DNA from: an uncultured Actinomycetes bacterium
GTDB lineage: Bacteria > Actinomycetota > Coriobacteriia > Anaerosomatales > CAMTYE01
Assembly (NCBI GenBank): GCA_947085935.1
Contig: CAMTYE010000001.1
Location: 40,878 to 104,877, forward strand
DNA length: 64,000 nucleotides
Direction of reading: 5' to 3'
In this document: one piece after another, positions 1 through 64,000 of the stretch
Numbering within the stretch: position 1 is the stretch's first letter
Layout: each line of letters starts with the position of its first letter
Notes under the pieces: generated by a model
Told to the model about the DNA's origin: nothing
Database searches by the model: none
Seen by the model: the letters and a program-made list of their open reading frames with translations, nothing else
Made by a program: the position numbers and the translations under genes

Positions 1-723
1 GGACGCAGGGTCACCCGCGAAGATGTAGCCTACGGGCTGTGGCGTATTCTGCTCGGGGCGTTTCGCAAGTTCGTGGTCGCTGATACGGTGGGGGTGCTGG
101 CGGCGCCGCTCATGGCAGCCGACACCTCGACGCCGTTGATCGTGCTCGCCGTGTACGCCTACACGTTCAAGATCTACTTCGATTTCGCCGGCTATTGCGA
201 TATGGCGATCGGTATCGCGCGCCTCTTCGGATTCAGGATCATCGAGAACTTCAATGCACCGTACCTGCGCCGCAACATCTCGCAGTTCTGGCGCACCTGG
301 CACTACTCGCTGACGCGGTTCATCACCGAGTACGTCTACATCCCGTTGGGGGGTTCGCGGGTCGCGTGGTGGCGCATCGCGCTCAACACGATCATCGCGA
401 TGGGGCTTTCGGGACTGTGGCACGGCGCGGCCGCGCACTTCATCGCGTGGGGCCTTTGGCACGGGGCGGGGCTTGTGGTGCTTCGCTGGTGGCGCACGTG
501 GACCGCGCATCTCAAGCATCGCGTGCCGGCGCTCCACCGGTTTGCCGAGTCGCGCCCGGGGGCTGCCGCGAGCTACGCGTTCGGCTGGACGATCACCTTC
601 AACTTCGTTGCCGCCGGCTGGGTGCTCTTCGTGCTGCCTGTGGGACAGTCGTTCGACGTCTACCGTGCGTGTGTGGGGTACGTACTCGATGCGGCCAGGA
701 CGCTCGCCGCCGCTGTGCTGTAG
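1..723 (+). CDS. MBOAT family O-acyltransferase (AlgI/DltB/PatA-like), 5'-truncated by window edge
   Basis: Frame open from base 1 (GRRVTREDVAYGLWRILLGAFRKFVVAD); motifs IYFDFAGYCDMA, ENFNAPY, FWRTWHYSL, catalytic SGLWHGA. Confidence 0.93.
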   Translation, partial: GRRVTREDVAYGLWRILLGAFRKFVVADTVGVLAAPLMAADTSTPLIVLAVYAYTFKIYFDFAGYCDMAIGIARLFGFRIIENFNAPYLRRNISQFWRTWHYSLTRFITEYVYIPLGGSRVAWWRIALNTIIAMGLSGLWHGAAAHFIAWGLWHGAGLVVLRWWRTWTAHLKHRVPALHRFAESRPGAAASYAFGWTITFNFVAAGWVLFVLPVGQSFDVYRACVGYVLDAARTLAAAVL

Positions 724-735
724 GAGTGTGACCGG

Positions 736-846
736 ATGAGACTCGTACGTGACATAGCGCTCGGAGTGATGCTCGCGGTGATGGTCGTGGCCGCGGTGCT
801 CGCCAGTTCCGGTGTGGCCGAGCGTTTCGTATACGGGGCGTTCTAG
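736..846 (+). CDS. Small DltX-like acyl-shuttle membrane peptide (36 aa; not in ORF track)
   Basis: Translated by hand: MRLVRDIALGVMLAVMVVAAVLASSGVAERFVYGAF*; AGGAG RBS at 722-726; one TM helix; C-terminal FxYxxF; directly after MBOAT. Confidence 0.8.
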   Translation: MRLVRDIALGVMLAVMVVAAVLASSGVAERFVYGAF

Positions 847-857
847 CCCACGCAGCG

Positions 858-866
858 TGATAGAAT
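858..866 (+). promoter_or_regulatory. Extended -10 element (TGnTAGAAT) for lpdA-lipA
   Basis: TGATAGAAT ~50 nt upstream of lpdA start. Confidence 0.55.
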
Positions 867-915
867 CTCGGGACATTTCGCACGCTTTTCGGTATCCCGG
901 CAGGAAGGAACCAGC

Positions 916-2295
916 ATGCGTCTCACCGTCCTCGGCGGAGGCCCCGGCGGCTACTCGGCCGCTTTCGAAGCCGCCCGTCTCGGCGCGCAGGTCACGCTCG
1001 TAGAGCGCGAGCGCCTGGGCGGTACGTGCCTGAACTGGGGCTGCATCCCGACAAAGACGATTCTGCGCTCGGCACACATCGTGGCCGACACACGTCACGC
1101 TGCCGAGTTCGGTCTCAACGCATCGGTCGCCACCGTCGATATCGATCGGCTGCGGGCGCGCAAGGAGGGCGTTGTCGACGAACTCGTGGGCCAGATCGAG
1201 AGCAGCGCCAAGCGGCTCAAGGTGGAGGTCGTGTACGGAGACGGTTCGCTGGACGGCCCGGGCGCGGTCGAGGTCACCACACCCGACGGCGTGCGCCGCA
1301 TCGAACATGACGCCGTGATCCTCGCGACCGGCTCGATCGTGTTCAAGCTCCCCAACATCGACCACGAGATGGAGGGCGTCTGGACGAGCGACGATGCCGT
1401 CTCGCTACGCGAGATCCCCGATGAGATCGTGATCATCGGCGGGGGGGTCATCGGCCTGGAGTTCGCGTGCGCCTACGCCGCGTTCGGTTCGAAGGTCACC
1501 GTCGTCGAGCTCATGGAGCAGGTGCTCCCGGGCAACGACAAGCGTGTGGTCAAGCTCGCCCAGTCAAAGCTCGAGGAGATGGGCGTCACGTTCCACCTCG
1601 GCGACGCAGTCGAAGGCGTGTCCCGCAGCTCCGACGGCCGCATGAGCGCCACACTTCGCAGCGGCGGGCTGCTCGAAGCCGATATCGTGATGAGCGCGGT
1701 CGGCCGCGTGCCGAACTCCGCCGACTTCGGATACGAGGAGGCCGGGATCGAGTTCGATCGCCGCGCCGTCAAGGTCGACGAGTTCTACCGCACCGCTGTC
1801 GCCGGTGTCTTTGCCATCGGCGACCTGATCGGCGGGATGATGCTCGCGCATGTTGCCGAGGACGAGGGTGCAGCGGCCGCACGCAACGCGGTCGCGGTGC
1901 TGCGCGGCGAGGATCCGCACGAGACCGTGAACCTCGAGTGCGTACCGGCGTGTGTGTACACGTTCCCCGAGGTCGCTGTGGTGGGCCGCTCCCGCGATGG
2001 CGCGAAGGAGCGCGGCATCGATGCCGTGCAGGCCGTCGCCAAGTTCGCCGCCAACGGCAAGGCGCTGGGTGAGGGCGAGAGCGACGGGTTCGTGCAGCTG
2101 ATCGCCGAGAAGGGCACGGGCCGCATCCTGGGATGTCAGATCGTCGGACCTCATGCCGTCGAGATCATCCACGAGGTCTCGGTGGCCATGGCAAACGGTA
2201 TCACCGCAGCTCAGTTGGCCCATAGCGTGCACGCGCATCCCACCGTGAGCGAGGTCATCAAGTTCGCCGCGATGGACGCCGCCGGCAAGGTATAG
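916..2295 (+). CDS. lpdA: Dihydrolipoyl dehydrogenase
   Basis: GGGPGGY FAD motif, GGTCLNWGCIP redox disulfide, GGGVIG NAD motif, HAHPTVSE C-terminal motif. Confidence 0.95.
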   Translation: MRLTVLGGGPGGYSAAFEAARLGAQVTLVERERLGGTCLNWGCIPTKTILRSAHIVADTRHAAEFGLNASVATVDIDRLRARKEGVVDELVGQIESSAKRLKVEVVYGDGSLDGPGAVEVTTPDGVRRIEHDAVILATGSIVFKLPNIDHEMEGVWTSDDAVSLREIPDEIVIIGGGVIGLEFACAYAAFGSKVTVVELMEQVLPGNDKRVVKLAQSKLEEMGVTFHLGDAVEGVSRSSDGRMSATLRSGGLLEADIVMSAVGRVPNSADFGYEEAGIEFDRRAVKVDEFYRTAVAGVFAIGDLIGGMMLAHVAEDEGAAAARNAVAVLRGEDPHETVNLECVPACVYTFPEVAVVGRSRDGAKERGIDAVQAVAKFAANGKALGEGESDGFVQLIAEKGTGRILGCQIVGPHAVEIIHEVSVAMANGITAAQLAHSVHAHPTVSEVIKFAAMDAAGKV

Positions 2296-2303
2296 GCGCG
2301 CTC

Positions 2304-3197
2304 ATGGCCTACGAGCACGGCACGACGTCAAAGCGACTGCCGGGGTGGCTACGTCGGCCCTTGGCGACCCCCGGTCAGGCCACGGCCGTCGAGGGGCTCC
2401 TCGGCGAACTACGCCTGAACACCGTGTGCCAGAGCGCGAAATGCCCCAACCGCGGCGAGTGCTTCTCGAGCGGCACGGCGACGTTTCTGATCATGGGCGA
2501 CGCGTGCACCCGAGGTTGCCGCTTCTGCGCGGTGGAGAACCGCCCTCCGTCACCGCTCGACGCCGATGAGCCGCGCCGGGTGGCCGAGGCCGCTTCGCGC
2601 ATGGAGCTGCGCCATGTGGTCGTGACGGCCGTCACGCGCGACGATGTCGCAGATGGTGGCGCCGCACACTTCGTCGCGGTGATCGAGGCGCTCCGCGAAG
2701 CAGTGCCTCAGGCGACAGTCGAGGTACTCACGAGCGACTTCGCGGGGAGTCCTGAGAGCGTGGACATGGTGGCTGCCGCAGGACCCGATGTGTTCAACCA
2801 CAACCTCGAAACGGTCCCGCGTCTGTATGCGGAGGTCCGGCCCGGCGCGGACTACGAGCGCTCCCTCGACGTGCTGGAGCGGGTGCACGTGACGCGCCCG
2901 GGCATCCCCACGAAGTCGGGGCTGATGCTCGGGCTCGGAGAGACCTGCGATGAAGTCGTGGCGGTCATGGCAGACCTGCGGGCCCACGGAGTGACCATGC
3001 TCACACTCGGCCAGTACCTGCGACCGGGAGCCGCGCACCTGCCGGTCGCGGAGTTCGTGGAACCGGAGACGTTCGCGCGGCTCGGACGCGAGGCACGACG
3101 ACTGGGATTCGCACGCGTCGCCAGCGCACCCTTCGTGCGGAGCAGCTATCACGCCGCGGAGATGGCCGGGGAGACGGTCGACGGGCAGGACGATTAG
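2304..3197 (+). CDS. lipA: Lipoyl synthase
   Basis: CQSAKCPNRGEC auxiliary cluster motif, CTRGCRFC radical-SAM motif, RSSYHA. Confidence 0.96.
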   Translation: MAYEHGTTSKRLPGWLRRPLATPGQATAVEGLLGELRLNTVCQSAKCPNRGECFSSGTATFLIMGDACTRGCRFCAVENRPPSPLDADEPRRVAEAASRMELRHVVVTAVTRDDVADGGAAHFVAVIEALREAVPQATVEVLTSDFAGSPESVDMVAAAGPDVFNHNLETVPRLYAEVRPGADYERSLDVLERVHVTRPGIPTKSGLMLGLGETCDEVVAVMADLRAHGVTMLTLGQYLRPGAAHLPVAEFVEPETFARLGREARRLGFARVASAPFVRSSYHAAEMAGETVDGQDD

Positions 3198-4243
3198 ACC
3201 TCAAGCGCCCCGGTGCGAAGCCTCGCGACGCGGCCGACCTTGCCCTTGCCGCTCTGTTTCGCCTCGTACAGGCTTCGGTCTGCGGCTGCGAGAGCGTCTT
3301 CCGGCGTGATCGATTCCGTTGACGCCGCCAGCGATGCGATCCCCACGCTCACACTCAGCGGCACGTGGCGTCCGTCCATGTCCCGGAGTCGTATGCCGGC
3401 GACCGCCGCCACGAGGCGCTCGCCGAGCGCCGCGAGCTCATGCTCGTCGGTTTCAGGTGCCACGATCGCGAATTCGTCGCCACCGTAGCGCGCCACGAAG
3501 TCGGAGCCGCGTACGGTCGCTTCGAACGCCTGAGAGACGGCGCGGAGCGCGAGGTCTCCGAGCGCGTGGCCCATCGTGTCGTTGATCGCTTTGAAGTCGT
3601 CCACGTCGATGAGGATGACGCCGAGCGGCCGCGTGTAGCGCGACGCCCAGGCGACCCAGTGCTCGAGGTGTGATGTCAGACCGCGCCTGTTGTGCAGTGC
3701 CGTCAACGGATCGCGGGTCGCGTACGCGGCGAGGGCCAGGTTGTCGCGCCATGTACGTCGCAGGATAGTCGCCAGGAACCGCCCGAGATCGCTGCGGGTG
3801 TACTTCTGTTCGATGGCCGTGACGACGCGTTCCAGATGCCGCGCGTAGGACTCACGGTGATCGCGCGCACCGCCCGGCTCCGCCAGTTCGAGCAGTTCGC
3901 CGAAGATGGGATCGACCATGAAGAACTCCATGCGCACGGCGATGTCGAGCATGCGGTCGTCATCGACGGAGAGGAGATCGGTCGGCATCAGATCGCCGAT
4001 GTCGGCCCTGATCTGCTCGAGGTGCCGGACGAGTCCGTTGGTGTCGTTGACGAGGTCGGGGACCAACCCCTTCTCCCATGCGTCGGCCAGCTGGGTCCAC
4101 CATTCGATGTGATGGCGCTCCTCGACGGCCAGGATCTCGAAGACGCCCGCGAGGTCTGCATCCTTGGTCGCCTCCGCCATAGCCTCGTAGGCTTCCATGG
4201 CCGCGGTGTCGAGCTCGGTGCACAGTTCGAGGATCCTCTTCAT
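3194..4243 (-). CDS. Diguanylate cyclase with N-terminal ferritin/rubrerythrin-like domain
   Basis: GGDEF active site (RYGGDEF), DVDDFKAINDTMGH; N-terminal E..AY..LA.EERHH four-helix motif; start placed at ATG 4243 after GGGAGAG. Confidence 0.88.
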   Translation of the reverse strand: MKRILELCTELDTAAMEAYEAMAEATKDADLAGVFEILAVEERHHIEWWTQLADAWEKGLVPDLVNDTNGLVRHLEQIRADIGDLMPTDLLSVDDDRMLDIAVRMEFFMVDPIFGELLELAEPGGARDHRESYARHLERVVTAIEQKYTRSDLGRFLATILRRTWRDNLALAAYATRDPLTALHNRRGLTSHLEHWVAWASRYTRPLGVILIDVDDFKAINDTMGHALGDLALRAVSQAFEATVRGSDFVARYGGDEFAIVAPETDEHELAALGERLVAAVAGIRLRDMDGRHVPLSVSVGIASLAASTESITPEDALAAADRSLYEAKQSGKGKVGRVARLRTGALEV

Positions 4244-4307
4244 GTTGCCTCTCCCGCCCGTGGCGCGATTCGACGATGCGCGCCACGAAGAAGTTCGCTC
4301 GAGATGC

Positions 4308-4335
4308 ACATCGGTCAGGGCCGCGATCGTCCCTA
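4308..4335 (-). promoter_or_regulatory. Putative sigma28/WhiG-type promoter
   Basis: TAGG-N16-ACCGATGT upstream of the GGDEF gene. Confidence 0.4.
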
Positions 4336-4420
4336 CTTCGTTCGTTCCCCTTGAGCTCGCCGAACACGCACGTCAGATCACGCGGTGTCCGGGAGCGGAG
4401 CACGCGGGAAGCGCCGGGCG

Positions 4421-4465
4421 GGAACGAACGCACGCCGGGCAGGCGGTAGGCCCGCCCGGCGTGCG
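4421..4465 (-). terminator. Intrinsic terminator after 4471-5718 gene
   Basis: Perfect 12-bp stem CGCACGCCGGGC/GCCCGGCGTGCG (4429-4465) followed on minus strand by TTCGTT. Confidence 0.6.
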
Positions 4466-4470
4466 AGGAT

Positions 4471-5718
4471 CTACTGTCCCGAAGCGGGCGGGTACCCACC
4501 CGCGGCGAGTGTTCCGGCGACGCCGTTGGCGTCGATCTGCGCCGGGTCGTACTTCACTTCGATAACCGCCGTGTCGAGGAACAGTCTGCCCGATCTGATC
4601 GCGGTGTTCGCTGCGAGCGCGTCGAAGACGTGGGTTGACTCGTGCACGGGGTCGCCCTCGCTCAGCGTGAGCTGATAGCTCACGACTCCGTCGCCGCTGG
4701 CCGCCGTGAACACCTTGTAGACGAACTCATCGGTGGTCTGCGTCGTGCCCGGCGCTTCGCCGAGAGCAACGACAGCGATCGCGATCAGGAGCACGGCGAT
4801 CACGACGCCGAAGATGATGAACTGCGGCGTCATGCGCTTGGGCGCAGGCGCAGGCAGGGGCGTCGAATCCTCGTCCGGGATGCTCGATGCCTCGAGGTCA
4901 TCAGCGACATCAGTGCCTTCGCCATCCTCATCGGACGCGACCGGCACGGGGGCATCTTCGGCGGACAGTGCCGCAGCGCGGGCCTTGTTCCGGTTGACGA
5001 TCGAGAGCCCGAAGAGCGTGAAGCCGACAAGCACAACGGCGATGACCAGCAGCGTGGCGACGCTCTGGCCTCCCGAACTGCCGGCGGCTCCCCCGGCGAC
5101 GGCGGGCGCGGGCGGCGTCGTGTACTCCACGACGAGTTCGAAGCTCTGACCTGCGGTCGCGGTCGTATCGAGCGCGACGACGGTACCGTTGTTGGGGCCG
5201 GGTTCGACGATCGCACCGGGCGAGAAGGTCACGATCTGCGAGCCCGGAGGCACCAGGAAGGCGAGTCTGACCTCGGGTACTGCGTCGACCGCGTACCACG
5301 GGATCGTCGCGCGGCGCGTCTCTCCGAGCGACTCGACAAGCTGCCCTGCGTTGAGCTCGATCTGCCCCACACGGCCGCGTGTCAGGTCGAGCTCGGCCGT
5401 GTCGAAGCCGTTCTCGCCAGGCGTGAATCGTGGCTCGACGCTCGGGTCCTCAGAGAGCGGACCTCCGAGCACCTCGCCGCTCCACATCAGCTCAGGCCCT
5501 TGCGGGATGGCCAGCCGCACGGTCGCGGGCAGCGTTTGGGTGTCGGGCAGAATGCCGGAGATGACGAGAACGGATGTGTTCTCGGCAGCGTGTTCTTCCA
5601 TCTGGACGACCACGCCGGTGAAGAGGGCCGGCTGGGCGGCAAGGGCGGGAGTGATGGCCACCAGCGCGAAGAGCAGCGCTGCGGCGAGAATGCGGAAAGC
5701 GGGGGTCGCACGTGACAT
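4471..5718 (-). CDS. Membrane protein: signal peptide, extracellular beta domain, two TMs, C-terminal HMA-like fold lacking CxxC
   Basis: Start MSRATP with GGAGGT RBS; AxA-type signal peptide; C-terminus ..VKYDPAQID..V...L...GY resembles HMA domain ends. Confidence 0.6.
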   Translation of the reverse strand: MSRATPAFRILAAALLFALVAITPALAAQPALFTGVVVQMEEHAAENTSVLVISGILPDTQTLPATVRLAIPQGPELMWSGEVLGGPLSEDPSVEPRFTPGENGFDTAELDLTRGRVGQIELNAGQLVESLGETRRATIPWYAVDAVPEVRLAFLVPPGSQIVTFSPGAIVEPGPNNGTVVALDTTATAGQSFELVVEYTTPPAPAVAGGAAGSSGGQSVATLLVIAVVLVGFTLFGLSIVNRNKARAAALSAEDAPVPVASDEDGEGTDVADDLEASSIPDEDSTPLPAPAPKRMTPQFIIFGVVIAVLLIAIAVVALGEAPGTTQTTDEFVYKVFTAASGDGVVSYQLTLSEGDPVHESTHVFDALAANTAIRSGRLFLDTAVIEVKYDPAQIDANGVAGTLAAGGYPPASGQ

Positions 5719-5762
5719 TGATACCTCCGGAAGCGGGAAGACGGACATCGGCCGGCGGGGCG

Positions 5763-6044
5763 TCAGATCCGAAGGGGCGGCGGCATGCTCGCGGCGGTGG
5801 CGCGAACGGTATCGACCGATACGCTCATCTGCGCGAACGCGAGTTCCGGGGTGAAGAGCAGTTGCGGCGGCGCGATCGCGACACCGATCCGCAGCGATGG
5901 CGGCCATGCGTGCACGGGCGAATGTACCGCGCCCGGGCAGCATTCGGTGGCCGTGTCGGGGCAGCACAGGACAGCGCCGACCACCGCGATGGCGATCACG
6001 GAGAGCGCGCAGGCAAGAACCACGATCTCGGTGCGTAGATTCAC
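5763..6044 (-). CDS. Small Cys-containing membrane/leader protein (93 aa), DUF2946/CruR-like architecture
   Basis: N-terminal TM, CC..CC pairs, Pro-rich C-terminus PPPLRI; GGAG RBS; extended -10 TGCTACACT at 6095-6103. Confidence 0.5.
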   Translation of the reverse strand: MNLRTEIVVLACALSVIAIAVVGAVLCCPDTATECCPGAVHSPVHAWPPSLRIGVAIAPPQLLFTPELAFAQMSVSVDTVRATAASMPPPLRI

Positions 6045-6184
6045 AAGGCTCCAGATGCAAGGGACGTGCCGCGAACACTCACGGCGCGAGGAACAGTGTA
6101 GCAGCGGTCCGCCGGATGCGCGCCCACACGCGCTCGCGGGCGGCTACAATAGGGGCATGTCACCGAGATCGTGAGGGGCGTGAG

Positions 6185-9448
<3,264 letters not shown>

Positions 9449-9460
9449 GGAGACGGCAGC

Positions 9461-10414
9461 ATGGCTCAGACGCCCGTCCATATCGCGCTCGACCCGAACC
9501 GCTGCGACCGCTGCGGGGCGTGCACCGACGTGTGCCGGCCCGGCGCGATCAAGGTCGGCGCGAGCTACCTGTACCTGGACTGGCGGCTGTGCGACGAGTG
9601 CTACCTGTGCGTGAACGCATGCCCGAAGGGTGCCGTCCTGCGCAGGACCGGCTCGCGCAAGGTCAAGAAGTCAGAGCGCACGCCGATCGCCCGTCGGGAA
9701 CGGCAGCCCGTGTCGGAAGGATGGGCACCGGTCGAGGCGGTAGCGGTGCTCGCGGTCGTTCTCATGGCGCTCGTGGCCAAAGATGCGCTGCTCTCACTCG
9801 ATTCCGTCACGGCCATGGGGGGTGCCGCGCGTATCGCCGTTCGCGTCGCGACGCTCTCCGGCATGTACGGGACGCTCCTTGCGCTCCTGTGGTTCCTCGC
9901 GCGATCGCACGGTGGCTTCACGACGGCGTTCACGCTCGGCCGCCTCTCGACCGGCGTGGGGTCGAAGCTCGTCTCGGTTGCGCTCGTGTTCGTGCTGCTC
10001 GTGGCGACGCGCGCGGCGGGGTGGGTCTACGGCGTGGTGGTGCGCGCCCTCGGGTGGAGCCCGCCCGTTCGCGCCGACGTGGGGCTCACCGAGATCTTCG
10101 GGCCCGGCGTTCCCGGGCTGCTTCTGTCCCTTCTGCTCGTAGCCGTCCTCGCGCCCATCGCAGAGGAACTCGTCTTCCGAGGAGTTCTTCTGGGTGCCCT
10201 CACCCCGCGCATCGGCGTGCCCGGGGCGCTCGCGATCCAGGCGGGGCTGTTCGCGCTCTACCACGTCACACCCTGGCTGTACGTGCCCACGGCCGTCCTG
10301 GGACTCGCCACCGGGTGGCTCGCGCATTCGCGCCGCTCGCTCTGGCCCGCGATTGCGCTGCACGCGATGTACAACGCCGTCCTCGTGCTCGCCGCGTTCT
10401 ACGTGGCCGGGTGA
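9461..10414 (+). CDS. 2x[4Fe-4S] ferredoxin domain fused to CPBP intramembrane protease
   Basis: CDRCGACTDVCRP and CDECYLCVNACP at N-terminus; EELVFRG, FALYH, HAMYN in C-terminal membrane domain. Confidence 0.85.
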   Translation: MAQTPVHIALDPNRCDRCGACTDVCRPGAIKVGASYLYLDWRLCDECYLCVNACPKGAVLRRTGSRKVKKSERTPIARRERQPVSEGWAPVEAVAVLAVVLMALVAKDALLSLDSVTAMGGAARIAVRVATLSGMYGTLLALLWFLARSHGGFTTAFTLGRLSTGVGSKLVSVALVFVLLVATRAAGWVYGVVVRALGWSPPVRADVGLTEIFGPGVPGLLLSLLLVAVLAPIAEELVFRGVLLGALTPRIGVPGALAIQAGLFALYHVTPWLYVPTAVLGLATGWLAHSRRSLWPAIALHAMYNAVLVLAAFYVAG

Positions 10415-10419
10415 GGCCG

Positions 10420-11058
10420 ATGTGGGGGAGACTCGCGCGCCAGGGCGTTCCGGCAGTGGTGCTCGTGCTCGCGACGTCGCTGCTGGTATGGGATCTCACA
10501 GGTGCAGAGATCCCTCGCGCAGAAGTGCGACATGACCCCTCGGCATGGTGGAACTTCAACCCGCCGGAGCGGATCGACGCGGACTTCCGCGAGGTGCTGG
10601 CCATCCAGCCGGTCAAGTCGACCTGGCACCACAAGTACCTCGCCCTCGGGGTGCTCGACGCCGCGATGGACACCGCACTGTCGCGTGTGCGCATAGTCGA
10701 GCCTGCCGAGGAGGTCACGCTCTACACGTGGGGTCCCCGCAAGCAGTTCTACCGGCCCGACGAGCAGGTCCTGGCGCGCGCCGGTGCCGAGGTGCGCCGC
10801 GAAGACTACGACGCGATCATGCCGGAGGCGGCGCTCGCGACTCTGGCGGCGGACGGCCGGCTGCGCGAATACTCGTGGGGAGTGGTGCTCGTCACCGCGG
10901 ACGGCGACTCCGTCGAGTCGATGCGCCCTCGAATGCGGATCCGGCCGCATCGGCCTGAGGTTGGCGAGTACTACCTGATGCGCGACCGGGTGCGGGAGCG
11001 GCTCTTCGTGGTGCCTGCTGCGATCGCCCGTGCGATCCTGGCGGGTGAGGACCTGTGA
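10420..11058 (+). CDS. Hypothetical exported/membrane-anchored protein
   Basis: ATG 10420 just after upstream stop; N-terminal hydrophobic segment; stop overlaps next start (GTGA). Confidence 0.55.
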   Translation: MWGRLARQGVPAVVLVLATSLLVWDLTGAEIPRAEVRHDPSAWWNFNPPERIDADFREVLAIQPVKSTWHHKYLALGVLDAAMDTALSRVRIVEPAEEVTLYTWGPRKQFYRPDEQVLARAGAEVRREDYDAIMPEAALATLAADGRLREYSWGVVLVTADGDSVESMRPRMRIRPHRPEVGEYYLMRDRVRERLFVVPAAIARAILAGEDL

Positions 11059-12602
11059 GCCCGAGTATCGCTGTGGTCATGATCGCGACTCTTGCGGGAC
11101 TGGCGGCGACGTGGCCTGTCCGGCGTGCGCTCGGTCCGGTGGCCTGGAACCTGGCGGGCGGCACGGTCGGCCTTCTCGCCTGGACCACGCCTGCACTCGC
11201 GGCGACCCTGGCGGGCACCGGCTGGAGCGTCGCGCTCGTGGCGGGTTCGCTCGCCGCGTTCGTGGGCGTCGGGGTGCGCCTGTCCCGCAGTGCGGGCGGA
11301 CATGCATCGGCAGCCGGGGTCGCCGGCGGAGACGCGCATCGCTACGTGCTCGCGGCGGCCGTGCATCTGGCGGTCGTCGGCACGGTAGGCGGGCTTATCG
11401 TGGCCAGCGGGCTGACGGCCTTGTCGTTCGACAGTTTCGCGGAACTCGAGCCGGCAGGCTGGAGGATCCTGGCGGACGGACTGGTTCCCTGGATCGTGGC
11501 CTGGCGCGGTGCGATGGCACCGGCGCTGCACGCCGCGGATCTCTTCATGGGCGGGGAATGGCCCGTAGCCGTCTACCCCGCGATCGCGCTCTACGTGATC
11601 GGGTGGCTCGCCTACGGTGCGAACCTCGCCGCCTGTTCGTTGTGGCCGGATTCCTCGCCGAGGACCCGGTATGCGCTCGCGACACTGGTCGTCGGGCTGC
11701 TCGGTTCGACGACCGCATTCCTCTTCAACGCACTCTATGTCCATACGCACATGCTCACCGCGCTCATGATGCTGGCTGCCGTCGTATGCATGTTGGCTGC
11801 GGCGCACGGGCCGGCTGGCGCAAAGGACGCATGGATGCTCGTGGCCGGGTGCGCAGCGCTCGGTGTGGTCCTCGCGCGTCCGGACGGCCTCGCCTACGTC
11901 GTCGTACTGCACATCGGGCTCGGCTGGATGTGGCTGCGAGGCTTGATTCCCGATCGAGCCGTCATCCGGTACTGGGTCGTTGTCCTGGGGGGAGGAACGC
12001 TGTCCCTGGGTGTTCTCGTGGGCAGGTTCGGTCTGTTCGAAGGCGGTGCTCGACTCTCGGCGGTTGCGATGGTGGCTGCGCTTGCCGGGTCGTGGATCGT
12101 GGCGGCATGCTTCCTGTCGCTGTCGCGGTTGCCCGGGATCAAGCAGCGGCTTGCGATGCCGCTGGTCGCGGTAGGCCTTCTCGCGCTAGGGGATGCAGCT
12201 CTCCTGGCGGCAGCGTGCGTAAGCGCACCGCGCAACGCCGAGGTGGCGCTACAGAACTGGATCACCAACGCCCTGGAGACGGGCGGGTACAACTCGCTGT
12301 GGATCTGGGCGGCAGCCGTCCTGGGGGTGGCACTCGTCCTCGTCATGCGTGGAGCGTTCCGGGCACGCCCGTACTGGCTCGTCCTGCCGCTCGCCTCACT
12401 TCAGTTCGCGGCAACTGCGGCACTCGTCCATGTAGTCGCTCACCCCGGCCGGCTTCAGTGGTACGATTCGCTCAACAGGGTGATGTTCCATGTGGCGCCG
12501 CTCGTGTTCCTGCTGTTCGCGGCATGTGTAGCCAGCCTCGCCAGCTCCCGGCGCGAGGGCATCACCGCCGAAGCTGTCATGCAGAGAAGCTCAGCAGGCT
12601 GA
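11055..12602 (+). CDS. Multi-pass membrane protein, possibly GT-C-type glycosyltransferase
   Basis: Many TM segments, SFDS loop and LARPDGLAY motif reminiscent of GT-C enzymes; family assignment tentative. Confidence 0.55.
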   Translation: MSPSIAVVMIATLAGLAATWPVRRALGPVAWNLAGGTVGLLAWTTPALAATLAGTGWSVALVAGSLAAFVGVGVRLSRSAGGHASAAGVAGGDAHRYVLAAAVHLAVVGTVGGLIVASGLTALSFDSFAELEPAGWRILADGLVPWIVAWRGAMAPALHAADLFMGGEWPVAVYPAIALYVIGWLAYGANLAACSLWPDSSPRTRYALATLVVGLLGSTTAFLFNALYVHTHMLTALMMLAAVVCMLAAAHGPAGAKDAWMLVAGCAALGVVLARPDGLAYVVVLHIGLGWMWLRGLIPDRAVIRYWVVVLGGGTLSLGVLVGRFGLFEGGARLSAVAMVAALAGSWIVAACFLSLSRLPGIKQRLAMPLVAVGLLALGDAALLAAACVSAPRNAEVALQNWITNALETGGYNSLWIWAAAVLGVALVLVMRGAFRARPYWLVLPLASLQFAATAALVHVVAHPGRLQWYDSLNRVMFHVAPLVFLLFAACVASLASSRREGITAEAVMQRSSAG

Positions 12603-12615
12603 CTCCCACAAGTCC

Positions 12616-13140
12616 GTGACCTACGACATGGCCGGCGCCTGCCCGGAGTGCTGGATCGGCAGGCGGCAGAAGGCCGCGTTCAGGATGCGAGGCGAGCCCA
12701 AGTGGGGCCGGAAGGGCATCCTGCAGATGAACTGGGTGTTCGACGAGTTCTTCGTCCCTCCGGCTGTCTACGATGAGGTCTTCGCGCCGTTCGGGGTGGG
12801 CGGCCGTCACGTGGAGTCGGGTGCGGGCCGCAAGCTCGAGACGGTGGTCCAACTCGTGGTCGACGAGCTCGCCGACGTGGAGGTGACCGGCTGCGGCTCA
12901 TGGGAGTGTCCGGGGTGCGGGAGAGCCATCTTATGGCCGGTGGTCCGCGGACCGTTCCCCTCGCTTGTGCAAGAGCCTGCCGGAGCCATGGTCCACACTA
13001 GACAGTTCATCAGCGGCGGAGGCACGGCATATCGTCGGGTACTCGTGCGAGCCGACCTTGCGCAAGCCATGAGGGAAGCGGGTCTGCGCAGCGCGTTGTA
13101 CAAACCGGTCGCAAAGAGCGGCGGGTGTATGCCGGGCTAG
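12616..13140 (+). CDS. Hypothetical protein with two CxxC motifs (possibly N-terminally truncated)
   Basis: CPEC and CPGC; no obvious RBS. Confidence 0.5.
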   Translation: MTYDMAGACPECWIGRRQKAAFRMRGEPKWGRKGILQMNWVFDEFFVPPAVYDEVFAPFGVGGRHVESGAGRKLETVVQLVVDELADVEVTGCGSWECPGCGRAILWPVVRGPFPSLVQEPAGAMVHTRQFISGGGTAYRRVLVRADLAQAMREAGLRSALYKPVAKSGGCMPG

Positions 13141-13556
13141 CGTAGCGCGTCTACCACATCCGCGAACGCCGCAGGCGCCAGTATGTGGAGTTCGAAACCC
13201 TCGAGCCCGAGCAGGTGCGTGTCGCCCGACACGACGACGTCTGCCCCAGAGCACCGGGCGAGGGCGAGTACCACGTCGTCATCAGCGTCCGGCGAGACCG
13301 CCGGCACGTCGGCCGGGTCGGCATCGATGATCGCCACGCGACTGAGCCATGCGACATACGCGGCAGCGACGTCTGCAGGAACCCTCCTGGCGATCTTGGG
13401 TCGAACCAGAACGCTCTCGAGTTCGGTGAGGAGCGCCGGGCACAGGACCGCATCGTAGATGCCGTCGGATAGTGCTTGAACCAACCGGGCGGGGGCACCG
13501 TTCCGTGCCAGAACGGCCGCGATGTAGACATTGGTGTCGAGGACAGCTCGGATCAC
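13137..13556 (-). CDS. PIN-domain toxin (VapC-like, PIN_3/TIGR00305 type)
   Basis: VLDTNV, E...VL.RPK, DADDD.VL.LA, VVSGD.HLL; GTG start overlaps antitoxin stop. Confidence 0.88.
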   Translation of the reverse strand: MIRAVLDTNVYIAAVLARNGAPARLVQALSDGIYDAVLCPALLTELESVLVRPKIARRVPADVAAAYVAWLSRVAIIDADPADVPAVSPDADDDVVLALARCSGADVVVSGDTHLLGLEGFELHILAPAAFADVVDALR

Positions 13557-13783
13557 TCGGCGCCGGACCGGAAGCGGTGGACTTCGTCGACTGCGAGGCG
13601 GAGTGCGTCTTCTTGGCAGAGGTCGGCGTTGGCCCACGCGCGATCGAGTACCTCCATCCCCAGGTAGGAGCGCAGTGCGTCCTCAAGCACCTGGTAGTCC
13701 TTCTTGCCGGTGCGCGCAGCCATCACGCGGGCGCCGCGCAAGACGTCTTCTTCCAGATAGACCGTTGTCTTCTTCTTGACCAT
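13553..13783 (-). CDS. Ribbon-helix-helix antitoxin
   Basis: KKTTVYLEEDVLR..RV.AA beta-alpha-alpha pattern; 76 aa; immediately upstream of PIN gene. Confidence 0.8.
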   Translation of the reverse strand: MVKKKTTVYLEEDVLRGARVMAARTGKKDYQVLEDALRSYLGMEVLDRAWANADLCQEDALRLAVDEVHRFRSGAE

Positions 13784-13787
13784 GATG

Positions 13788-13799
13788 CCATTGTGATGG
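13788..13799. promoter_or_regulatory. Putative TA autoregulatory operator overlapping a leaderless promoter
   Basis: CCAT-N4-ATGG inverted repeat 4 nt upstream of antitoxin ATG, overlapping minus-strand CACAAT. Confidence 0.4.
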
Positions 13800-13957
13800 A
13801 AAAACGGAAAAAGGCAAGTGGTAGCCGGCAGCAGCGGTTTTCCTCGGCAGGCCCGAGCGGGCCTGGCTCCGCTGCGCGCGCCTCTCGGGTATCATTGGGA
13901 CGTCCATTCTGGCGCCCTCGTCGCGCCTCGCCCCGAAACCGGGAGGAACAACCGCTC

Positions 13958-14260
13958 ATGGCGATCTCCGAAGAGCAGGTGCGCCACGTTGCGCTGCTCG
14001 CGCGCCTCGCACTGACCGACGACCAAGTCGTGGCGCTCCGCGAGGATCTCAACTCCGTCCTCGGTCATATCGATACGATTCAGCAGCTCGATCTCGAAGG
14101 TGTGGAGCCCACGGCCCACCCGCTCGATGTCGTCAACGTCATGCGGGCCGACGTGGTCAAGCCCACGCTCCCGCGCGATCGCGCGCTGCTCAACGCACCG
14201 GACTCTGACGGCACCGCGTTCAAGATCCCGCAGATCGTCGGGCCGGGTGAGGACTCGTGA
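13958..14260 (+). CDS. gatC: Asp/Glu-tRNA amidotransferase subunit C
   Basis: ISEEQVRHVALLARL...L.NAP......FK.P.I; GGAGG RBS; precedes gatA. Confidence 0.93.
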   Translation: MAISEEQVRHVALLARLALTDDQVVALREDLNSVLGHIDTIQQLDLEGVEPTAHPLDVVNVMRADVVKPTLPRDRALLNAPDSDGTAFKIPQIVGPGEDS

Positions 14261-15744
14261 GCATCGACATCTCCCGTCTTAACGCCGCCACGATCCGCGA
14301 GGGAGTGGCGACCGGCGAGTTCTCGGCTCGCGAGGTCACCCGTGCCGCGCTCGACCGCATCGACGAGGTCGAGGAGCGCCTGCACGCGTTCAACCAGGTC
14401 ACCTCCGATCTCGCGCTCGAATCGGCCGATCGCATCGACGCGATGCGTGCCGCAGGCGAGGAGCTGCCGCCGCTCGCGGGCGTGCCGGCCGGCCTCAAGG
14501 ACAACATGAATCTCATCGGCACGCGCACGACCTGCTCGGCCAAGATCCTCGCGGACTACGAAAGCGTCTACGACTGCACCGCCGTGCGCCGTCTGCTCGA
14601 TGCCGGTGCGATCCCGGTGGGCAAGTGCAACATGGACGAGTTCGCGTTCGGGTCTTCGACCGAGAACTCCGCCACCGGCCCCACCCGCAACCCCTGGGAC
14701 CTGGAGCGTGTTCCGGGTGGCAGTTCGGGTGGCAGCGCTGCGTGCGTGAGCGCCGGGCAGGTCGCGATCTCGCTCGGCAGCGACACTGGCGGCTCGATCC
14801 GCCAGCCCGGCTCGCTCACGGGCACCGTCGCCGTCAAGCCCACCTACGGGCGCGTCTCGCGCTACGGCATCGTGGCTTTCGGTAGCTCGCTCGATCAGAT
14901 CGGGCCGTTCGGCAAGACCGTCGAGGACACCGCGATGGTGCTGCAGGCGATAGCGGGCCACGACGAGATGGACGCCACGAGCGCTGCCGAGCCCGTGCCT
15001 GACTACGTACGAGCCGCGGCAGAAGGCTCCACCGGCGGCGTCAAGGGCATGCGCGTGGGCATCGTGACCGACCTGCTCGAGGCCGAGGGCTGCGCCTCAG
15101 AGGTTCGCGACGCCGTGCATGCGGCCGCAGAGACCTTCGCATCGCTCGGTGCCGAGGTAGGCGAGGTCGAGCTCCCGAGCGCGGCTCACGGCCTCTCCGC
15201 GTACTACATCATCGGCCCGGCGGAAGCCTCCTCCAACCTCGCGCGCTTCGACGGCATACGCTACGGTCACCGCGCCGATGACCCCACCGACGTCCTCGAC
15301 CTGTACATGCGTTCTCGTGCCGAGGGATTCGGCCCGGAGAGCATCCGCCGCATCATGCTGGGCACCTACGCGCTGTCCGCCGGCTACTACGACGCCTACT
15401 ACGGCCAGGCCCAGAATGCCCGCACGCTCATCAAGCAGGACTACGCGCGCGCGTTCGCCACCTACGACGTGCTGCTGACCCCGACGTCGCCTTCGGTCGC
15501 GTTCAGGTTCGGCGAGAAGTCCGACGACCTGCTTTCGATGTACTTATCCGACATCTACACGATTCCCGTGAACCTCGCCGGTAACTGCGCGATCAGCGTT
15601 CCGACCGGACTCTGTCCCACCACCGGCATGCCGATCGGCCTGCAGATCACAGCGAACTACTTTGCCGAGGAGACCATGTTCCGGGCAGCAGCCGCCTTCG
15701 AAGCCGCAGTCGAATTCGATCCCACGCCGCCGCTGGCCCGGTAG
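14257..15744 (+). CDS. gatA: Asp/Glu-tRNA amidotransferase subunit A
   Basis: Amidase signature GGSSGGS, GSDTGGSIRQP, SSNLARFDG, RRIMLGTYALS. Confidence 0.96.
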   Translation: MSIDISRLNAATIREGVATGEFSAREVTRAALDRIDEVEERLHAFNQVTSDLALESADRIDAMRAAGEELPPLAGVPAGLKDNMNLIGTRTTCSAKILADYESVYDCTAVRRLLDAGAIPVGKCNMDEFAFGSSTENSATGPTRNPWDLERVPGGSSGGSAACVSAGQVAISLGSDTGGSIRQPGSLTGTVAVKPTYGRVSRYGIVAFGSSLDQIGPFGKTVEDTAMVLQAIAGHDEMDATSAAEPVPDYVRAAAEGSTGGVKGMRVGIVTDLLEAEGCASEVRDAVHAAAETFASLGAEVGEVELPSAAHGLSAYYIIGPAEASSNLARFDGIRYGHRADDPTDVLDLYMRSRAEGFGPESIRRIMLGTYALSAGYYDAYYGQAQNARTLIKQDYARAFATYDVLLTPTSPSVAFRFGEKSDDLLSMYLSDIYTIPVNLAGNCAISVPTGLCPTTGMPIGLQITANYFAEETMFRAAAAFEAAVEFDPTPPLAR

Positions 15745-15774
15745 TCATCGCTCGGAGGTGCCGCGGGCAATCGC

Positions 15775-16368
15775 TCAGGGCACGGCGGGTTCCGCTCCGG
15801 GCACGGCGATCACTACCGTGCGATTGTCTCCGAGCCAGCGCGGAAGACAGGTATACATGCGCAGTTCCTCGGTGGACCCCGGTGCGAGGACTTCCGTGTC
15901 GTCCGGGGTGGTCACATACTGCCGCTCTACTCGGTAGACGTGTTCGCGGCCGTTCCACCAGAGCAGAACCGGATCTCCGGGCCGCAGGCGGGACAGGAGC
16001 GCCAGGGCACGCCGGTTGCGATGCCCGGCGATCACGATACTGCCGGCCTCTCCGGGTATGCCGGTCTCCGGATGATGGTAGGCGCCGACGGACAGCGCCC
16101 TGTCAGGGTCGCCTTCGGCGACGGGCACGTCGACGGCGATTCGGGGGATGACCAGCCGGTCGCCGTCGGGTATCGCGCCTTCGTCCGAAGAGCGTGCGGA
16201 CGAGACGTAGGGCCACCGTTCACGCACGAGGCCCAGTGTCCACGACGTCTCCGGCCAGAGCTGCCAGATCGCGACGCCGATCGAGGTCGCGGCAACGAGG
16301 ACCCCGAGGGCGATCAGCGCGCGGCCGATCACCCTCGAGTGCTCACTCGTGTATGTGGTGTTACGCAC
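15775..16368 (-). CDS. Sortase (class D/E-like); start uncertain (16368 or 16332)
   Basis: N-terminal TM, LVIPRI, AGHR (His), MYTC (Cys), downstream R; directly follows giant sorting-signal protein. Confidence 0.88.
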   Translation of the reverse strand: MRNTTYTSEHSRVIGRALIALGVLVAATSIGVAIWQLWPETSWTLGLVRERWPYVSSARSSDEGAIPDGDRLVIPRIAVDVPVAEGDPDRALSVGAYHHPETGIPGEAGSIVIAGHRNRRALALLSRLRPGDPVLLWWNGREHVYRVERQYVTTPDDTEVLAPGSTEELRMYTCLPRWLGDNRTVVIAVPGAEPAVP

Positions 16369-19300
16369 TGCGAAGTCGTCTGCGGCCCTGGAGCATGAGC
16401 CATGCGGCCGCGATGAGGCCGGCCAGCACTCCGCCGATCCAGAGCCGGTCGTCGGAGCCTGTCTGCAAAAGGGTCGCATCGCCTATCTCGGGGGTTTCGG
16501 GCGAATCAGACCGCTTAGGTGCGCTCTGATCGGATCGCACGGTGGCCTGGTTCCTGATCACCGTGCCCTTGGGGAGACCGGCCTTCACGGAGCTTCGGAA
16601 CGTCAGTACGACTGACTCGTCGATTCGGAGAGTGCCGACATCCCACGCAAGGTCGGGAGCATTCGAATCATCGCCGCCGCGACCGGTGATGGACCCGCTC
16701 ACGTAGACGGTCTCGGACGGGACGGTATCGTCCACCCGTACGCGCGTCGTCGGTGTGAGCCCGGTGTTCGTGATCGTGATCGTCCACTCGATCTGATCAC
16801 CGGCCATGAGGCGTCCGCCGTTGATGTCACGACCCGTCTTGATGATCTCGATCGGGTCGACCGGGTGGTCCACTGGCCCCGCACCGGCGATCGGCTCGCC
16901 GGCGCTTGTAGCCGTGGCGTAGTTCCGAACGCCCCGGCGGGAGAACTCCTCGGCACGTATCTTGACCTGGAAGGAGATGCTGACAGTCGCATCAGGGCTC
17001 ACGTCCCCGAATGACGCGTAGATGGCGCCCTGCGGTCCGAGTCCGCCCTCGAATGCCGCTTCGTCGCCGTCGATGTCGTCCGTGAGCGGGAAGGAGGCCG
17101 CTCCACTCTCCAGCAGGATGGATCCGGCCACGTAGGTTACCGAATCGGGCAGTTCATCGAGGAACTCGACTGATGGCAGCACGACCGGAGTGCCGTTCGT
17201 GAACGTAAGCGTGTATGTCAGAACGTCGCCCGGGAGCACGATGGTGCCGGGGGCGGGGTCGGCGTCCTTGATCAGGGTCACGTCATCGATATCGTATGTG
17301 CCGACGGCTATGGTCGCGTCGACTCCGGCGGGGAAGTCGCCGAACTCATCGACGGCTGCCCCGGCGGGCACGGAGGCGGTGTTGACCGCAGAGGCGCTCG
17401 GGGCAATGGCTTCGAAAGCCACGGTCATCGTGGCCGTGCTGCCCGGTGCCATGTCGCCGAAGTGAACAGTGATGTCGTTCCAGTTCAGCGTCTCTGTGGA
17501 AACGGAGCCGGGAGCCGGCATCGCGTCGGTGAACGCCAGCGCCGAGGAGTCGAAGGTATCGACCACGGGCACGACTGCCAGCGTGGTGTCGCCGGTGTTG
17601 GTGACCGCCACGTCGTAGACGACCGGTTCGCCGAGTGCGAAGACCGGGTCCTGGCCTGCAGCGAGCGTCTTGGCGATCGAGACCGATGGTGCCGTGATGC
17701 CGATCGCAGCCGAATCGGTCACGTCCGGCGCCGGGTCGGAGTACTCATCGATCGCGCCGCTCACCGTGGCGGTGTCTGTGGTCGAGCTGACAGCGGGATG
17801 GCCGATCGCCGAGAAGGTGACGGTGACGGTCGTCGCGTCACCGATCGCGAGTGAGCCTGCACCCGTGAGGTCGATCCAATCGACGGTGCCCACCGAGGTG
17901 CTGTCGCTGGAAGGTGCGGCGCTCACGAGATCGAGGTACGCCGGATCGAACAGGTCTGTCAGCGGCAGCACATCGATGGCGGTCGTACCGGTATTGGTGA
18001 GGACGATCTCGAAGCTCACCTGCTCGCCGACCTGGATGTGCGCATCCTGTCCGGGTGCCAGGTGCTTGTCGATCGCGACCTCAGGCCGGGTCACGAGCAC
18101 GTCATCGCTGTCCGTCACGGGGCCGCGCTCCTCACCCGCACCATCATCGGCGACCGCTGAAATCCCGTTGGTCGCGACTCCGGTCGGTGCGGAGAGCTCG
18201 ACGTGTGCTTCGAAGGTGATGACCACCGTCTCGCCGGGAAGAACCTCGGTGCCGCCGAGCGACCATGTCGCCGCCGACCCGATGATGGTCGGGTCCGTGG
18301 TGGTGGTCGTGCCGGCAGAGCTGTCGACGATCACTGCGGATCCGGCGACGTAGCTGAGTCCGGTCGGCAGGGCGTCGGTGATGGCGGGGTCGAAGGCCGA
18401 CGCGTCACCGGTGTTGCTGAGCACGACGGTGAAGTGCGCATTCTGGCCGGCCTGCAGCTCCAGGTCGCCCGTCGCGAGCTTGGTGATACCCAGCCAGGGA
18501 GCCCGCGTGGTGATCGTCTCAGTGTCACTGATCGAGCCCCACGTCCACTCGTTGATGTCGGTTCCCGGAAGTGAACTGTACTCGGTCACTTCGGCCAGGT
18601 TGTCGAATGTCAGACCCGAAGCGAGGCCGCCGATCAGCGATGCCGTGTACGTGATGCGAACGACCTGGCCGCTGCCTATCGGGGCGAGCAGGTCGATAGT
18701 CGGCGCCGTACTCACCGAGAAGTCGGCGATGTAGTCCACGCCATCGGTCAGCGGTGAGCCGTCGAGCGTCACGCCGAGGAGGAGAGGGCTGCTACCGAAG
18801 GTGAGCTCCGCAGGAATCGTATCTGCCCATGCGACATCATAGGCAGCGCCCGTACCCGTGTTCGTGATGTCCACTGTGTAGGTCGTGACCTGGCCGGGGT
18901 CGAGCGTGGCGGATCCGACCGTCTTGTCGATCGTGAGGACCGGCTGCACGATGGTGACCGTCTCGGTGTCCGAGTCGTCGGCAGCGGCATCGCCGTTGAT
19001 GTCGACCACGCCGCTCACAGTGGCGGTGTCGGGGCTCGAGACCGTTTCGGCTTCGGCGCGCACGGTGACCGTCACAGTCGTGGTCTGACCGGGAGACAGG
19101 TTTCCAAGGCTGGCGGTGATATCGTCCCACGTCAGCGTACCGGCTACCGCGGTATCGGGTCCCGGATTCGCTGAGACGAACGAGACCGTTGCCGGGTCGT
19201 AGACATCGGTGAGGGGAATCACGTCGAGAACGGTGTCGCCCGTGTTGGTGACGGCCAGGTCGAACGTCGTGGTCTCACCGAGTCGCACGGTGGAAGGCTC

Positions 19301-22300
19301 GCCCGCGGATACGCTCTTGGTGATGGCTACGGCGGGCGCCGTTATGCCGATGTCCTCGGAATCGCCTACCACGGGAATCGGGTCACCGTATGCATCCGTC
19401 GCTCCGGCGACTGCCGCTGTGTTGGTCGATGCGCTCGTGGGGGGATGGGCGATTGCGGCGAACGTGACCGTGACCGTCGTCTGCTCCCCGGGCGCCAGGT
19501 CTCCGGACAGGGTCGTAAGGTCGGTCCATGATGCGCTTCCGACAGCGGTCGTGTCGGCCGAGGGGGTCGCGACGATGAATTCGAGATACGCCGGGTCGAA
19601 TGTGTCTGTCAGCGGCAGGACTGCGATCGTGGTGTCCCCCGAGTTGCTGACGACTACGTCGAACGTGACCTGTTCACCCACCTGGATGAACGGATCCTGA
19701 CCAACAGCGAGCTGCTTGCTTACGCTGGCTCCCGGCACCGTCACGAGTATGGTGGCGAGGTCCGCCGACGGCGCGATATCGACACCGCCACCGTCGGATG
19801 CGCCTGCCACGCCCGTGTTCGGCTTGATACCCACCGCAGCGGCCGGGTCGACGTTGGCATCGAACGTGAGTGTGAGGGTCTCACCCGGCAGGATCGTCGA
19901 GGGCGGGAAGGACCACACGAGTGTGGAGCCGTTGACGGCCGGATCAGCCGATGATGATCCGGCACCCGACCAGGTCGCCATCGAGGAGCCGGGAACGTAC
20001 GTGAGGCCCGCGGGGAGGGTGTCGGTGAGAACGACGCTGTAGGCGGTCGCGTCGCCGACGTTGGTGACCCGGAGCTGGAACGTGCCGTCCTGGCCATGTT
20101 GCAGCTCGGTATCCCCGATCACTGTCTTATCCAGTGAGATGACCGGGGCCTGACTCGTGATCGTCCAGCTGTCGGTGATCGGTCCGTAGACGTTCTCCTC
20201 GGGATCCGCTCCGGGCAGTGACGAAGCCACGGCGCCCGCCGTGTTGGTCAGAACTGTTCCTCCGGCCGTGCCGCCAGCCAGATCGACGGAGTACTGAAGC
20301 TCGAAGGTCTCTCCGACCTGCAGTGGAGAGGCGAGCGTTACGGCCATCATGGTCGGGGCCGAGAGGTTCGTGACGTAGTCGACCCCGGCCGCGAGGGGCA
20401 CCGAGTCGAGAGTGGCGCTGATCCCGTAGGGCGACCACAGCTCGGAGGGAACCGCGTCACCGAGCACGACATCGAACGCGGGACCGGTGCCGATGTTGGT
20501 GAGGGTCAGCGTGTAGACAGCGGTCTCGCCCGGACCCATGAGCACGCGGTCGGCCGACTTGGTGAGCGTCAGCAGCGGCTCTACCACGGTAGCGCTCGCC
20601 GTGTCGCTGTCCGGGGCAGGTGTGTCCCCGTTGATGTCGGTCGCGGACGTGATCGTCGCTGTGTTCACCGAAGAGACGGCGGCGTTGCGGCCGCGAAGGG
20701 TCACATCGACCACAACGCTGTCACCGGGAGCGATATCGCCCAGACTGGTGGTGATGTCGGTCCAGGTGAGGGTGCCCGCGGGACCGGAGCTGTCCTCGGC
20801 AGGTGTCGCCGATACGAGCTCGAACACAGAGGAATCGAAGATGTCGCTCAGCGCGAGGGCGGTGATCGTGGTGTCACCGGAGTTCGAGAGTTCGATCTCG
20901 TAGTCGACGGTGTCGCCGGCGGATACCGTCGCGTTCTGACTGGCGGCCAGACGCTTATCCACCGCCACGGAAGGCGCGGTGATTCCGATCGTCGCCGCTG
21001 ATGTCGCGGTCGGCGTAGGGTCGCCGTACTGGTCGGTCGCCGGGGAAACGGACGCGGTGTTGACGGTGCTGCTCGCGGGCGGGTGGCCGATCACGTCGAA
21101 GGTGACGGTGACGGTCGTGCTCGCACCGACGGCAAGCGAACCCGCACCGGTGAGGTCACTCCATGTCCGCAGCCCGGCGCTACTCCCGTCCGGGGCGACG
21201 GATGCGCCGGCGAAGGACAGGTACGCTGCCTCGAACGTGTCGGACAGGGGAACGATGTCCAGAATCGTCGAGCCGCTGTTGGTGACTATCAGGTCGAAGG
21301 TGACCTGCTGCCCGAACTGGACGAAGGGGTCCTGCGCAGGGGCGAGCAGCTTGAGCAGCGATATATCCGGCCGCGTGATCAGGATGTCCTGGGTGTCGCT
21401 GGACGGGGTGACCGGGAAGCCCGCTCCATCCTCGGCAGATGCTACGGTGGCGTTCGTGGCCGTTCCGAGTGAGGCGGTCGACTCGATGGATGCGCGGAAC
21501 GTGTACGTCGCCGTCTGACCGACAGCGAGGTCGAGCGCCCCGCCGAAGTCCCACACGAGCGACGGGCCCACGGCCGCAGGGTCGTCACTGAACGCGCCGA
21601 TGCCCGGCAGGATGCCCGTAGTGGATCCGGGGACGTACGTGACACCCGGGGGCAGGGTATCGGTGAGTAGCACTGAGAAGGCCGGGGCCGTGCCGGTGTT
21701 CGTGATGTCCAGTCGGAACGTCGCTTCCTGCCCGGCCTGCAGCTGTGCGTCTCCGACGACACTCTTGTCGAGAAGGACCGACGGTGCGAGCGCTGTCAGC
21801 GTGACGCTGTCGCTGACGGGGCCGCTCACGCGCTCGCCGGTTGCCGCAGACGGCAGGGAGCGGTACTCGGTGACGCGGGCGTCATTGGTGACCGGCGTAC
21901 CGTTCGGGATCCCCCCGTTGAGTCGTGCCGTGTACACGATGACTGCCGAGGAGCCCGGTGCCAGCGGCACCGCGAAATCAACCGTCGCGGTCTGATCGGT
22001 CGCGAAGTCGGCGGTGAAATCGACACCTCCGGTGAGCGGAGATCCGTCGAGGGTCACGGTCACAAGCGATGGGCTCGCCCCGGCGCTGAACAGGCTCGCG
22101 GGGATGTGGTCCAGCCAACGCATCTCGTGCGCCGTTGAAGAGCCGTCGTTCGTCACGGTCACGGTGAACGTGACCTCCTCGGCGGCACCGAGCGACGCGC
22201 GGCTCGCCGACTTGTCGATCGTCAGATGCGGTTCGACCGCCGTGATCGTCACGTCGCTCGTGGAGCTCATGGGGGTTCCCGCGACGTCAGCGGTATCCCA

Positions 22301-25300
22301 GTCGATGCGAGCCCTGTTCAGGATGGAACTCTGCACGTCGCCGTCAACACCGGGTGGCAGTCCGTCGAGCGGGGCGCCGCCGTTGAAGGCGTTGTCGACG
22401 CGCACACCGATCGTCAGGACGAGCGTGCCGTAGGGGGGGTTGGTGACGTCGCCCAGGTCCCAGCTCACGGGCGTTTCGCCGGCAACCTCGGCTCCCACGC
22501 TCACCGACCCGATCGCGTCGGAGGGCGTCGCGTACAGAACCGTCAGACCGTCGGGGACCAGGTCTGAGATGACCATGTTGTATGCGGTGGTGGAGGCCGG
22601 AATCGAGAAGCTCACGAAGTACTCGTACTCCTGGCCGATAGTGCGGGTGGTGATTCCGGACTCGATCGTCTTGACGATGAGCGCGTCAGCGACACTCACG
22701 GTCGCCTGGTCCGTATCCGCAGTCCACGCGGCTTCAGCCGGGCTGTCGTTGTAGACGCGCTTGTCGGGAGAGGCGGGGTGGCTTGTCCAGTCCACATCCG
22801 CCGTGTTCGTCTGCGATGAGCCCGCGCCCGCGCCCGGATCGATGCTCGCGCTGTAGTCGATCGTGATCGTCTCGGTGGTGCCGAGCGAGACGTTGTCGAA
22901 GTCGACTGTGACCATGTCCCCGTCGGAGAAGTCGGGCGTCACGTCGGCGATGATGTCGCCCAGAGCGGAATGGGTCACTGAGACGAGCGTCGGGTCGGAC
23001 ATGTTGGGAGCCAGGATGTCTTCCCAGCTCAAGTCGTATGCACGCGCGAATCCGGCTGTGTTATCGATGACCACCCGGTAGTTCACGGTGTCTCCGCCGG
23101 CATACGGGCCCGTGCTCTGTTCCGTCTTGTTCAGCGTGAGGCGCGGCTGATCGACGTCCAGGGTCGCTGCCGATGAGGCGGACGTAGGTGAGCCTCCCAC
23201 AGTCCAGTGGATGCGTCCCGTGTCGGCAATCGTGTCGGCCGCTGTGGGCGGGAAGAACCGCCAGCCCGCCGCATCGGTGATGGCGTCGACGCGCATCGTG
23301 TATGTGAGATCGAACACGTACGGCGTGTCGCCCGTGGTGGGCGCTGCGCTCGAGTTGTCGATGGGAGCCACGAGATCGAACCGGACCGTCGATCCCGGGT
23401 TCGGCGAGTCGTCGAAGACGACACCCGAAAGCGCCGCCGCGATCTGCGGGGACCCCGAGACGAGAGCGAATGCGGCCGAGCCGGCGTTGTACGTCAGGCC
23501 GTCGGTCGCGATGGTGTCTGAGAGATACGAGTCCGGCAGGACCGTCTCGGCCGGCACCGTGACCCGCAGGCGATAGGTGACATCATCGCCTATGCGAGCC
23601 GGATTCGGCCCGACGATCGTCTTGACGATAGTCGGTGAAGCGATGGATATCGATGTGAAGTCCGTGTCGGCGAGGTAACCGCTCTCCCATGCCGGGTTGT
23701 CGTCATAGCGCCTGCTGCCTGCGGGCGTCCCAGGCAGGGAAGACCAGTCGATATCTGACAGGTTGGCCAGGTTGACCGAGGCGGGCACGTCGGGGTCCAC
23801 GACGGCCGTGTACGTGATGGTGATCGTCTGTCCGGGTGCGAGTGAGACGGCATCGAAGTCGATTGACAGAGCGGGCGGGCTGGTGAAGTCGGGCGTGATG
23901 CTCCCGAGGATGTTGCCGAGAGCCGAGTGGGTGACGCCGGTGAGCACCGGGGTGTCGATATACGTGGGCAGGGTGTCGGCCCAGTCAAGGTCGTATGCCG
24001 GACTCCATCCGTTGTTCGCGAGCACTACCCGGTAGCCCACTGTCGAGTTGCCCGCATAAGGCCCCGGCGTGGTGACTGTCTTCGCCAGCGTCAACCTGGG
24101 CTGGTCGATGTTGGTCCAGACACTGGCGGGGTTGTACGTTGCCGAGGCATCGCGGGTCCCCACGTTGGTCGTTGCCCAGCTCACGACCGCTGACTGGTTC
24201 GTGACGCGGTCGTTGGCCGTCGGCTGCCAGAACTCCTGTGTGCCGTTGTCGCGGACGCCGGTGTACTGCAGCGAGAAGGTCAGGCGGAACGCGTACTCGG
24301 TCGATTGACCCGAGTTATCGATCGGGTTCGCGAAGTTCCAGGTGAGCGTCGTCAGGTTGTTCGAACCCGTACCCCCTCGCGTTGGCGTGGAGGTGGAGGC
24401 GAACGAGGCGGGTCCGGGGGGTGTTCCGGCGAGTGTGGATATCGAGGCGCTCCCGGGAACGTAGTAGACGCCGTCCCGGTTCATGGTGTCGACGATGCGG
24501 GGGATATACGCGGTCGCTCCGACCGGCACGGTCACGTCGATGCTGGCGACGAATGTGTCACCCACGGTATACGGCCCCCCGGGCCAGTTCTTTCTGATCC
24601 GGAGGGGCGAGAGCGTGACAGAGGCGTCATCGGTGTTGGGGTCCGAGACGGAGGACGTTCCGGGTACGGTTCGTCCGGTACCGTCGGGTTGAGTGTCGTA
24701 GGAGACCGTTGCCAGATCGGTCAGTGTCCTACCCGCGCCGATACCCGTGTCGACGACCGAGTCGTACTCGATCACGAGTTGTCCGGCCGCCGGTATGGGC
24801 GTATCGATGGCACCGTCGTGCAGATCGATCAGCCACACTCCCGTGCCTGCGGCGTAGGATGTCGTGTAGTCGACACCGGCGATCAGGGGTGAGCCGTTGA
24901 GTGTGATAGCGGTTATCGCCGGGGGTGTTCCGCGCATTCCCACAGGCAGAGTGTCCGTGACGAGCACATCCTCGGCAGACCCGAGGCCGGAGTTGCCGAT
25001 GGTGACGCGATAACCGACGGTTGAACCGGCGACGAGTGGCGAGGGAACCGAGATGGTGTTCTTGTCGAGCGACAGTCTGGGCTCAACATACTCCAGGGTC
25101 GCGATATCCCGATCGGAGTACTCCTGCCCGAACGTGTTGATTCCGGTCATCTTCCAGTGGTTTCCGGTCTTGAGTCCTTCTGCTACGACCGGCACGTTCT
25201 GAACGGTGACCGTGAACGTGGTCTCCCACCAGCCGTCGGCACTGACGTCGCCGAGGAACCACTCCAGACCCGAGAGCGAACCGATGCTAACGTTCGCGGG

Positions 25301-27073
25301 GGTGTCAGGATTGACCGCAGGAGGAGTCCCGGTGGTCGGTACGGTGAAGGTCGCATCATACGTGGGCACAGCGTCGCCGTTGTAGAGCACGCCAGGAGGG
25401 AGCCAGTCGGTAACCGTCATGTAGCCCATCGAGATGTCATCGCGGAGGGGCGTTGCGCCATCGTTCGTGTTGAAGCGGAGACGATACAGGATGTCGTCGC
25501 CGACCTGCGCGTCGATGGTGTCGGTCCACATACTGAGATCCGGATCCCATACGGCCTTCTCGATTCCCGGAAGCCCGGTGGACAGAGCGGCGTTCACCGT
25601 GGCGACGAGGACGTCAGAGTCGGTCCTCGGCGGCTTGACCTGGTCATACCAGGTACCGGCGAGCTTTGCGGTGTTGGTCATCGAGTCGCCTGCGCGAATC
25701 GGCTGGCCGGCGTACGGAGCCCGCTCCCACGTCGTGTCCATCGATGCCTGGAAGGTGAGGACGGCCCCATCGGTCGTGCCGAGGGCAGCGAGCTCCGTCG
25801 GCCCCCAGATGATGACGGTGGTGCCGTCAGGGTTGGGTGTGACGCTGGCCGGTGCCGGCGTGCCACCGGTAACGCCCGCGTATGTCAGTCCGTCGGGCAG
25901 GGTGTCGGTGACGGTGAGGGTGTCGGCCGTGAAGTACTGCGAGGTGACGTAGGTGAGCGTGTAGTCGATGATCGTGCCGTACCCGCCGCTCGAGGGCGAG
26001 CCGCCCTTGTCAATCGTCATGTAGGTGCCCTCGACGGACGCCGAGTCGGTATCATACGGGGTGATCGTCGCAGGGAGAGAGCCCCTGTAGGCGCTCTGGA
26101 GGCCCGCGGTGTTCAGGAAGCTGGTCTTGTGGGGGATTATCGCCGCAGTGGCCGGGGTGGAGACGAAGTCGGTGGTCAGGCGATTCGTGCCGCCGTTGGC
26201 TGTCCCGTAGTAGTCGTACCGTATACCTGCATCGTAGACGATCGTCGTGTTCTGGCCGGGAGCCATCGTGCCGAGAGTCCACTTGAGCTGCGTGATCCCG
26301 GTAGCGGGGTCTCGCACGGGATAGCCCGGATCGAGAGCCGGTCCGCTTGCCACTCCGAGGAACTCGACGCCGTCGGGGATGGTGTCGGTCAGGACCACGC
26401 TGGCCGTCGGATTCGTGTAGTTGTTCTGCACATCGAGCGTGTATGTGTAGGCGCGGCCCTCGGTTCCGGTCGCCTGCTGCACGCCCGTGGACTGGTTCGC
26501 GTCCTTCACAACAAGCAGGATGGGGGTGACGGTCCCCTGAGCGCTGTCGGCCCCTGCATACCAGGTTCCGCTGTTGTCGGGGATGTCGTTGACGCGTGCA
26601 TCGACGGCGAGGGTGAGCAGGTCGCCGACCTCCCAGCCCGGGTCTCCCGAGATGTCGACTTCGAAGGTGAGCGTGAAGGACTCCGTCGGTGCCAGGTCGA
26701 CCATGTCGAAGAACTCGAGGTCCGTATCGCCGGTACCGGGATTCAGCCGGACTGTCGTTGGTGGCACACTCGAACTGCCGATGGTCACGCGTCCGGCGGG
26801 GTTTGGAAGATTGCTGGCGAGAAGGGCATCGACTGAGAGGTTGTAGCCCTTGACGTCACCGTTGTTGGTGACCGTGATGCTCACAGTCGCCGTCCCACCG
26901 AGAAGCGGGTCGCTGACTGATGTGGACACCGAGAGAGACGGCGCCGCGTATGACGGCTCGGGTGCAGCCACGGTGAACGTCGTGAGCGAGAGCATCAACG
27001 CCAGGCACAGCCAGACTCTCAGAAGCTTGTTTCCTGCTGAACGGTGCCACGGGTACGACGATGGCAGCAACAA
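16361..27073 (-). CDS. Giant (~3,570 aa) sortase-anchored surface protein with ~24 DUF11/isopeptide-type Ig-like modules
   Basis: Repeated L...K......G....Y...V.N.G......L.D.LP...N.A modules; signal peptide; C-terminal LLQTG + TM + RRRLRSA; TTG start placed after GGAGG, with TACAAT at 27109-27114. Confidence 0.9.
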   Translation of the reverse strand: MLLPSSYPWHRSAGNKLLRVWLCLALMLSLTTFTVAAPEPSYAAPSLSVSTSVSDPLLGGTATVSITVTNNGDVKGYNLSVDALLASNLPNPAGRVTIGSSSVPPTTVRLNPGTGDTDLEFFDMVDLAPTESFTLTFEVDISGDPGWEVGDLLTLAVDARVNDIPDNSGTWYAGADSAQGTVTPILLVVKDANQSTGVQQATGTEGRAYTYTLDVQNNYTNPTASVVLTDTIPDGVEFLGVASGPALDPGYPVRDPATGITQLKWTLGTMAPGQNTTIVYDAGIRYDYYGTANGGTNRLTTDFVSTPATAAIIPHKTSFLNTAGLQSAYRGSLPATITPYDTDSASVEGTYMTIDKGGSPSSGGYGTIIDYTLTYVTSQYFTADTLTVTDTLPDGLTYAGVTGGTPAPASVTPNPDGTTVIIWGPTELAALGTTDGAVLTFQASMDTTWERAPYAGQPIRAGDSMTNTAKLAGTWYDQVKPPRTDSDVLVATVNAALSTGLPGIEKAVWDPDLSMWTDTIDAQVGDDILYRLRFNTNDGATPLRDDISMGYMTVTDWLPPGVLYNGDAVPTYDATFTVPTTGTPPAVNPDTPANVSIGSLSGLEWFLGDVSADGWWETTFTVTVQNVPVVAEGLKTGNHWKMTGINTFGQEYSDRDIATLEYVEPRLSLDKNTISVPSPLVAGSTVGYRVTIGNSGLGSAEDVLVTDTLPVGMRGTPPAITAITLNGSPLIAGVDYTTSYAAGTGVWLIDLHDGAIDTPIPAAGQLVIEYDSVVDTGIGAGRTLTDLATVSYDTQPDGTGRTVPGTSSVSDPNTDDASVTLSPLRIRKNWPGGPYTVGDTFVASIDVTVPVGATAYIPRIVDTMNRDGVYYVPGSASISTLAGTPPGPASFASTSTPTRGGTGSNNLTTLTWNFANPIDNSGQSTEYAFRLTFSLQYTGVRDNGTQEFWQPTANDRVTNQSAVVSWATTNVGTRDASATYNPASVWTNIDQPRLTLAKTVTTPGPYAGNSTVGYRVVLANNGWSPAYDLDWADTLPTYIDTPVLTGVTHSALGNILGSITPDFTSPPALSIDFDAVSLAPGQTITITYTAVVDPDVPASVNLANLSDIDWSSLPGTPAGSRRYDDNPAWESGYLADTDFTSISIASPTIVKTIVGPNPARIGDDVTYRLRVTVPAETVLPDSYLSDTIATDGLTYNAGSAAFALVSGSPQIAAALSGVVFDDSPNPGSTVRFDLVAPIDNSSAAPTTGDTPYVFDLTYTMRVDAITDAAGWRFFPPTAADTIADTGRIHWTVGGSPTSASSAATLDVDQPRLTLNKTEQSTGPYAGGDTVNYRVVIDNTAGFARAYDLSWEDILAPNMSDPTLVSVTHSALGDIIADVTPDFSDGDMVTVDFDNVSLGTTETITIDYSASIDPGAGAGSSQTNTADVDWTSHPASPDKRVYNDSPAEAAWTADTDQATVSVADALIVKTIESGITTRTIGQEYEYFVSFSIPASTTAYNMVISDLVPDGLTVLYATPSDAIGSVSVGAEVAGETPVSWDLGDVTNPPYGTLVLTIGVRVDNAFNGGAPLDGLPPGVDGDVQSSILNRARIDWDTADVAGTPMSSTSDVTITAVEPHLTIDKSASRASLGAAEEVTFTVTVTNDGSSTAHEMRWLDHIPASLFSAGASPSLVTVTLDGSPLTGGVDFTADFATDQTATVDFAVPLAPGSSAVIVYTARLNGGIPNGTPVTNDARVTEYRSLPSAATGERVSGPVSDSVTLTALAPSVLLDKSVVGDAQLQAGQEATFRLDITNTGTAPAFSVLLTDTLPPGVTYVPGSTTGILPGIGAFSDDPAAVGPSLVWDFGGALDLAVGQTATYTFRASIESTASLGTATNATVASAEDGAGFPVTPSSDTQDILITRPDISLLKLLAPAQDPFVQFGQQVTFDLIVTNSGSTILDIVPLSDTFEAAYLSFAGASVAPDGSSAGLRTWSDLTGAGSLAVGASTTVTVTFDVIGHPPASSTVNTASVSPATDQYGDPTPTATSAATIGITAPSVAVDKRLAASQNATVSAGDTVDYEIELSNSGDTTITALALSDIFDSSVFELVSATPAEDSSGPAGTLTWTDITTSLGDIAPGDSVVVDVTLRGRNAAVSSVNTATITSATDINGDTPAPDSDTASATVVEPLLTLTKSADRVLMGPGETAVYTLTLTNIGTGPAFDVVLGDAVPSELWSPYGISATLDSVPLAAGVDYVTNLSAPTMMAVTLASPLQVGETFELQYSVDLAGGTAGGTVLTNTAGAVASSLPGADPEENVYGPITDSWTITSQAPVISLDKTVIGDTELQHGQDGTFQLRVTNVGDATAYSVVLTDTLPAGLTYVPGSSMATWSGAGSSSADPAVNGSTLVWSFPPSTILPGETLTLTFDANVDPAAAVGIKPNTGVAGASDGGGVDIAPSADLATILVTVPGASVSKQLAVGQDPFIQVGEQVTFDVVVSNSGDTTIAVLPLTDTFDPAYLEFIVATPSADTTAVGSASWTDLTTLSGDLAPGEQTTVTVTFAAIAHPPTSASTNTAAVAGATDAYGDPIPVVGDSEDIGITAPAVAITKSVSAGEPSTVRLGETTTFDLAVTNTGDTVLDVIPLTDVYDPATVSFVSANPGPDTAVAGTLTWDDITASLGNLSPGQTTTVTVTVRAEAETVSSPDTATVSGVVDINGDAAADDSDTETVTIVQPVLTIDKTVGSATLDPGQVTTYTVDITNTGTGAAYDVAWADTIPAELTFGSSPLLLGVTLDGSPLTDGVDYIADFSVSTAPTIDLLAPIGSGQVVRITYTASLIGGLASGLTFDNLAEVTEYSSLPGTDINEWTWGSISDTETITTRAPWLGITKLATGDLELQAGQNAHFTVVLSNTGDASAFDPAITDALPTGLSYVAGSAVIVDSSAGTTTTTDPTIIGSAATWSLGGTEVLPGETVVITFEAHVELSAPTGVATNGISAVADDGAGEERGPVTDSDDVLVTRPEVAIDKHLAPGQDAHIQVGEQVSFEIVLTNTGTTAIDVLPLTDLFDPAYLDLVSAAPSSDSTSVGTVDWIDLTGAGSLAIGDATTVTVTFSAIGHPAVSSTTDTATVSGAIDEYSDPAPDVTDSAAIGITAPSVSIAKTLAAGQDPVFALGEPVVYDVAVTNTGDTTLAVVPVVDTFDSSALAFTDAMPAPGSVSTETLNWNDITVHFGDMAPGSTATMTVAFEAIAPSASAVNTASVPAGAAVDEFGDFPAGVDATIAVGTYDIDDVTLIKDADPAPGTIVLPGDVLTYTLTFTNGTPVVLPSVEFLDELPDSVTYVAGSILLESGAASFPLTDDIDGDEAAFEGGLGPQGAIYASFGDVSPDATVSISFQVKIRAEEFSRRGVRNYATATSAGEPIAGAGPVDHPVDPIEIIKTGRDINGGRLMAGDQIEWTITITNTGLTPTTRVRVDDTVPSETVYVSGSITGRGGDDSNAPDLAWDVGTLRIDESVVLTFRSSVKAGLPKGTVIRNQATVRSDQSAPKRSDSPETPEIGDATLLQTGSDDRLWIGGVLAGLIAAAWLMLQGRRRLRSA
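17300..22235 (-). repeat. Three tandem copies of a four-module (ABCD) super-repeat, ~1.65 kb each
   Basis: Units start near 22235, 20582, 18946 (PHLTIDK/PLLTLTK/PVLTIDK) with recurring GD..LQ.GQ and QDP..Q.G.QV.F modules; boundaries approximate. Confidence 0.75.
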
Positions 27074-27139
27074 GGTGACCTCCCCGGATGAACGCGCTGG
27101 TTCATCACATTGTATTGCACTCATCCGGCTCCGTCGCGC

Positions 27140-27184
27140 TCAAGTGATGTACCATTTGAGTCGACAACTAATCTGTGTCGATAC
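27140..27184 (+). promoter_or_regulatory. Two overlapping putative sigma28/WhiG-type promoters for the 7TM kinase
   Basis: TCAA-N16-GTCGACAA (27140-27167) and TGAG-N16-GTCGATAC (27157-27184). Confidence 0.4.
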
Positions 27185-27211
27185 GGGCTGTCTCGCAAGG
27201 GGAAGGACCTG

Positions 27212-29059
27212 ATGATCCAGGTCAGCATAGTCTCGCTGCTGCCCCTTGCCGCGGCTGTCTTGTCGGTGTTCCTCGCCGCGAGTACCCTCAGAGTACGCGG
27301 ACGAGGTAACCCGACGGTCCGTTTCTTCTTCGTGCTGAACATGGCGACCGCGCTGTGGGCGTTCTTCTACGCCGTCGAGCTCAACATCGAGACCCCCGTC
27401 GTGCTGGACCTGGCACCTCTCGGTAGCTGGCACTACGTCGCCTACATGCTGCAGATCATCGGTCTGAGCGCAGCACCCACGTACTGGCTTCTGTTCGCCG
27501 CCGCGCATGCCGGCAAGCAACGCCTCACGACGGGTCCGGGCTTCTGGCTCCTCAATGTGCCGTTCGTCTATGGTGTCGTGATCGCCGCCCTCAACCCCGC
27601 GCTGCAGTGGTTCGTCACCCAGGACGGTCCGGGGGCACCGGTCGGCTACGGGCCCACGGCCTACCCGCATCTGGTCTTCACGTTCGCCTTGGTCGGCTGG
27701 GGTACATGGCTCCTGATAGCGTCGGTCTGGAATCCCGGAACGGTGCGAAGCCGACGCAGCGCGCAACTCCTCGCGTTCGCGACCACCGCTCCGTTCCTCG
27801 GCGGTCTGCTCTGGGGCATCCGTCACCTTATCGGCCTGAACCTCACCATCCACCCGGTGCCGATCCTGTTCGCGCTGCTCAACGCGGTGCTGCTCTATCA
27901 GGTCCTCAACAACGGGCTTGCGGATATCATCCCTGTCGCCGCGTATCAGGCCTTCCGGACAATGGCCGATCCGGTACTGGTGGTCGACGGCGATGGCGTG
28001 CTTGTGGCCACGAACACGGCAGCGGAGCGACTGATCCCGGACCTCCAGCCGCGGGTGATGCTCTCGGACGCTGCACCGTGGCTCGCGCAACATGTCTCCA
28101 ACTTGAACCTGTTCTCCGAGGACTGCCTGGAGTTCGAGGCCTCGGTGGCGGATACGGTTCTGTGGGGTCGGGCCCGGAGGACACGCGACGGCAAGAGTCG
28201 ACCGGTCGGCTTCATCGTGATGCTCACGGACGTGACAGAGATACGCGCGCTTCAACTCGACCTCCAGGCGGCGAACCTGACGCTCAGGGACAAGATCGAG
28301 CAGTTGCGAGAGGCCAGATCGCGTGCCGAGGAGCGCGGCGAGCGCCTGCACGAGCTCAACACGCAGCTCGAAGAGGCCACACATGCCAAGAGCAGATTCC
28401 TGGCGAACATGAGCCACGAGCTCCGCACGCCCCTCAACTCGATCATCGGCTTCTCGGGCGTGCTGCTCCAAGAGGCGGCAGGGCCCGTGACGCACGAGCA
28501 GCGCGTTCAGCTCGAGATGGTCCGGTCGTCGGGACGCCGGTTACTCACCCTCATCGACGACATCCTGGACCTGACCAAGATCGAGGCCGGACGGCTCAAG
28601 GTCTCGACCGGCGCATGCGATCTTCGCGATGTGCTCGCCGCGGTCGATGCGACCGTTCGCCCGCTGGCCGACGAGAAGGGGCTCACGTTCGAGGTGGGGC
28701 TTCCGTCGATGCCGGTGGAGATCACCACCGACCGGGTCCGGCTGGAGCAGATACTCCTGAACCTGGCGACGAACGGCGTCAAGTTCACCGACCATGGTGG
28801 TGTCGGCATCGGTGTGCGGGTCGACCGCGAATCGGTGGAGATCCGTGTCGCCGACACCGGAATAGGGATAGCGCCCGACAAGCTGGACACCGTGTTCGCC
28901 GAATTCGAACGGCTCGCTCATCCGGATGGCCACACGCGATCCGGCACCGGTCTGGGCCTGGCGATCAGCCGACAGCTAGCCTACCTGCTCCGCGGCGAGA
29001 TCGCTGTCGAGAGTGTCCTGGGCCGGGGATCGACCTTCACGCTCACGATCCCGCGTTAG
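27212..29059 (+). CDS. Sensor histidine kinase with N-terminal 7TM (HisKA_7TM-like) and PAS-like domain
   Basis: ~7 TMs, SHELRTPLNSIIGF H-box, N-box LATNGVKFT, DTGIGI, GTGLGL; no receiver domain. Confidence 0.92.
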   Translation: MIQVSIVSLLPLAAAVLSVFLAASTLRVRGRGNPTVRFFFVLNMATALWAFFYAVELNIETPVVLDLAPLGSWHYVAYMLQIIGLSAAPTYWLLFAAAHAGKQRLTTGPGFWLLNVPFVYGVVIAALNPALQWFVTQDGPGAPVGYGPTAYPHLVFTFALVGWGTWLLIASVWNPGTVRSRRSAQLLAFATTAPFLGGLLWGIRHLIGLNLTIHPVPILFALLNAVLLYQVLNNGLADIIPVAAYQAFRTMADPVLVVDGDGVLVATNTAAERLIPDLQPRVMLSDAAPWLAQHVSNLNLFSEDCLEFEASVADTVLWGRARRTRDGKSRPVGFIVMLTDVTEIRALQLDLQAANLTLRDKIEQLREARSRAEERGERLHELNTQLEEATHAKSRFLANMSHELRTPLNSIIGFSGVLLQEAAGPVTHEQRVQLEMVRSSGRRLLTLIDDILDLTKIEAGRLKVSTGACDLRDVLAAVDATVRPLADEKGLTFEVGLPSMPVEITTDRVRLEQILLNLATNGVKFTDHGGVGIGVRVDRESVEIRVADTGIGIAPDKLDTVFAEFERLAHPDGHTRSGTGLGLAISRQLAYLLRGEIAVESVLGRGSTFTLTIPR

Positions 29060-30632
29060 TAGTCTCCTCCGAGGTGACTCCCGCAGGGGCGATGGTCGAT
29101 CCCAGGTACTGGTTCTTGATGGTCTTGGTGCCTGAGAACGGCCCGCATCCGCGCGCGTACACGGCGACCTGAGGGTCGGCGACCTGAGGGTTGTCCTGGT
29201 ACGCATCGCGGAAGTCCTGGTTGATGCGGTACAGGCCGGTCACGATCAGCGCGTGGTAGCGCTGTGCGAGGTCGTTCGCGTCCGAGTCTGACAGCAGCTC
29301 GTCGTGGTGCTCCAGGGCGATGCTCAGTCTCTGCGAGTACTCGGCGTCGGTATCGACGGCCAGCCTGAAGGTGAGGATGTCGGAATCGAACTCCTCGGCG
29401 AGAATCGCCTGGATGTTCTCGGGGTAGATGTTGGCGCCCACGACCGAGACGGTCCCGTCGCTGCGCCCGAACACGTAGAAGAACGGCAGCTGCCAGATCT
29501 GCTCGCGACCGTAGCCGAGTTCGGCGAGGCGGGGCAGGACGTCGTAGCCATGGTCCCGCAGGATCTCGAACGTGCCCTCGTAAGGCAGCAGCCCGCCCCG
29601 GTCGTGGATGTTGTACCGCACGAGCGGGATGCCGGACATCACGGTGAACGCGAGTTCGCGATCGACCTCCTCGATGTAGCAGGTGGACGGGTTGTACTGA
29701 AGGAGTGCGGGCAGCGCGCCCGAGCGCACGCACGGGTCCTTGAACAGCGCCTCGGCAAGCGATGCGTCTTCCGTGCACAGACGCCGTATCAGAACGGTCA
29801 GCGGGTATTCCCTACCGATGGTCATCCCGACATCCGCAGCCCCGTAGCCGCCGCTAATCGCGAGCAGGTCGCGCGAGCAGTCGACGCCCAGGATGCGGCC
29901 CATGTGGCTCCGCCACTGCTCGGAGTATCCCTCGCCACCGAGTCCGAGCTTGACGTTCAGGTCTTTCCAGGCGACACCCCGCCGAGTGCCCTCGTCGATG
30001 ACGGTCTTGAGGAACGGGGGGTAGCCGACCATGACGACCTGGTCGTAGTGCGGTCCGAGGTCGTTCACGATCTCGAGTATCTCCTCGGCATTGGTGCCGG
30101 GCGCCATCACGGTGAGCGGGTACTTGCCCGTTGCCGCGACCTGCCGGAGTGCCTGGGCCATCTTCTCGCCGCTGGTCCACGTGCCCAGAGCCAGGGTGAT
30201 CAGAACGAGTGTCGAGCGCGTGTCCATCCCGTAGAACTGCACGAACGCGTACTCGAGGTAGCTCGGGAACAGGGCATCCTCTTCGGGCAGTCTGAGCCAG
30301 TAGTACGAGCCGCCGTGATGGCCTGAGCTCTTCTCGATCGTGTACGCCCCCGCCGCGCGACCGTCCAGGCACAGCGACGGCAGATCGAAACGGTCGATGT
30401 AGCTCTTCTTGTCGATGACCGGGAGCGCGCAGAACGCGGCGTGGTCGGGGACGTCGAGGGAGTGGCCGAGCGAGGCCAGGTGCTCGGGGTAGGCGCGGGT
30501 GCGGGTGATGGCCGTCCGTGCGACCTCGAGCGCGCGTTTCGCACCGCGCCGCTGGTGGCTTTCGGTCGGAACGCGCGACATCATGGCGTTCGTGAGCTTC
30601 CGGTTGCTCATGACGATCGATTGCATGCTCAT
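29043..30632 (-). CDS. Phenylacetate-CoA ligase (PaaK)-like adenylate-forming enzyme
   Basis: LPVIDK..Y, SSG loop (KSSGHHG), GYPPF, GGEG, YGAADVG, PLVRYNIHD.G, GRSD...GANIYP. Confidence 0.85.
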   Translation of the reverse strand: MSMQSIVMSNRKLTNAMMSRVPTESHQRRGAKRALEVARTAITRTRAYPEHLASLGHSLDVPDHAAFCALPVIDKKSYIDRFDLPSLCLDGRAAGAYTIEKSSGHHGGSYYWLRLPEEDALFPSYLEYAFVQFYGMDTRSTLVLITLALGTWTSGEKMAQALRQVAATGKYPLTVMAPGTNAEEILEIVNDLGPHYDQVVMVGYPPFLKTVIDEGTRRGVAWKDLNVKLGLGGEGYSEQWRSHMGRILGVDCSRDLLAISGGYGAADVGMTIGREYPLTVLIRRLCTEDASLAEALFKDPCVRSGALPALLQYNPSTCYIEEVDRELAFTVMSGIPLVRYNIHDRGGLLPYEGTFEILRDHGYDVLPRLAELGYGREQIWQLPFFYVFGRSDGTVSVVGANIYPENIQAILAEEFDSDILTFRLAVDTDAEYSQRLSIALEHHDELLSDSDANDLAQRYHALIVTGLYRINQDFRDAYQDNPQVADPQVAVYARGCGPFSGTKTIKNQYLGSTIAPAGVTSEETTNAGS

Positions 30633-30663
30633 GTGCCGTTCCCCCTACGCCTGGTGTCCTGTG

Positions 30664-31440
30664 CTATGTGCTCCACTCGTCCCAGCCATCGTCGAGCATC
30701 GGCCGGGGAGCCGTGCGAACCGCGAGTCCCAGCGTGAGGCGCACCATCGCTTCGACGACCAGACTTGCCGAGCGGTGCGCCGCCACGCCAAGCTGGGGTG
30801 CCGGTCGATCGGCAGCCGCAACGATCTCGGGAAGCTCTCCGAGTCGGCGGGCAAGATACGCGGGTAGGTGCATGCCGATGGTGGACGCGAGGAGCCGGCC
30901 GATGTACTCGCCATCGTTCGCGGGCGGCTCGGGCCCCACCATCTCCTCGAGCGTCGCTGATTCGGGGGTGAACACCATACAGAACCCGCCCCACCCCATG
31001 TTCATGGGGAAGAGCACGGGAACGCCGGCCTCGCGCGCCGCCGCATTGAGCGCGTAGCCGACCTCGTCGAAGTCGACTGTGTTGACAACCAGATCCGCCG
31101 AGGAGACGAGTCGCCCGGCGTTGTCTGCCGTGACGCGTTCGGGAACGACGGCGATCTCGAGCTCCGGGTTGCGGGATCGCAGGATCGAGGCGAGCGCCGA
31201 GGCCTTGTTCTGGCCGACGTGCGTCAGATCGAAGGCCTGACGGTTGAGGTTGGAAGGCTCGACGATGTCGTGGTCGCACAGCGTGAACCGCGTGAACCCG
31301 GTCTGACAGGCGAGCGAGGCGATGGTGCTCCCGAGTCCACAGCCCGCGAGCAGGATGCGGGCGTGCCGAATCCGCTCTTGCTCCGGAGTCGAGATGAACG
31401 CCCAGTTGCGGGATGTCAGCTCGGCGTAGGCGTCTTCCAA
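30664..31440 (-). CDS. ThiF/E1-like adenylyltransferase lacking zinc CxxC motifs
   Basis: SRN....EQ, LAGCGLGS, D.D.VE.SNLNRQ, G.NKA, PQL motif; TTG start with GAGGA RBS. Confidence 0.88.
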   Translation of the reverse strand: MEDAYAELTSRNWAFISTPEQERIRHARILLAGCGLGSTIASLACQTGFTRFTLCDHDIVEPSNLNRQAFDLTHVGQNKASALASILRSRNPELEIAVVPERVTADNAGRLVSSADLVVNTVDFDEVGYALNAAAREAGVPVLFPMNMGWGGFCMVFTPESATLEEMVGPEPPANDGEYIGRLLASTIGMHLPAYLARRLGELPEIVAAADRPAPQLGVAAHRSASLVVEAMVRLTLGLAVRTAPRPMLDDGWDEWST

Positions 31441-31618
31441 GATTGTGATCCTCTGCGATGCCGGCGTGTGTCGGGACGTGACAAGCAGGGTGCCGTACTG
31501 TATATGCCCGACGAAGAGCCGGTGTACCGCAGGGCGCGCAGTATTCGCGAAGCGAGTTTATGTCGGACCACGTCAGCACATGCGGCGAGCGTGTCCCCAC
31601 ACACCGCTGCGGCTCGGG

Positions 31619-31624
31619 TAGAAT
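31619..31624 (+). promoter_or_regulatory. -10 element giving gatB its own promoter
   Basis: TAGAAT ~100 nt upstream of gatB start. Confidence 0.45.
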
Positions 31625-31721
31625 CGTGAGCGCGCCCCGCGAGTTCCTCGCGCAGCATGGCGCCCGGGTGGAGATTCCGCTGTCCGGAACGAGCGAGAGA
31701 CGATCGAGACCGGAGGGCCCT

Positions 31722-33275
31722 GTGGCCAAGGACCGACTTCAGGAAGTGCTCGTGGACTGGGAGGCCGTCATAGGCCTTGAGATCCACACGGAGCTTACGA
31801 GCAGTGCAACGAAGATGTTCTGCGGCTGTCCGGTCGAGTTCGGGGGAGAGCCCAATACGCGGGTCTGTCCCGTCTGCCTCGGCATGCCCGGCGCACTGCC
31901 CGTGCCCAATGCAGCCGCGGTCGAGATGACCGTTCTGGCGGGTCTGGCGATCGATTGCGAGATCGCGACGTGGAGCCAGTTCCACCGCAAGCAGTACTTC
32001 TATCCCGACATGCCCAAGGACTACCAGATCTCCCAGTACGATCTGCCGTTTTGCGGGCTCGGGCACCTGGACGTCGAGGTCGACGGTCCCGGTGCGGAGC
32101 AGCGGGTGGACCGCGAAGCCGACAACCTCGAGCTCTCTGATGACGGCACCTCGTATGTCGCCCGCATCGGTGTGACGCGCATCCATCTCGAGGAGGACAC
32201 CGGCAAGATGATCCACGTCGGCGGCAGCGAGGGTCGGCTCGCGGGAGCCACACACTCGTTGGTGGACTTCAACCGCGCCGGTACCCCCTTGATCGAGCTC
32301 GTGAGCGAGCCGGACATCCGCACGCCGGAGGAAGCCCGACGGTTCGCGCAGAGCATCCGGCTCACGTGGCTGTCGCTCGGTATCTCGGACTGCAACATGG
32401 AGGAGGGCTCCATGCGGGTCGACGCCAACGTGAGCGTTCGCCGCCGGGGCGAATCTGAGCTTGGCGTCAAGGCGGAGATCAAGAACATGAACTCGTTCAA
32501 GGCGCTGCATGACGGAGTCGCTTTCGAGATCGTGCGCCAGGTCGAGCTGCTCGAAGGCGGCGGCAGCATCGTGCAGGAGACCCGACATTGGGACGCCGGC
32601 GCCAAGCGGACGAGCAGCCTTCGCAGCAAGGAAGAGGCGCACGACTACCGGTATTTCCCCGAGCCGGACATGGCCCCGTTCGAGTTCTCAGAGGAGTGGA
32701 TCGGCTCCGTTCGAGCGCGACTCCCTGAACTGCCCGCCGCACGCAAGGCGCGCTACATGCGGGAGTACGGACTCTCGGCCTACGACGCCGGGCAGCTCGC
32801 GGCCGACCTGTCGCTGGCGGAGTTCTTCGAGAGCGCGATCGCCATAGGCGGCCCGGAACGCGCCAAGGCGGTCTCGAACGTGATGCTCAACGATCTGTCC
32901 GCACACCTCAATGCCGAGGGGCGTTCGATCGAGGAGGCTCGCGTCGTCCCTTCGATGATCGTTGAGCTGGTGGTTCTGGTCGAGGAGGGGACGATATCGT
33001 CCAAGCAGGCGAAGGACGTCTTCGCCGATATGGCGGAGACCGGCGACGCGCCCGGCGCGATCGTTGAGCTCAGGGGGCTCAGGCAGGTGAGCGACGCGGG
33101 CGCGATAGAGGCGGTCGTCGACCGTGTCCTGGAGGCGAATCCGGGGCAGGTCGGCGAGTACCGCGCGGGCAAGACCGGTCTGATGGGCTTCTTTGTCGGT
33201 CAGGTGATGCGGGAGTCCGGCGGTCAGGCCAACCCGAAGGTCGTGAACGAGATACTCGCGCGCAGGCTGGGATAA
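31722..33275 (+). CDS. gatB: Asp/Glu-tRNA amidotransferase subunit B
   Basis: VIGLEIH, CPVCLGMPGALP, YFYPD.PK.YQISQ, HLEEDTGK, RSKEEAHDYRYFPEPD; GTG start after GGAGG. Confidence 0.96.
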   Translation: MAKDRLQEVLVDWEAVIGLEIHTELTSSATKMFCGCPVEFGGEPNTRVCPVCLGMPGALPVPNAAAVEMTVLAGLAIDCEIATWSQFHRKQYFYPDMPKDYQISQYDLPFCGLGHLDVEVDGPGAEQRVDREADNLELSDDGTSYVARIGVTRIHLEEDTGKMIHVGGSEGRLAGATHSLVDFNRAGTPLIELVSEPDIRTPEEARRFAQSIRLTWLSLGISDCNMEEGSMRVDANVSVRRRGESELGVKAEIKNMNSFKALHDGVAFEIVRQVELLEGGGSIVQETRHWDAGAKRTSSLRSKEEAHDYRYFPEPDMAPFEFSEEWIGSVRARLPELPAARKARYMREYGLSAYDAGQLAADLSLAEFFESAIAIGGPERAKAVSNVMLNDLSAHLNAEGRSIEEARVVPSMIVELVVLVEEGTISSKQAKDVFADMAETGDAPGAIVELRGLRQVSDAGAIEAVVDRVLEANPGQVGEYRAGKTGLMGFFVGQVMRESGGQANPKVVNEILARRLG

Positions 33276-33359
33276 TCTGCGGGCCGCTGAACGGTATTCC
33301 GGTGAACGTATGTCCGACTGGCGCGCCGGTATCGCGTCGAGATGAAGAGGAGCGCCCAT

Positions 33360-33638
33360 ATGGCTGGTTCCAACGGTCTTTCACTCAAACTCGAGGTTAC
33401 CGACATCCTTGTAGGGGGCGAGTGCCCGGTAGGCATCAAAGCCGGGCAGGTCTGGGAGATCTCTGACGGCATCGTCCCTGAGGGTATTTGCGCTGCGGCA
33501 TGGAACTCGATCCAGCCGTATGTCGTCGCTTTGCGCTACGGGGGAGTCATGCCGTGGAGCGGGAAGGCCGAGATGTCGGCGTGTTGCCCCGATCCGGCAA
33601 ACCCGGTGGTCTTCAGGATCACGGTCGCCGAGGGGTAG
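33360..33638 (+). CDS. TIGR04076-family small Cys protein
   Basis: CP....GQ......PEG.C..AW..I.PY...L..GG.......CCPD...PVVF.I pattern. Confidence 0.8.
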   Translation: MAGSNGLSLKLEVTDILVGGECPVGIKAGQVWEISDGIVPEGICAAAWNSIQPYVVALRYGGVMPWSGKAEMSACCPDPANPVVFRITVAEG

Positions 33639-33690
33639 GCGAGGCCCGTTCCGGCTCGGCCTGTGAATGCGACCGTTCGGCGCTTTGACC

Positions 33691-33718
33691 TACGTCACCG
33701 CTGGCAGAGCACCGATAC
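33691..33718 (+). promoter_or_regulatory. Putative sigma28/WhiG-type promoter
   Basis: TACG-N16-ACCGATAC, 24 nt upstream of kinase start. Confidence 0.45.
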
Positions 33719-33742
33719 GGAGCACAAAGGGGTGTTGCGGGC

Positions 33743-35209
33743 ATGCTCGAATACGCGATGGGTATCCTGTTCCTCGTGAGCGTACCGTGTCTTCCGTTCT
33801 CTCTTGACCTCTACGTCAAGAGAGGGGAGGCGCGATACCTCTACCTGCTCTCATACGGGTGGCTGGCGTACTCGCTCTCCTCGGCGTTCTACCTTCTTGC
33901 GCACATCTACGATGCCCGTCTGGTCGCGCTGTTCAGCGTGGCGCAGGTACTCGGCGTCGTGCTCCTGCTCGCCGGAGCTCTGTCGTATTTCGTTCCCATA
34001 CCCGCGAAGCGTGTGGCTGCCTGGTCGTCGCTTGCTGCTGTCGGGCTCGGCGTCATGTATTGGGCCTGGCCCTCGAGCATGCAGATCACCATCTTCGCAA
34101 ACAACATCGGAATGTTCGGCGCTGCTGCCTACGGGGTGGCGCGGCCCGCCCGCTTCAAGCAGATCGGCGGTTCGAGCTACTACTGGTTGATCGCGCTGCT
34201 GGTCGTGGGATTCGCCGCCGCTGTCAATTGGCTGGGCTACACAGACGTCGACCCGACCGCTCACATCGTGACACCGTGGGCGGGAACGACGGCGGCGACC
34301 GTCATGGCGGCGTTCTTCTTCGTGCACCTCGAGAACTCGTCGACGCTCATCAGTCTCAGGCGCCGTGAAGTGGAACTCGCACGGTACCGCGACGAGCTCG
34401 AGGAACTCGTCGACCGAAGGACGGCACAGCTCACCACGACGGTCACGAAGCTGCGCGACGCCAACCAGGAGCTCACGGTCGCCACGAGGGCGAAGGACGA
34501 CTTCCTGGCGGCGATGAGCCACGAGTTGCGTACGCCGTTGAACTCGATCCTCGGCTTCAGCGGCGTCATGCTCCAAGGCCTGGCCGGGCCTCTCAGCGAG
34601 GAGCAGGGCCGGCAGATAGCCATGATCAACACGTCCGGGAAACACCTGCTCGGCCTCGTCGAGCAGGTGCTCGACCTCACCCGCGTGGAGCGGGGCGACG
34701 TCGCATTTGAAATCACTCAGGTCGAAGCAGGGAATCTCGCGGAAACGGCCGTAGGCATCATGAGACCGCTTGCCGAGAGCAAATCGCTCGAGTTGGCGCT
34801 GAGTGTCGACCGCAGCGCGGGCCGGCTGAACACCGACGTCATGCGCGTGCAGCAGGTACTCCTGAACCTCGTGGGCAACGCCATCAAGTACACGGAGCAG
34901 GGCGGCGTCGCCCTGGCGGTCAGCGGCACGACCGACTCCGTCTGCTTCGAAGTGACGGATACCGGCATAGGCATCGCGCCGGACGATCTCGGGCACATCT
35001 TCGATGACTTCTTCCAGGCCGAACCCGAGTCGGGGGGCAAGCTCCAGGGAGCCGGGCTCGGGCTCGCCCTCTCCCGCCGTCTGGCCGAGTCCCTCGGCGG
35101 GTCCATCGCGGCCTCAAGCGACAGCAACATCGGATCGGTGTTCGTGTTGCGGGTGCCCAGGGTGGCCGCAACGCCGCTTGCCGACACGACTGCGAGGGGC
35201 GCTACCTAG
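33743..35209 (+). CDS. Membrane sensor histidine kinase (multi-TM, no receiver)
   Basis: SHELRTPLNSILGF, LVGNAIKYT, DTGIGI, GAGLGL. Confidence 0.92.
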   Translation: MLEYAMGILFLVSVPCLPFSLDLYVKRGEARYLYLLSYGWLAYSLSSAFYLLAHIYDARLVALFSVAQVLGVVLLLAGALSYFVPIPAKRVAAWSSLAAVGLGVMYWAWPSSMQITIFANNIGMFGAAAYGVARPARFKQIGGSSYYWLIALLVVGFAAAVNWLGYTDVDPTAHIVTPWAGTTAATVMAAFFFVHLENSSTLISLRRREVELARYRDELEELVDRRTAQLTTTVTKLRDANQELTVATRAKDDFLAAMSHELRTPLNSILGFSGVMLQGLAGPLSEEQGRQIAMINTSGKHLLGLVEQVLDLTRVERGDVAFEITQVEAGNLAETAVGIMRPLAESKSLELALSVDRSAGRLNTDVMRVQQVLLNLVGNAIKYTEQGGVALAVSGTTDSVCFEVTDTGIGIAPDDLGHIFDDFFQAEPESGGKLQGAGLGLALSRRLAESLGGSIAASSDSNIGSVFVLRVPRVAATPLADTTARGAT

Positions 35210-35895
35210 CGGTACCCGAGTTTCCGGGCGACCGTCCACGGCTGCCAGCCGCGGGATCCGTGCATCCGTCGGGCGACCTCGGCGTTGAAGACCGGGTTGA
35301 AGATCTTGTACTCGCCGGCCCTGGGAGCGTAGTACGTGACCAGGGGTGCCCGATACCAGCCGTGCCCCCATCCCTTCTGGGCGCCCTTCGCGTAGACGGC
35401 GATCTTGCCCCAGCCCCAGTCTGAGCTGCGCGCACCCGAGGTGCCCGGCTTGCGGTACCAGCCGTTCTCCCACCGCAGGAAGCGCCCGTTGTAGTAGGTC
35501 ATCACGGTGCCGAGGCGCCAGGGGCGCTCTGAGAGCGTGTAGTGGGCGCGGGTCTTGGGGTCTGCGAGCTCCTTCGTGGACCACCGGCCGTAGGCGGGTT
35601 TGCCGTTGTAGATCTGGAACAGCCCGGAGCAGGACGGATTGCCGTTGTTGACGGGGTTCATGCCGCTCTCACCGGCACTCACGAGAATCGCCTGGCGGAG
35701 GAGCGCCTTCTGGTTCGCGGTGGAGTACCCCCATCCTGCGCGAACGAGCGCCATCTGGACTACCCGGGCCTGAGCGGGCCTGTCGGCAACGTACTTCGTG
35801 ATGCGCGCGCTGTAGCTGCTTGCGAGGGCGGGACTGGCGATCGAGAGCGTCAGGGCCATCGCCAGAGCGATGACGGTGGTCAGTCGTGCGAGCAT
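35206..35895 (-). CDS. Secreted lysozyme/lytic transglycosylase-like protein
   Basis: Signal peptide (PALA), catalytic ES (GESGMNP), GLFQI, FNPVFNA, GWQPW. Confidence 0.75.
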   Translation of the reverse strand: MLARLTTVIALAMALTLSIASPALASSYSARITKYVADRPAQARVVQMALVRAGWGYSTANQKALLRQAILVSAGESGMNPVNNGNPSCSGLFQIYNGKPAYGRWSTKELADPKTRAHYTLSERPWRLGTVMTYYNGRFLRWENGWYRKPGTSGARSSDWGWGKIAVYAKGAQKGWGHGWYRAPLVTYYAPRAGEYKIFNPVFNAEVARRMHGSRGWQPWTVARKLGYR

Positions 35896-36105
35896 AGGGT
35901 GTCTCCTCGGACGGGTGCAGGGCTGCTGCTGCGGCCTCGGGTGCGCTGAAGCGCAAGGGTGCCTTGGTGGGCTCTGCTAAGGGAGGTGCGGCAGCGGGTG
36001 CCCGGCTCGCTTGAGCCGGGCGCGCGTCCTCGCTGACGAGGCGCGCGAGCGGTATGCCGTATCTGATGTGCCTGCGAACCGGACAGAAGCCGTCTTGTGG
36101 GCTAG

Positions 36106-36133
36106 GGTTCGGCCGTGATGCTCGGGCCGCTTG
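36106..36133 (-). promoter_or_regulatory. Putative sigma28/WhiG-type promoter
   Basis: CAAG-N16-GCCGAACC upstream of structured leader of the transglycosylase gene. Confidence 0.35.
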
Positions 36134-36239
36134 TCTCGGTCAGTGTCGCGCCGTCACTGTCGGCGCGTCGGTTCGCTGAACTCTGGCAACGAGAGCGTAT
36201 CCTAGCACCGCCCGTGCCACGATGTCGAGGCGCGTGCCC

Positions 36240-38009
36240 TCAGAACTCGAGCATGACCGCCGCCTGAAGGGCCGAGCCGGCCAGATAGGGGGCCGTTCGC
36301 ACGGTGCGGCCGAACTGAGCGATCGCCTCGCGTGCCACCTGCGCCGCCGCCGGGTCATCCGTGAGCCCGGCCAGGATGACGGCGTTCTCGGCGATGAGGG
36401 CGGCCCCCGACGGCGTCGGGGTGTCGGCCTGTTCGATGGGCACCACCGGCATCAGCCCGTCTCCGGCACTCATGACGAGCCCGTCGTCACCCGAGAAGCG
36501 CTTCAGGGCGACCGACTGGAGCTGCGCTGCGCGCTTGATGAGATCGCGCCGGTCCGCGTGAGCCACAGCCGCCAGGCAGGCCGAGGCGAGGGTGGCGTAG
36601 TCCTCGAGGAGCGTGACTCCGATGCGTGAGGGCTGACCGGGAACCCTCCAGACGTCCGAGCGTTTCGCGCTCCGGGAGAGCAGCCAGTCGAGCGTCGACA
36701 GGCCGAGCTCAGTCATGTGCCGATCATCGAATGCGTGACCGCATTCGATGAGTCCCCGGGCGGCGAGCGCGTTCCAGGCGGTGAGCGTGTTGTCGATCAG
36801 GGCGGGCTGGGCGCGTGGCGATCTCAGTTCGAGCAGACGCTCGAGCACGCGGTCGACAGCGCCCGCGTCGTGCTCTCGACCCTCGCGCCGCGTGAGCACG
36901 TTCGTCCCTTCATCCCAGTTGCCTTCCGGGGTCACCCCGAGGCTAGACTCCGCGATCCGCAGCTCCCCGGGGTCGAGAGCCGCTGCAAGCTCGTCGTGCG
37001 TCCACACGTAGGTGGCGCCCTCGACGCCCTCCGTGTCGGCGTCGAGCGATGAGAAGAACCCGCTCTCGGGTCTCGCGAGTTCGCGCTCGAGGAAGGCGAC
37101 GGTGCCGCGGGCCGCGTGTGCGTACTCCTCAGACGGTTCGAGTGTCTGGATGTGGGCCAGGAGGCTGAGCAGCTGCGCCTGGTCGTAGAGCATCTTCTCG
37201 AAGTGCGGGACGGTCCACGTGGCGTCGGTCGCGTACCGGAACAGGCCGCCACCGACGTGGTCGTAGATGCCGCCCCGAATCATGGCGAGCGTCGCACGGC
37301 GGACCGATTCGAGCGGCCACGCCTCGGCAGTGCGTGAGCCGTAGGCGAGCAGAAAGCGCAGAGCGGGTACCTGCGGGAACTTGGGCGCTCCTCCCAGGCC
37401 GCCGTTTCGTGTGTCCTCGATCGAGCGGCACGCGGCGGCCGCCGCCTCGATCTCGATCCGTGACACCGGTCCGCGCGCACCGGCTTGCATCTCGCGCAGA
37501 AACGAGGAGACCTCCTCGGCAGTTCGCATCGTCTGCTCGCGCGAGAGCGTCCAGGCGCTCATGACGGCGTCGAGCAGCTCGCGCAGTCCCGGCCTGGCCG
37601 GGTCGGGGGACCGGGGAGGGAAGTACGTGCCCCCCAGAAGCGGAACGCCCTCGGGGGTCGCGATCACCGTCAGCGGCCACCCGCCGGATCCGGTCGATGC
37701 CGACACGAATCCCTGGTACAGGGCATCGAGGTCGGGGCGCATCTCACGGTCGATCTTGATGGGCACGAACCTCGAGCTCATGAAGCCGGCGATGTCGGGG
37801 TCGCGAAACGACTCGCGTTGCATGACGTGGCACCAGTGGCAGGACTGGTAGCCGATGCTCAGTAGCAGCGGTCGTCCGGTCGCTGCTGCGTCGGCCAGGG
37901 CGGCGGGTCCCCACGGTCTCCAGGCGACGGGGTCGTGGGCGTGGCCCCGCAGGTATGCGGATACCGAGCCCTCGAGCATGTTCGGCGTGTCGTTCGACCC
38001 TGGCTCCAT
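36240..38009 (-). CDS. Thioredoxin domain-containing protein (YyaL/SSP411, DUF255)
   Basis: YL..HA..PV.W, SIGY..CHWCHVM..ESF, GGWPLT, APKFP, PHFEKMLYD. Confidence 0.92.
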   Translation of the reverse strand: MEPGSNDTPNMLEGSVSAYLRGHAHDPVAWRPWGPAALADAAATGRPLLLSIGYQSCHWCHVMQRESFRDPDIAGFMSSRFVPIKIDREMRPDLDALYQGFVSASTGSGGWPLTVIATPEGVPLLGGTYFPPRSPDPARPGLRELLDAVMSAWTLSREQTMRTAEEVSSFLREMQAGARGPVSRIEIEAAAAACRSIEDTRNGGLGGAPKFPQVPALRFLLAYGSRTAEAWPLESVRRATLAMIRGGIYDHVGGGLFRYATDATWTVPHFEKMLYDQAQLLSLLAHIQTLEPSEEYAHAARGTVAFLERELARPESGFFSSLDADTEGVEGATYVWTHDELAAALDPGELRIAESSLGVTPEGNWDEGTNVLTRREGREHDAGAVDRVLERLLELRSPRAQPALIDNTLTAWNALAARGLIECGHAFDDRHMTELGLSTLDWLLSRSAKRSDVWRVPGQPSRIGVTLLEDYATLASACLAAVAHADRRDLIKRAAQLQSVALKRFSGDDGLVMSAGDGLMPVVPIEQADTPTPSGAALIAENAVILAGLTDDPAAAQVAREAIAQFGRTVRTAPYLAGSALQAAVMLEF

Positions 38010-38113
38010 GCGGTGCCCCTTTCCGGACGCAGTGAGCACTGCCGAGGAGTGTACCCGCAAGTCGGCGGGCGCATGCGATGTGCGAGCGCACCACCACGCC
38101 TGCCGCGTGCGTG

Positions 38114-39373
38114 TCAGCGGTTCGGCGAGATCGGCTCGTCGGCCATGCGGATGCCCTGAACATCGCCGTCGCCGGCGCCGACGCGACCGATGAGCCGGTC
38201 GACCGCACGTGCCTCGGGGATCATGAGCACGGCGAACACGGCAGCGAGCAGGCCGCCGGCGATCATCACGGGCTGAACCCCGAATGCTGCTGCGAGTGCC
38301 GGTGCGAATGCCAGAGGCACGAGTTCGCCGGCGGAGCGGTGGACCTCGGCGGTCCCGATCACGCGTCCGACCAGGGCGTGCGGCGTGTCACGATGAATGA
38401 GCGTCCGCAGCGTCGGCTCCATGACGCCGATGACCATCGCCCAGAGCACTGCTCCGATGCCGATGATCCACAGGTCAGTGGAGCCGACGTACAGGACCGT
38501 GCCGAGGCCGACGAGACCGACGAGCAGCGCGAGCCCCCGTGCCGAGAGCACCTGTGCGGGGAGGCGCGGCAGGAGCGACGCGCCGATCACGAACCCGACT
38601 CCGAACAGCGAGTTCATGTAGCCGAGCGTCTCGACGCTCGCCCCGACCACATCGCGGAAGAAGAGCGGTTCGAGCGCGCCGAACGCGCCGAATGCCATCC
38701 AGACGAGCGTCCCGGCGAGAACGTACAGCCGCAGCGGTCTCAGCCGGTATACGGCCTGCAGTCCCGCCGTGAACTCGCCGATGGTCCCGCGCGAGCGTTG
38801 CGGGGCCGCCTCAGGCGGATGGGCGAGGCGCACCCCGAAGATGGCGTACACCGCCGCAAGCGACGTCACGGCGTCGAGTACGAACACCCAGTTCACGCCG
38901 GCCGTGGCGGCGAGCAGCGCACCCGCGGCGGGGCCAACGACGAAGGAGAGCGAGCCGGCCCCTTCGACCCGGGAGTTGATGCGCTTGAGGTCGCGCGGAT
39001 CGGCGGAGAGGAACGGCGCGAACGAGGCGCCTGCGGTCATCACCGGGGCGCCCGCGAACGCCCAGACTCCGACCAGCACCACGAGCGTGGTCAGGTTATC
39101 CGCGACCGCCATCGCGAGGGCCGCGGGCACGAACAGCACCTCGAAGGTGATGAGCACTCTGCGGGGCCCCCACCTGTCCACCAGAGTCCCGGCGAGAATG
39201 CTGCCGAGGATCGATGCCACCGACATCGTGAACATGATGACGGCCATCGCGGTGGCCGAGGCGTTCAGGGTGTACGCCGCCTTGCCCCAGATGCCTACGA
39301 AGAAGGCGGCCTCGCTCCCTGTCCTGGACAGGAAGCGAGCGGCCACGACGCGATAGAGATCTGCTGTGCGCAC
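38114..39373 (-). CDS. MFS transporter
   Basis: ~12 TMs, motif A GTLVDRWGPRRVL; start uncertain. Confidence 0.87.
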   Translation of the reverse strand: MRTADLYRVVAARFLSRTGSEAAFFVGIWGKAAYTLNASATAMAVIMFTMSVASILGSILAGTLVDRWGPRRVLITFEVLFVPAALAMAVADNLTTLVVLVGVWAFAGAPVMTAGASFAPFLSADPRDLKRINSRVEGAGSLSFVVGPAAGALLAATAGVNWVFVLDAVTSLAAVYAIFGVRLAHPPEAAPQRSRGTIGEFTAGLQAVYRLRPLRLYVLAGTLVWMAFGAFGALEPLFFRDVVGASVETLGYMNSLFGVGFVIGASLLPRLPAQVLSARGLALLVGLVGLGTVLYVGSTDLWIIGIGAVLWAMVIGVMEPTLRTLIHRDTPHALVGRVIGTAEVHRSAGELVPLAFAPALAAAFGVQPVMIAGGLLAAVFAVLMIPEARAVDRLIGRVGAGDGDVQGIRMADEPISPNR

Positions 39374-39425
39374 GGCGCTCACCTCCCCGGAAAGCACGTG
39401 ACGGTCCGAGCGGACCGGTATTCGT

Positions 39426-40700
39426 TCAGGCGGGCCCGGCGGTCATGTAGGTGTCGCGTCCGGCGGCCTTCGCCTCGTAGAGAGCGCTGTCAGCCTTGCT
39501 CATCAGCTCGTCGGGGGATTCGTCGCCGGTGTACTCTGCGATACCGGCGCTCGCGGTCACGATCCGGCTCCCACCGGCGTCGAGCGGCTCCGCGCGCATA
39601 CGCTCGAGGATTCGCGCGGCGAGCGTCTCCGCGTCGCCGATGCCGGTCTCGGGGGACAGGATCACGAACTCCTCGCCACCGATGCGCCCGAAGACGTCGT
39701 ACGGGCGGATGCAGTCCGAGACGCGCCTGACGAACGCTTTGAGAGCGAGGTCGCCTTCCGCGTGACCGAACATGTCGTTGATCGCTTTGAAGTGATCGAT
39801 GTCGAGCATGATGAGCGAGAGGGGGGTCTGGCGCCGCTTCGCGCGTTCGCACTCCTCGGCAAGTCGCGCCATGATCGCCCTGCGGTTGTAGATCCCGGTG
39901 AGTCCGTCGGTGACGGCGGCTTCCCGGAGTCGCGCGTTCGCCCGTTCCACGCGTCGCTCGAGACGGCCGACGAGCAACCACAGGAACGATCCGCCGGTCA
40001 CGAGTGAGGCCAGGCACAGGAGCGCGAGGACGGCTGCTGTGTTGCGTAGCGACTCGTCGGCTTCGCGCATGGGGATGGAGATGCTGAGGGCGCCCCGGAC
40101 ATCACCGACCTCGTAGCCTTGCGTGCCGTGGCACGGAAGACAGGTCGAATCGACTATCAGTGGTCGCAGGTAGCGGTACTGCCGGGGCCTCGATTCGGGG
40201 TCGACTCCGGAAACCGATGGCGCGTCGTTCATGAGGCGTGTGATGCCTGCGGCTTCCCAGGGGTCGGGCCGGTTGGCCGGATTGACGGGGCGGTCGGATG
40301 TCATGTGGATCACGACGCCTTCACGCTTGTCGGTGAGGCCTGCGATCTCGCGGGTCATGGCCGAGGGATTGCGCAGGGTGAAGGTCTGCCCGTTCACGGC
40401 CTCCACATCGGGGTTCACCCCGAGTTCGATCAGGTAGGGGTTGGTGCCGACATCCTCCGTCTTGACCACCCAGACGCCACCATGAGATGCGTTCCATGTC
40501 CGGACGTCGACGATGAGCTGGAAGTACGACATACCCTCCCGCTCAAGACCCCGGTAGATCTCCATGCGAGTGAACTGGAAGATGCCGGCGAACACCGCTA
40601 TCGTCGCCAGGGTGAACACGACGACGAGTTGAAGCCTGAACGGCCTGAGTTCAGTGTCGCGGCCCAGGAAGGGCCTGCGCATTTCGGGTTCCGCTTGCAT
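39426..40700 (-). CDS. Diguanylate cyclase with extracytoplasmic c-type heme (DUF3365/Tll0287-like) sensor
   Basis: TM-flanked domain with NP.N.PD.WE and CLPCH (CxxCH); RPYD I-site, GGEEF. Confidence 0.88.
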   Translation of the reverse strand: MQAEPEMRRPFLGRDTELRPFRLQLVVVFTLATIAVFAGIFQFTRMEIYRGLEREGMSYFQLIVDVRTWNASHGGVWVVKTEDVGTNPYLIELGVNPDVEAVNGQTFTLRNPSAMTREIAGLTDKREGVVIHMTSDRPVNPANRPDPWEAAGITRLMNDAPSVSGVDPESRPRQYRYLRPLIVDSTCLPCHGTQGYEVGDVRGALSISIPMREADESLRNTAAVLALLCLASLVTGGSFLWLLVGRLERRVERANARLREAAVTDGLTGIYNRRAIMARLAEECERAKRRQTPLSLIMLDIDHFKAINDMFGHAEGDLALKAFVRRVSDCIRPYDVFGRIGGEEFVILSPETGIGDAETLAARILERMRAEPLDAGGSRIVTASAGIAEYTGDESPDELMSKADSALYEAKAAGRDTYMTAGPA

Positions 40701-40867
40701 TCACTGTCCCGGCTCGCCGCGGTCGTGGTGTTCATCCTCATGCACGGAGCATGCCGTCTCGCATGAAACGTACGACATGCCGGGTGCAGGCGCAATGAGT
40801 ACTGCGGATGAGTAGTGCATACGATTCCCCGGTGGCGCGCCGCAGAAGACGCGGGAATCCCGGGTGA

Positions 40868-41056
40868 CTACGCGTCGAGGGCTGCTCGCTCGAGCACCCG
40901 TTCGAACCGGTCGTGCCGTGACTGGCGCTCGCTCTGGGCATACAGGTCTGCAGCGATCTCGGCGGCCCTGTTCGCGATCTCGGCGGTGGAGTCGCCTGCA
41001 GGGACCGCGAGCGCAGACGCCGCGGTGTCGCTCAGATCGGTTGTCGGCTCGATCAT
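40868..41056 (-). CDS. Small hypothetical helical protein (62 aa)
   Basis: AGGGGGA RBS; fills the gap; CCGAT elements upstream. Confidence 0.5.
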   Translation of the reverse strand: MIEPTTDLSDTAASALAVPAGDSTAEIANRAAEIAADLYAQSERQSRHDRFERVLERAALDA

Positions 41057-41263
41057 CGGATCCCCCTGTCCCGGGCGTTCATCGGCATACCCGCATCGGT
41101 TATACCCCTCAGACGCCTCGAGGCGGCTGTTGTTTCGGGCCGATTCACGCCAATCCGACGAACGGGCGCGGATGCAGACGAATGGGGCATACTCGAGCGG
41201 AACGGTTCTGGCCAGCTCAGGTCCTTTGGTCTAGGGTCGAAGGAGCGAGGGAGGAGGCACCCG

Positions 41264-42775
41264 TTGACGCGTCCATGCTGGGAGGTCGCTCCCGGCCTGT
41301 TCACCGATCTGTACCAGCTAACGATGGCGCAGGGCTATCACCTCGCGGGCATCGAAGGACGCGAGGCGTGCTTCTACGTGTCGTTCAGGGAGCACCCGTT
41401 CGGAGGCGGCTTCACGCTTCTGTGCGGCATCGAGCAGGTTGCCGAGTACCTCCAGTCGCTCAGCTTCTCTGCCGAGGAGATCGCGTTCCTCGCGTCACGG
41501 ACGGCCGTAGACGGCAGCCCGCTGTTCGCCGCTTCCTTTCTCGATCGTCTCGCCGGCTTCGAGTTCGACTGCGACGTCGACGCGATTCCCGAGGGGACGG
41601 TCGTGTTCCCCGGGGAGCCGGTCGTGCGCGTGAGCGGGCCGATCGCGAGCTGCCAGCTTGTGGAGACCGCGCTGCTCAACATCGTGAACTTCCAGACACT
41701 GGTGGCCACGAAGGCGGCCCGCGTGGTACTTGCGGCGGCCGGCGACCCCGTTGTCGAGTTCGGCCTCCGCAGAGCGCAGGGTCCCGATGGTGGTCTGTCG
41801 GCGAGCAGGGCCGCCTACATCGGCGGATGCGCAGGCACGTCGAACACGCTCGCGGCGCACGCCTTCGGCGTACCGGCGGTAGGAACACACGCGCACAGTT
41901 GGGTGATGGCTTTCGACAGCGAGCGGGAGGCATTCGAGGCGTACGCCGACTCGATGCCGAACAACGTGACGCTGCTGGTCGACACGTACGACACGTTGCA
42001 GGGCGTCCGTTCCGCTGCCGAGGTGGGGATTCGCCTGAAGGCCGAGGGCCGCTCGCTCCTGGGCATCCGGATCGACTCGGGAGACCTAGCGTGGCTTTCG
42101 CAGAGGGCCAGGGAGATACTCGATGAAGCCGGTCTGACCGAGACGCGGATCGTCGCAAGCAACGAACTGGACGAGTACCTGATCATGAGCCTGAAGGACC
42201 AGGGGGCCGCCATCGACGTGTGGGGCGTAGGCACCAAGCTGGTGACGGCATTCGACCAGCCGGCCCTGGGTGGGGTGTACAAGCTGTCGGCGATGCGCGC
42301 CCCATCGGGCGAATGGGTACCGCGAATCAAGGTCTCGGAGCAGACGGCCAAGGTGACCACCCCGGGGGTATTGGGAGTGCGCCGGTATGTCTCGGCCGAA
42401 GGAGCTGCCGTAGGGGACATGATCCACGACGTGAGCCGCCTTTCCTCACAGCCGGCCACGATGATCGACCCGGCCGATTCCACCCGGCGGAAGTCCTTCG
42501 CTGAAGACCACGAGTACAGAGAGCTGATGGAACCGCTGTTCCGCAGAGGCGAGCGAGTCACAGATCCCGCGAACATACAGGACGTGCGGGCGAAAGCGGC
42601 AGCGGAGATCGGAGCATTGGACAAGAGCCGGACGCGGCTGCTCAATCCGCACGGGTATCCGGTCGGCCTCGAGACGTCCGTCTACGAGACGAGACGGCGG
42701 TTGATCCTGGAGGCGCGTGGCGTCGACGATAGGGTCGATCCACCCGGTGACCCCGATGCACGAGTGGGGGGATAG
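41264..42775 (+). CDS. pncB: Nicotinate phosphoribosyltransferase
   Basis: TDLYQLTM, EFGLRRAQG, GTHAHSW, LVDTYD, RIDSGD, GGVYKL. Confidence 0.95.
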   Translation: MTRPCWEVAPGLFTDLYQLTMAQGYHLAGIEGREACFYVSFREHPFGGGFTLLCGIEQVAEYLQSLSFSAEEIAFLASRTAVDGSPLFAASFLDRLAGFEFDCDVDAIPEGTVVFPGEPVVRVSGPIASCQLVETALLNIVNFQTLVATKAARVVLAAAGDPVVEFGLRRAQGPDGGLSASRAAYIGGCAGTSNTLAAHAFGVPAVGTHAHSWVMAFDSEREAFEAYADSMPNNVTLLVDTYDTLQGVRSAAEVGIRLKAEGRSLLGIRIDSGDLAWLSQRAREILDEAGLTETRIVASNELDEYLIMSLKDQGAAIDVWGVGTKLVTAFDQPALGGVYKLSAMRAPSGEWVPRIKVSEQTAKVTTPGVLGVRRYVSAEGAAVGDMIHDVSRLSSQPATMIDPADSTRRKSFAEDHEYRELMEPLFRRGERVTDPANIQDVRAKAAAEIGALDKSRTRLLNPHGYPVGLETSVYETRRRLILEARGVDDRVDPPGDPDARVGG

Positions 42776-42777
42776 TC

Positions 42778-43407
42778 ATGGACGCACTGCTGCTCGTCGA
42801 CATCCAGAATGACTTCATGCCGTTCGGGTCGCTTCCGGTCCCGGACGGCGACGCGGTTGTTCCCGTGGCGAATGCGCTGATCGAGCGGTTCGAGTTCACT
42901 GTCGCCACGCAGGATTGGCATCCTCCGGGCCACTGGAGCTTCGCATCGACGCACGAGGGGCTAGCGCCCGGGGAGGTCCTCGATTCGGCCGGTGTCGTGC
43001 AGATGCTCTGGCCCGATCACTGCGTTCAAGGGAGCCCGGGAGCGTCCTTTCACTCATCACTCGATATCGCGGGCGTCAGCGCCGTGGTTCGAAAAGGGAC
43101 CGACCCGGCGATCGACAGCTACAGCGCCTTCTTCGACAACGCCCGGCACAAGGCCACGGGTCTTGAGCCGCTACTGCGAAGGGCACGGGTCGATCGTGTG
43201 GTGGTGTGCGGGCTCGCGACGGACTACTGCGTCAAGCTCACGGCGCTCGATGCGGTTCGGGCGGGCTTCAGCGTCGTCGTGGTGGCGGACGGGTGTCGGG
43301 CAGTCGAGGCCCATCCGGGCGATGGCGAGGCGGCGTTGGGCGAGATGCGGGCAGCAGGCTGTCGCGTCGTCGACGCGAGGACGTTCCTCGGTAGGCCGGG
43401 GGGCTAG
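42778..43407 (+). CDS. pncA: Nicotinamidase/pyrazinamidase
   Basis: VDIQNDF, TQDWHP..H, WPDHCVQ, GLATDYCV. Confidence 0.95.
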   Translation: MDALLLVDIQNDFMPFGSLPVPDGDAVVPVANALIERFEFTVATQDWHPPGHWSFASTHEGLAPGEVLDSAGVVQMLWPDHCVQGSPGASFHSSLDIAGVSAVVRKGTDPAIDSYSAFFDNARHKATGLEPLLRRARVDRVVVCGLATDYCVKLTALDAVRAGFSVVVVADGCRAVEAHPGDGEAALGEMRAAGCRVVDARTFLGRPGG

Positions 43408-43976
43408 AAGAGGTCGCCCAGGCCTTCCATGGTCTCGCTCGCGTACTCCATATGCCAGTCGTCGAGCGACAGGTACAACGTCGGGTTGAAGACCAGGCCC
43501 ATCGCCTGTACCAGGTCGATGACTCCGGCGAGCAGGTGTTCACTTCCGAGGATCGGGTCGATCAGCGCTGGTGCGATGTAGTCGGACGTCACCGGCATGG
43601 GCGTCCAGAAGAACTTCTCCTTGTCGTGCTTGATGATGAGGTCCAGCACGAGGTTGCCCGCGGTTGTGACGACGATGTCGTACCCATCGGGAGTCGACGT
43701 GCGCAGCACCGCCAGACGCTTCTCAAGGCCTGCCACTTTGACGAGCGTCTGTTCGTCCACTGCCATCTGAAACGGTGAGGCGGGCAGTGACTTAAGCACC
43801 TCTCGCAGGTTGACGGCTGCCACGAGGGGTTTCTCGGGCACGGTCTTGAGCAGCAGATCAAGTGCGATGTTCGCCTCGACCACCGACGTCGCGTTCAGAA
43901 CGATACGGAACAGGTACTTCGTATCGGGGCAGTAGTGTTGCCTGATGAGCGACAGGCTGCGGGTTGCGGTGAGCAT
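43404..43976 (-). CDS. Hypothetical protein
   Basis: Clean ORF with high GC3, AAGGGG RBS, globular composition; no family recognised. Confidence 0.7.
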   Translation of the reverse strand: MLTATRSLSLIRQHYCPDTKYLFRIVLNATSVVEANIALDLLLKTVPEKPLVAAVNLREVLKSLPASPFQMAVDEQTLVKVAGLEKRLAVLRTSTPDGYDIVVTTAGNLVLDLIIKHDKEKFFWTPMPVTSDYIAPALIDPILGSEHLLAGVIDLVQAMGLVFNPTLYLSLDDWHMEYASETMEGLGDLF

Positions 43977-44035
43977 GTCGGGCACCCCTTGATCGTCTCC
44001 ACCGAGCCGGGCGCGCGCACGGCACCCTATACGGA

Positions 44036-44063
44036 GTATCGGTAGTCTGCGCGCCGGGGATTA
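44036..44063 (-). promoter_or_regulatory. Putative sigma28/WhiG-type promoter
   Basis: TAAT-N16-ACCGATAC. Confidence 0.5.
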
Positions 44064-44158
44064 CGGTTACGAGACGGACGGCCGTTACCGCATGTCGGGT
44101 GGCCGACCTCGCCCCGGCACTGTGACGCCCGGCACCTCGCCGACACCCAGGACCCGCT

Positions 44159-45094
44159 TCAACGCTCGATAACCGTGCCCGTGATCTCGTCGCCCGCCGC
44201 CTCGAGCGCACCCATGCCGCAGATGATGCTGCGGCACCCGCACTCCTCGGCCGCCCACGCTGCGGCAGCCAGCTTGGGGCCGATGCTGCCCGCTTCCAGC
44301 TGTCCGCTGTCAAGAAGGCCACGGGCCTGCGAGGGAGACATGCGATTGATCCGACGCGCCGAAGGCGTACCGAAGTCGGCATACACGGCTTCGGCTTCCA
44401 TGAGGATCATGAAGACGTCGGCTTTGACCGCGCAGGCCAGGACCGCTCCCGTCCAGTCCTTGTCCACCACCGCATCGACACCGCTGAGCCGACCGGATTC
44501 GTCTTCCAGGACCGGCACGCCTCCTCCCCCCGCCGCGATGACGGTCGCTCCTTCGTCTACCATGCGTGTGATGATCGGCGCCTCGACAAGCCGGACGGGG
44601 GCCGGTGACGGCACGATTCTGCGCCACCCGCGCGGGCCCATCTCGCGGACGGCCCATCCGTCCTCGCGGGACCGGCGCGCAGCGTCCTCTGCGCTCATGT
44701 GCGGGCCGATCGGCTTGGTCGGCGAGTGCAACGCGGGGTCGTCCGCCGAGACGACGGTCTGCGTCACGACGGTCGCGATGTCGGCCGAGATACCGCGCGA
44801 TACGAGCTCGTTATGGAGCACCTGCGCGAGCATGAGCCCGATGCCGCCCTCCGAGTCCGCGACGGCGATATAGACGGGCATGGGCGGCACGATGTCGCGT
44901 GCCATCTCGCCGCGGAGCAGGATACTTCCCACCACCGGCCCGTTGCCGTGTGTCAGTACGACGCTGTGACCCGCTTCGATCAGAGCGCCAACGCCTCTCA
45001 TGACGGTGGCGACGTGTGCGTACTGCTGTTCGATCGTGCCGATCTCTGCTGGCGGAATGATGGCGTGGCCACCCAGGGCGATGACGTATCTCAT
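44159..45094 (-). CDS. arcC: Carbamate kinase
   Basis: ALGG.A, THGNGP.VG, PTKPIG, WRR.VPSP.P, GGGG.PV, AVVDKD, GS.GPK. Confidence 0.92.
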   Translation of the reverse strand: MRYVIALGGHAIIPPAEIGTIEQQYAHVATVMRGVGALIEAGHSVVLTHGNGPVVGSILLRGEMARDIVPPMPVYIAVADSEGGIGLMLAQVLHNELVSRGISADIATVVTQTVVSADDPALHSPTKPIGPHMSAEDAARRSREDGWAVREMGPRGWRRIVPSPAPVRLVEAPIITRMVDEGATVIAAGGGGVPVLEDESGRLSGVDAVVDKDWTGAVLACAVKADVFMILMEAEAVYADFGTPSARRINRMSPSQARGLLDSGQLEAGSIGPKLAAAAWAAEECGCRSIICGMGALEAAGDEITGTVIER

Positions 45095-45113
45095 GCGTGT
45101 GCCTGCTTCACTG

Positions 45114-46472
45114 TCAGGGTTGCATCGAGCGGTCGGGGAACATGCGGGTCACGAACTCGTCGACGACATCCGTGAGGGTCGGCGTTCCGGCATCCTTCAC
45201 CGTGTACGTCACGCGCACGGTCGGCTTGTCGATGTGGATCAGGCGCGCGAGGTCGATGGGTGTGCCGATGGCGACCACGTCGGCAGGTGAGGCGGCGATC
45301 GTCGCTTCGAGATCCGCAAGCTGTGCCTGCGAATACCCCATAGCCGGCAGGGCGCTGACGAGGTGCGGGTAGGCTGCGAAGGTGTCTCGCAGCGACCCGG
45401 ATGCGAACGGGCGAGGGTCGACCAGCTCGGACGCGCCCGCGTCACGGGCCGCTATGCTCGCGGCGCCGTAGCCCATCCCGCCGTGGGTGATAGTGGGTCC
45501 GTCTTCCACGGCGAGCACGCGTGCGCCCGACAGCGCGTTCGGGTCCGCGGCGACGATCTGCGAAGCAGTCAGCACGATCCGGGCATCCGGGTTGAACGCA
45601 GCCGCCGCGTCACGGAGGCGCTGCACCGTTCCTTCCTCGGCGGTATCGACCTTGTTGATCACGAGAACGTCGGCTCGCAAGAAGTTGACCTCTCCGGGGT
45701 GAAACGCGCGCTCGTGGCCGGCTCTGTGGGGGTCGAGGGCGACGATCTCGAGATCGGAGCGGATGAACGGCATGTCGTTGTTGCCGCCATCCCAGATGAT
45801 GACGTCGGCCTCGCGTGCGGCCTCGCGCGCGATGGCTGCGTAGTCCACACCCGCATACACCGTTGCGCCCATCTCGATGAGGTGCTCGTACTCCTCGCGC
45901 TCCTCGATCGTACAGCCGTAGCGGTCGAGGTCCTCGATGCTCGCGTAGCGTTCGACCGCCATCCGGGACAGGTCGCGATAGGGCATCGGGTGGCGGATAT
46001 CGACGGCGCGCAGGCCGAGGCCCGTGAGCAGCGTCCACAGGTGTTTCGAGATGCCGCTCTTGCCTACGCCGGTCCGGACCGCGCAGACCGAGATGACCGG
46101 AACCGACGCCTCGATCATGGTTCGCTTGGGGCCCAGGATCCCGAAGTCGGCTCCGAGCGAGAGCACAAGCGAGGCGGCGTGCATCACGCGTTCGTGCGGT
46201 ACGTCGCTGTATGCGAAGAGCACGAGGTCGACGTCGTGCTCGCGGACGATTCGCGATAGTTCGCTCTCGGGTCGAATCGGAATGCCATCCGGGTACAGCG
46301 GACCGGAGAGGTCCGGCGGAAACACCCGGCTGTCGATACCCGGTATCTGGGTGGCCGTGATGGCGACGACCTCACTCGCTTCGTCCTCGCGAAAGCAGGT
46401 CAGAAAGTCGTGGAAGTCGCGCCCTGCGGCTCCCATGATCACGATGCGTCGCCGTGGGGTGTTCGTCGTCAT
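45114..46472 (-). CDS. COG2403 P-loop protein (cDPG-synthetase-like; probable arginine synthetase ArcE)
   Basis: MGAAGRDFH, TQIP.I..R, AVRTG.GKS, RHPMPY, TIEEREEYE, WDGGNND.PF, EDGPT.THGGM, PAMGY; adjacent to arcC; TACAAT at 46532-46537. Confidence 0.85.
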   Translation of the reverse strand: MTTNTPRRRIVIMGAAGRDFHDFLTCFREDEASEVVAITATQIPGIDSRVFPPDLSGPLYPDGIPIRPESELSRIVREHDVDLVLFAYSDVPHERVMHAASLVLSLGADFGILGPKRTMIEASVPVISVCAVRTGVGKSGISKHLWTLLTGLGLRAVDIRHPMPYRDLSRMAVERYASIEDLDRYGCTIEEREEYEHLIEMGATVYAGVDYAAIAREAAREADVIIWDGGNNDMPFIRSDLEIVALDPHRAGHERAFHPGEVNFLRADVLVINKVDTAEEGTVQRLRDAAAAFNPDARIVLTASQIVAADPNALSGARVLAVEDGPTITHGGMGYGAASIAARDAGASELVDPRPFASGSLRDTFAAYPHLVSALPAMGYSQAQLADLEATIAASPADVVAIGTPIDLARLIHIDKPTVRVTYTVKDAGTPTLTDVVDEFVTRMFPDRSMQP

Positions 46473-46665
46473 CCCGGGTCCTCTCGGCAGGGGAACGGCC
46501 CTCGTGCTGCATAACTTCCACCAGAAACTGCATTGTAGCCCCAACGCGTGAATCCGTGTCCACGTCCCGCAACACGGCTCGTTACGGTATCGTGTCAGCT
46601 GGCCGCTGCACCGGATTCGTACCTACCGGGGGTCGTGTGGGCGGCACGCGACGAAGGAGGCAGCT

Positions 46666-47241
46666 ATGAAAGTCATCGCAGTGTGCGGTTCGGCACGAAG
46701 GAACGGCAACACGGCTACGTTGCTCCGGGCCGTATTCGAGCCCGTCGAGGCGGCAGGGATCGAATGTGAGCTCGTTGAGCTTGCGGGCAAGCAGATCGCA
46801 GGCTGTACCGCCTGCCAGAAGTGCTTCAAGCACAAGGACGGTCGTTGTCACGGCCGCGACGATGACGGCAACGAGGTCATCGAGCGCCTGGGAGCTGCCG
46901 ATGCGATCGTGCTCGGCTCGCCGGTCTACTTCGCGGACGTGAGCAGTGAGACCAAGGCCATCATCGACCGTGCCGGCTACGTGGGTCGGGCGAATCGCGA
47001 GATGTTCTCCCGCAAGCCCGGTGCGGCCGTCGTCGCGGTCAGGCGCGCGGGTGCGATGCACGCCTTCGACACGATCAACCACTTCTTCCAGATCAGCGAT
47101 ATGTTCGTAGTGGGGTCGAGCTACTGGAACATCGGGGTCGGCGCAGCGAAAGGAGAGGTCGCCGGTGACGAAGAGGGACTTGCGACCATGCGGCGATTGG
47201 GCGAGAACCTCGCCTGGTTGCTGCACAAGCTAAAGGACTGA
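46666..47241 (+). CDS. Flavodoxin-fold iron-sulfur flavoprotein / NADPH-dependent FMN reductase
   Basis: GS.R.NGNT, CTACQKC.....C, GSPVYF, SSYWN. Confidence 0.88.
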   Translation: MKVIAVCGSARRNGNTATLLRAVFEPVEAAGIECELVELAGKQIAGCTACQKCFKHKDGRCHGRDDDGNEVIERLGAADAIVLGSPVYFADVSSETKAIIDRAGYVGRANREMFSRKPGAAVVAVRRAGAMHAFDTINHFFQISDMFVVGSSYWNIGVGAAKGEVAGDEEGLATMRRLGENLAWLLHKLKD

Positions 47242-47244
47242 GCG

Positions 47245-48177
47245 ATGTCTGCTGACAGCACGAACTCCCGGCCCCTGGAGCCGGGCGCCACGGTCGGCTT
47301 CGTGGGCACGGGCGTCATGGGCGCATCGATGGCCGGGCACATCATGGATGCCGGATACGGGCTTGTGGTCCACAACCGCACCATGTCGCGTGCGAGCGGT
47401 CTGATCGATCGCGGGGCACGATGGAGCGACACGCCCGGAGGTGTCGCCGATGGCGCGGATGCCGTGATCACCATCGTGGGCTTCCCGGCCGATGTCGAGC
47501 AGGTCTACCTGGAAGCGGGTGGCCTGTTCGAGCGGGCGCGACGAGGCACGGTGCTCATCGACATGACGACGTCGTCTCCCGCTCTGGCGGTCAGGCTGGC
47601 CGCCGAGGGGCAAGCGCGCGGCATCCCCGTGCTGGACGCCCCTGTCTCTGGCGGCGATGTCGGCGCGCGGGAAGCGCGGCTCACCATCATGGCGGGAGGC
47701 GACGCCCCGGCGTTCTCGCGTGTGCTGCCGCTGCTCGAGGTGATGGGGCCGAACGTGATTCTCCAGGGCCCTGCAGGTTCGGGCCAGCACACGAAGATGG
47801 CCAACCAGATAGCCATCGCGGCGTCCATGATCGGGGCGAGCGAGGCGCTCACGTATGCGATCGCCGCCGGACTCGATCCGGGCACGGTGCTGCGTAGCGT
47901 GACGGCGGGATCGGCCGCGAGCTGGACTCTGAACAACCTGGCACCCCGGATGATCGCCGGAGACTTCGGCCCCGGGTTCTACGTCAAGCACTTCCTCAAG
48001 GACATGCGCATCGCGCTCGATTCCGCGTACGAGCTCGGCATCGAGCTGCCGGGGCTTGCGCTCGCCGAGGGTCTGTACGCGACTCTCTCCGAGACCGGCG
48101 GCGACGACCTCGGGACGCAGTCGCTCTTCACGTTGTACCGGGACGGACTGATTCGGCGCGGAGACCTCGAGCGGTAG
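47245..48177 (+). CDS. Beta-hydroxyacid dehydrogenase (3-hydroxyisobutyrate/tartronate semialdehyde reductase family)
   Basis: GFVGTGVMG, DAPVSGGD.GA, GQHTKMANQ, KHFLKDM. Confidence 0.9.
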   Translation: MSADSTNSRPLEPGATVGFVGTGVMGASMAGHIMDAGYGLVVHNRTMSRASGLIDRGARWSDTPGGVADGADAVITIVGFPADVEQVYLEAGGLFERARRGTVLIDMTTSSPALAVRLAAEGQARGIPVLDAPVSGGDVGAREARLTIMAGGDAPAFSRVLPLLEVMGPNVILQGPAGSGQHTKMANQIAIAASMIGASEALTYAIAAGLDPGTVLRSVTAGSAASWTLNNLAPRMIAGDFGPGFYVKHFLKDMRIALDSAYELGIELPGLALAEGLYATLSETGGDDLGTQSLFTLYRDGLIRRGDLER

Positions 48178-48214
48178 CTCAGGGTGTCGGTGCGCGCCCT
48201 GAAGGGGAGGCGGC

Positions 48215-48511
48215 ATGATGGACGCGATCGTCGCGGTAGGTGGCGGGCTGCTGGGCGCGGCCGCCGGCGCATGGGTCGGGCTGCGCGCGGGCGCCCGGGT
48301 GCGCACCGGCCGGTCCCGTACATTCTGGTTGGCAGCGGTGTCGATCGTGATCGGCGGCATAGCGCTTACCGCTGCGGGACTACTCGTGGGGATGCGGCCG
48401 ATGAGCGTCGCAGGAGTCGCGTGGATAGCCGCGGCGCTCACGGCGCTCAAGTATGGCGCGGGGCGCGTTCCGGGGGTGCCGCTCGCCTCGCGTGAGGCGC
48501 GGCAACGCTGA
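48215..48511 (+). CDS. Small membrane protein
   Basis: GGAGG RBS; three hydrophobic segments. Confidence 0.55.
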   Translation: MMDAIVAVGGGLLGAAAGAWVGLRAGARVRTGRSRTFWLAAVSIVIGGIALTAAGLLVGMRPMSVAGVAWIAAALTALKYGAGRVPGVPLASREARQR

Positions 48512-48552
48512 GTCGACCCTGCGGTGTGGTCGTCGGTTGAGCCGTCAGCGGG

Positions 48553-48834
48553 CTACTCGCAGCCCAGGCGCTCCCTCAGCCATTCGGGCTTGAAGTCGAC
48601 GCAGACACTCTCTCCGTGCCTGAAGGTGGGCGTGTGTAGGCGTCCGTCGTTGAGGTCCGCAGCATAGGCGCGCGCATCGAGGTCACGCGAGACGTCGATC
48701 TCCACGTACTCCACCGACCGGGAGTCAAGCCACTCGCGCGCGGCGCCGCAGTCCGGGCACCAGGGCGTGCAGTACATGAACAGATCGCACGATGCCGGTG
48801 TGGCCGCTCCGTCGTGGCGTTCTCTCTCGTCCAT
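48553..48834 (-). CDS. Glutaredoxin-like (NrdH/mycoredoxin-type) protein
   Basis: MY.TPWCPDC, Y.EIDV, cis-Pro TPT; GAGGAG RBS. Confidence 0.85.
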   Translation of the reverse strand: MDERERHDGAATPASCDLFMYCTPWCPDCGAAREWLDSRSVEYVEIDVSRDLDARAYAADLNDGRLHTPTFRHGESVCVDFKPEWLRERLGCE

Positions 48835-48887
48835 GAGCTGACTCCTCGGCGGTGCCGGGTCCTGCCCGCGGTCGCGCGCGGCGTTGA

Positions 48888-49784
48888 TCAGAGGACCTGA
48901 TCAGCGCACCACGAGTGCAGGTACGGCAGCATCAGCCTGTACGGCAGGATCACCTGGTCGACGGTTTTGCCCTCGCGGTCGACAAGAACCCAAAGCGGCG
49001 CCGCATAGACGTCGGCACCCTCGATGTCGAACGCCGTAACGCCCAGGTTCTTCATGAGAGACAAGCTGCCGTTCAGGTTGGCGGAAATGTCGGTGAATTC
49101 CACCGTGACGTCACCCGCGAACTCGTCTTCCAGTGCTCCAAGCTGCTGCAGCATCTCGGGCTGGAGCTGGGGCAGCATGTTGCTCGCGTAGATCACGCCG
49201 CGCTTGCCGTCGCGGGTCGCGTCGATCAGTTTGCCGGTGTCGCCCTGGAAGAAGACGTGGATCGTCGCCGGGCTCGTGGCGACACGGGCTGCCGTGCCCG
49301 CGAACGTGCCACTCCACCCGTCGTTTCCTCCCAGGAGGTACTGTACGTTGTCGACACCCTGCCGCTTGAGGAACGCAACAGCCGAGCGTGCACGGGGCTC
49401 GTTGTCTGCGGTGATGACCACGGCCCTGCCGCCCCACATGCCGTACGCGGTTTCGAGCGAAGCGAGCGGGTGATTGACCGCGCCGGAGGCGTGCTCGAGC
49501 CCGAACGATGCGGCCAGAGAGACGTCGACGAGCAGGGCGCCCGAACCGATGAGTACCGTGGCCTCGGAGTAGGACACCCCGTCGGGGGACTCCGACTCGC
49601 CTGCCGTCGGAGTGGTCGTGGAGGCCGCACCGGTCTTGGCCGCGGGCTGCGTGACGAGCAGGTCGTCTCCGCCGGGGCCAACGAGCAACCCGCACCCCGA
49701 CAGGGTGAAGGCGGCGAGTACGAGGGTCGTGGTCATGGCGACGGCCATGGGCGAGAAGTGACGCTGCTGCGACGAGTACTGCAT
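48888..49784 (-). CDS. Lipoprotein with rhodanese-like domain (no catalytic Cys) and C-terminal thioredoxin-like region
   Basis: Lipobox LSGC; LLVDV....F...H..GA.N.PL ... L.GG...W rhodanese pattern. Confidence 0.65.
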   Translation of the reverse strand: MQYSSQQRHFSPMAVAMTTTLVLAAFTLSGCGLLVGPGGDDLLVTQPAAKTGAASTTTPTAGESESPDGVSYSEATVLIGSGALLVDVSLAASFGLEHASGAVNHPLASLETAYGMWGGRAVVITADNEPRARSAVAFLKRQGVDNVQYLLGGNDGWSGTFAGTAARVATSPATIHVFFQGDTGKLIDATRDGKRGVIYASNMLPQLQPEMLQQLGALEDEFAGDVTVEFTDISANLNGSLSLMKNLGVTAFDIEGADVYAAPLWVLVDREGKTVDQVILPYRLMLPYLHSWCADQVL

Positions 49785-49818
49785 GTGGTCTCCTCCCCGG
49801 AAGACTGTGCTGCGATAT

Positions 49819-49846
49819 GTGTCGGCATAACCGGCGCCTGGGATGA
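49819..49846 (-). promoter_or_regulatory. Putative sigma28/WhiG-type promoter
   Basis: TCAT-N16-GCCGACAC. Confidence 0.45.
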
Positions 49847-49957
49847 GCCCCGGATGTATACGTTCTGCCCATGGATGATACCATGCAGTATACGTTCAAA
49901 GCAGCAACGGCGATGGGGGGCGCGTCCGGTCGCGCACCGCCGTTCGAAAGGGGTCAG

Positions 49958-50737
49958 ATGCCCGAACACGCCAACTCGCTCGCTGTCTTCATCGACTTCG
50001 AGAACCTCGCCCTGGGCGTCAAGCCGGGGCGCGGTACGCGCGCGTCAAAGAAGTCGCAGGTCATCGATATGAAACGCATTCTCGAGCGTCTGGTCGAGAA
50101 GGGCAAGATCGTCGCGAAGCGGGCCTATGCGGACTGGGGCAGGTTCGCCGACTACGTCACACCGCTCCATGAGCTCGGAATCGAGCTCATGGAGATTCCG
50201 AGCCGGGGGATGACCGGCAAGAACTCAGCGGATATCCGGCTCGTCGTCGACGCGATGGAACTCAGCCATACGAAGGACCATATCGACACGTTCGTTATCG
50301 TCTCAGGTGACAGCGATTTCACGCCGCTCGTCGGAAAGCTCAAGGAGAACGGCAAGACCGTTATCGGGTTGGGCCTCAAGGACTCCACCAGCGAGCTGCT
50401 GGCGACGAACTGCGACGAGTTCATCTACTACGAGGACCTCGGATCGCCGGCCGCCGCGCCCGCCCTCGGCGAGACGGTTCCTCGAACGAAGCGGCCCGCA
50501 TTCAAGCTGCTCTTCGAGACCATCGAGGCCATGCAGCGCGAGAACGTCGAGGTCATACACTCATCGCTCGTCAAAGACACGATCAAGCGCAAGCAGCCCT
50601 CGTTCGCCGAGTCGGCCTATGGGTACCGCTCCTTCACGCAGCTTCTCGAGGATGCCCAGAGACTCGGGTTTATCACTCTGCACAAGGACCAGCGCTCCGG
50701 AACGTACGTCGTGGAAGGCTTCGGGAGCGAGAAGTAG
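49958..50737 (+). CDS. NYN domain protein with C-terminal OST-HTH/LOTUS
   Basis: FIDFEN, AYADW, KNSADI.LVVDAM, SGDSDF.PL, F.ES.YGY.SF..LL. Confidence 0.9.
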   Translation: MPEHANSLAVFIDFENLALGVKPGRGTRASKKSQVIDMKRILERLVEKGKIVAKRAYADWGRFADYVTPLHELGIELMEIPSRGMTGKNSADIRLVVDAMELSHTKDHIDTFVIVSGDSDFTPLVGKLKENGKTVIGLGLKDSTSELLATNCDEFIYYEDLGSPAAAPALGETVPRTKRPAFKLLFETIEAMQRENVEVIHSSLVKDTIKRKQPSFAESAYGYRSFTQLLEDAQRLGFITLHKDQRSGTYVVEGFGSEK

Positions 50738-50804
50738 CACCCTCAGGTCTGAGCCGTATCTGCCGAAGATACTCGTAGCACAGTCGTAGCAAAGGACGCA
50801 GCAC

Positions 50805-52295
50805 ATGGCATCGACAGCGCGCAGCGGCGCTTCGCGCGCACGCGCCTTCACCGCCCTGACACTCGTGGCGGTTCTCCTCGGCGTACCCGACGTGTTCGCG
50901 CTTTCGCGCGAGACGATTCTCGCTCGCGGCAAACGCTGGGTCGACCTGAAGGTCCCCTACAGCAACACGCTGCGCTTCGAGGGCTACCGGCAGGACTGCT
51001 CGGGCTTCCTCTCCATGGCGTGGATGCTGACCTACGCTGACGGGTCGGCCAAGGCGCTCGACACCGCGGGTCTCGACGACCCGGGGCTCGTGACGCCTAT
51101 CGCGAAGGAGAATCTGCAGCCCGGGGATATGATCCTGAGGCCAAAGGACCAGCCGGGCGCCGCGTATGGCCACGCGGTCCTCTTCGTCGGCTGGGCCGAC
51201 CCCCAGAAGACGAGCTACCTGGCGTATCACCAGAGCAGCTCGGCCGGTGGCGCCGTTCTCGCGCAGATCAAGTACCCCTTCTGGAACGAGACGGGTTTCG
51301 CGCCGTATCGCCTCAAGGCCGTGGGTGACGACTATCTCGACGTTATCGAGCCGATCTACGGGCAGGACCGCTACGAGACGTCGGTACGGACATCGTGGCT
51401 CGCGTATCCCACGGCCGGTTCGGCGAAGGCGGTCGTGATCGCGACCGGAGCGGACTGGCCCGATGCGCTCGGTGGCGCCGGGCTCGCCGGGGCGGCCGGA
51501 GGCCCGATGTTGCTGACCCGCACCAACTCACTGCCGGCCCCTGTGCGCGATGAGATCGACCGTCTCAATGTCTCGAAGGTCTACATCCTCGGCGGGGGCT
51601 CTGCCGTGTCGACGGCCGTGGTCGACGCGATCGACGCGATTCCCGGGGTCTCGCGGCCTCAGCGACTCGGAGGTCGCGATCGCTACGAGACGGCCGCCCT
51701 GGTCGCCGGCGCGACGCGCGCGGCGTTGACCGCAGCGGGGCGCGCGTACGACGGGCATGTCTACGTTGCCACCGGAGCTGGCTTTCCCGATGCGCTCGCC
51801 GCATCCCCGGTCTCTGCCGTGACGGGTCGGCCGATCCTGCTGACGCGACCCGACTCGCTGCCGCAGCCGACAGCGGACGCGCTCACGGCTCTCGGTGCCG
51901 GGCGCGTATGGGTCCTGGGTGGAACTGCGGCAGTGAGCGAGACGGTGACCGCCGGGTTCTCGGCTTCGGGCCTTGCGGTCGAACGCCTCGCGGGCGCGAC
52001 CCGCTATCAGACGTCGGTCGCCGTCGCGAACCATGCGGTGGCAGCCGGGCTCGGATGGCGGAACGCCGGCATGGCGACGGGTACGTCGTTTCCCGACGCA
52101 CTGGCGGGCGGCGTCGCGCAAGGCGCGCGAGGCGGGTTCTTGCTCCTCACACCCGGCCACCGCCTCGACTCTGACGTCCGCACAGTCCTCGCGGCGCGCC
52201 GCGGCGACATCGTGCGCCTCCGATTCTACGGCGGACTCGCTGCGCTCTCGGACACGACTCGCAGCCAGGCCGCCTCGGTCATGCGTGCCCGGTAG
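50805..52295 (+). CDS. NlpC/P60-like peptidoglycan hydrolase with three cell-wall-binding-2 (CWB2) repeats
   Basis: YRQDCSGFLSMAW, L.PGD, GH.VLF; repeats G.DRYET...ATG..FPDAL...P.LLT. Confidence 0.85.
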   Translation: MASTARSGASRARAFTALTLVAVLLGVPDVFALSRETILARGKRWVDLKVPYSNTLRFEGYRQDCSGFLSMAWMLTYADGSAKALDTAGLDDPGLVTPIAKENLQPGDMILRPKDQPGAAYGHAVLFVGWADPQKTSYLAYHQSSSAGGAVLAQIKYPFWNETGFAPYRLKAVGDDYLDVIEPIYGQDRYETSVRTSWLAYPTAGSAKAVVIATGADWPDALGGAGLAGAAGGPMLLTRTNSLPAPVRDEIDRLNVSKVYILGGGSAVSTAVVDAIDAIPGVSRPQRLGGRDRYETAALVAGATRAALTAAGRAYDGHVYVATGAGFPDALAASPVSAVTGRPILLTRPDSLPQPTADALTALGAGRVWVLGGTAAVSETVTAGFSASGLAVERLAGATRYQTSVAVANHAVAAGLGWRNAGMATGTSFPDALAGGVAQGARGGFLLLTPGHRLDSDVRTVLAARRGDIVRLRFYGGLAALSDTTRSQAASVMRAR

Positions 52296-52358
52296 CCCGG
52301 CGTCGCCCGTCGCCCGTCGCTCTCGGCAGCGGTGCGGTCCTGTGATACGTTCTGCGGC

Positions 52359-54548
52359 ATGAACCCCACGTATTCGCTGTTCGCTCCGTGTGCGCTCGGC
52401 CTCGAGAAGCTCCTTGCCGAGGAACTTCGTGCTATCGGAGCATCACGCGTGCGCGCCGCGCGTGCCGGTGCCTCCTTCCAGGGGACTCTCGAGATCGCCT
52501 ACTCGGCATGCCTCTGGTCCCGGCTCGCGTCACGGGTCCTTCTCCGCGTCACCGAAGTCCCGGCCTCGTCGCCCGAAGAGCTCTACGAGGGTGTCCGGGC
52601 GGTGCCGTGGGAGGAGCACGTGAGCGTGGACGGGACGATCGCCGTCGACTTCACTTCGTCGCGGTCGCCGATCACCCACACCAAGTACGGCGCCCTGAAG
52701 TCCAAGGACGCGATCGTCGACAGGTTTCGCGATCGCACGGGCCGGCGTCCGAACGTCGACGTCGAGGCCCCGGATCTGCGGATCAACATCGCGGCGCGCG
52801 CTCGAAGCGCAGTCGTGAGTCTGGACCTGGCCGGAGCACCGCTGCATCGGCGAGGCTACCGTCAGTCGGGGATCCAGGTCGAGGCGCCGCTCAAGGAGAC
52901 GCTGGCCGCAGCGGTGCTGCTGTTCGCGGACTGGCCGCGGATCGCCTCGGAGGGCGGCGCGTTCGTCGACCCGATGTGCGGCTCGGGGACGCTCGCAATC
53001 GAAGCAGCGCTCATCGCGGGCGATCGCGCCCCCGGTATCCTGCGGGATCGCTGGGGCTTCGACGGATGGGCGCAGCACGACGTCGATCTGTGGCACGCGC
53101 TGCTCACGAGCGCTGACGATCGTGCGGAGGCGGGCCTCGAGGCCCTACCGCCCATCATCGCAAGCGACATCGACCCCAGGGCCGTCTCGATCGCGCGGGA
53201 GTGTGTTCGTCGGGCGGGCCTCACAGGACGCGTCGCGATCGAATCGGGCGACGTGCGCGAGGCCATCGCCCCGGACGGCATGCATGACGGACTGATCGCG
53301 ATCAACCCGCCATACGGCGAGCGGTTGGGGAATCCGGACGACCTCCGGTCGCTCTACGCCGGTCTGGGGATGACGGTGCGCAGGTCCTTTCCCGGCTGGC
53401 GTGTCGCGATGATCGCCAGCGACGAGCGTCTCGTCTCGGCGACGGCACTGCCGATACTGGGCAGGCACGAGGTCATGAATGGCCGCATTCCGGCAGCGGT
53501 CTACCTGCTCAAGGGCCCGGTCGTCAAGGCGCGCGTAGCGCAGCAGTCCCGCGATGCCGCAGGCTCGGCCGCCGACGCCATGTTCGCGAATCGTGTGCGG
53601 AAGAACCTCAAGCGGCTCGGTCAGTGGGCGCGTCGCTCGGGGGTGAGCTGCTACCGGGTCTACGATGCAGACATGCCCGAGTACGCGGTAGCGATCGATC
53701 TGTACGAGGGTGCAGGCCCCGATGAAGGCCGTTTGTGGGCGCACGTGGCAGAGTACGCTCCGCCACGCGATGTCGATCCTCTCGCTGCGCAAGGGCGACT
53801 CGACGAGGTCATGTCCGTCGTACCGGAGGTCCTGGGTATCGATTCGTCGGACGTGTTCCTGAAGGTCAGACGTCGGCAGAAGGGAGATGCCCAGTACGAG
53901 CGTCAGGACGTGCGCGGTACACCGCATCTTGTCGCCGAGGACGGCCTGCTGTTCGAGGTCAATCTCGAGGAGTACCTCGACACGGGGCTGTTCCTCGACC
54001 ATCGGCTGACCCGCCGGATGCTCAGGCAGATGTCACCGGGCGCCCGGGTGCTGAACCTCTTCGCGTACACCGGCGCGGCCAGCGTGTATGCCGCTGCGGG
54101 TGGTGCCGCCTCCACGCTCACGGTCGACATGTCATCGACGTATCTGGAGTGGGCCGGACGCAACATGGAGCGCAACGGGTTCACGGGAGCCCGTCACGCG
54201 ATGATCAGGGAGGACGTGCTCGGGTGGATCTGCGGCCGCGACGCGCGGGTGGCCGGCCCCTTCGACCTGATCTTCTGCGATCCTCCCACGTTCTCGTCGT
54301 CCAAACGCATGGACGCCACGCTCGACATACAGCGGGACCACGTCTCCCTGTTGAGTTCGGTCGCGGACCTGCTGGCACCCGGCGGCACGATCGTCTTCTC
54401 GAACAACTTCCGGCGGTTCAAGATGGATAGCACCGCCCTGGCATCGATCGGGCTGAGCGCCGAGGACATCACGGCGGAGACGATTCCCGAGGACTTCGCG
54501 CGCAATCCCCGAATCCACAACACCTGGAGGATCGCGCGTGACTCATGA
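52359..54548 (+). CDS. rlmKL: Bifunctional 23S rRNA m2G2445/m7G2069 methyltransferase
   Basis: THUMP region, LHRRGYR, DPMCGSGT, NPPYGERL; C-half YLDTGLFLDHR, LNLFAYTG, DPPTFS. Confidence 0.93.
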   Translation: MNPTYSLFAPCALGLEKLLAEELRAIGASRVRAARAGASFQGTLEIAYSACLWSRLASRVLLRVTEVPASSPEELYEGVRAVPWEEHVSVDGTIAVDFTSSRSPITHTKYGALKSKDAIVDRFRDRTGRRPNVDVEAPDLRINIAARARSAVVSLDLAGAPLHRRGYRQSGIQVEAPLKETLAAAVLLFADWPRIASEGGAFVDPMCGSGTLAIEAALIAGDRAPGILRDRWGFDGWAQHDVDLWHALLTSADDRAEAGLEALPPIIASDIDPRAVSIARECVRRAGLTGRVAIESGDVREAIAPDGMHDGLIAINPPYGERLGNPDDLRSLYAGLGMTVRRSFPGWRVAMIASDERLVSATALPILGRHEVMNGRIPAAVYLLKGPVVKARVAQQSRDAAGSAADAMFANRVRKNLKRLGQWARRSGVSCYRVYDADMPEYAVAIDLYEGAGPDEGRLWAHVAEYAPPRDVDPLAAQGRLDEVMSVVPEVLGIDSSDVFLKVRRRQKGDAQYERQDVRGTPHLVAEDGLLFEVNLEEYLDTGLFLDHRLTRRMLRQMSPGARVLNLFAYTGAASVYAAAGGAASTLTVDMSSTYLEWAGRNMERNGFTGARHAMIREDVLGWICGRDARVAGPFDLIFCDPPTFSSSKRMDATLDIQRDHVSLLSSVADLLAPGGTIVFSNNFRRFKMDSTALASIGLSAEDITAETIPEDFARNPRIHNTWRIARDS

Positions 54549-55269
54549 CGCGGAATCCGCGCTGCTGCCCCCGTTCGGGGTGCGGCGCAGCGCCCGCGCC
54601 CGCAGGATCAGGCTCACAGTGAGCGTACGCGAGGGGCTCATCGTGACCTTGCCGCACGGGGTGCCGGAGAAGGCGGCGCTCCAAGCGGTGAGCGCACGGG
54701 CCGCGTGGGCTCGCAGGCATCTCGCCTCGACGGCGGCGCGCCGCGCCGCGGTGACCGCGAGCCCCGAGGCACAGCTGCCGTCGCTCGTGGAGCTGAGAGC
54801 ATTCGGTGAGTCATGGCCGGTGGAGTACCGGCAGGGGAGCGGGACCGGCACCCGCGCCGTCTGCCGCGGCGCCGCGCTCGTGGTCTCGGGCGACACCGAC
54901 GACGCCCGTGCATGCCTGGACGCGCTGCGTCGGTGGCGTGACCGGACCGCGCGCGAGGGTCTGGTTCGCGTGCTCGACGAGGTCTCCTCGGCACTCGCTA
55001 TCCCGTACGCACGGGTCGCCGTCCGCGGGCAACGCACGCGATGGGGCAGCTGTTCGAGCGCCGGTTCGATCTCGCTCAATCGCAACCTCGTGTTCCTGCC
55101 CGAGCATCTCGTCCGCTACGTGTGCGCGCATGAGCTGACGCATATCGAGCAGACGAACCACTCGCCGCGCTTCTGGTCGCGTCTGCACGCGCACTGGCCG
55201 ACATCTCCCGCCGCGCGCACACAGATGCGATCGGCGGCGACCTACGTGCCCGCGTGGGCCGAGAACTAG
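54538..55269 (+). CDS. M48/YgjP (DUF45) zinc metalloprotease-like protein
   Basis: RRS.RARR, Q.TRWGSCS, HELTH....NHS.RFW. Confidence 0.88.
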   Translation: MTHDAESALLPPFGVRRSARARRIRLTVSVREGLIVTLPHGVPEKAALQAVSARAAWARRHLASTAARRAAVTASPEAQLPSLVELRAFGESWPVEYRQGSGTGTRAVCRGAALVVSGDTDDARACLDALRRWRDRTAREGLVRVLDEVSSALAIPYARVAVRGQRTRWGSCSSAGSISLNRNLVFLPEHLVRYVCAHELTHIEQTNHSPRFWSRLHAHWPTSPAARTQMRSAATYVPAWAEN

Positions 55270-56447
55270 CCACCCGCGATCAGCGGTGATGCGGCGCGCA
55301 CCCGGTCCACGAGTGCGGCGGTCTCCGCGCGCACCCGTTCGCTTACGGCGGGCAGGGGCTCGTAGTGGTCCTCGAGCAGTGTTGCCGGCGCGACCTCGCC
55401 GGTGATACCGGACACGCGCTCGCGCCACGATTCGGGCAGCACTACATCGGTCTCTCTGCCGAGGAGTTCCATCGCCAGCGCCGTCCATGCGCGGGGCACG
55501 ATGTGCGCCCACCCGTAGCCTCCCCCGCCCGTGGCGCAGATGCGTCCGTCGCAGGTCTCCTCGGCGGTTTCGATGATCCGGGCCACCAGATCGCGGTAGC
55601 CCGGCAGGGTCAGGCCGAGGTGCGTCAGAGGGTCGGCGTGGTGCGTGTCCGCCCCGCACTGCGCGACAACCACGTCCGGTTCGAACGCACGGATGGCGGG
55701 AGACAGCACCTCGCGCGCGACCATGCGATAGCACGCGTCGTCTGCGAGAGGCGGCAAGGGCACGTTCAGTGCGAAGCCCGTACCGGCACCCCCACCCGTC
55801 TCTACGAGCCGACCGGTGCCGGGATAGAGGTAGCGGCCCGATTCGTGCACCGACAGCGTGAGCACCTCAGGCTCGGCGATGAACACTTCCTGGACCCCGT
55901 CGCCGTGGTGGGCGTCGATGTCGACGTACGCGACACGAAGGCCGGGGTGCTCGGATCGCAGAACCGCGATCGCGACGGCCGGGTCGTTATAGACGCAGAA
56001 GCCCGCCGCGCTGTCCGGGTGGGCGTGATGCAGCCCGCCGGCAACGCTCAGGGCGCGACGCGACCCGCCCTCGACCACCGCCCGCAGGGCCGCGACGGTC
56101 GCACCGCAGGCCAGGGCGGCCGCTTCGTGCATCCCGTGGAAGGCGGGGGTGTCCCCCGGTCCGATGCCGCTCCGGGGCGCGAAGCTCCCGGGTTCCGCTG
56201 ATGCGTCCATGACAGCGTCGATGTGACGGGCGGTGTGCACGAGGCGCAGATCGTCCCGGGAAGCGGGCGTGACCGGGCTCATGAGGGCCCGGGCACCCGC
56301 AGCTTGAGAGCCGAGGGTGCCTTCGTCGAGCATGTCCAGCGCGCGCATCAACTCGACGGCGAGCGAGAACCGCTCGGGCCTCATGGGGTGGCCGGTCCCG
56401 AAGGAGTACTCGGCAAGGCGGTCTGAGTACGGGAAGGCGATGCTCAT
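55266..56447 (-). CDS. acuC: AcuC/histone deacetylase family protein
   Basis: HPM.P.R, GGLHHA, GFCVYND, DIDAHHGDG, S.HESG, G.D.H..DPL, GGGGY. Confidence 0.88.
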   Translation of the reverse strand: MSIAFPYSDRLAEYSFGTGHPMRPERFSLAVELMRALDMLDEGTLGSQAAGARALMSPVTPASRDDLRLVHTARHIDAVMDASAEPGSFAPRSGIGPGDTPAFHGMHEAAALACGATVAALRAVVEGGSRRALSVAGGLHHAHPDSAAGFCVYNDPAVAIAVLRSEHPGLRVAYVDIDAHHGDGVQEVFIAEPEVLTLSVHESGRYLYPGTGRLVETGGGAGTGFALNVPLPPLADDACYRMVAREVLSPAIRAFEPDVVVAQCGADTHHADPLTHLGLTLPGYRDLVARIIETAEETCDGRICATGGGGYGWAHIVPRAWTALAMELLGRETDVVLPESWRERVSGITGEVAPATLLEDHYEPLPAVSERVRAETAALVDRVRAASPLIAGG

Positions 56448-56682
56448 GTGGCGTTTCTCCCCGAAACGACGGACTCCATGCGCCATCGCCGGCAGCCGAA
56501 GGCATACGGGGCGGTGTTTTGGGCGTGCTGACCGCATGATTTGGTCGTCCGGCCTCGCTATCGTAGAATACCCATCTGCGCTGAAATCGGCCCCAGTCGC
56601 GCGGCCGGTCAGTCACGGACAATCACGCGCCGTTCCTGAGCATGGGCTGAGTGCCGGAACGACGTCAGAGGGAGGCTACAAC

Positions 56683-57861
56683 ATGGAAGAGGTCATCGGG
56701 CTGTACGAGCTGCCCGTGGAAAGCGTCGCGGGGCAGAAGCGGATCATGCTCGACGACACCACCCTGCGCGACGGCGAGCAGACCGCGGGCGTGGTCTTCA
56801 CAAACGACGAGAAGGTCAAGATCGCGAAGATGCTCGACGAGATCGGCATCGATCAGATCGAAGCAGGCATCCCGGTCATGGGCGGTGCCGAGCGCGAGGT
56901 CATTGAGCAGATCGCGGGAATGGGCCTCAAGGCGTCCGTGCTCGGATGGAACCGTGCCAGTGTCGCCGACATCCGCACGTCCATCGAGTGCGGTGTCGAT
57001 GCGGTCGCCATCTCGCTTGCCACGAGCGACATCCATATACAGTCCAAGCTCCAGAAGGACCGCGCCTGGGTGCTCGCGACCATCAAAGAGGCGGTGGCGT
57101 TCGCTAAGAGCCACGGCGTCTACGTCTCGGTGAACGCCGAGGACGCGTCACGCACCGAGCTGGGCTTCCTGATCGAGTACGCCGAGGCGGCCAAGTCCGA
57201 AGGGGCTGACCGGCTCAGGTTCTGCGATACCATCGGCGCGCTCGGCCCGTTCAGGACGTACACGGTCATCAAGGAGCTCATAGAGGCGACGGGTCTCGAA
57301 ATCGAGATGCACACCCACAACGACTTCGGAATGGCGGTCGCGAACGCGCTCGCCGGAGTGCACGCGGGCGCCAACTGGATCAACGTGACGGTGGGAGGAC
57401 TCGGCGAGCGGGCCGGCAACGCCGCACTCGAGGAGATCGTCATGGCTCTCAAGTACATCGAGCACATCGAGATGGACATCGATACGCCACGCTTTCGGGA
57501 GATGGGCGAGTTTGTCATGGAGGCCGCCGGACGCACCGTTCCGGTGTGGAAGTCGATCATCGGCACGAACGTCTTCGCGCACGAAAGCGGGATTCACGCG
57601 GACGGTGTCATCAAGGACCCCCGGACATATGAGATATTCAGTCCTGATGAAGTCGGCCTGCAGAGGCAGATAGTGGTCGGCAAACACTCGGGATCCCGCA
57701 CGCTTGAGATGAAGTTCGACGAGTACGGTATTGAGTTGTCGCGTGAGCAGGCGGTCGAACTACTGCCGCACGTCAGGACCAAAGCGATCGAGCTGAAGCG
57801 CCCGCTGTTCGACAAGGAGCTCGTGGAGCTCTTTAACGCGCACAGGACCCCGGGAGCGTAG
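56683..57861 (+). CDS. NifV/homocitrate-synthase-like DRE-TIM condensing enzyme (possibly Re-citrate synthase)
   Basis: DTTLRDGEQ, H.HNDFG, GLGERAGN, FAHESGIH.DG, GKHSG; no LeuA regulatory domain; TAGAAT at 56564-56569. Confidence 0.85.
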   Translation: MEEVIGLYELPVESVAGQKRIMLDDTTLRDGEQTAGVVFTNDEKVKIAKMLDEIGIDQIEAGIPVMGGAEREVIEQIAGMGLKASVLGWNRASVADIRTSIECGVDAVAISLATSDIHIQSKLQKDRAWVLATIKEAVAFAKSHGVYVSVNAEDASRTELGFLIEYAEAAKSEGADRLRFCDTIGALGPFRTYTVIKELIEATGLEIEMHTHNDFGMAVANALAGVHAGANWINVTVGGLGERAGNAALEEIVMALKYIEHIEMDIDTPRFREMGEFVMEAAGRTVPVWKSIIGTNVFAHESGIHADGVIKDPRTYEIFSPDEVGLQRQIVVGKHSGSRTLEMKFDEYGIELSREQAVELLPHVRTKAIELKRPLFDKELVELFNAHRTPGA

Positions 57862-57899
57862 GCCGCACATCCCGCTGCGGGCATGTACTGAAGGAAAGG

Positions 57900-59168
57900 G
57901 TGATTCCGATTCCCGGAAAGACGATTGCCGAGAAGATATTCTCGGCGCACTCAGGAACCGATGCCGTGGCCGGCGACATAGTCGTCGCCGATGTCGACTT
58001 CGTGATGGGCCAGGATGGCACGTCGCCGCTGGCGATCCGTGCGCTCGAGCGCATGGGTGTCGATGAGGTCTTCGATCCGAAGAAGGTCGCCGTGGTCATG
58101 GACCACAGCTCCCCGAGTCCGCTTGAGGGAGTCAGCGCCCTGCACACGATGATGCGCGAGTTCGGTCGCAAGACCGGCGCCACCGTCTACGACGTGGGCG
58201 AGGGCGTGTGTCATCAGCTCATACCGGAGAAGGGCCACGTCGTTCCCGGCGACCTCATGGTCGGCTGCGACTCACACACATGCACCTACGGTGCGCTCAA
58301 CGTCTTCTCGACCGGCGTGGGCTCCACCGACGGTGCCGCCGCGATGGCCTCGGGCAAGCTCTGGTTCAAGGTGCCCGACACCATGAAGGTCACCTACGAG
58401 GGGGCCTTGCAGCCGGGCGTCTTCTCCAAAGACCTCGTCCTGCACCTGGCCGGCCAGATCGGCGTGGACGGAGCGACCTACGAGGCCATCGAGTTTCACG
58501 GTCCCGTCATCGACGAGATGTCGGTCGAGGCGCGGATGACCATCTCGAACATGGCGATCGAGGTCGGGGCGAAGGCCGGGCTCATGAAGGCCGATGCGAA
58601 GACCCTCAGCTGGTTCGAGGGCCGCGGTGAGAAGACCCCGGCGCCACAGGATCCGGACACGGACGCGATCTACGCCACGGAGTTGACCTACGACGCGAGC
58701 AGTATCGGTCCGCAGGTGGCCAAGCCGCATGCCGTCGACAACGTGAGCCCCATTGAGGAGGTTGTCGGAACGCCGATCGCCGAGGGCGTTCTGGGCACAT
58801 GCACCAACGGCCGCCTTGAGGATTTCGCCATCGCAGCCCGGATCCTCGAGGGTCGCCGGGTGCATCCGGACGTGCGTTTCATCGTGGCGCCGGCGTCGCG
58901 GCAGATCCTCCTCGATGCGATCGAGGCGGGCTATATCCAGACGCTCGTCGCCGCGGGAGCCGCGCTGGTCACTCCCGGTTGCGGGCCGTGCGTCGGCACG
59001 CACAACGGCGTACCATCGGACGGCGAGAACGTCATTTCGACGGCCAACCGGAACTTCAAGGGCCGTATGGGCAACAGCAACGCCTTCATCTACCTCGGGA
59101 GTCCGGCCACCGTGGCCGCGTCGGTCATCGAGGGCAAGATCACCGACCCGCGTCCGTACTTCGGCTAG
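57900..59168 (+). CDS. 3-isopropylmalate dehydratase/homoaconitase-type large subunit
   Basis: DH, GVCHQ, DSHTCTYGA, GTCTNGR, PGCGPC, STANRNFKGRMG. Confidence 0.9.
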   Translation: MIPIPGKTIAEKIFSAHSGTDAVAGDIVVADVDFVMGQDGTSPLAIRALERMGVDEVFDPKKVAVVMDHSSPSPLEGVSALHTMMREFGRKTGATVYDVGEGVCHQLIPEKGHVVPGDLMVGCDSHTCTYGALNVFSTGVGSTDGAAAMASGKLWFKVPDTMKVTYEGALQPGVFSKDLVLHLAGQIGVDGATYEAIEFHGPVIDEMSVEARMTISNMAIEVGAKAGLMKADAKTLSWFEGRGEKTPAPQDPDTDAIYATELTYDASSIGPQVAKPHAVDNVSPIEEVVGTPIAEGVLGTCTNGRLEDFAIAARILEGRRVHPDVRFIVAPASRQILLDAIEAGYIQTLVAAGAALVTPGCGPCVGTHNGVPSDGENVISTANRNFKGRMGNSNAFIYLGSPATVAASVIEGKITDPRPYFG

Positions 59169-59193
59169 CTGAACGAGGAATCAGGAGTGTGAT

Positions 59194-59694
59194 ATGGAGC
59201 TTTCGGCCAAAGCCTTCAAGTACGGCGACGACATCAACACCGATTACATCATCAGTGGCAAGTACAAGTTCAAGTCCGCCGATATGGAAGCTATGGCGGT
59301 GCACGCGATGGAGGAACTCGATCCGGCCTATTACGAGAAGGTCAAGCCCGAGGGCGGCTTTCTGGTAGCGGGTAAGAACTTCGGCATGGGATCAAGTCGC
59401 GAACAGGCGCCGCTCGTGCTCATTCACAGCAACACCAAGGCGGTGCTGGCGAAGAGCTTCGCCCGCATCTTCTATCGCAACGCGATCAACACGGGACTTC
59501 CGGTCGTCGAATGCGACACCGATCTCATCGAGCCCGGCGACGAACTGGTGGTCGATCTTGAGGCCGGAGTCGTCCGCAATGTGACGCGAGACGCCGAGAT
59601 ACCGTTCGCTCCGCTGCCGCCCGTCATGGCCCAGTTGCTCGCGGACGGCGGGTTGGTCGAGCACTTCAAGAAGCACGGGGGATTCAACCTCTAG
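59194..59694 (+). CDS. 3-isopropylmalate dehydratase/homoaconitase-type small subunit
   Basis: GDDINTD.I, NFG.GSSRE.A, SFARIFYRNAIN.GL. Confidence 0.9.
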   Translation: MELSAKAFKYGDDINTDYIISGKYKFKSADMEAMAVHAMEELDPAYYEKVKPEGGFLVAGKNFGMGSSREQAPLVLIHSNTKAVLAKSFARIFYRNAINTGLPVVECDTDLIEPGDELVVDLEAGVVRNVTRDAEIPFAPLPPVMAQLLADGGLVEHFKKHGGFNL

Positions 59695-59706
59695 GAGGAG
59701 TCGCGC

Positions 59707-60360
59707 ATGGGCGCGGAACAGTACATCCTGTCCGATGGCAGGCTAGTGGGAACCAGGGAAGACCTCGTGGAGACCGCTCTACGGGGCAAGCGTGCGCTCG
59801 GTGCTGTGTTCGCCGCATTGAACGGAGACGACCGGGCGCAGCGGGTACTGGCGGCTCGCGTGATTCACGCGATCTCGGTCAAGAAGCCTGAGGCCCTCAG
59901 GGAGCACGCCGCCGAGCTGGCGGACGCCCTTGAGAAGCCGGAGGCGCAGACCCGGTGGGAGACTCTGGGTGCGTTGGAGAGGATGGTCGCCGTCGATGCG
60001 CGCATCGTCGGCAAGGCCGTCATTCCCACGATGACCGCACTTCACGACGCGGAGTCCGGAGTCGTGCGGCTCGCAGCGTTCCGCGTGCTGTGCGCGTTCG
60101 GCGCGACGACGCCCCGACGATCGGAGCAGGTCTGGCCGCTGATCGACGAGGCTGTGCGCGTCTACCACGGAGACCCGGAGTTCGCCAACATGCTCGCCGG
60201 CCTCTTCCGCATGGTCACCGGAGCCGCATCCGATGCTGTGAAGCAGGCGGCGGCGGCGCGCATGGAGTTCGATGCCGAGCACACCAAGGGGCTGATCGGC
60301 CGGAGGGCGAAGCAGATCGTCGGGTGCGCGTCGGCGCGGCCGAAGACCGGAACGGGCTGA
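59707..60360 (+). CDS. HEAT/ARM-repeat-like hypothetical protein
   Basis: AGGAG RBS; helical repeats L.D....VR..A...L. Confidence 0.65.
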   Translation: MGAEQYILSDGRLVGTREDLVETALRGKRALGAVFAALNGDDRAQRVLAARVIHAISVKKPEALREHAAELADALEKPEAQTRWETLGALERMVAVDARIVGKAVIPTMTALHDAESGVVRLAAFRVLCAFGATTPRRSEQVWPLIDEAVRVYHGDPEFANMLAGLFRMVTGAASDAVKQAAAARMEFDAEHTKGLIGRRAKQIVGCASARPKTGTG

Positions 60361-60526
60361 GCCGGGAGGGCATCGCGGTGCTGCCGATCGACGTCCCGCG
60401 TGGCGCGGTCGCGCCGTATGGTACGTCGATCGCTACATCAGAGAGTGAATACGTCGCCAGAGGGGCTGGCGAGTCATGTCGGGTACGCTCGGACCGTTCG
60501 ACGGGCCGTGTGTTTGAGGACGTGCC

Positions 60527-62791
60527 ATGAGCCCTGCTGTTGCGACACTTCTGGCGGTGCAGTTCATCGCGACGATCGTCGCCGCACTCCACGTCCACCT
60601 GTTCGCGCTTGAGCGGCGAGCACAGCTTCTCGCATATGCGGGGGCCTTCTTCGCGTATAGCCTGGGTCCGGCCGCCGAGGCCCTCGATCAGATCGGCCTT
60701 CTGAGCCTCCCGGTGAGTTCTGTGAACGCGATCAGTGCGACTGTCGCGGGGCTGCTGGTGTTTCAGGGTGCGCGACTGAGCCTCGGGCTTCGGTTCTCAC
60801 GCCGTTGGCTCGTGGTGGCGTTACTGCCGCTTGCCGCCTCACTGGCGCTCTCGGGACCGCTCGGCGATCTCGGGGAGTTGCCGGCAGTCCTGTACTTCTG
60901 CGCGGTCGCGCTCTGGGCCGGGTTCGCGGCCCTGCGCGAAGATCCGGATGCCGGCAGGGCGCGCATCATGGCGGCCGCTTCACTCGCCGCATGGGGAGGT
61001 CTGACCCTTGTTCGCGTTGGTGTGCGGACTGATTCGTTGGCGTACCCCACCCTCAATGTGGCGCTCGCGGTGTTCATCCTGGCGGGGGGCCTGAGCACCC
61101 TGCTCGTCTACCTGCGGATGTTCCGGGTAGGGATAGCGCGAGCCGATGCCGCCCTGGCGCGACAGGCGCGTCTGCTCAACGACCTCGACGAGGCTATCAT
61201 CCGTCTCGCCCCCGACCTGACCGTCACCGAGTGGAGTCCGGCGGCCGACCGGCTCTTCGGAGTGAGCGAAGTCAGTGCGGTGGGCACGCGGATCGGCACG
61301 CTCATGGCCGGGGCGTTTCGGTCGACGCTGACCGACCGGGTGGTGATGGACCTCGCCGAGAAGGGCTCGGCCACCTGGTTGATGGAGCAGGAGGGCACAG
61401 CCGGCGAAACCCGTTGGATTGAGATCGTGGGTCGCGCTGTCCGCGCCGACGACGACAGCCTCGCGGCGTACACCGCGCTCTGTCGCGACGTGACCGACCG
61501 CGTTCTGGCCGAGGAGGACGTACGGGAGAGCCAGTCGCGGTATCGGACGCTCTTCGAGTCGTCGCCCCTGGCGATGTGGGAAGAGGACTTCTCCGGCGTG
61601 CGCGAGTTCCTCGACAGCGTCAAACTGCGCGGAGTCACCGATATCGCAGCGCACTTCGCGGCGAACCACGATGAGCTGCTGGAGTGCATGTCTCGCATCA
61701 AGGTCCTCGATGTGAACGACACGGCTGTGCGGGTCTATGGGGCGAGCAGCAAAGAGGAGCTTCTCGGCGGGCTGGCAGCGTTCGTGGACCCGGCCGCGTA
61801 CCCGGTATTCCGGGCAGAATTCGCCGCGCTGGCCGCGGGCGCGACCTCATTCGTGGGGGAGACCACGTCCCGGCGCATGAACGGCGAGCGCCTCGATGTG
61901 CGCTTCTCGCTCTCCGTGCCGCCCGGCTACGAAGAGACCCTCGGCAAGGTGCTCGTGTCGGACACGGACCTGACCGAGCGCAATGCGGCACTGGCCGAGC
62001 TTGAGGAGTACCGGGGCAACCTCGAGCGCCTGGTCGATGAGCGGACCTCGGAGTTGACCGAGACCAACAGGCAGCTCCGTGAGGCCACGCTGGCGCGCGA
62101 CAAGTTCCTGGCCAACATCAGTCACGAGATGCGGACGCCGCTGAACTCGATCATCGGGTTCACGAGCATCGTCGGCCAGGGCCTCGCCGGAGACGTCTCA
62201 GCCGAGGCGAAACGTCAACTCGAGATGGCCAACCGCTCAGGAAGGCAGCTGCTCTCGATCGTCGAAGAGCTCCTCGAGTTCAGCCGCGTACAAGTGGGCG
62301 TGGTGGAGCCCAAGATACGCCGGGTGAACCTCCGCGATCTCGTCGAGAACACATGCGAGACGGTCGATCCGTTGGCCCGCGAGAAGGGCATCGAGTTCGC
62401 CTACCGATACGAAGGCGGTTTCGAGGTGAGGACCGACCCTGATCGCGTACAGCAGATACTCCTGAGCCTCCTCTCGAACGCCCTCAAGTTCACCGAGTCC
62501 GGTGCGATCGAGGTGTTCGGCAGCGTCAGGGGTGCGCGAGCGTACATCAGCGTCTCCGACACGGGGCCGGGCATCGAGCCGGACAAGCTCGAGGTCATCT
62601 TCGACGCGTTCCACCAGCTGGCGCCGGCCCGGGATGCCAAGCATTCGGGAGCCGGACTCGGCCTCTCGATCGCCCGCGAGGTAGCCCGGATCCTGGGCGG
62701 GGACATCCTCGCCGAGAGCGAGCCGGGCGTCGGCTCGACGTTCACGTTCGTTCTGCCGGTCAAGCCGGCGTACATCTCGCGGACTTCCTGA
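60527..62791 (+). CDS. Membrane PAS-domain sensor histidine kinase (no receiver)
   Basis: N-terminal TMs, two PAS-like domains (RDVT, W.EDFS), [26 protein letters not shown]. Confidence 0.92.
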   Translation: [754 protein letters not shown]

Positions 62792-62896
62792 CGCGGGTAC
62801 CCGTCGCGTACAATGCCTAGGCGCGCCCATGGGCGCCCCACGTCCGCGGGCGGTCGCAGTGAGCCGCCCACGAACATCTCTTGGAGGTATCGCTAG

Positions 62897-63988
62897 ATGG
62901 CCAAGCACACCGTCACATTGATTCCGGGCGATGGAATCGGTCCCGAGCTCACGACCGCGATGACGCGCGTCGTCGAGGCTACGGGCGTCGACATCGCCTG
63001 GGAGATCGCCGAAGCAGGTGCGGATGTCGTCGAGAAGTACGGCACGCCACTGCCGGAGCACGTTCTCGATTCGGTCCGCAAGAACAAGGTCGCCATCAAG
63101 GGGCCGATCACCACGCCTGTGGGCACCGGGTTCCGCAGCGTCAACGTCGCGATCCGCAAGGAGCTCGACCTGTACGCATGCCTGCGCCCCGCATTCTCGA
63201 TCCCGGGCAACGGCGCTCGCTACGAGGACATCGACCTGGTCATCGTGCGGGAGAACACAGAGGACCTCTACGCAGGCATCGAGTTCGAGCAGGGCTCGCA
63301 GGATGCGGCCGATCTCATCAAGTTCGCCGCGGACCGCGGCGCGGGTATCATCCGCCCCGACTCGGGTCTCTCCATCAAGCCGATCTCGATCACGGGAACC
63401 CGCCGCATCGTCAAGTACGCCTTCGACTATGCGATAGCCAACGGCCGCAAGAAGGTCACGGCGGTCCACAAGGCCAATATCCTCAAGATGAGCGACGGCC
63501 TGTTCCTCAAAGTCGCGCGTGAGGTCGCCGAGGAGTACAAGGACTCGGGCATCGAGTTCGAGGACTACATCGTCGACGCCACATGCATGCAGCTGGTCCT
63601 GCACCCGGAGTGGTGGGATGTCCTCGTGCTGCCCAACCTCTACGGCGATATCGTATCCGACCTCTCGGCAGGTCTCATCGGCGGGCTGGGTATCGCGATG
63701 GGTGCCAACATCGGGACGGAGTACGCGGTGTTCGAGCCGGTTCACGGCTCGGCTCCCAAGTACGCCGGCAAGGACATGGCCAACCCGACTGCCGAGATAC
63801 TCTCGGCGATGCTGATGCTGAAGCACCTGGGCGAGATCGACGCCGCCGATCGTGTGCTGGCCGCCGTGCGTGCCGTCATCGGCGAGGGAGAGAAGGTCAC
63901 CTACGATATCAGGCGGTCGCGTTTCGGGTCGACCGATGGTGCCGTGGGAACCCAGGCATACGCCGACGCTCTCATCGAGCGGCTCTAG
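62897..63988 (+). CDS. Isocitrate/isopropylmalate dehydrogenase family protein, probable NAD-isocitrate dehydrogenase
   Basis: PGDGIG.E, KGP.TTPVG.GFRSVNV..R, RENTEDLY, HKANI, NLYGDI.SD, FE.VHGSAP; TACAAT at 62809-62814. Confidence 0.9.
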   Translation: MAKHTVTLIPGDGIGPELTTAMTRVVEATGVDIAWEIAEAGADVVEKYGTPLPEHVLDSVRKNKVAIKGPITTPVGTGFRSVNVAIRKELDLYACLRPAFSIPGNGARYEDIDLVIVRENTEDLYAGIEFEQGSQDAADLIKFAADRGAGIIRPDSGLSIKPISITGTRRIVKYAFDYAIANGRKKVTAVHKANILKMSDGLFLKVAREVAEEYKDSGIEFEDYIVDATCMQLVLHPEWWDVLVLPNLYGDIVSDLSAGLIGGLGIAMGANIGTEYAVFEPVHGSAPKYAGKDMANPTAEILSAMLMLKHLGEIDAADRVLAAVRAVIGEGEKVTYDIRRSRFGSTDGAVGTQAYADALIERL

Positions 63989-64000
63989 GGCAACGAGGGG

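Follow-up and report, generated by a model that had tools for sequence, protein, structure and literature searches.

In the genome of an uncultured Actinomycetes bacterium, gatA and gatB are separated by 16 kb of DNA that holds the genes of a sortase, a giant adhesin, a histidine kinase and two enzymes. How did these genes come to lie there, and do they work together? The initial annotation proposed all five as one horizontally inserted module in which a quorum signal is made, sensed by the 7TM kinase and answered by the adhesin. Here we describe the interval and its counterparts in related genomes. The window is the whole stretch of 64,000 nucleotides that was analysed (C1:40878-104877). G000 denotes this genome, other G numbers denote genomes of the same order, and L numbers denote further loci with the PaaK-like gene. 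The kinase, PaaK-like and ThiF genes are referred to as the trio.

Five genes between gatA and gatB

The end of gatA at 15744 and the start of gatB at 31722 are supported by profile matches and by alignments to relatives. The gatA gene has 65-83% identity to gatA of same-order genomes, and gatC of G037 aligned to 13958-14254 of the window. With the full-length gatB of relatives the identity is 69-80%, and the alignment runs from residue 1, the GTG at 31722. Domain searches found exactly the five genes that had been proposed for the interval (Table 1), with the sortase and adhesin on the minus strand and the kinase on the plus strand, divergent from the adhesin. ATG 27212 is the most likely start of the kinase, as it is where every homolog alignment begins. 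With the adhesin ATG at 27124 this leaves a divergent spacer of 87 nt, in place of the promoter region of about 140 nt that the two genes were thought to have in common. The ThiF-like and PaaK-like pair does converge on the kinase as described, and the PaaK-like gene overlaps the kinase end by 17 nt. However, the ThiF gene encodes 258 aa and is not the 366-aa ORF at 30629-31729, which is an off-frame artefact with no family match. Its placement at 30664-31440 leaves 281 nt between ThiF and gatB.

Table 1. Features of the gatA-gatB interval and its surroundings (positions in the window).
Feature	Position	Strand	Basis or remark
gatC	13958..14260	+	PF02686 GatC, 2.9e-19, residues 181-251 of ORF 13472-14260
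gatA	14257..15744	+	PF01425 Amidase, 3e-146
Adhesin-sortase cassette, 11.4 kb	15735..27172		Absent from contig of close relative
GGAGG	15754..15758	+	In 30-nt spacer, gatA stop to sortase stop
Sortase	15775..16368	-	PF04203, 1.4e-24, 86.6 bits; ORF to 16479
Giant fibrillar adhesin, 3587 aa	16361..27124	-	DUF11 in 14 stretches, with DUF7507, DUF7927, DUF7619
Orphan HisKA_7TM sensor histidine kinase	27212..29059	+	PF16927, HisKA, HATPase_c
PaaK-family adenylate-forming enzyme (predicted), uncharacterised subfamily	29043..30632	-	Fold
ThiF-family adenylyltransferase-like, 258 aa	30664..31440	-	PF00899, 5.3e-37, 127.7 bits (cut-off 28.1)
TCGGGTAGAATCG motif with -10-like TAGAAT	31614..31626	+	About 97 nt 5' of gatB
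gatB	31722..33275	+	GatB_N 2e-108, GatB_Yqey 4e-47; within ORF 31560-33275
Second histidine kinase HK2	33743..35209	+	HisKA and HATPase_c; kept right-hand neighbour of trio
DUF255 gene	36240..38060		
MFS gene	38114..39397		

The GGAGG that was read as a possible relic of a former gatA-gatB junction is present, 9 nt past the gatA stop. It occurs 83 times on the plus strand of the 64-kb window, so that about 0.04 occurrences are expected per 30-nt spacer, and by itself it is weak evidence for such a junction. The longer GGAGGTG, 7 nt only, aligns with the gatB ribosome binding site GG(G/A)GGTGG of G014, G020, and G022, in which gatA and gatB are contiguous. Upstream of gatB, GTAGAAT is invariant in all five aligned trio-bearing loci (G000, G024, G037, L033, and L044), and the wider TCGGGTAGAATCG is common only to G000, G024, and G037 in the same alignment.

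As in the split gatCA/gatB of Actinobacteria, gatC and gatA adjoin each other here while gatB stands apart and has what looks like its own promoter. In Mycobacterium tuberculosis a gene separates gatA from gatB. Unlike these splits, the gap here is 16 kb long and holds a signalling module that is found elsewhere downstream of gatB.

Origin of the interval

The gap was surveyed in 26 same-order genomes that have gatA and gatB on one contig. It is already open in 21 of them (0.9-8.4 kb) and is at most 150 nt in five, which argues against a single inserted module of 16 kb. The gap described here is the longest among the 27 measured. The contents in the relatives vary and include an ABC1 kinase, a class III aminotransferase, Glu-synthase-like, PASTA, and PAS proteins, and an ABC transporter.

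One contig of a close relative divides the five genes. X4 record 25, from another study (7371 nt, about 7% other letters, hence about 93% identical), covers 14500-15734 and 27173-32563 of the window and omits the 11438 nt of 15735-27172, where 133 other letters stand; with an alignment threshold of 90%, these boundaries are approximate. On this contig gatA is followed by the kinase and the whole trio lies between gatA and gatB; the adhesin-sortase pair is therefore a separate cassette. It is only 15735-27172, through this one contig, that is seen to be present or absent between close relatives.

The adhesin ortholog of G037 has 54-61% identity along most of its length. It and its sortase are on the contig of the trio, which would fit a single module, but they lie about 9 kb away with unrelated genes between. 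There they sit between DUF255 and MFS genes, which are adjacent in the window, and beside a different kinase of the SBP_bac_3-PAS type. Adhesin and kinase are neighbours in this genome alone, and the functional tie drawn between them from their divergent arrangement, 87 nt apart, is not upheld. G024 has no sortase match although it has the trio. The available flanks of L033 and L043/L044 contain neither a sortase nor an adhesin match of more than 80 bits.

Arrival of the trio is likewise not supported, since it resides beside gatB in related lineages. In G024, G037, L033, and L043/L044 it lies just downstream of gatB, in the order gatB, kinase, PaaK-like, ThiF. In this genome gatB is on the opposite side of the trio. 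An HK2 ortholog adjoins ThiF in G024, and HK2 and a 229-aa secreted protein are right-hand neighbours common to the window and G024. In a quick tree the PaaK-like proteins of the trio loci and of the window form one clade (SH-aLRT 84), which is nested in a clade of 10 rows supported at 99%. Since X1 contigs span all three junctions and X3 record 18 spans gatA/sortase, the gene order is no binning artefact.

The initial annotation saw no integrase or att repeat, and searches of the block and its edges likewise found none. A domain search gave no mobility genes or domains in the five genes, the block edges have no flanking repeats, and no tRNA was found at the block. GC3 is 0.81-0.88 inside and 0.80-0.90 outside, that is, there is no compositional break. 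Nor was a response regulator found near the kinase that would connect it to the adhesin; none of the 29 REC-domain matches of the genome falls inside the window. The GGAGGTG past gatA can be counted for an insertion between once contiguous genes, but arrival of the five genes as a single signal-to-adhesin unit is largely refuted and we regard it as very improbable. The initial annotation also allowed for separate arrival of the five genes, and this caveat was borne out.

The interval is very probably composite, made of two unrelated units. The gatCA-gatB gap may be a rearrangement-prone site across this order, and gatB, with its own conserved upstream region, would have come to lie on the other side of the module in this lineage. 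Neither a gatCA/gatB split nor a strain-variable adhesin cassette is unusual.

In the first unit (15735-27172), a fibrillar adhesin with a CLIPPER/DUF11 stalk would be transcribed together with a divergent sortase of its own. The unit varies in presence between close relatives and is located at a different site in another family. Like the sortase-anchored CLIPPER (DUF11/DUF7507) adhesins, the protein has tandem DUF11/DUF7507/DUF7927/DUF7619 domains, a hydrophobic signal-like segment at the N-terminus and a sorting signal at the C-terminus, and a sortase is encoded beside it. PMC12617251 describes these domain families as stalk domains with isopeptide bonds; the sorting motif here, TLLQTG/TLLRTG, is outside the motifs searched for there. 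In the window TLLQTG is followed by a TM helix and RRRLR, and the signal is kept in four adhesin orthologs that adjoin orthologous sortases. A PF04203 sortase is thus accompanied by a substrate with pentapeptide, TM helix, and basic tail. Sortase orthologs in G010, G037, G004, and G026 each adjoin a DUF11 protein. The sortase, whose probable start at GTG 16368 overlaps the adhesin stop, passes the generic TIGR01076 (45.6 bits, cut-off 39.35) and reaches no NCBIfam cut-off for classes A-F, the best being class E (65.9 against 160). It would recognise the conserved TLLQTG signal, and the two together would be a smaller addition to the known sortase specificities.

A PaaK-like enzyme next to a 7TM sensor

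The second unit (27212-31440) would be a resident signalling module of orphan HisKA_7TM kinase, PaaK-family enzyme and ThiF-type enzyme. The kinase resembles other HisKA_7TM (PF16927) kinases, its sensor domain being over the Pfam cut-off and followed by HisKA and HATPase_c (75, 76, and 88.4 bits for the three domains, with cut-offs of 28.6, 26.9, and 26.4). This genome has one PF16927 gene and one PaaK-like gene. In those literature passages that mention it, HisKA_7TM is listed as a sensor domain only, mainly of haloarchaeal kinases, and the passages name no ligand or partner. The sensors described here differ from the kinases of those passages in having a near-constant enzyme partner and, in relatives, non-kinase outputs.

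The PaaK-like protein matches no Pfam family at E <= 0.001 and passes no NCBIfam model. A PaaK ortholog was ruled out (TIGR02155, 23.8 bits with an NCBIfam cut-off of 646.3). Its AF2 model (pLDDT 85.2, pTM 0.85) has the two-domain ANL fold of PaaK1/PaaK2, BT_0428, the NatL2/AjiA1/ClxA AMP-ligases, and 2-hydroxyisobutyryl-CoA ligase (Foldseek E 2e-19 to 1e-13, TMt 0.69-0.78). BT_0428 (4r1m) and PaaK1 (2y27) match at E 2e-19 with TMt 0.76, and a PDB profile search gave PaaK at 2.8e-15. The protein differs from these chains in its low identity (12-17%) and in being about 90-100 residues longer. The SSG..G loop, YxxxD, GRxDG hinge, and C-terminal lysine of PaaK/ANL enzymes are kept, the P-loop in the variant form SSGHHGG, and GRSDG aligns with GRSDD of PaaK2. 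Across 20 homologs S102, D344, G389, R390, and K506 never vary and S103, G104, G107, and D392 hardly vary; these residues belong to the nucleotide-binding, hinge and catalytic-lysine motifs. The modelled fold points to an enzyme of PaaK type, which is presumed to be catalytically active.

ThiF usually requires a protein or peptide carboxylate. The NCBIfam models for ThiF, MoeB, TcdA, and UbaA are all under cut-off for the ThiF protein. Neither the stretch 31380-31760 nor the small ORFs of related loci yielded a ThiS/MoaD-like candidate with a C-terminal Gly-Gly.

The association of the enzyme genes with the 7TM kinase that was first proposed is supported: PaaK-like and HisKA_7TM genes are neighbours at nearly every locus, across phyla, orientations and outputs. 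A PaaK-like gene is present in 10 of 41 same-order genomes and a PF16927 gene adjoins it in nine; the exception, G032, is an assembly of 470 contigs. At nine further loci on genome contigs PF16927 adjoins in seven by Pfam, and the remaining two are L036, with an apparently split ORF, and L042, where the 7TM domain was found only with a custom HMM. Among the 33 metagenome loci, the sequence downstream of the PaaK-like gene is 1 kb or longer in 18, and 17 of these have a 7TM match. Many loci are mutually related, and all these counts therefore exaggerate how independent the loci are, although the distance between Patescibacteria and Coriobacteriia is large. PF16927 was found in all 15 of the metagenome 7TM ORFs that were checked by Pfam (of 18), and L066 is just below the cut-off. 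L068 is the one exception among the 18; its PaaK-like gene, with nearly 2 kb of flank on each side, has no 7TM, methyltransferase or ThiF match beside it.

The pairing is present in Coriobacteriia, Patescibacteria, and Saccharibacteria. Sensor outputs differ and include HisKA+HATPase, GAF-HisKA-HATPase, PAS-GAF-SpoIIE (PP2C), and GAF-HD_5 (HD-GYP-type). The genes are convergent or co-directional either way; in G000, G024, and G037 the enzyme genes and the kinase point towards each other and do not form one operon. Near the PaaK-like gene a methyltransferase is found in 21 of 46 rows and ThiF in 10, with both in two. Of the 22 relatives with a PF16927 domain, 13 lack a PaaK-like gene, and the sensor family as a whole therefore does not require the enzyme. 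The PaaK/ANL enzymes of paa, capsule, and benzoxazole clusters differ in this respect from the gene described here, which is nearly always beside a 7TM sensor. The pairing, found in several bacterial phyla, is apparently undescribed so far, and its conservation suggests that PaaK-like enzyme and 7TM sensor are probably coupled in function. Overall, a composite interval together with a resident enzyme-sensor signalling module is the explanation that we favour, with moderate confidence.

Possible roles of the pair

In the proposed mechanism the PaaK-like enzyme would use ATP to activate a small carboxylic acid. Its partner would be the ThiF-type enzyme in this genome and a class-I SAM methyltransferase in most other lineages, and the two enzymes would jointly make or convert a hydrophobic acid derivative. 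This derivative would be the ligand of the membrane-embedded 7TM sensor and set the kinase output. The short outer loops of the 7TM domain suggest that a ligand site would be inside the membrane. To read the module as one of signal synthesis or signal sensing is reasonable. We give a ligand-making or ligand-processing mechanism a little less than an even chance. More tentative is the narrower proposal in which the PaaK-like enzyme and the methyltransferase and/or ThiF would make a new hydrophobic carboxylate-derived signal (for example an ester, amide, or thioacid) with HisKA_7TM as its dedicated intramembrane receptor.

Quorum-sensing synthases paired with polytopic sensor kinases include CqsA/CqsS, LuxM/LuxN, RpfF/RpfC, and PhcB/PhcS. 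As in these systems, the enzyme gene is kept beside that of a multi-pass membrane sensor, and in related loci it has a SAM methyltransferase partner reminiscent of PhcB. The module described here is defined by conserved adjacency. Its enzyme family, sensor family, and accessory genes are unrelated to those of the quorum-sensing pairs, and PP2C and HD-GYP-type domains are among the outputs.

The pair could instead be catabolic or detoxifying. The 7TM domain would then sense an external aryl or short-chain acid, and the PaaK-like protein, as a CoA ligase, would pass the acid on to degradation or remove it and so end the signal; it would accompany the sensor and would not be a signal synthase. 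The closest solved structures are CoA ligases, namely PaaK1/2 (phenylacetate), BT_0428 (Bacteroides acyl-CoA ligase), and HCL (2-hydroxyisobutyrate), and an enzyme nearly always with the sensor, when the sensor also occurs alone, fits an accessory that tunes ligand level. However, no ring oxygenase, thiolase, enoyl-CoA hydratase or other degradation gene is present at any annotated locus, PP2C and HD-GYP-type outputs do not directly turn on catabolic operons, and the usual partners, methyltransferase or ThiF, are not catabolic. We consider such a role unlikely.

We give less weight still to modification of the receptor, where the PaaK-like enzyme and the methyltransferase or ThiF would modify or dock on the sensor and tune its sensitivity, much as CheR/CheB tune chemoreceptors. 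The 7TM domain is the sole near-constant partner of the enzyme, whatever domain comes after it, and methyltransferase and ThiF enzymes are both able to act on carboxylates. Against this, PaaK-family enzymes of solved structure act on small molecules, and a weak search for fusions of the enzyme to 7TM or methyltransferase among longer proteins gave none, its one match having an unrelated N-terminal half. Inherited synteny without functional meaning is barely credible, since the Coriobacteriia do share the whole neighbourhood (gatB, HK2, HDAC, homocitrate synthase, aconitase, CWB2, and NYN genes) but the pair is kept in Patescibacteria, Saccharibacteria, and other lineages of about 40% GC that share no other neighbourhood gene, and it survives changes of orientation, output domain, and accessory genes.

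The main gain from the pairing is a lead on the orphan sensor family HisKA_7TM, which has a near-constant partner enzyme from an acid-activating family. The question of what the 7TM sensors detect becomes testable through the substrate and product of the enzyme. Patescibacteria and Saccharibacteria have very small genomes and depend on host bacteria, and signalling modules retained there would therefore be of particular interest. If the narrower proposal of a hydrophobic signal with a dedicated receptor is true, it would represent a new synthase-receptor signalling system in Coriobacteriia, Patescibacteria/Saccharibacteria, and probably Cyanobacteria, and would provide HisKA_7TM sensors with a first class of ligands.

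The interval between gatA and gatB

The end of gatA, the start of gatB and the presence of exactly five genes between them, as given in the initial annotation, were confirmed with corrections by Pfam, ORFs and the alignments of relatives (see the table). The source genome is 1.78 Mb and 76%-complete, and close homologs in public sources carry the names Coriobacteriia or Actinomycetota. The sortase and gatC were taken from the ORF listing, both having been missed by the GC3-based ORF selection. A 366-aa ORF (30629-31729) was rejected as the ThiF gene: it is in the wrong frame, and PF00899 sits in the 258-aa frame. All homolog alignments begin at ATG 27212, which is therefore the most likely start of the kinase. 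The kinase and the adhesin were thought to share a promoter region of about 140 nt, but the spacer to the adhesin ATG (27124) is 87 nt. Rfam gave no match at 12000-36000 (E <= 0.1), and no leader RNA was found upstream of gatB. Just upstream of gatC, three ORFs (11055-12602, 12616-13140 and 13185-13472) have coding-like GC3 and no Pfam match at E <= 1e-5.

Genes of the gatA-gatB region of the window and C-termini of orthologous adhesins
Feature	Coordinates	Strand	Evidence or remark
gatC	in ORF 13472-14260		Pfam
gatA	14257-15744		Pfam
Sortase	ORF 15775-16479	-	one of five genes in the gatA-gatB gap
Adhesin, 3587 aa	16361-27124	-	DUF11 in 14 stretches; DUF7507, DUF7927, DUF7619
Kinase, HisKA_7TM/HisKA/HATPase_c	27212-29059		likely start ATG 27212
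PaaK-like ORF, 529 aa	29043-30632	-	no Pfam or NCBIfam model passed
ThiF gene, 258 aa	30664-31440	-	PF00899, 5e-37
gatB	start GTG 31722		Pfam; relatives' alignments begin there
Ortholog adhesin C-termini	L090:7704-9221; L087:1-1311; L091:2824-5694; L092:9724-11544		

Searches for gatA and gatB in 40 same-order genomes placed both on one contig in 26; in the remaining 14 they are on separate contigs or have no match. The two genes are 34-148 nt apart in five of the 26 (G014, G019, G020, G022 and G039) and 0.9-8.4 kb apart in 21. The content of the gap differs among genomes and includes ABC1 kinases, class III aminotransferases, Glu-synthase-like, PASTA or PAS proteins, a CWB2 protein and a MacB-type transporter. 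One genus contains both G024, with a 7.5-kb gap, and G039, in which the genes are contiguous. The gap is therefore a site that has changed repeatedly, with the split as the usual state in the order. Nothing relevant on gatCAB synteny was found in the literature searched (subscription journals lay outside the search). The interpretation of the block as a single insertion is not supported, because the gap is already open in those 21 relatives. No integrase, flanking repeat or tRNA was found at the block, and the GC and codon check revealed no GC3 shift.

A GGAGG after gatA was previously suggested as a possible relic of the former junction. In a MAFFT alignment with G014, G020 and G022, in which gatA and gatB are contiguous, GGAGGTG (15754-15760) does lie over their gatB RBS, GG(G/A)GGTGG, a match of 7 nt only. 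GGAGG occurs 83 times on the same strand of the 64-kb window, and the same alignment contains no GGAGG-type remnant in the split genomes G021, G024 and G037.

The adhesin-sortase cassette

Contigs from four public sequencing runs were compared with window positions 14500-34000. Those of X1, which may be the source sample, bridge gatA and the sortase (14773-16994), the adhesin and the kinase (24420-30216), and ThiF and gatB (30187-31947). X3, a run of the same study, also bridges gatA and the sortase (15500-15872). X4, from another study, has a single 7371-nt contig with about 7% differences that spans 14500-15734 and 27173-32563, and 133 other letters replace the 11,438 nt of the window that lie between these two parts. 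The contig skips the adhesin segment, and a close relative thus carries gatA, the kinase, the PaaK-like gene, ThiF and gatB with no adhesin or sortase among them. The X4 evidence is the bridging contig itself; missing cover over the adhesin (likeness of at least 90%) was not counted. Contig joints with a small side (for example 15486>30467, side 21) were set aside as likely repeats or other organisms.

In the same-order genome G037 an ortholog of the giant adhesin (54-61% identity over most of its length, in several frames) and a sortase ortholog (50% identity) are flanked by orthologs of two genes, DUF255 and MFS, that are adjacent in the window (36240-38060 and 38114-39397). In G010, too, a sortase and a DUF11 protein are encoded close to an MFS gene, and there is no sortase match in G024 (97% complete). 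Both gatA (L012 1566-3069) and the giant adhesin (L090 7728-18427) of G037 align in two or three overlapping frames, a sign of probable frameshifts or misassembly in this genome.

The proposal that the adhesin is the output regulated by the kinase and the enzymes is not supported, because the close-relative contig keeps these genes without the adhesin and the G037 pair lies at another site. The close relative does not have the cassette at this place and the three remaining genes are resident; the interval of 16 kb is thus composite, with a variable cassette (11.4 kb) next to a resident module (4.3 kb).

DUF11, DUF7507, DUF7927 and DUF7619 are isopeptide-bonded stalk domains of fibrillar adhesins, DUF11 and DUF7507 being named CLIPPER and CLIPPER_2, according to a published study (PMC12617251). 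The adhesin C-terminus (16361-16420) has TLLQTG, a hydrophobic helix and RRRLR. TLLQTG is also found in the orthologs of G037, G004 and G010, and TLLRTG in that of G026. Each of these adhesins, five DUF11 proteins of different families, adjoins an orthologous sortase outside the NCBIfam classes. The window sortase passes the generic sortase model and no NCBIfam class model, and its likely start, GTG 16368, overlaps the adhesin stop. From their sequences the two are read as a dedicated pair of sortase and substrate, ordinary apart from its unusual motif; TLLQTG may reflect a distinct sortase specificity.

The resident genes beside gatB

The order gatB, HisKA_7TM kinase, then PaaK-like and ThiF genes on the opposite strand is found in G024, G037 and the loci L033 and L043/L044; in the window gatB is on the opposite side of the trio. 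The next genes in G024 encode another kinase and a secreted protein (about 240 aa), and both have window orthologs (33743-35209 and 35206-35895). GTAGAAT is invariant upstream of gatB in all five aligned trio-bearing loci, within a wider motif, TCGGGTAGAATCG (31614-31626), common to the source genome, G024 and G037. Given this conserved motif, gatB appears to have a conserved upstream region of its own. PaaK-like proteins from ThiF-type, gatB-linked loci group together in a quick tree (SH-aLRT 84) and are nested in a 10-row clade with 99% support. G020 has NYN, CWB2, HDAC, homocitrate synthase and aconitase genes around its PaaK-like gene, as the window does. Judged by gene order, the trio is a resident neighbour of gatB, and the wider neighbourhood is inherited with local shuffling.

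Directly after gatB the window encodes a 98-aa TIGR04076-family protein (33342-33638; 70 bits, cut-off 33); the matching place in G024 has a 126-aa gene that is not homologous when the sequences are compared by eye. G037 also encodes a second, stand-alone HisKA_7TM protein (L012:15123-16271) of 382 aa. It has no output domain, is divergent from the ThiF gene, and shares 44% identity with the sensor domain of the window kinase.

Association of the PaaK-like enzyme with the 7TM sensor

The AF2 model of the PaaK-like protein (20 homologs) has a pLDDT of 85.2 and a pTM of 0.85. Its top Foldseek structures are BT_0428 and PaaK1 (E 2e-19, TMt 0.76); the PaaK-family AMP-ligases 6six, NatL2, AjiA1 and ClxA and a 2-hydroxyisobutyryl-CoA ligase also rank high. 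A profile search of PDB sequences found PaaK (2.8e-15). Homologs show little or no variation at the loop SSG..G, D344, the hinge GR.DG and K506, and the PaaK equivalog score is 23.8 bits against a cut-off of 646. The protein is thus a predicted PaaK-family adenylating enzyme and no PaaK ortholog. In the ESM Atlas it matches only "phenylacetate-CoA ligase family" clusters, which are without Pfam families. When fusions were sought among longer proteins, a single one, P0124, came up, and it is uninformative; in this 958-aa metagenomic protein the C-terminal half is distantly PaaK-like (29% identity) and the N-terminal half (about 490 aa) has no Pfam match. The ThiF protein can be placed only generically in its family, as it scores under every equivalog cut-off, and no ThiS-like partner candidate was found near the gene or in related loci.

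Alignment of the sensors and the positive-inside rule, read by eye, give seven helices with an outside N-terminus; the inner loops are basic, the outer ones have about 17, 22 and 9 residues, and F39, W49 and G147 are invariant. The shortness of the outer loops suggests that a ligand would bind in or at the membrane. A complex prediction with the PaaK-like protein and the 7TM domain (residues 1-258) scored 0.00 and 0.00 and is uninformative on binding. In the literature searched, HisKA_7TM (PF16927) is mentioned only in surveys, whose passages on it give it as a sensor domain with no ligand named, and the literature searched contained nothing on a PaaK-like or F390 synthetase paired with a histidine kinase (subscription journals lay outside both searches). 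The 64-kb window has three histidine kinases (27212-29059, 33743-35209 and 60527-62791) and two GGDEF proteins (3194-4309 and 39426-40700), and encodes no response regulator or receiver domain.

The PaaK-like family is large, with 481 matches (E <= 1e-5) among 8000 scored candidates. The gene is present in 10 of 41 same-order genomes, and a PF16927 gene is directly beside it in nine, the distant copies in G013 and G017 among them. Only G032 departs from this; its assembly consists of 470 contigs, and a short one (C220, about 3.6 kb) carries three tandem PaaK-like copies, which belong to two deeply separated branches of the family tree. A scan of genome contigs gave 12 loci, nine of them new, and PF16927 adjoins the PaaK-like gene in seven of the nine (Pfam); L036 has by appearance a split ORF, and in L042 the 7TM domain was detected only with a purpose-built HMM. 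A metagenome scan gave 33 loci, 18 of which have 1 kb or more of sequence downstream of the PaaK-like gene. A 7TM match is present in 17 of these 18, L068 having none. Fifteen of 18 metagenome 7TM-match ORFs were submitted to Pfam (the three left out were a duplicate, a fragment of 54 aa and a contig that had been counted as L042), and all 15 contain PF16927, slightly below cut-off in L066, as in two extra ORFs from G017 and G013.

The domains that follow the 7TM domain are HisKA-HATPase, GAF-HisKA-HATPase (Patescibacteria, Saccharibacteria), PAS-GAF-SpoIIE or GAF-HD_5, and the orientation of the two genes varies among loci. A class-I SAM methyltransferase is within 2.5 kb in 21 of 46 PaaK-like rows, many of which are without upstream flank, and ThiF is near in 10; two rows have both. 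The converse fails: PF16927 is present in 22 of 41 relatives, 13 of them without a PaaK-like gene. The source genome has a single gene of each kind. In two loci, one from Patescibacteria (L037:7551-7883) and one from an uncultured bacterium (L038:4550-4885), the PaaK-like and 7TM kinase genes have between them a gene for a conserved membrane protein (about 110 aa, no family match), which may be a further module component.

We propose that the PaaK-like enzyme would activate a small carboxylic acid and, with ThiF here or a methyltransferase elsewhere, would make or convert a hydrophobic derivative that is bound by the 7TM domain of the sensor. Alternatively, the PaaK-like enzyme could be a CoA ligase that terminates the signal by removing the acid, or the sensor protein itself could be modified by the enzymes. 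Synteny without functional meaning fits poorly, as the pairing outlasts changes of output domain, orientation and accessory genes. That a PF16927 gene, otherwise rare in these genomes, stays beside the enzyme through such changes argues for a functional coupling of PaaK-like enzyme and 7TM sensor rather than merely inherited synteny. The suggestion that the enzyme and the 7TM kinase belong together is supported by their adjacency across relatives, genome contigs and metagenomes, and reaches well beyond this genome.
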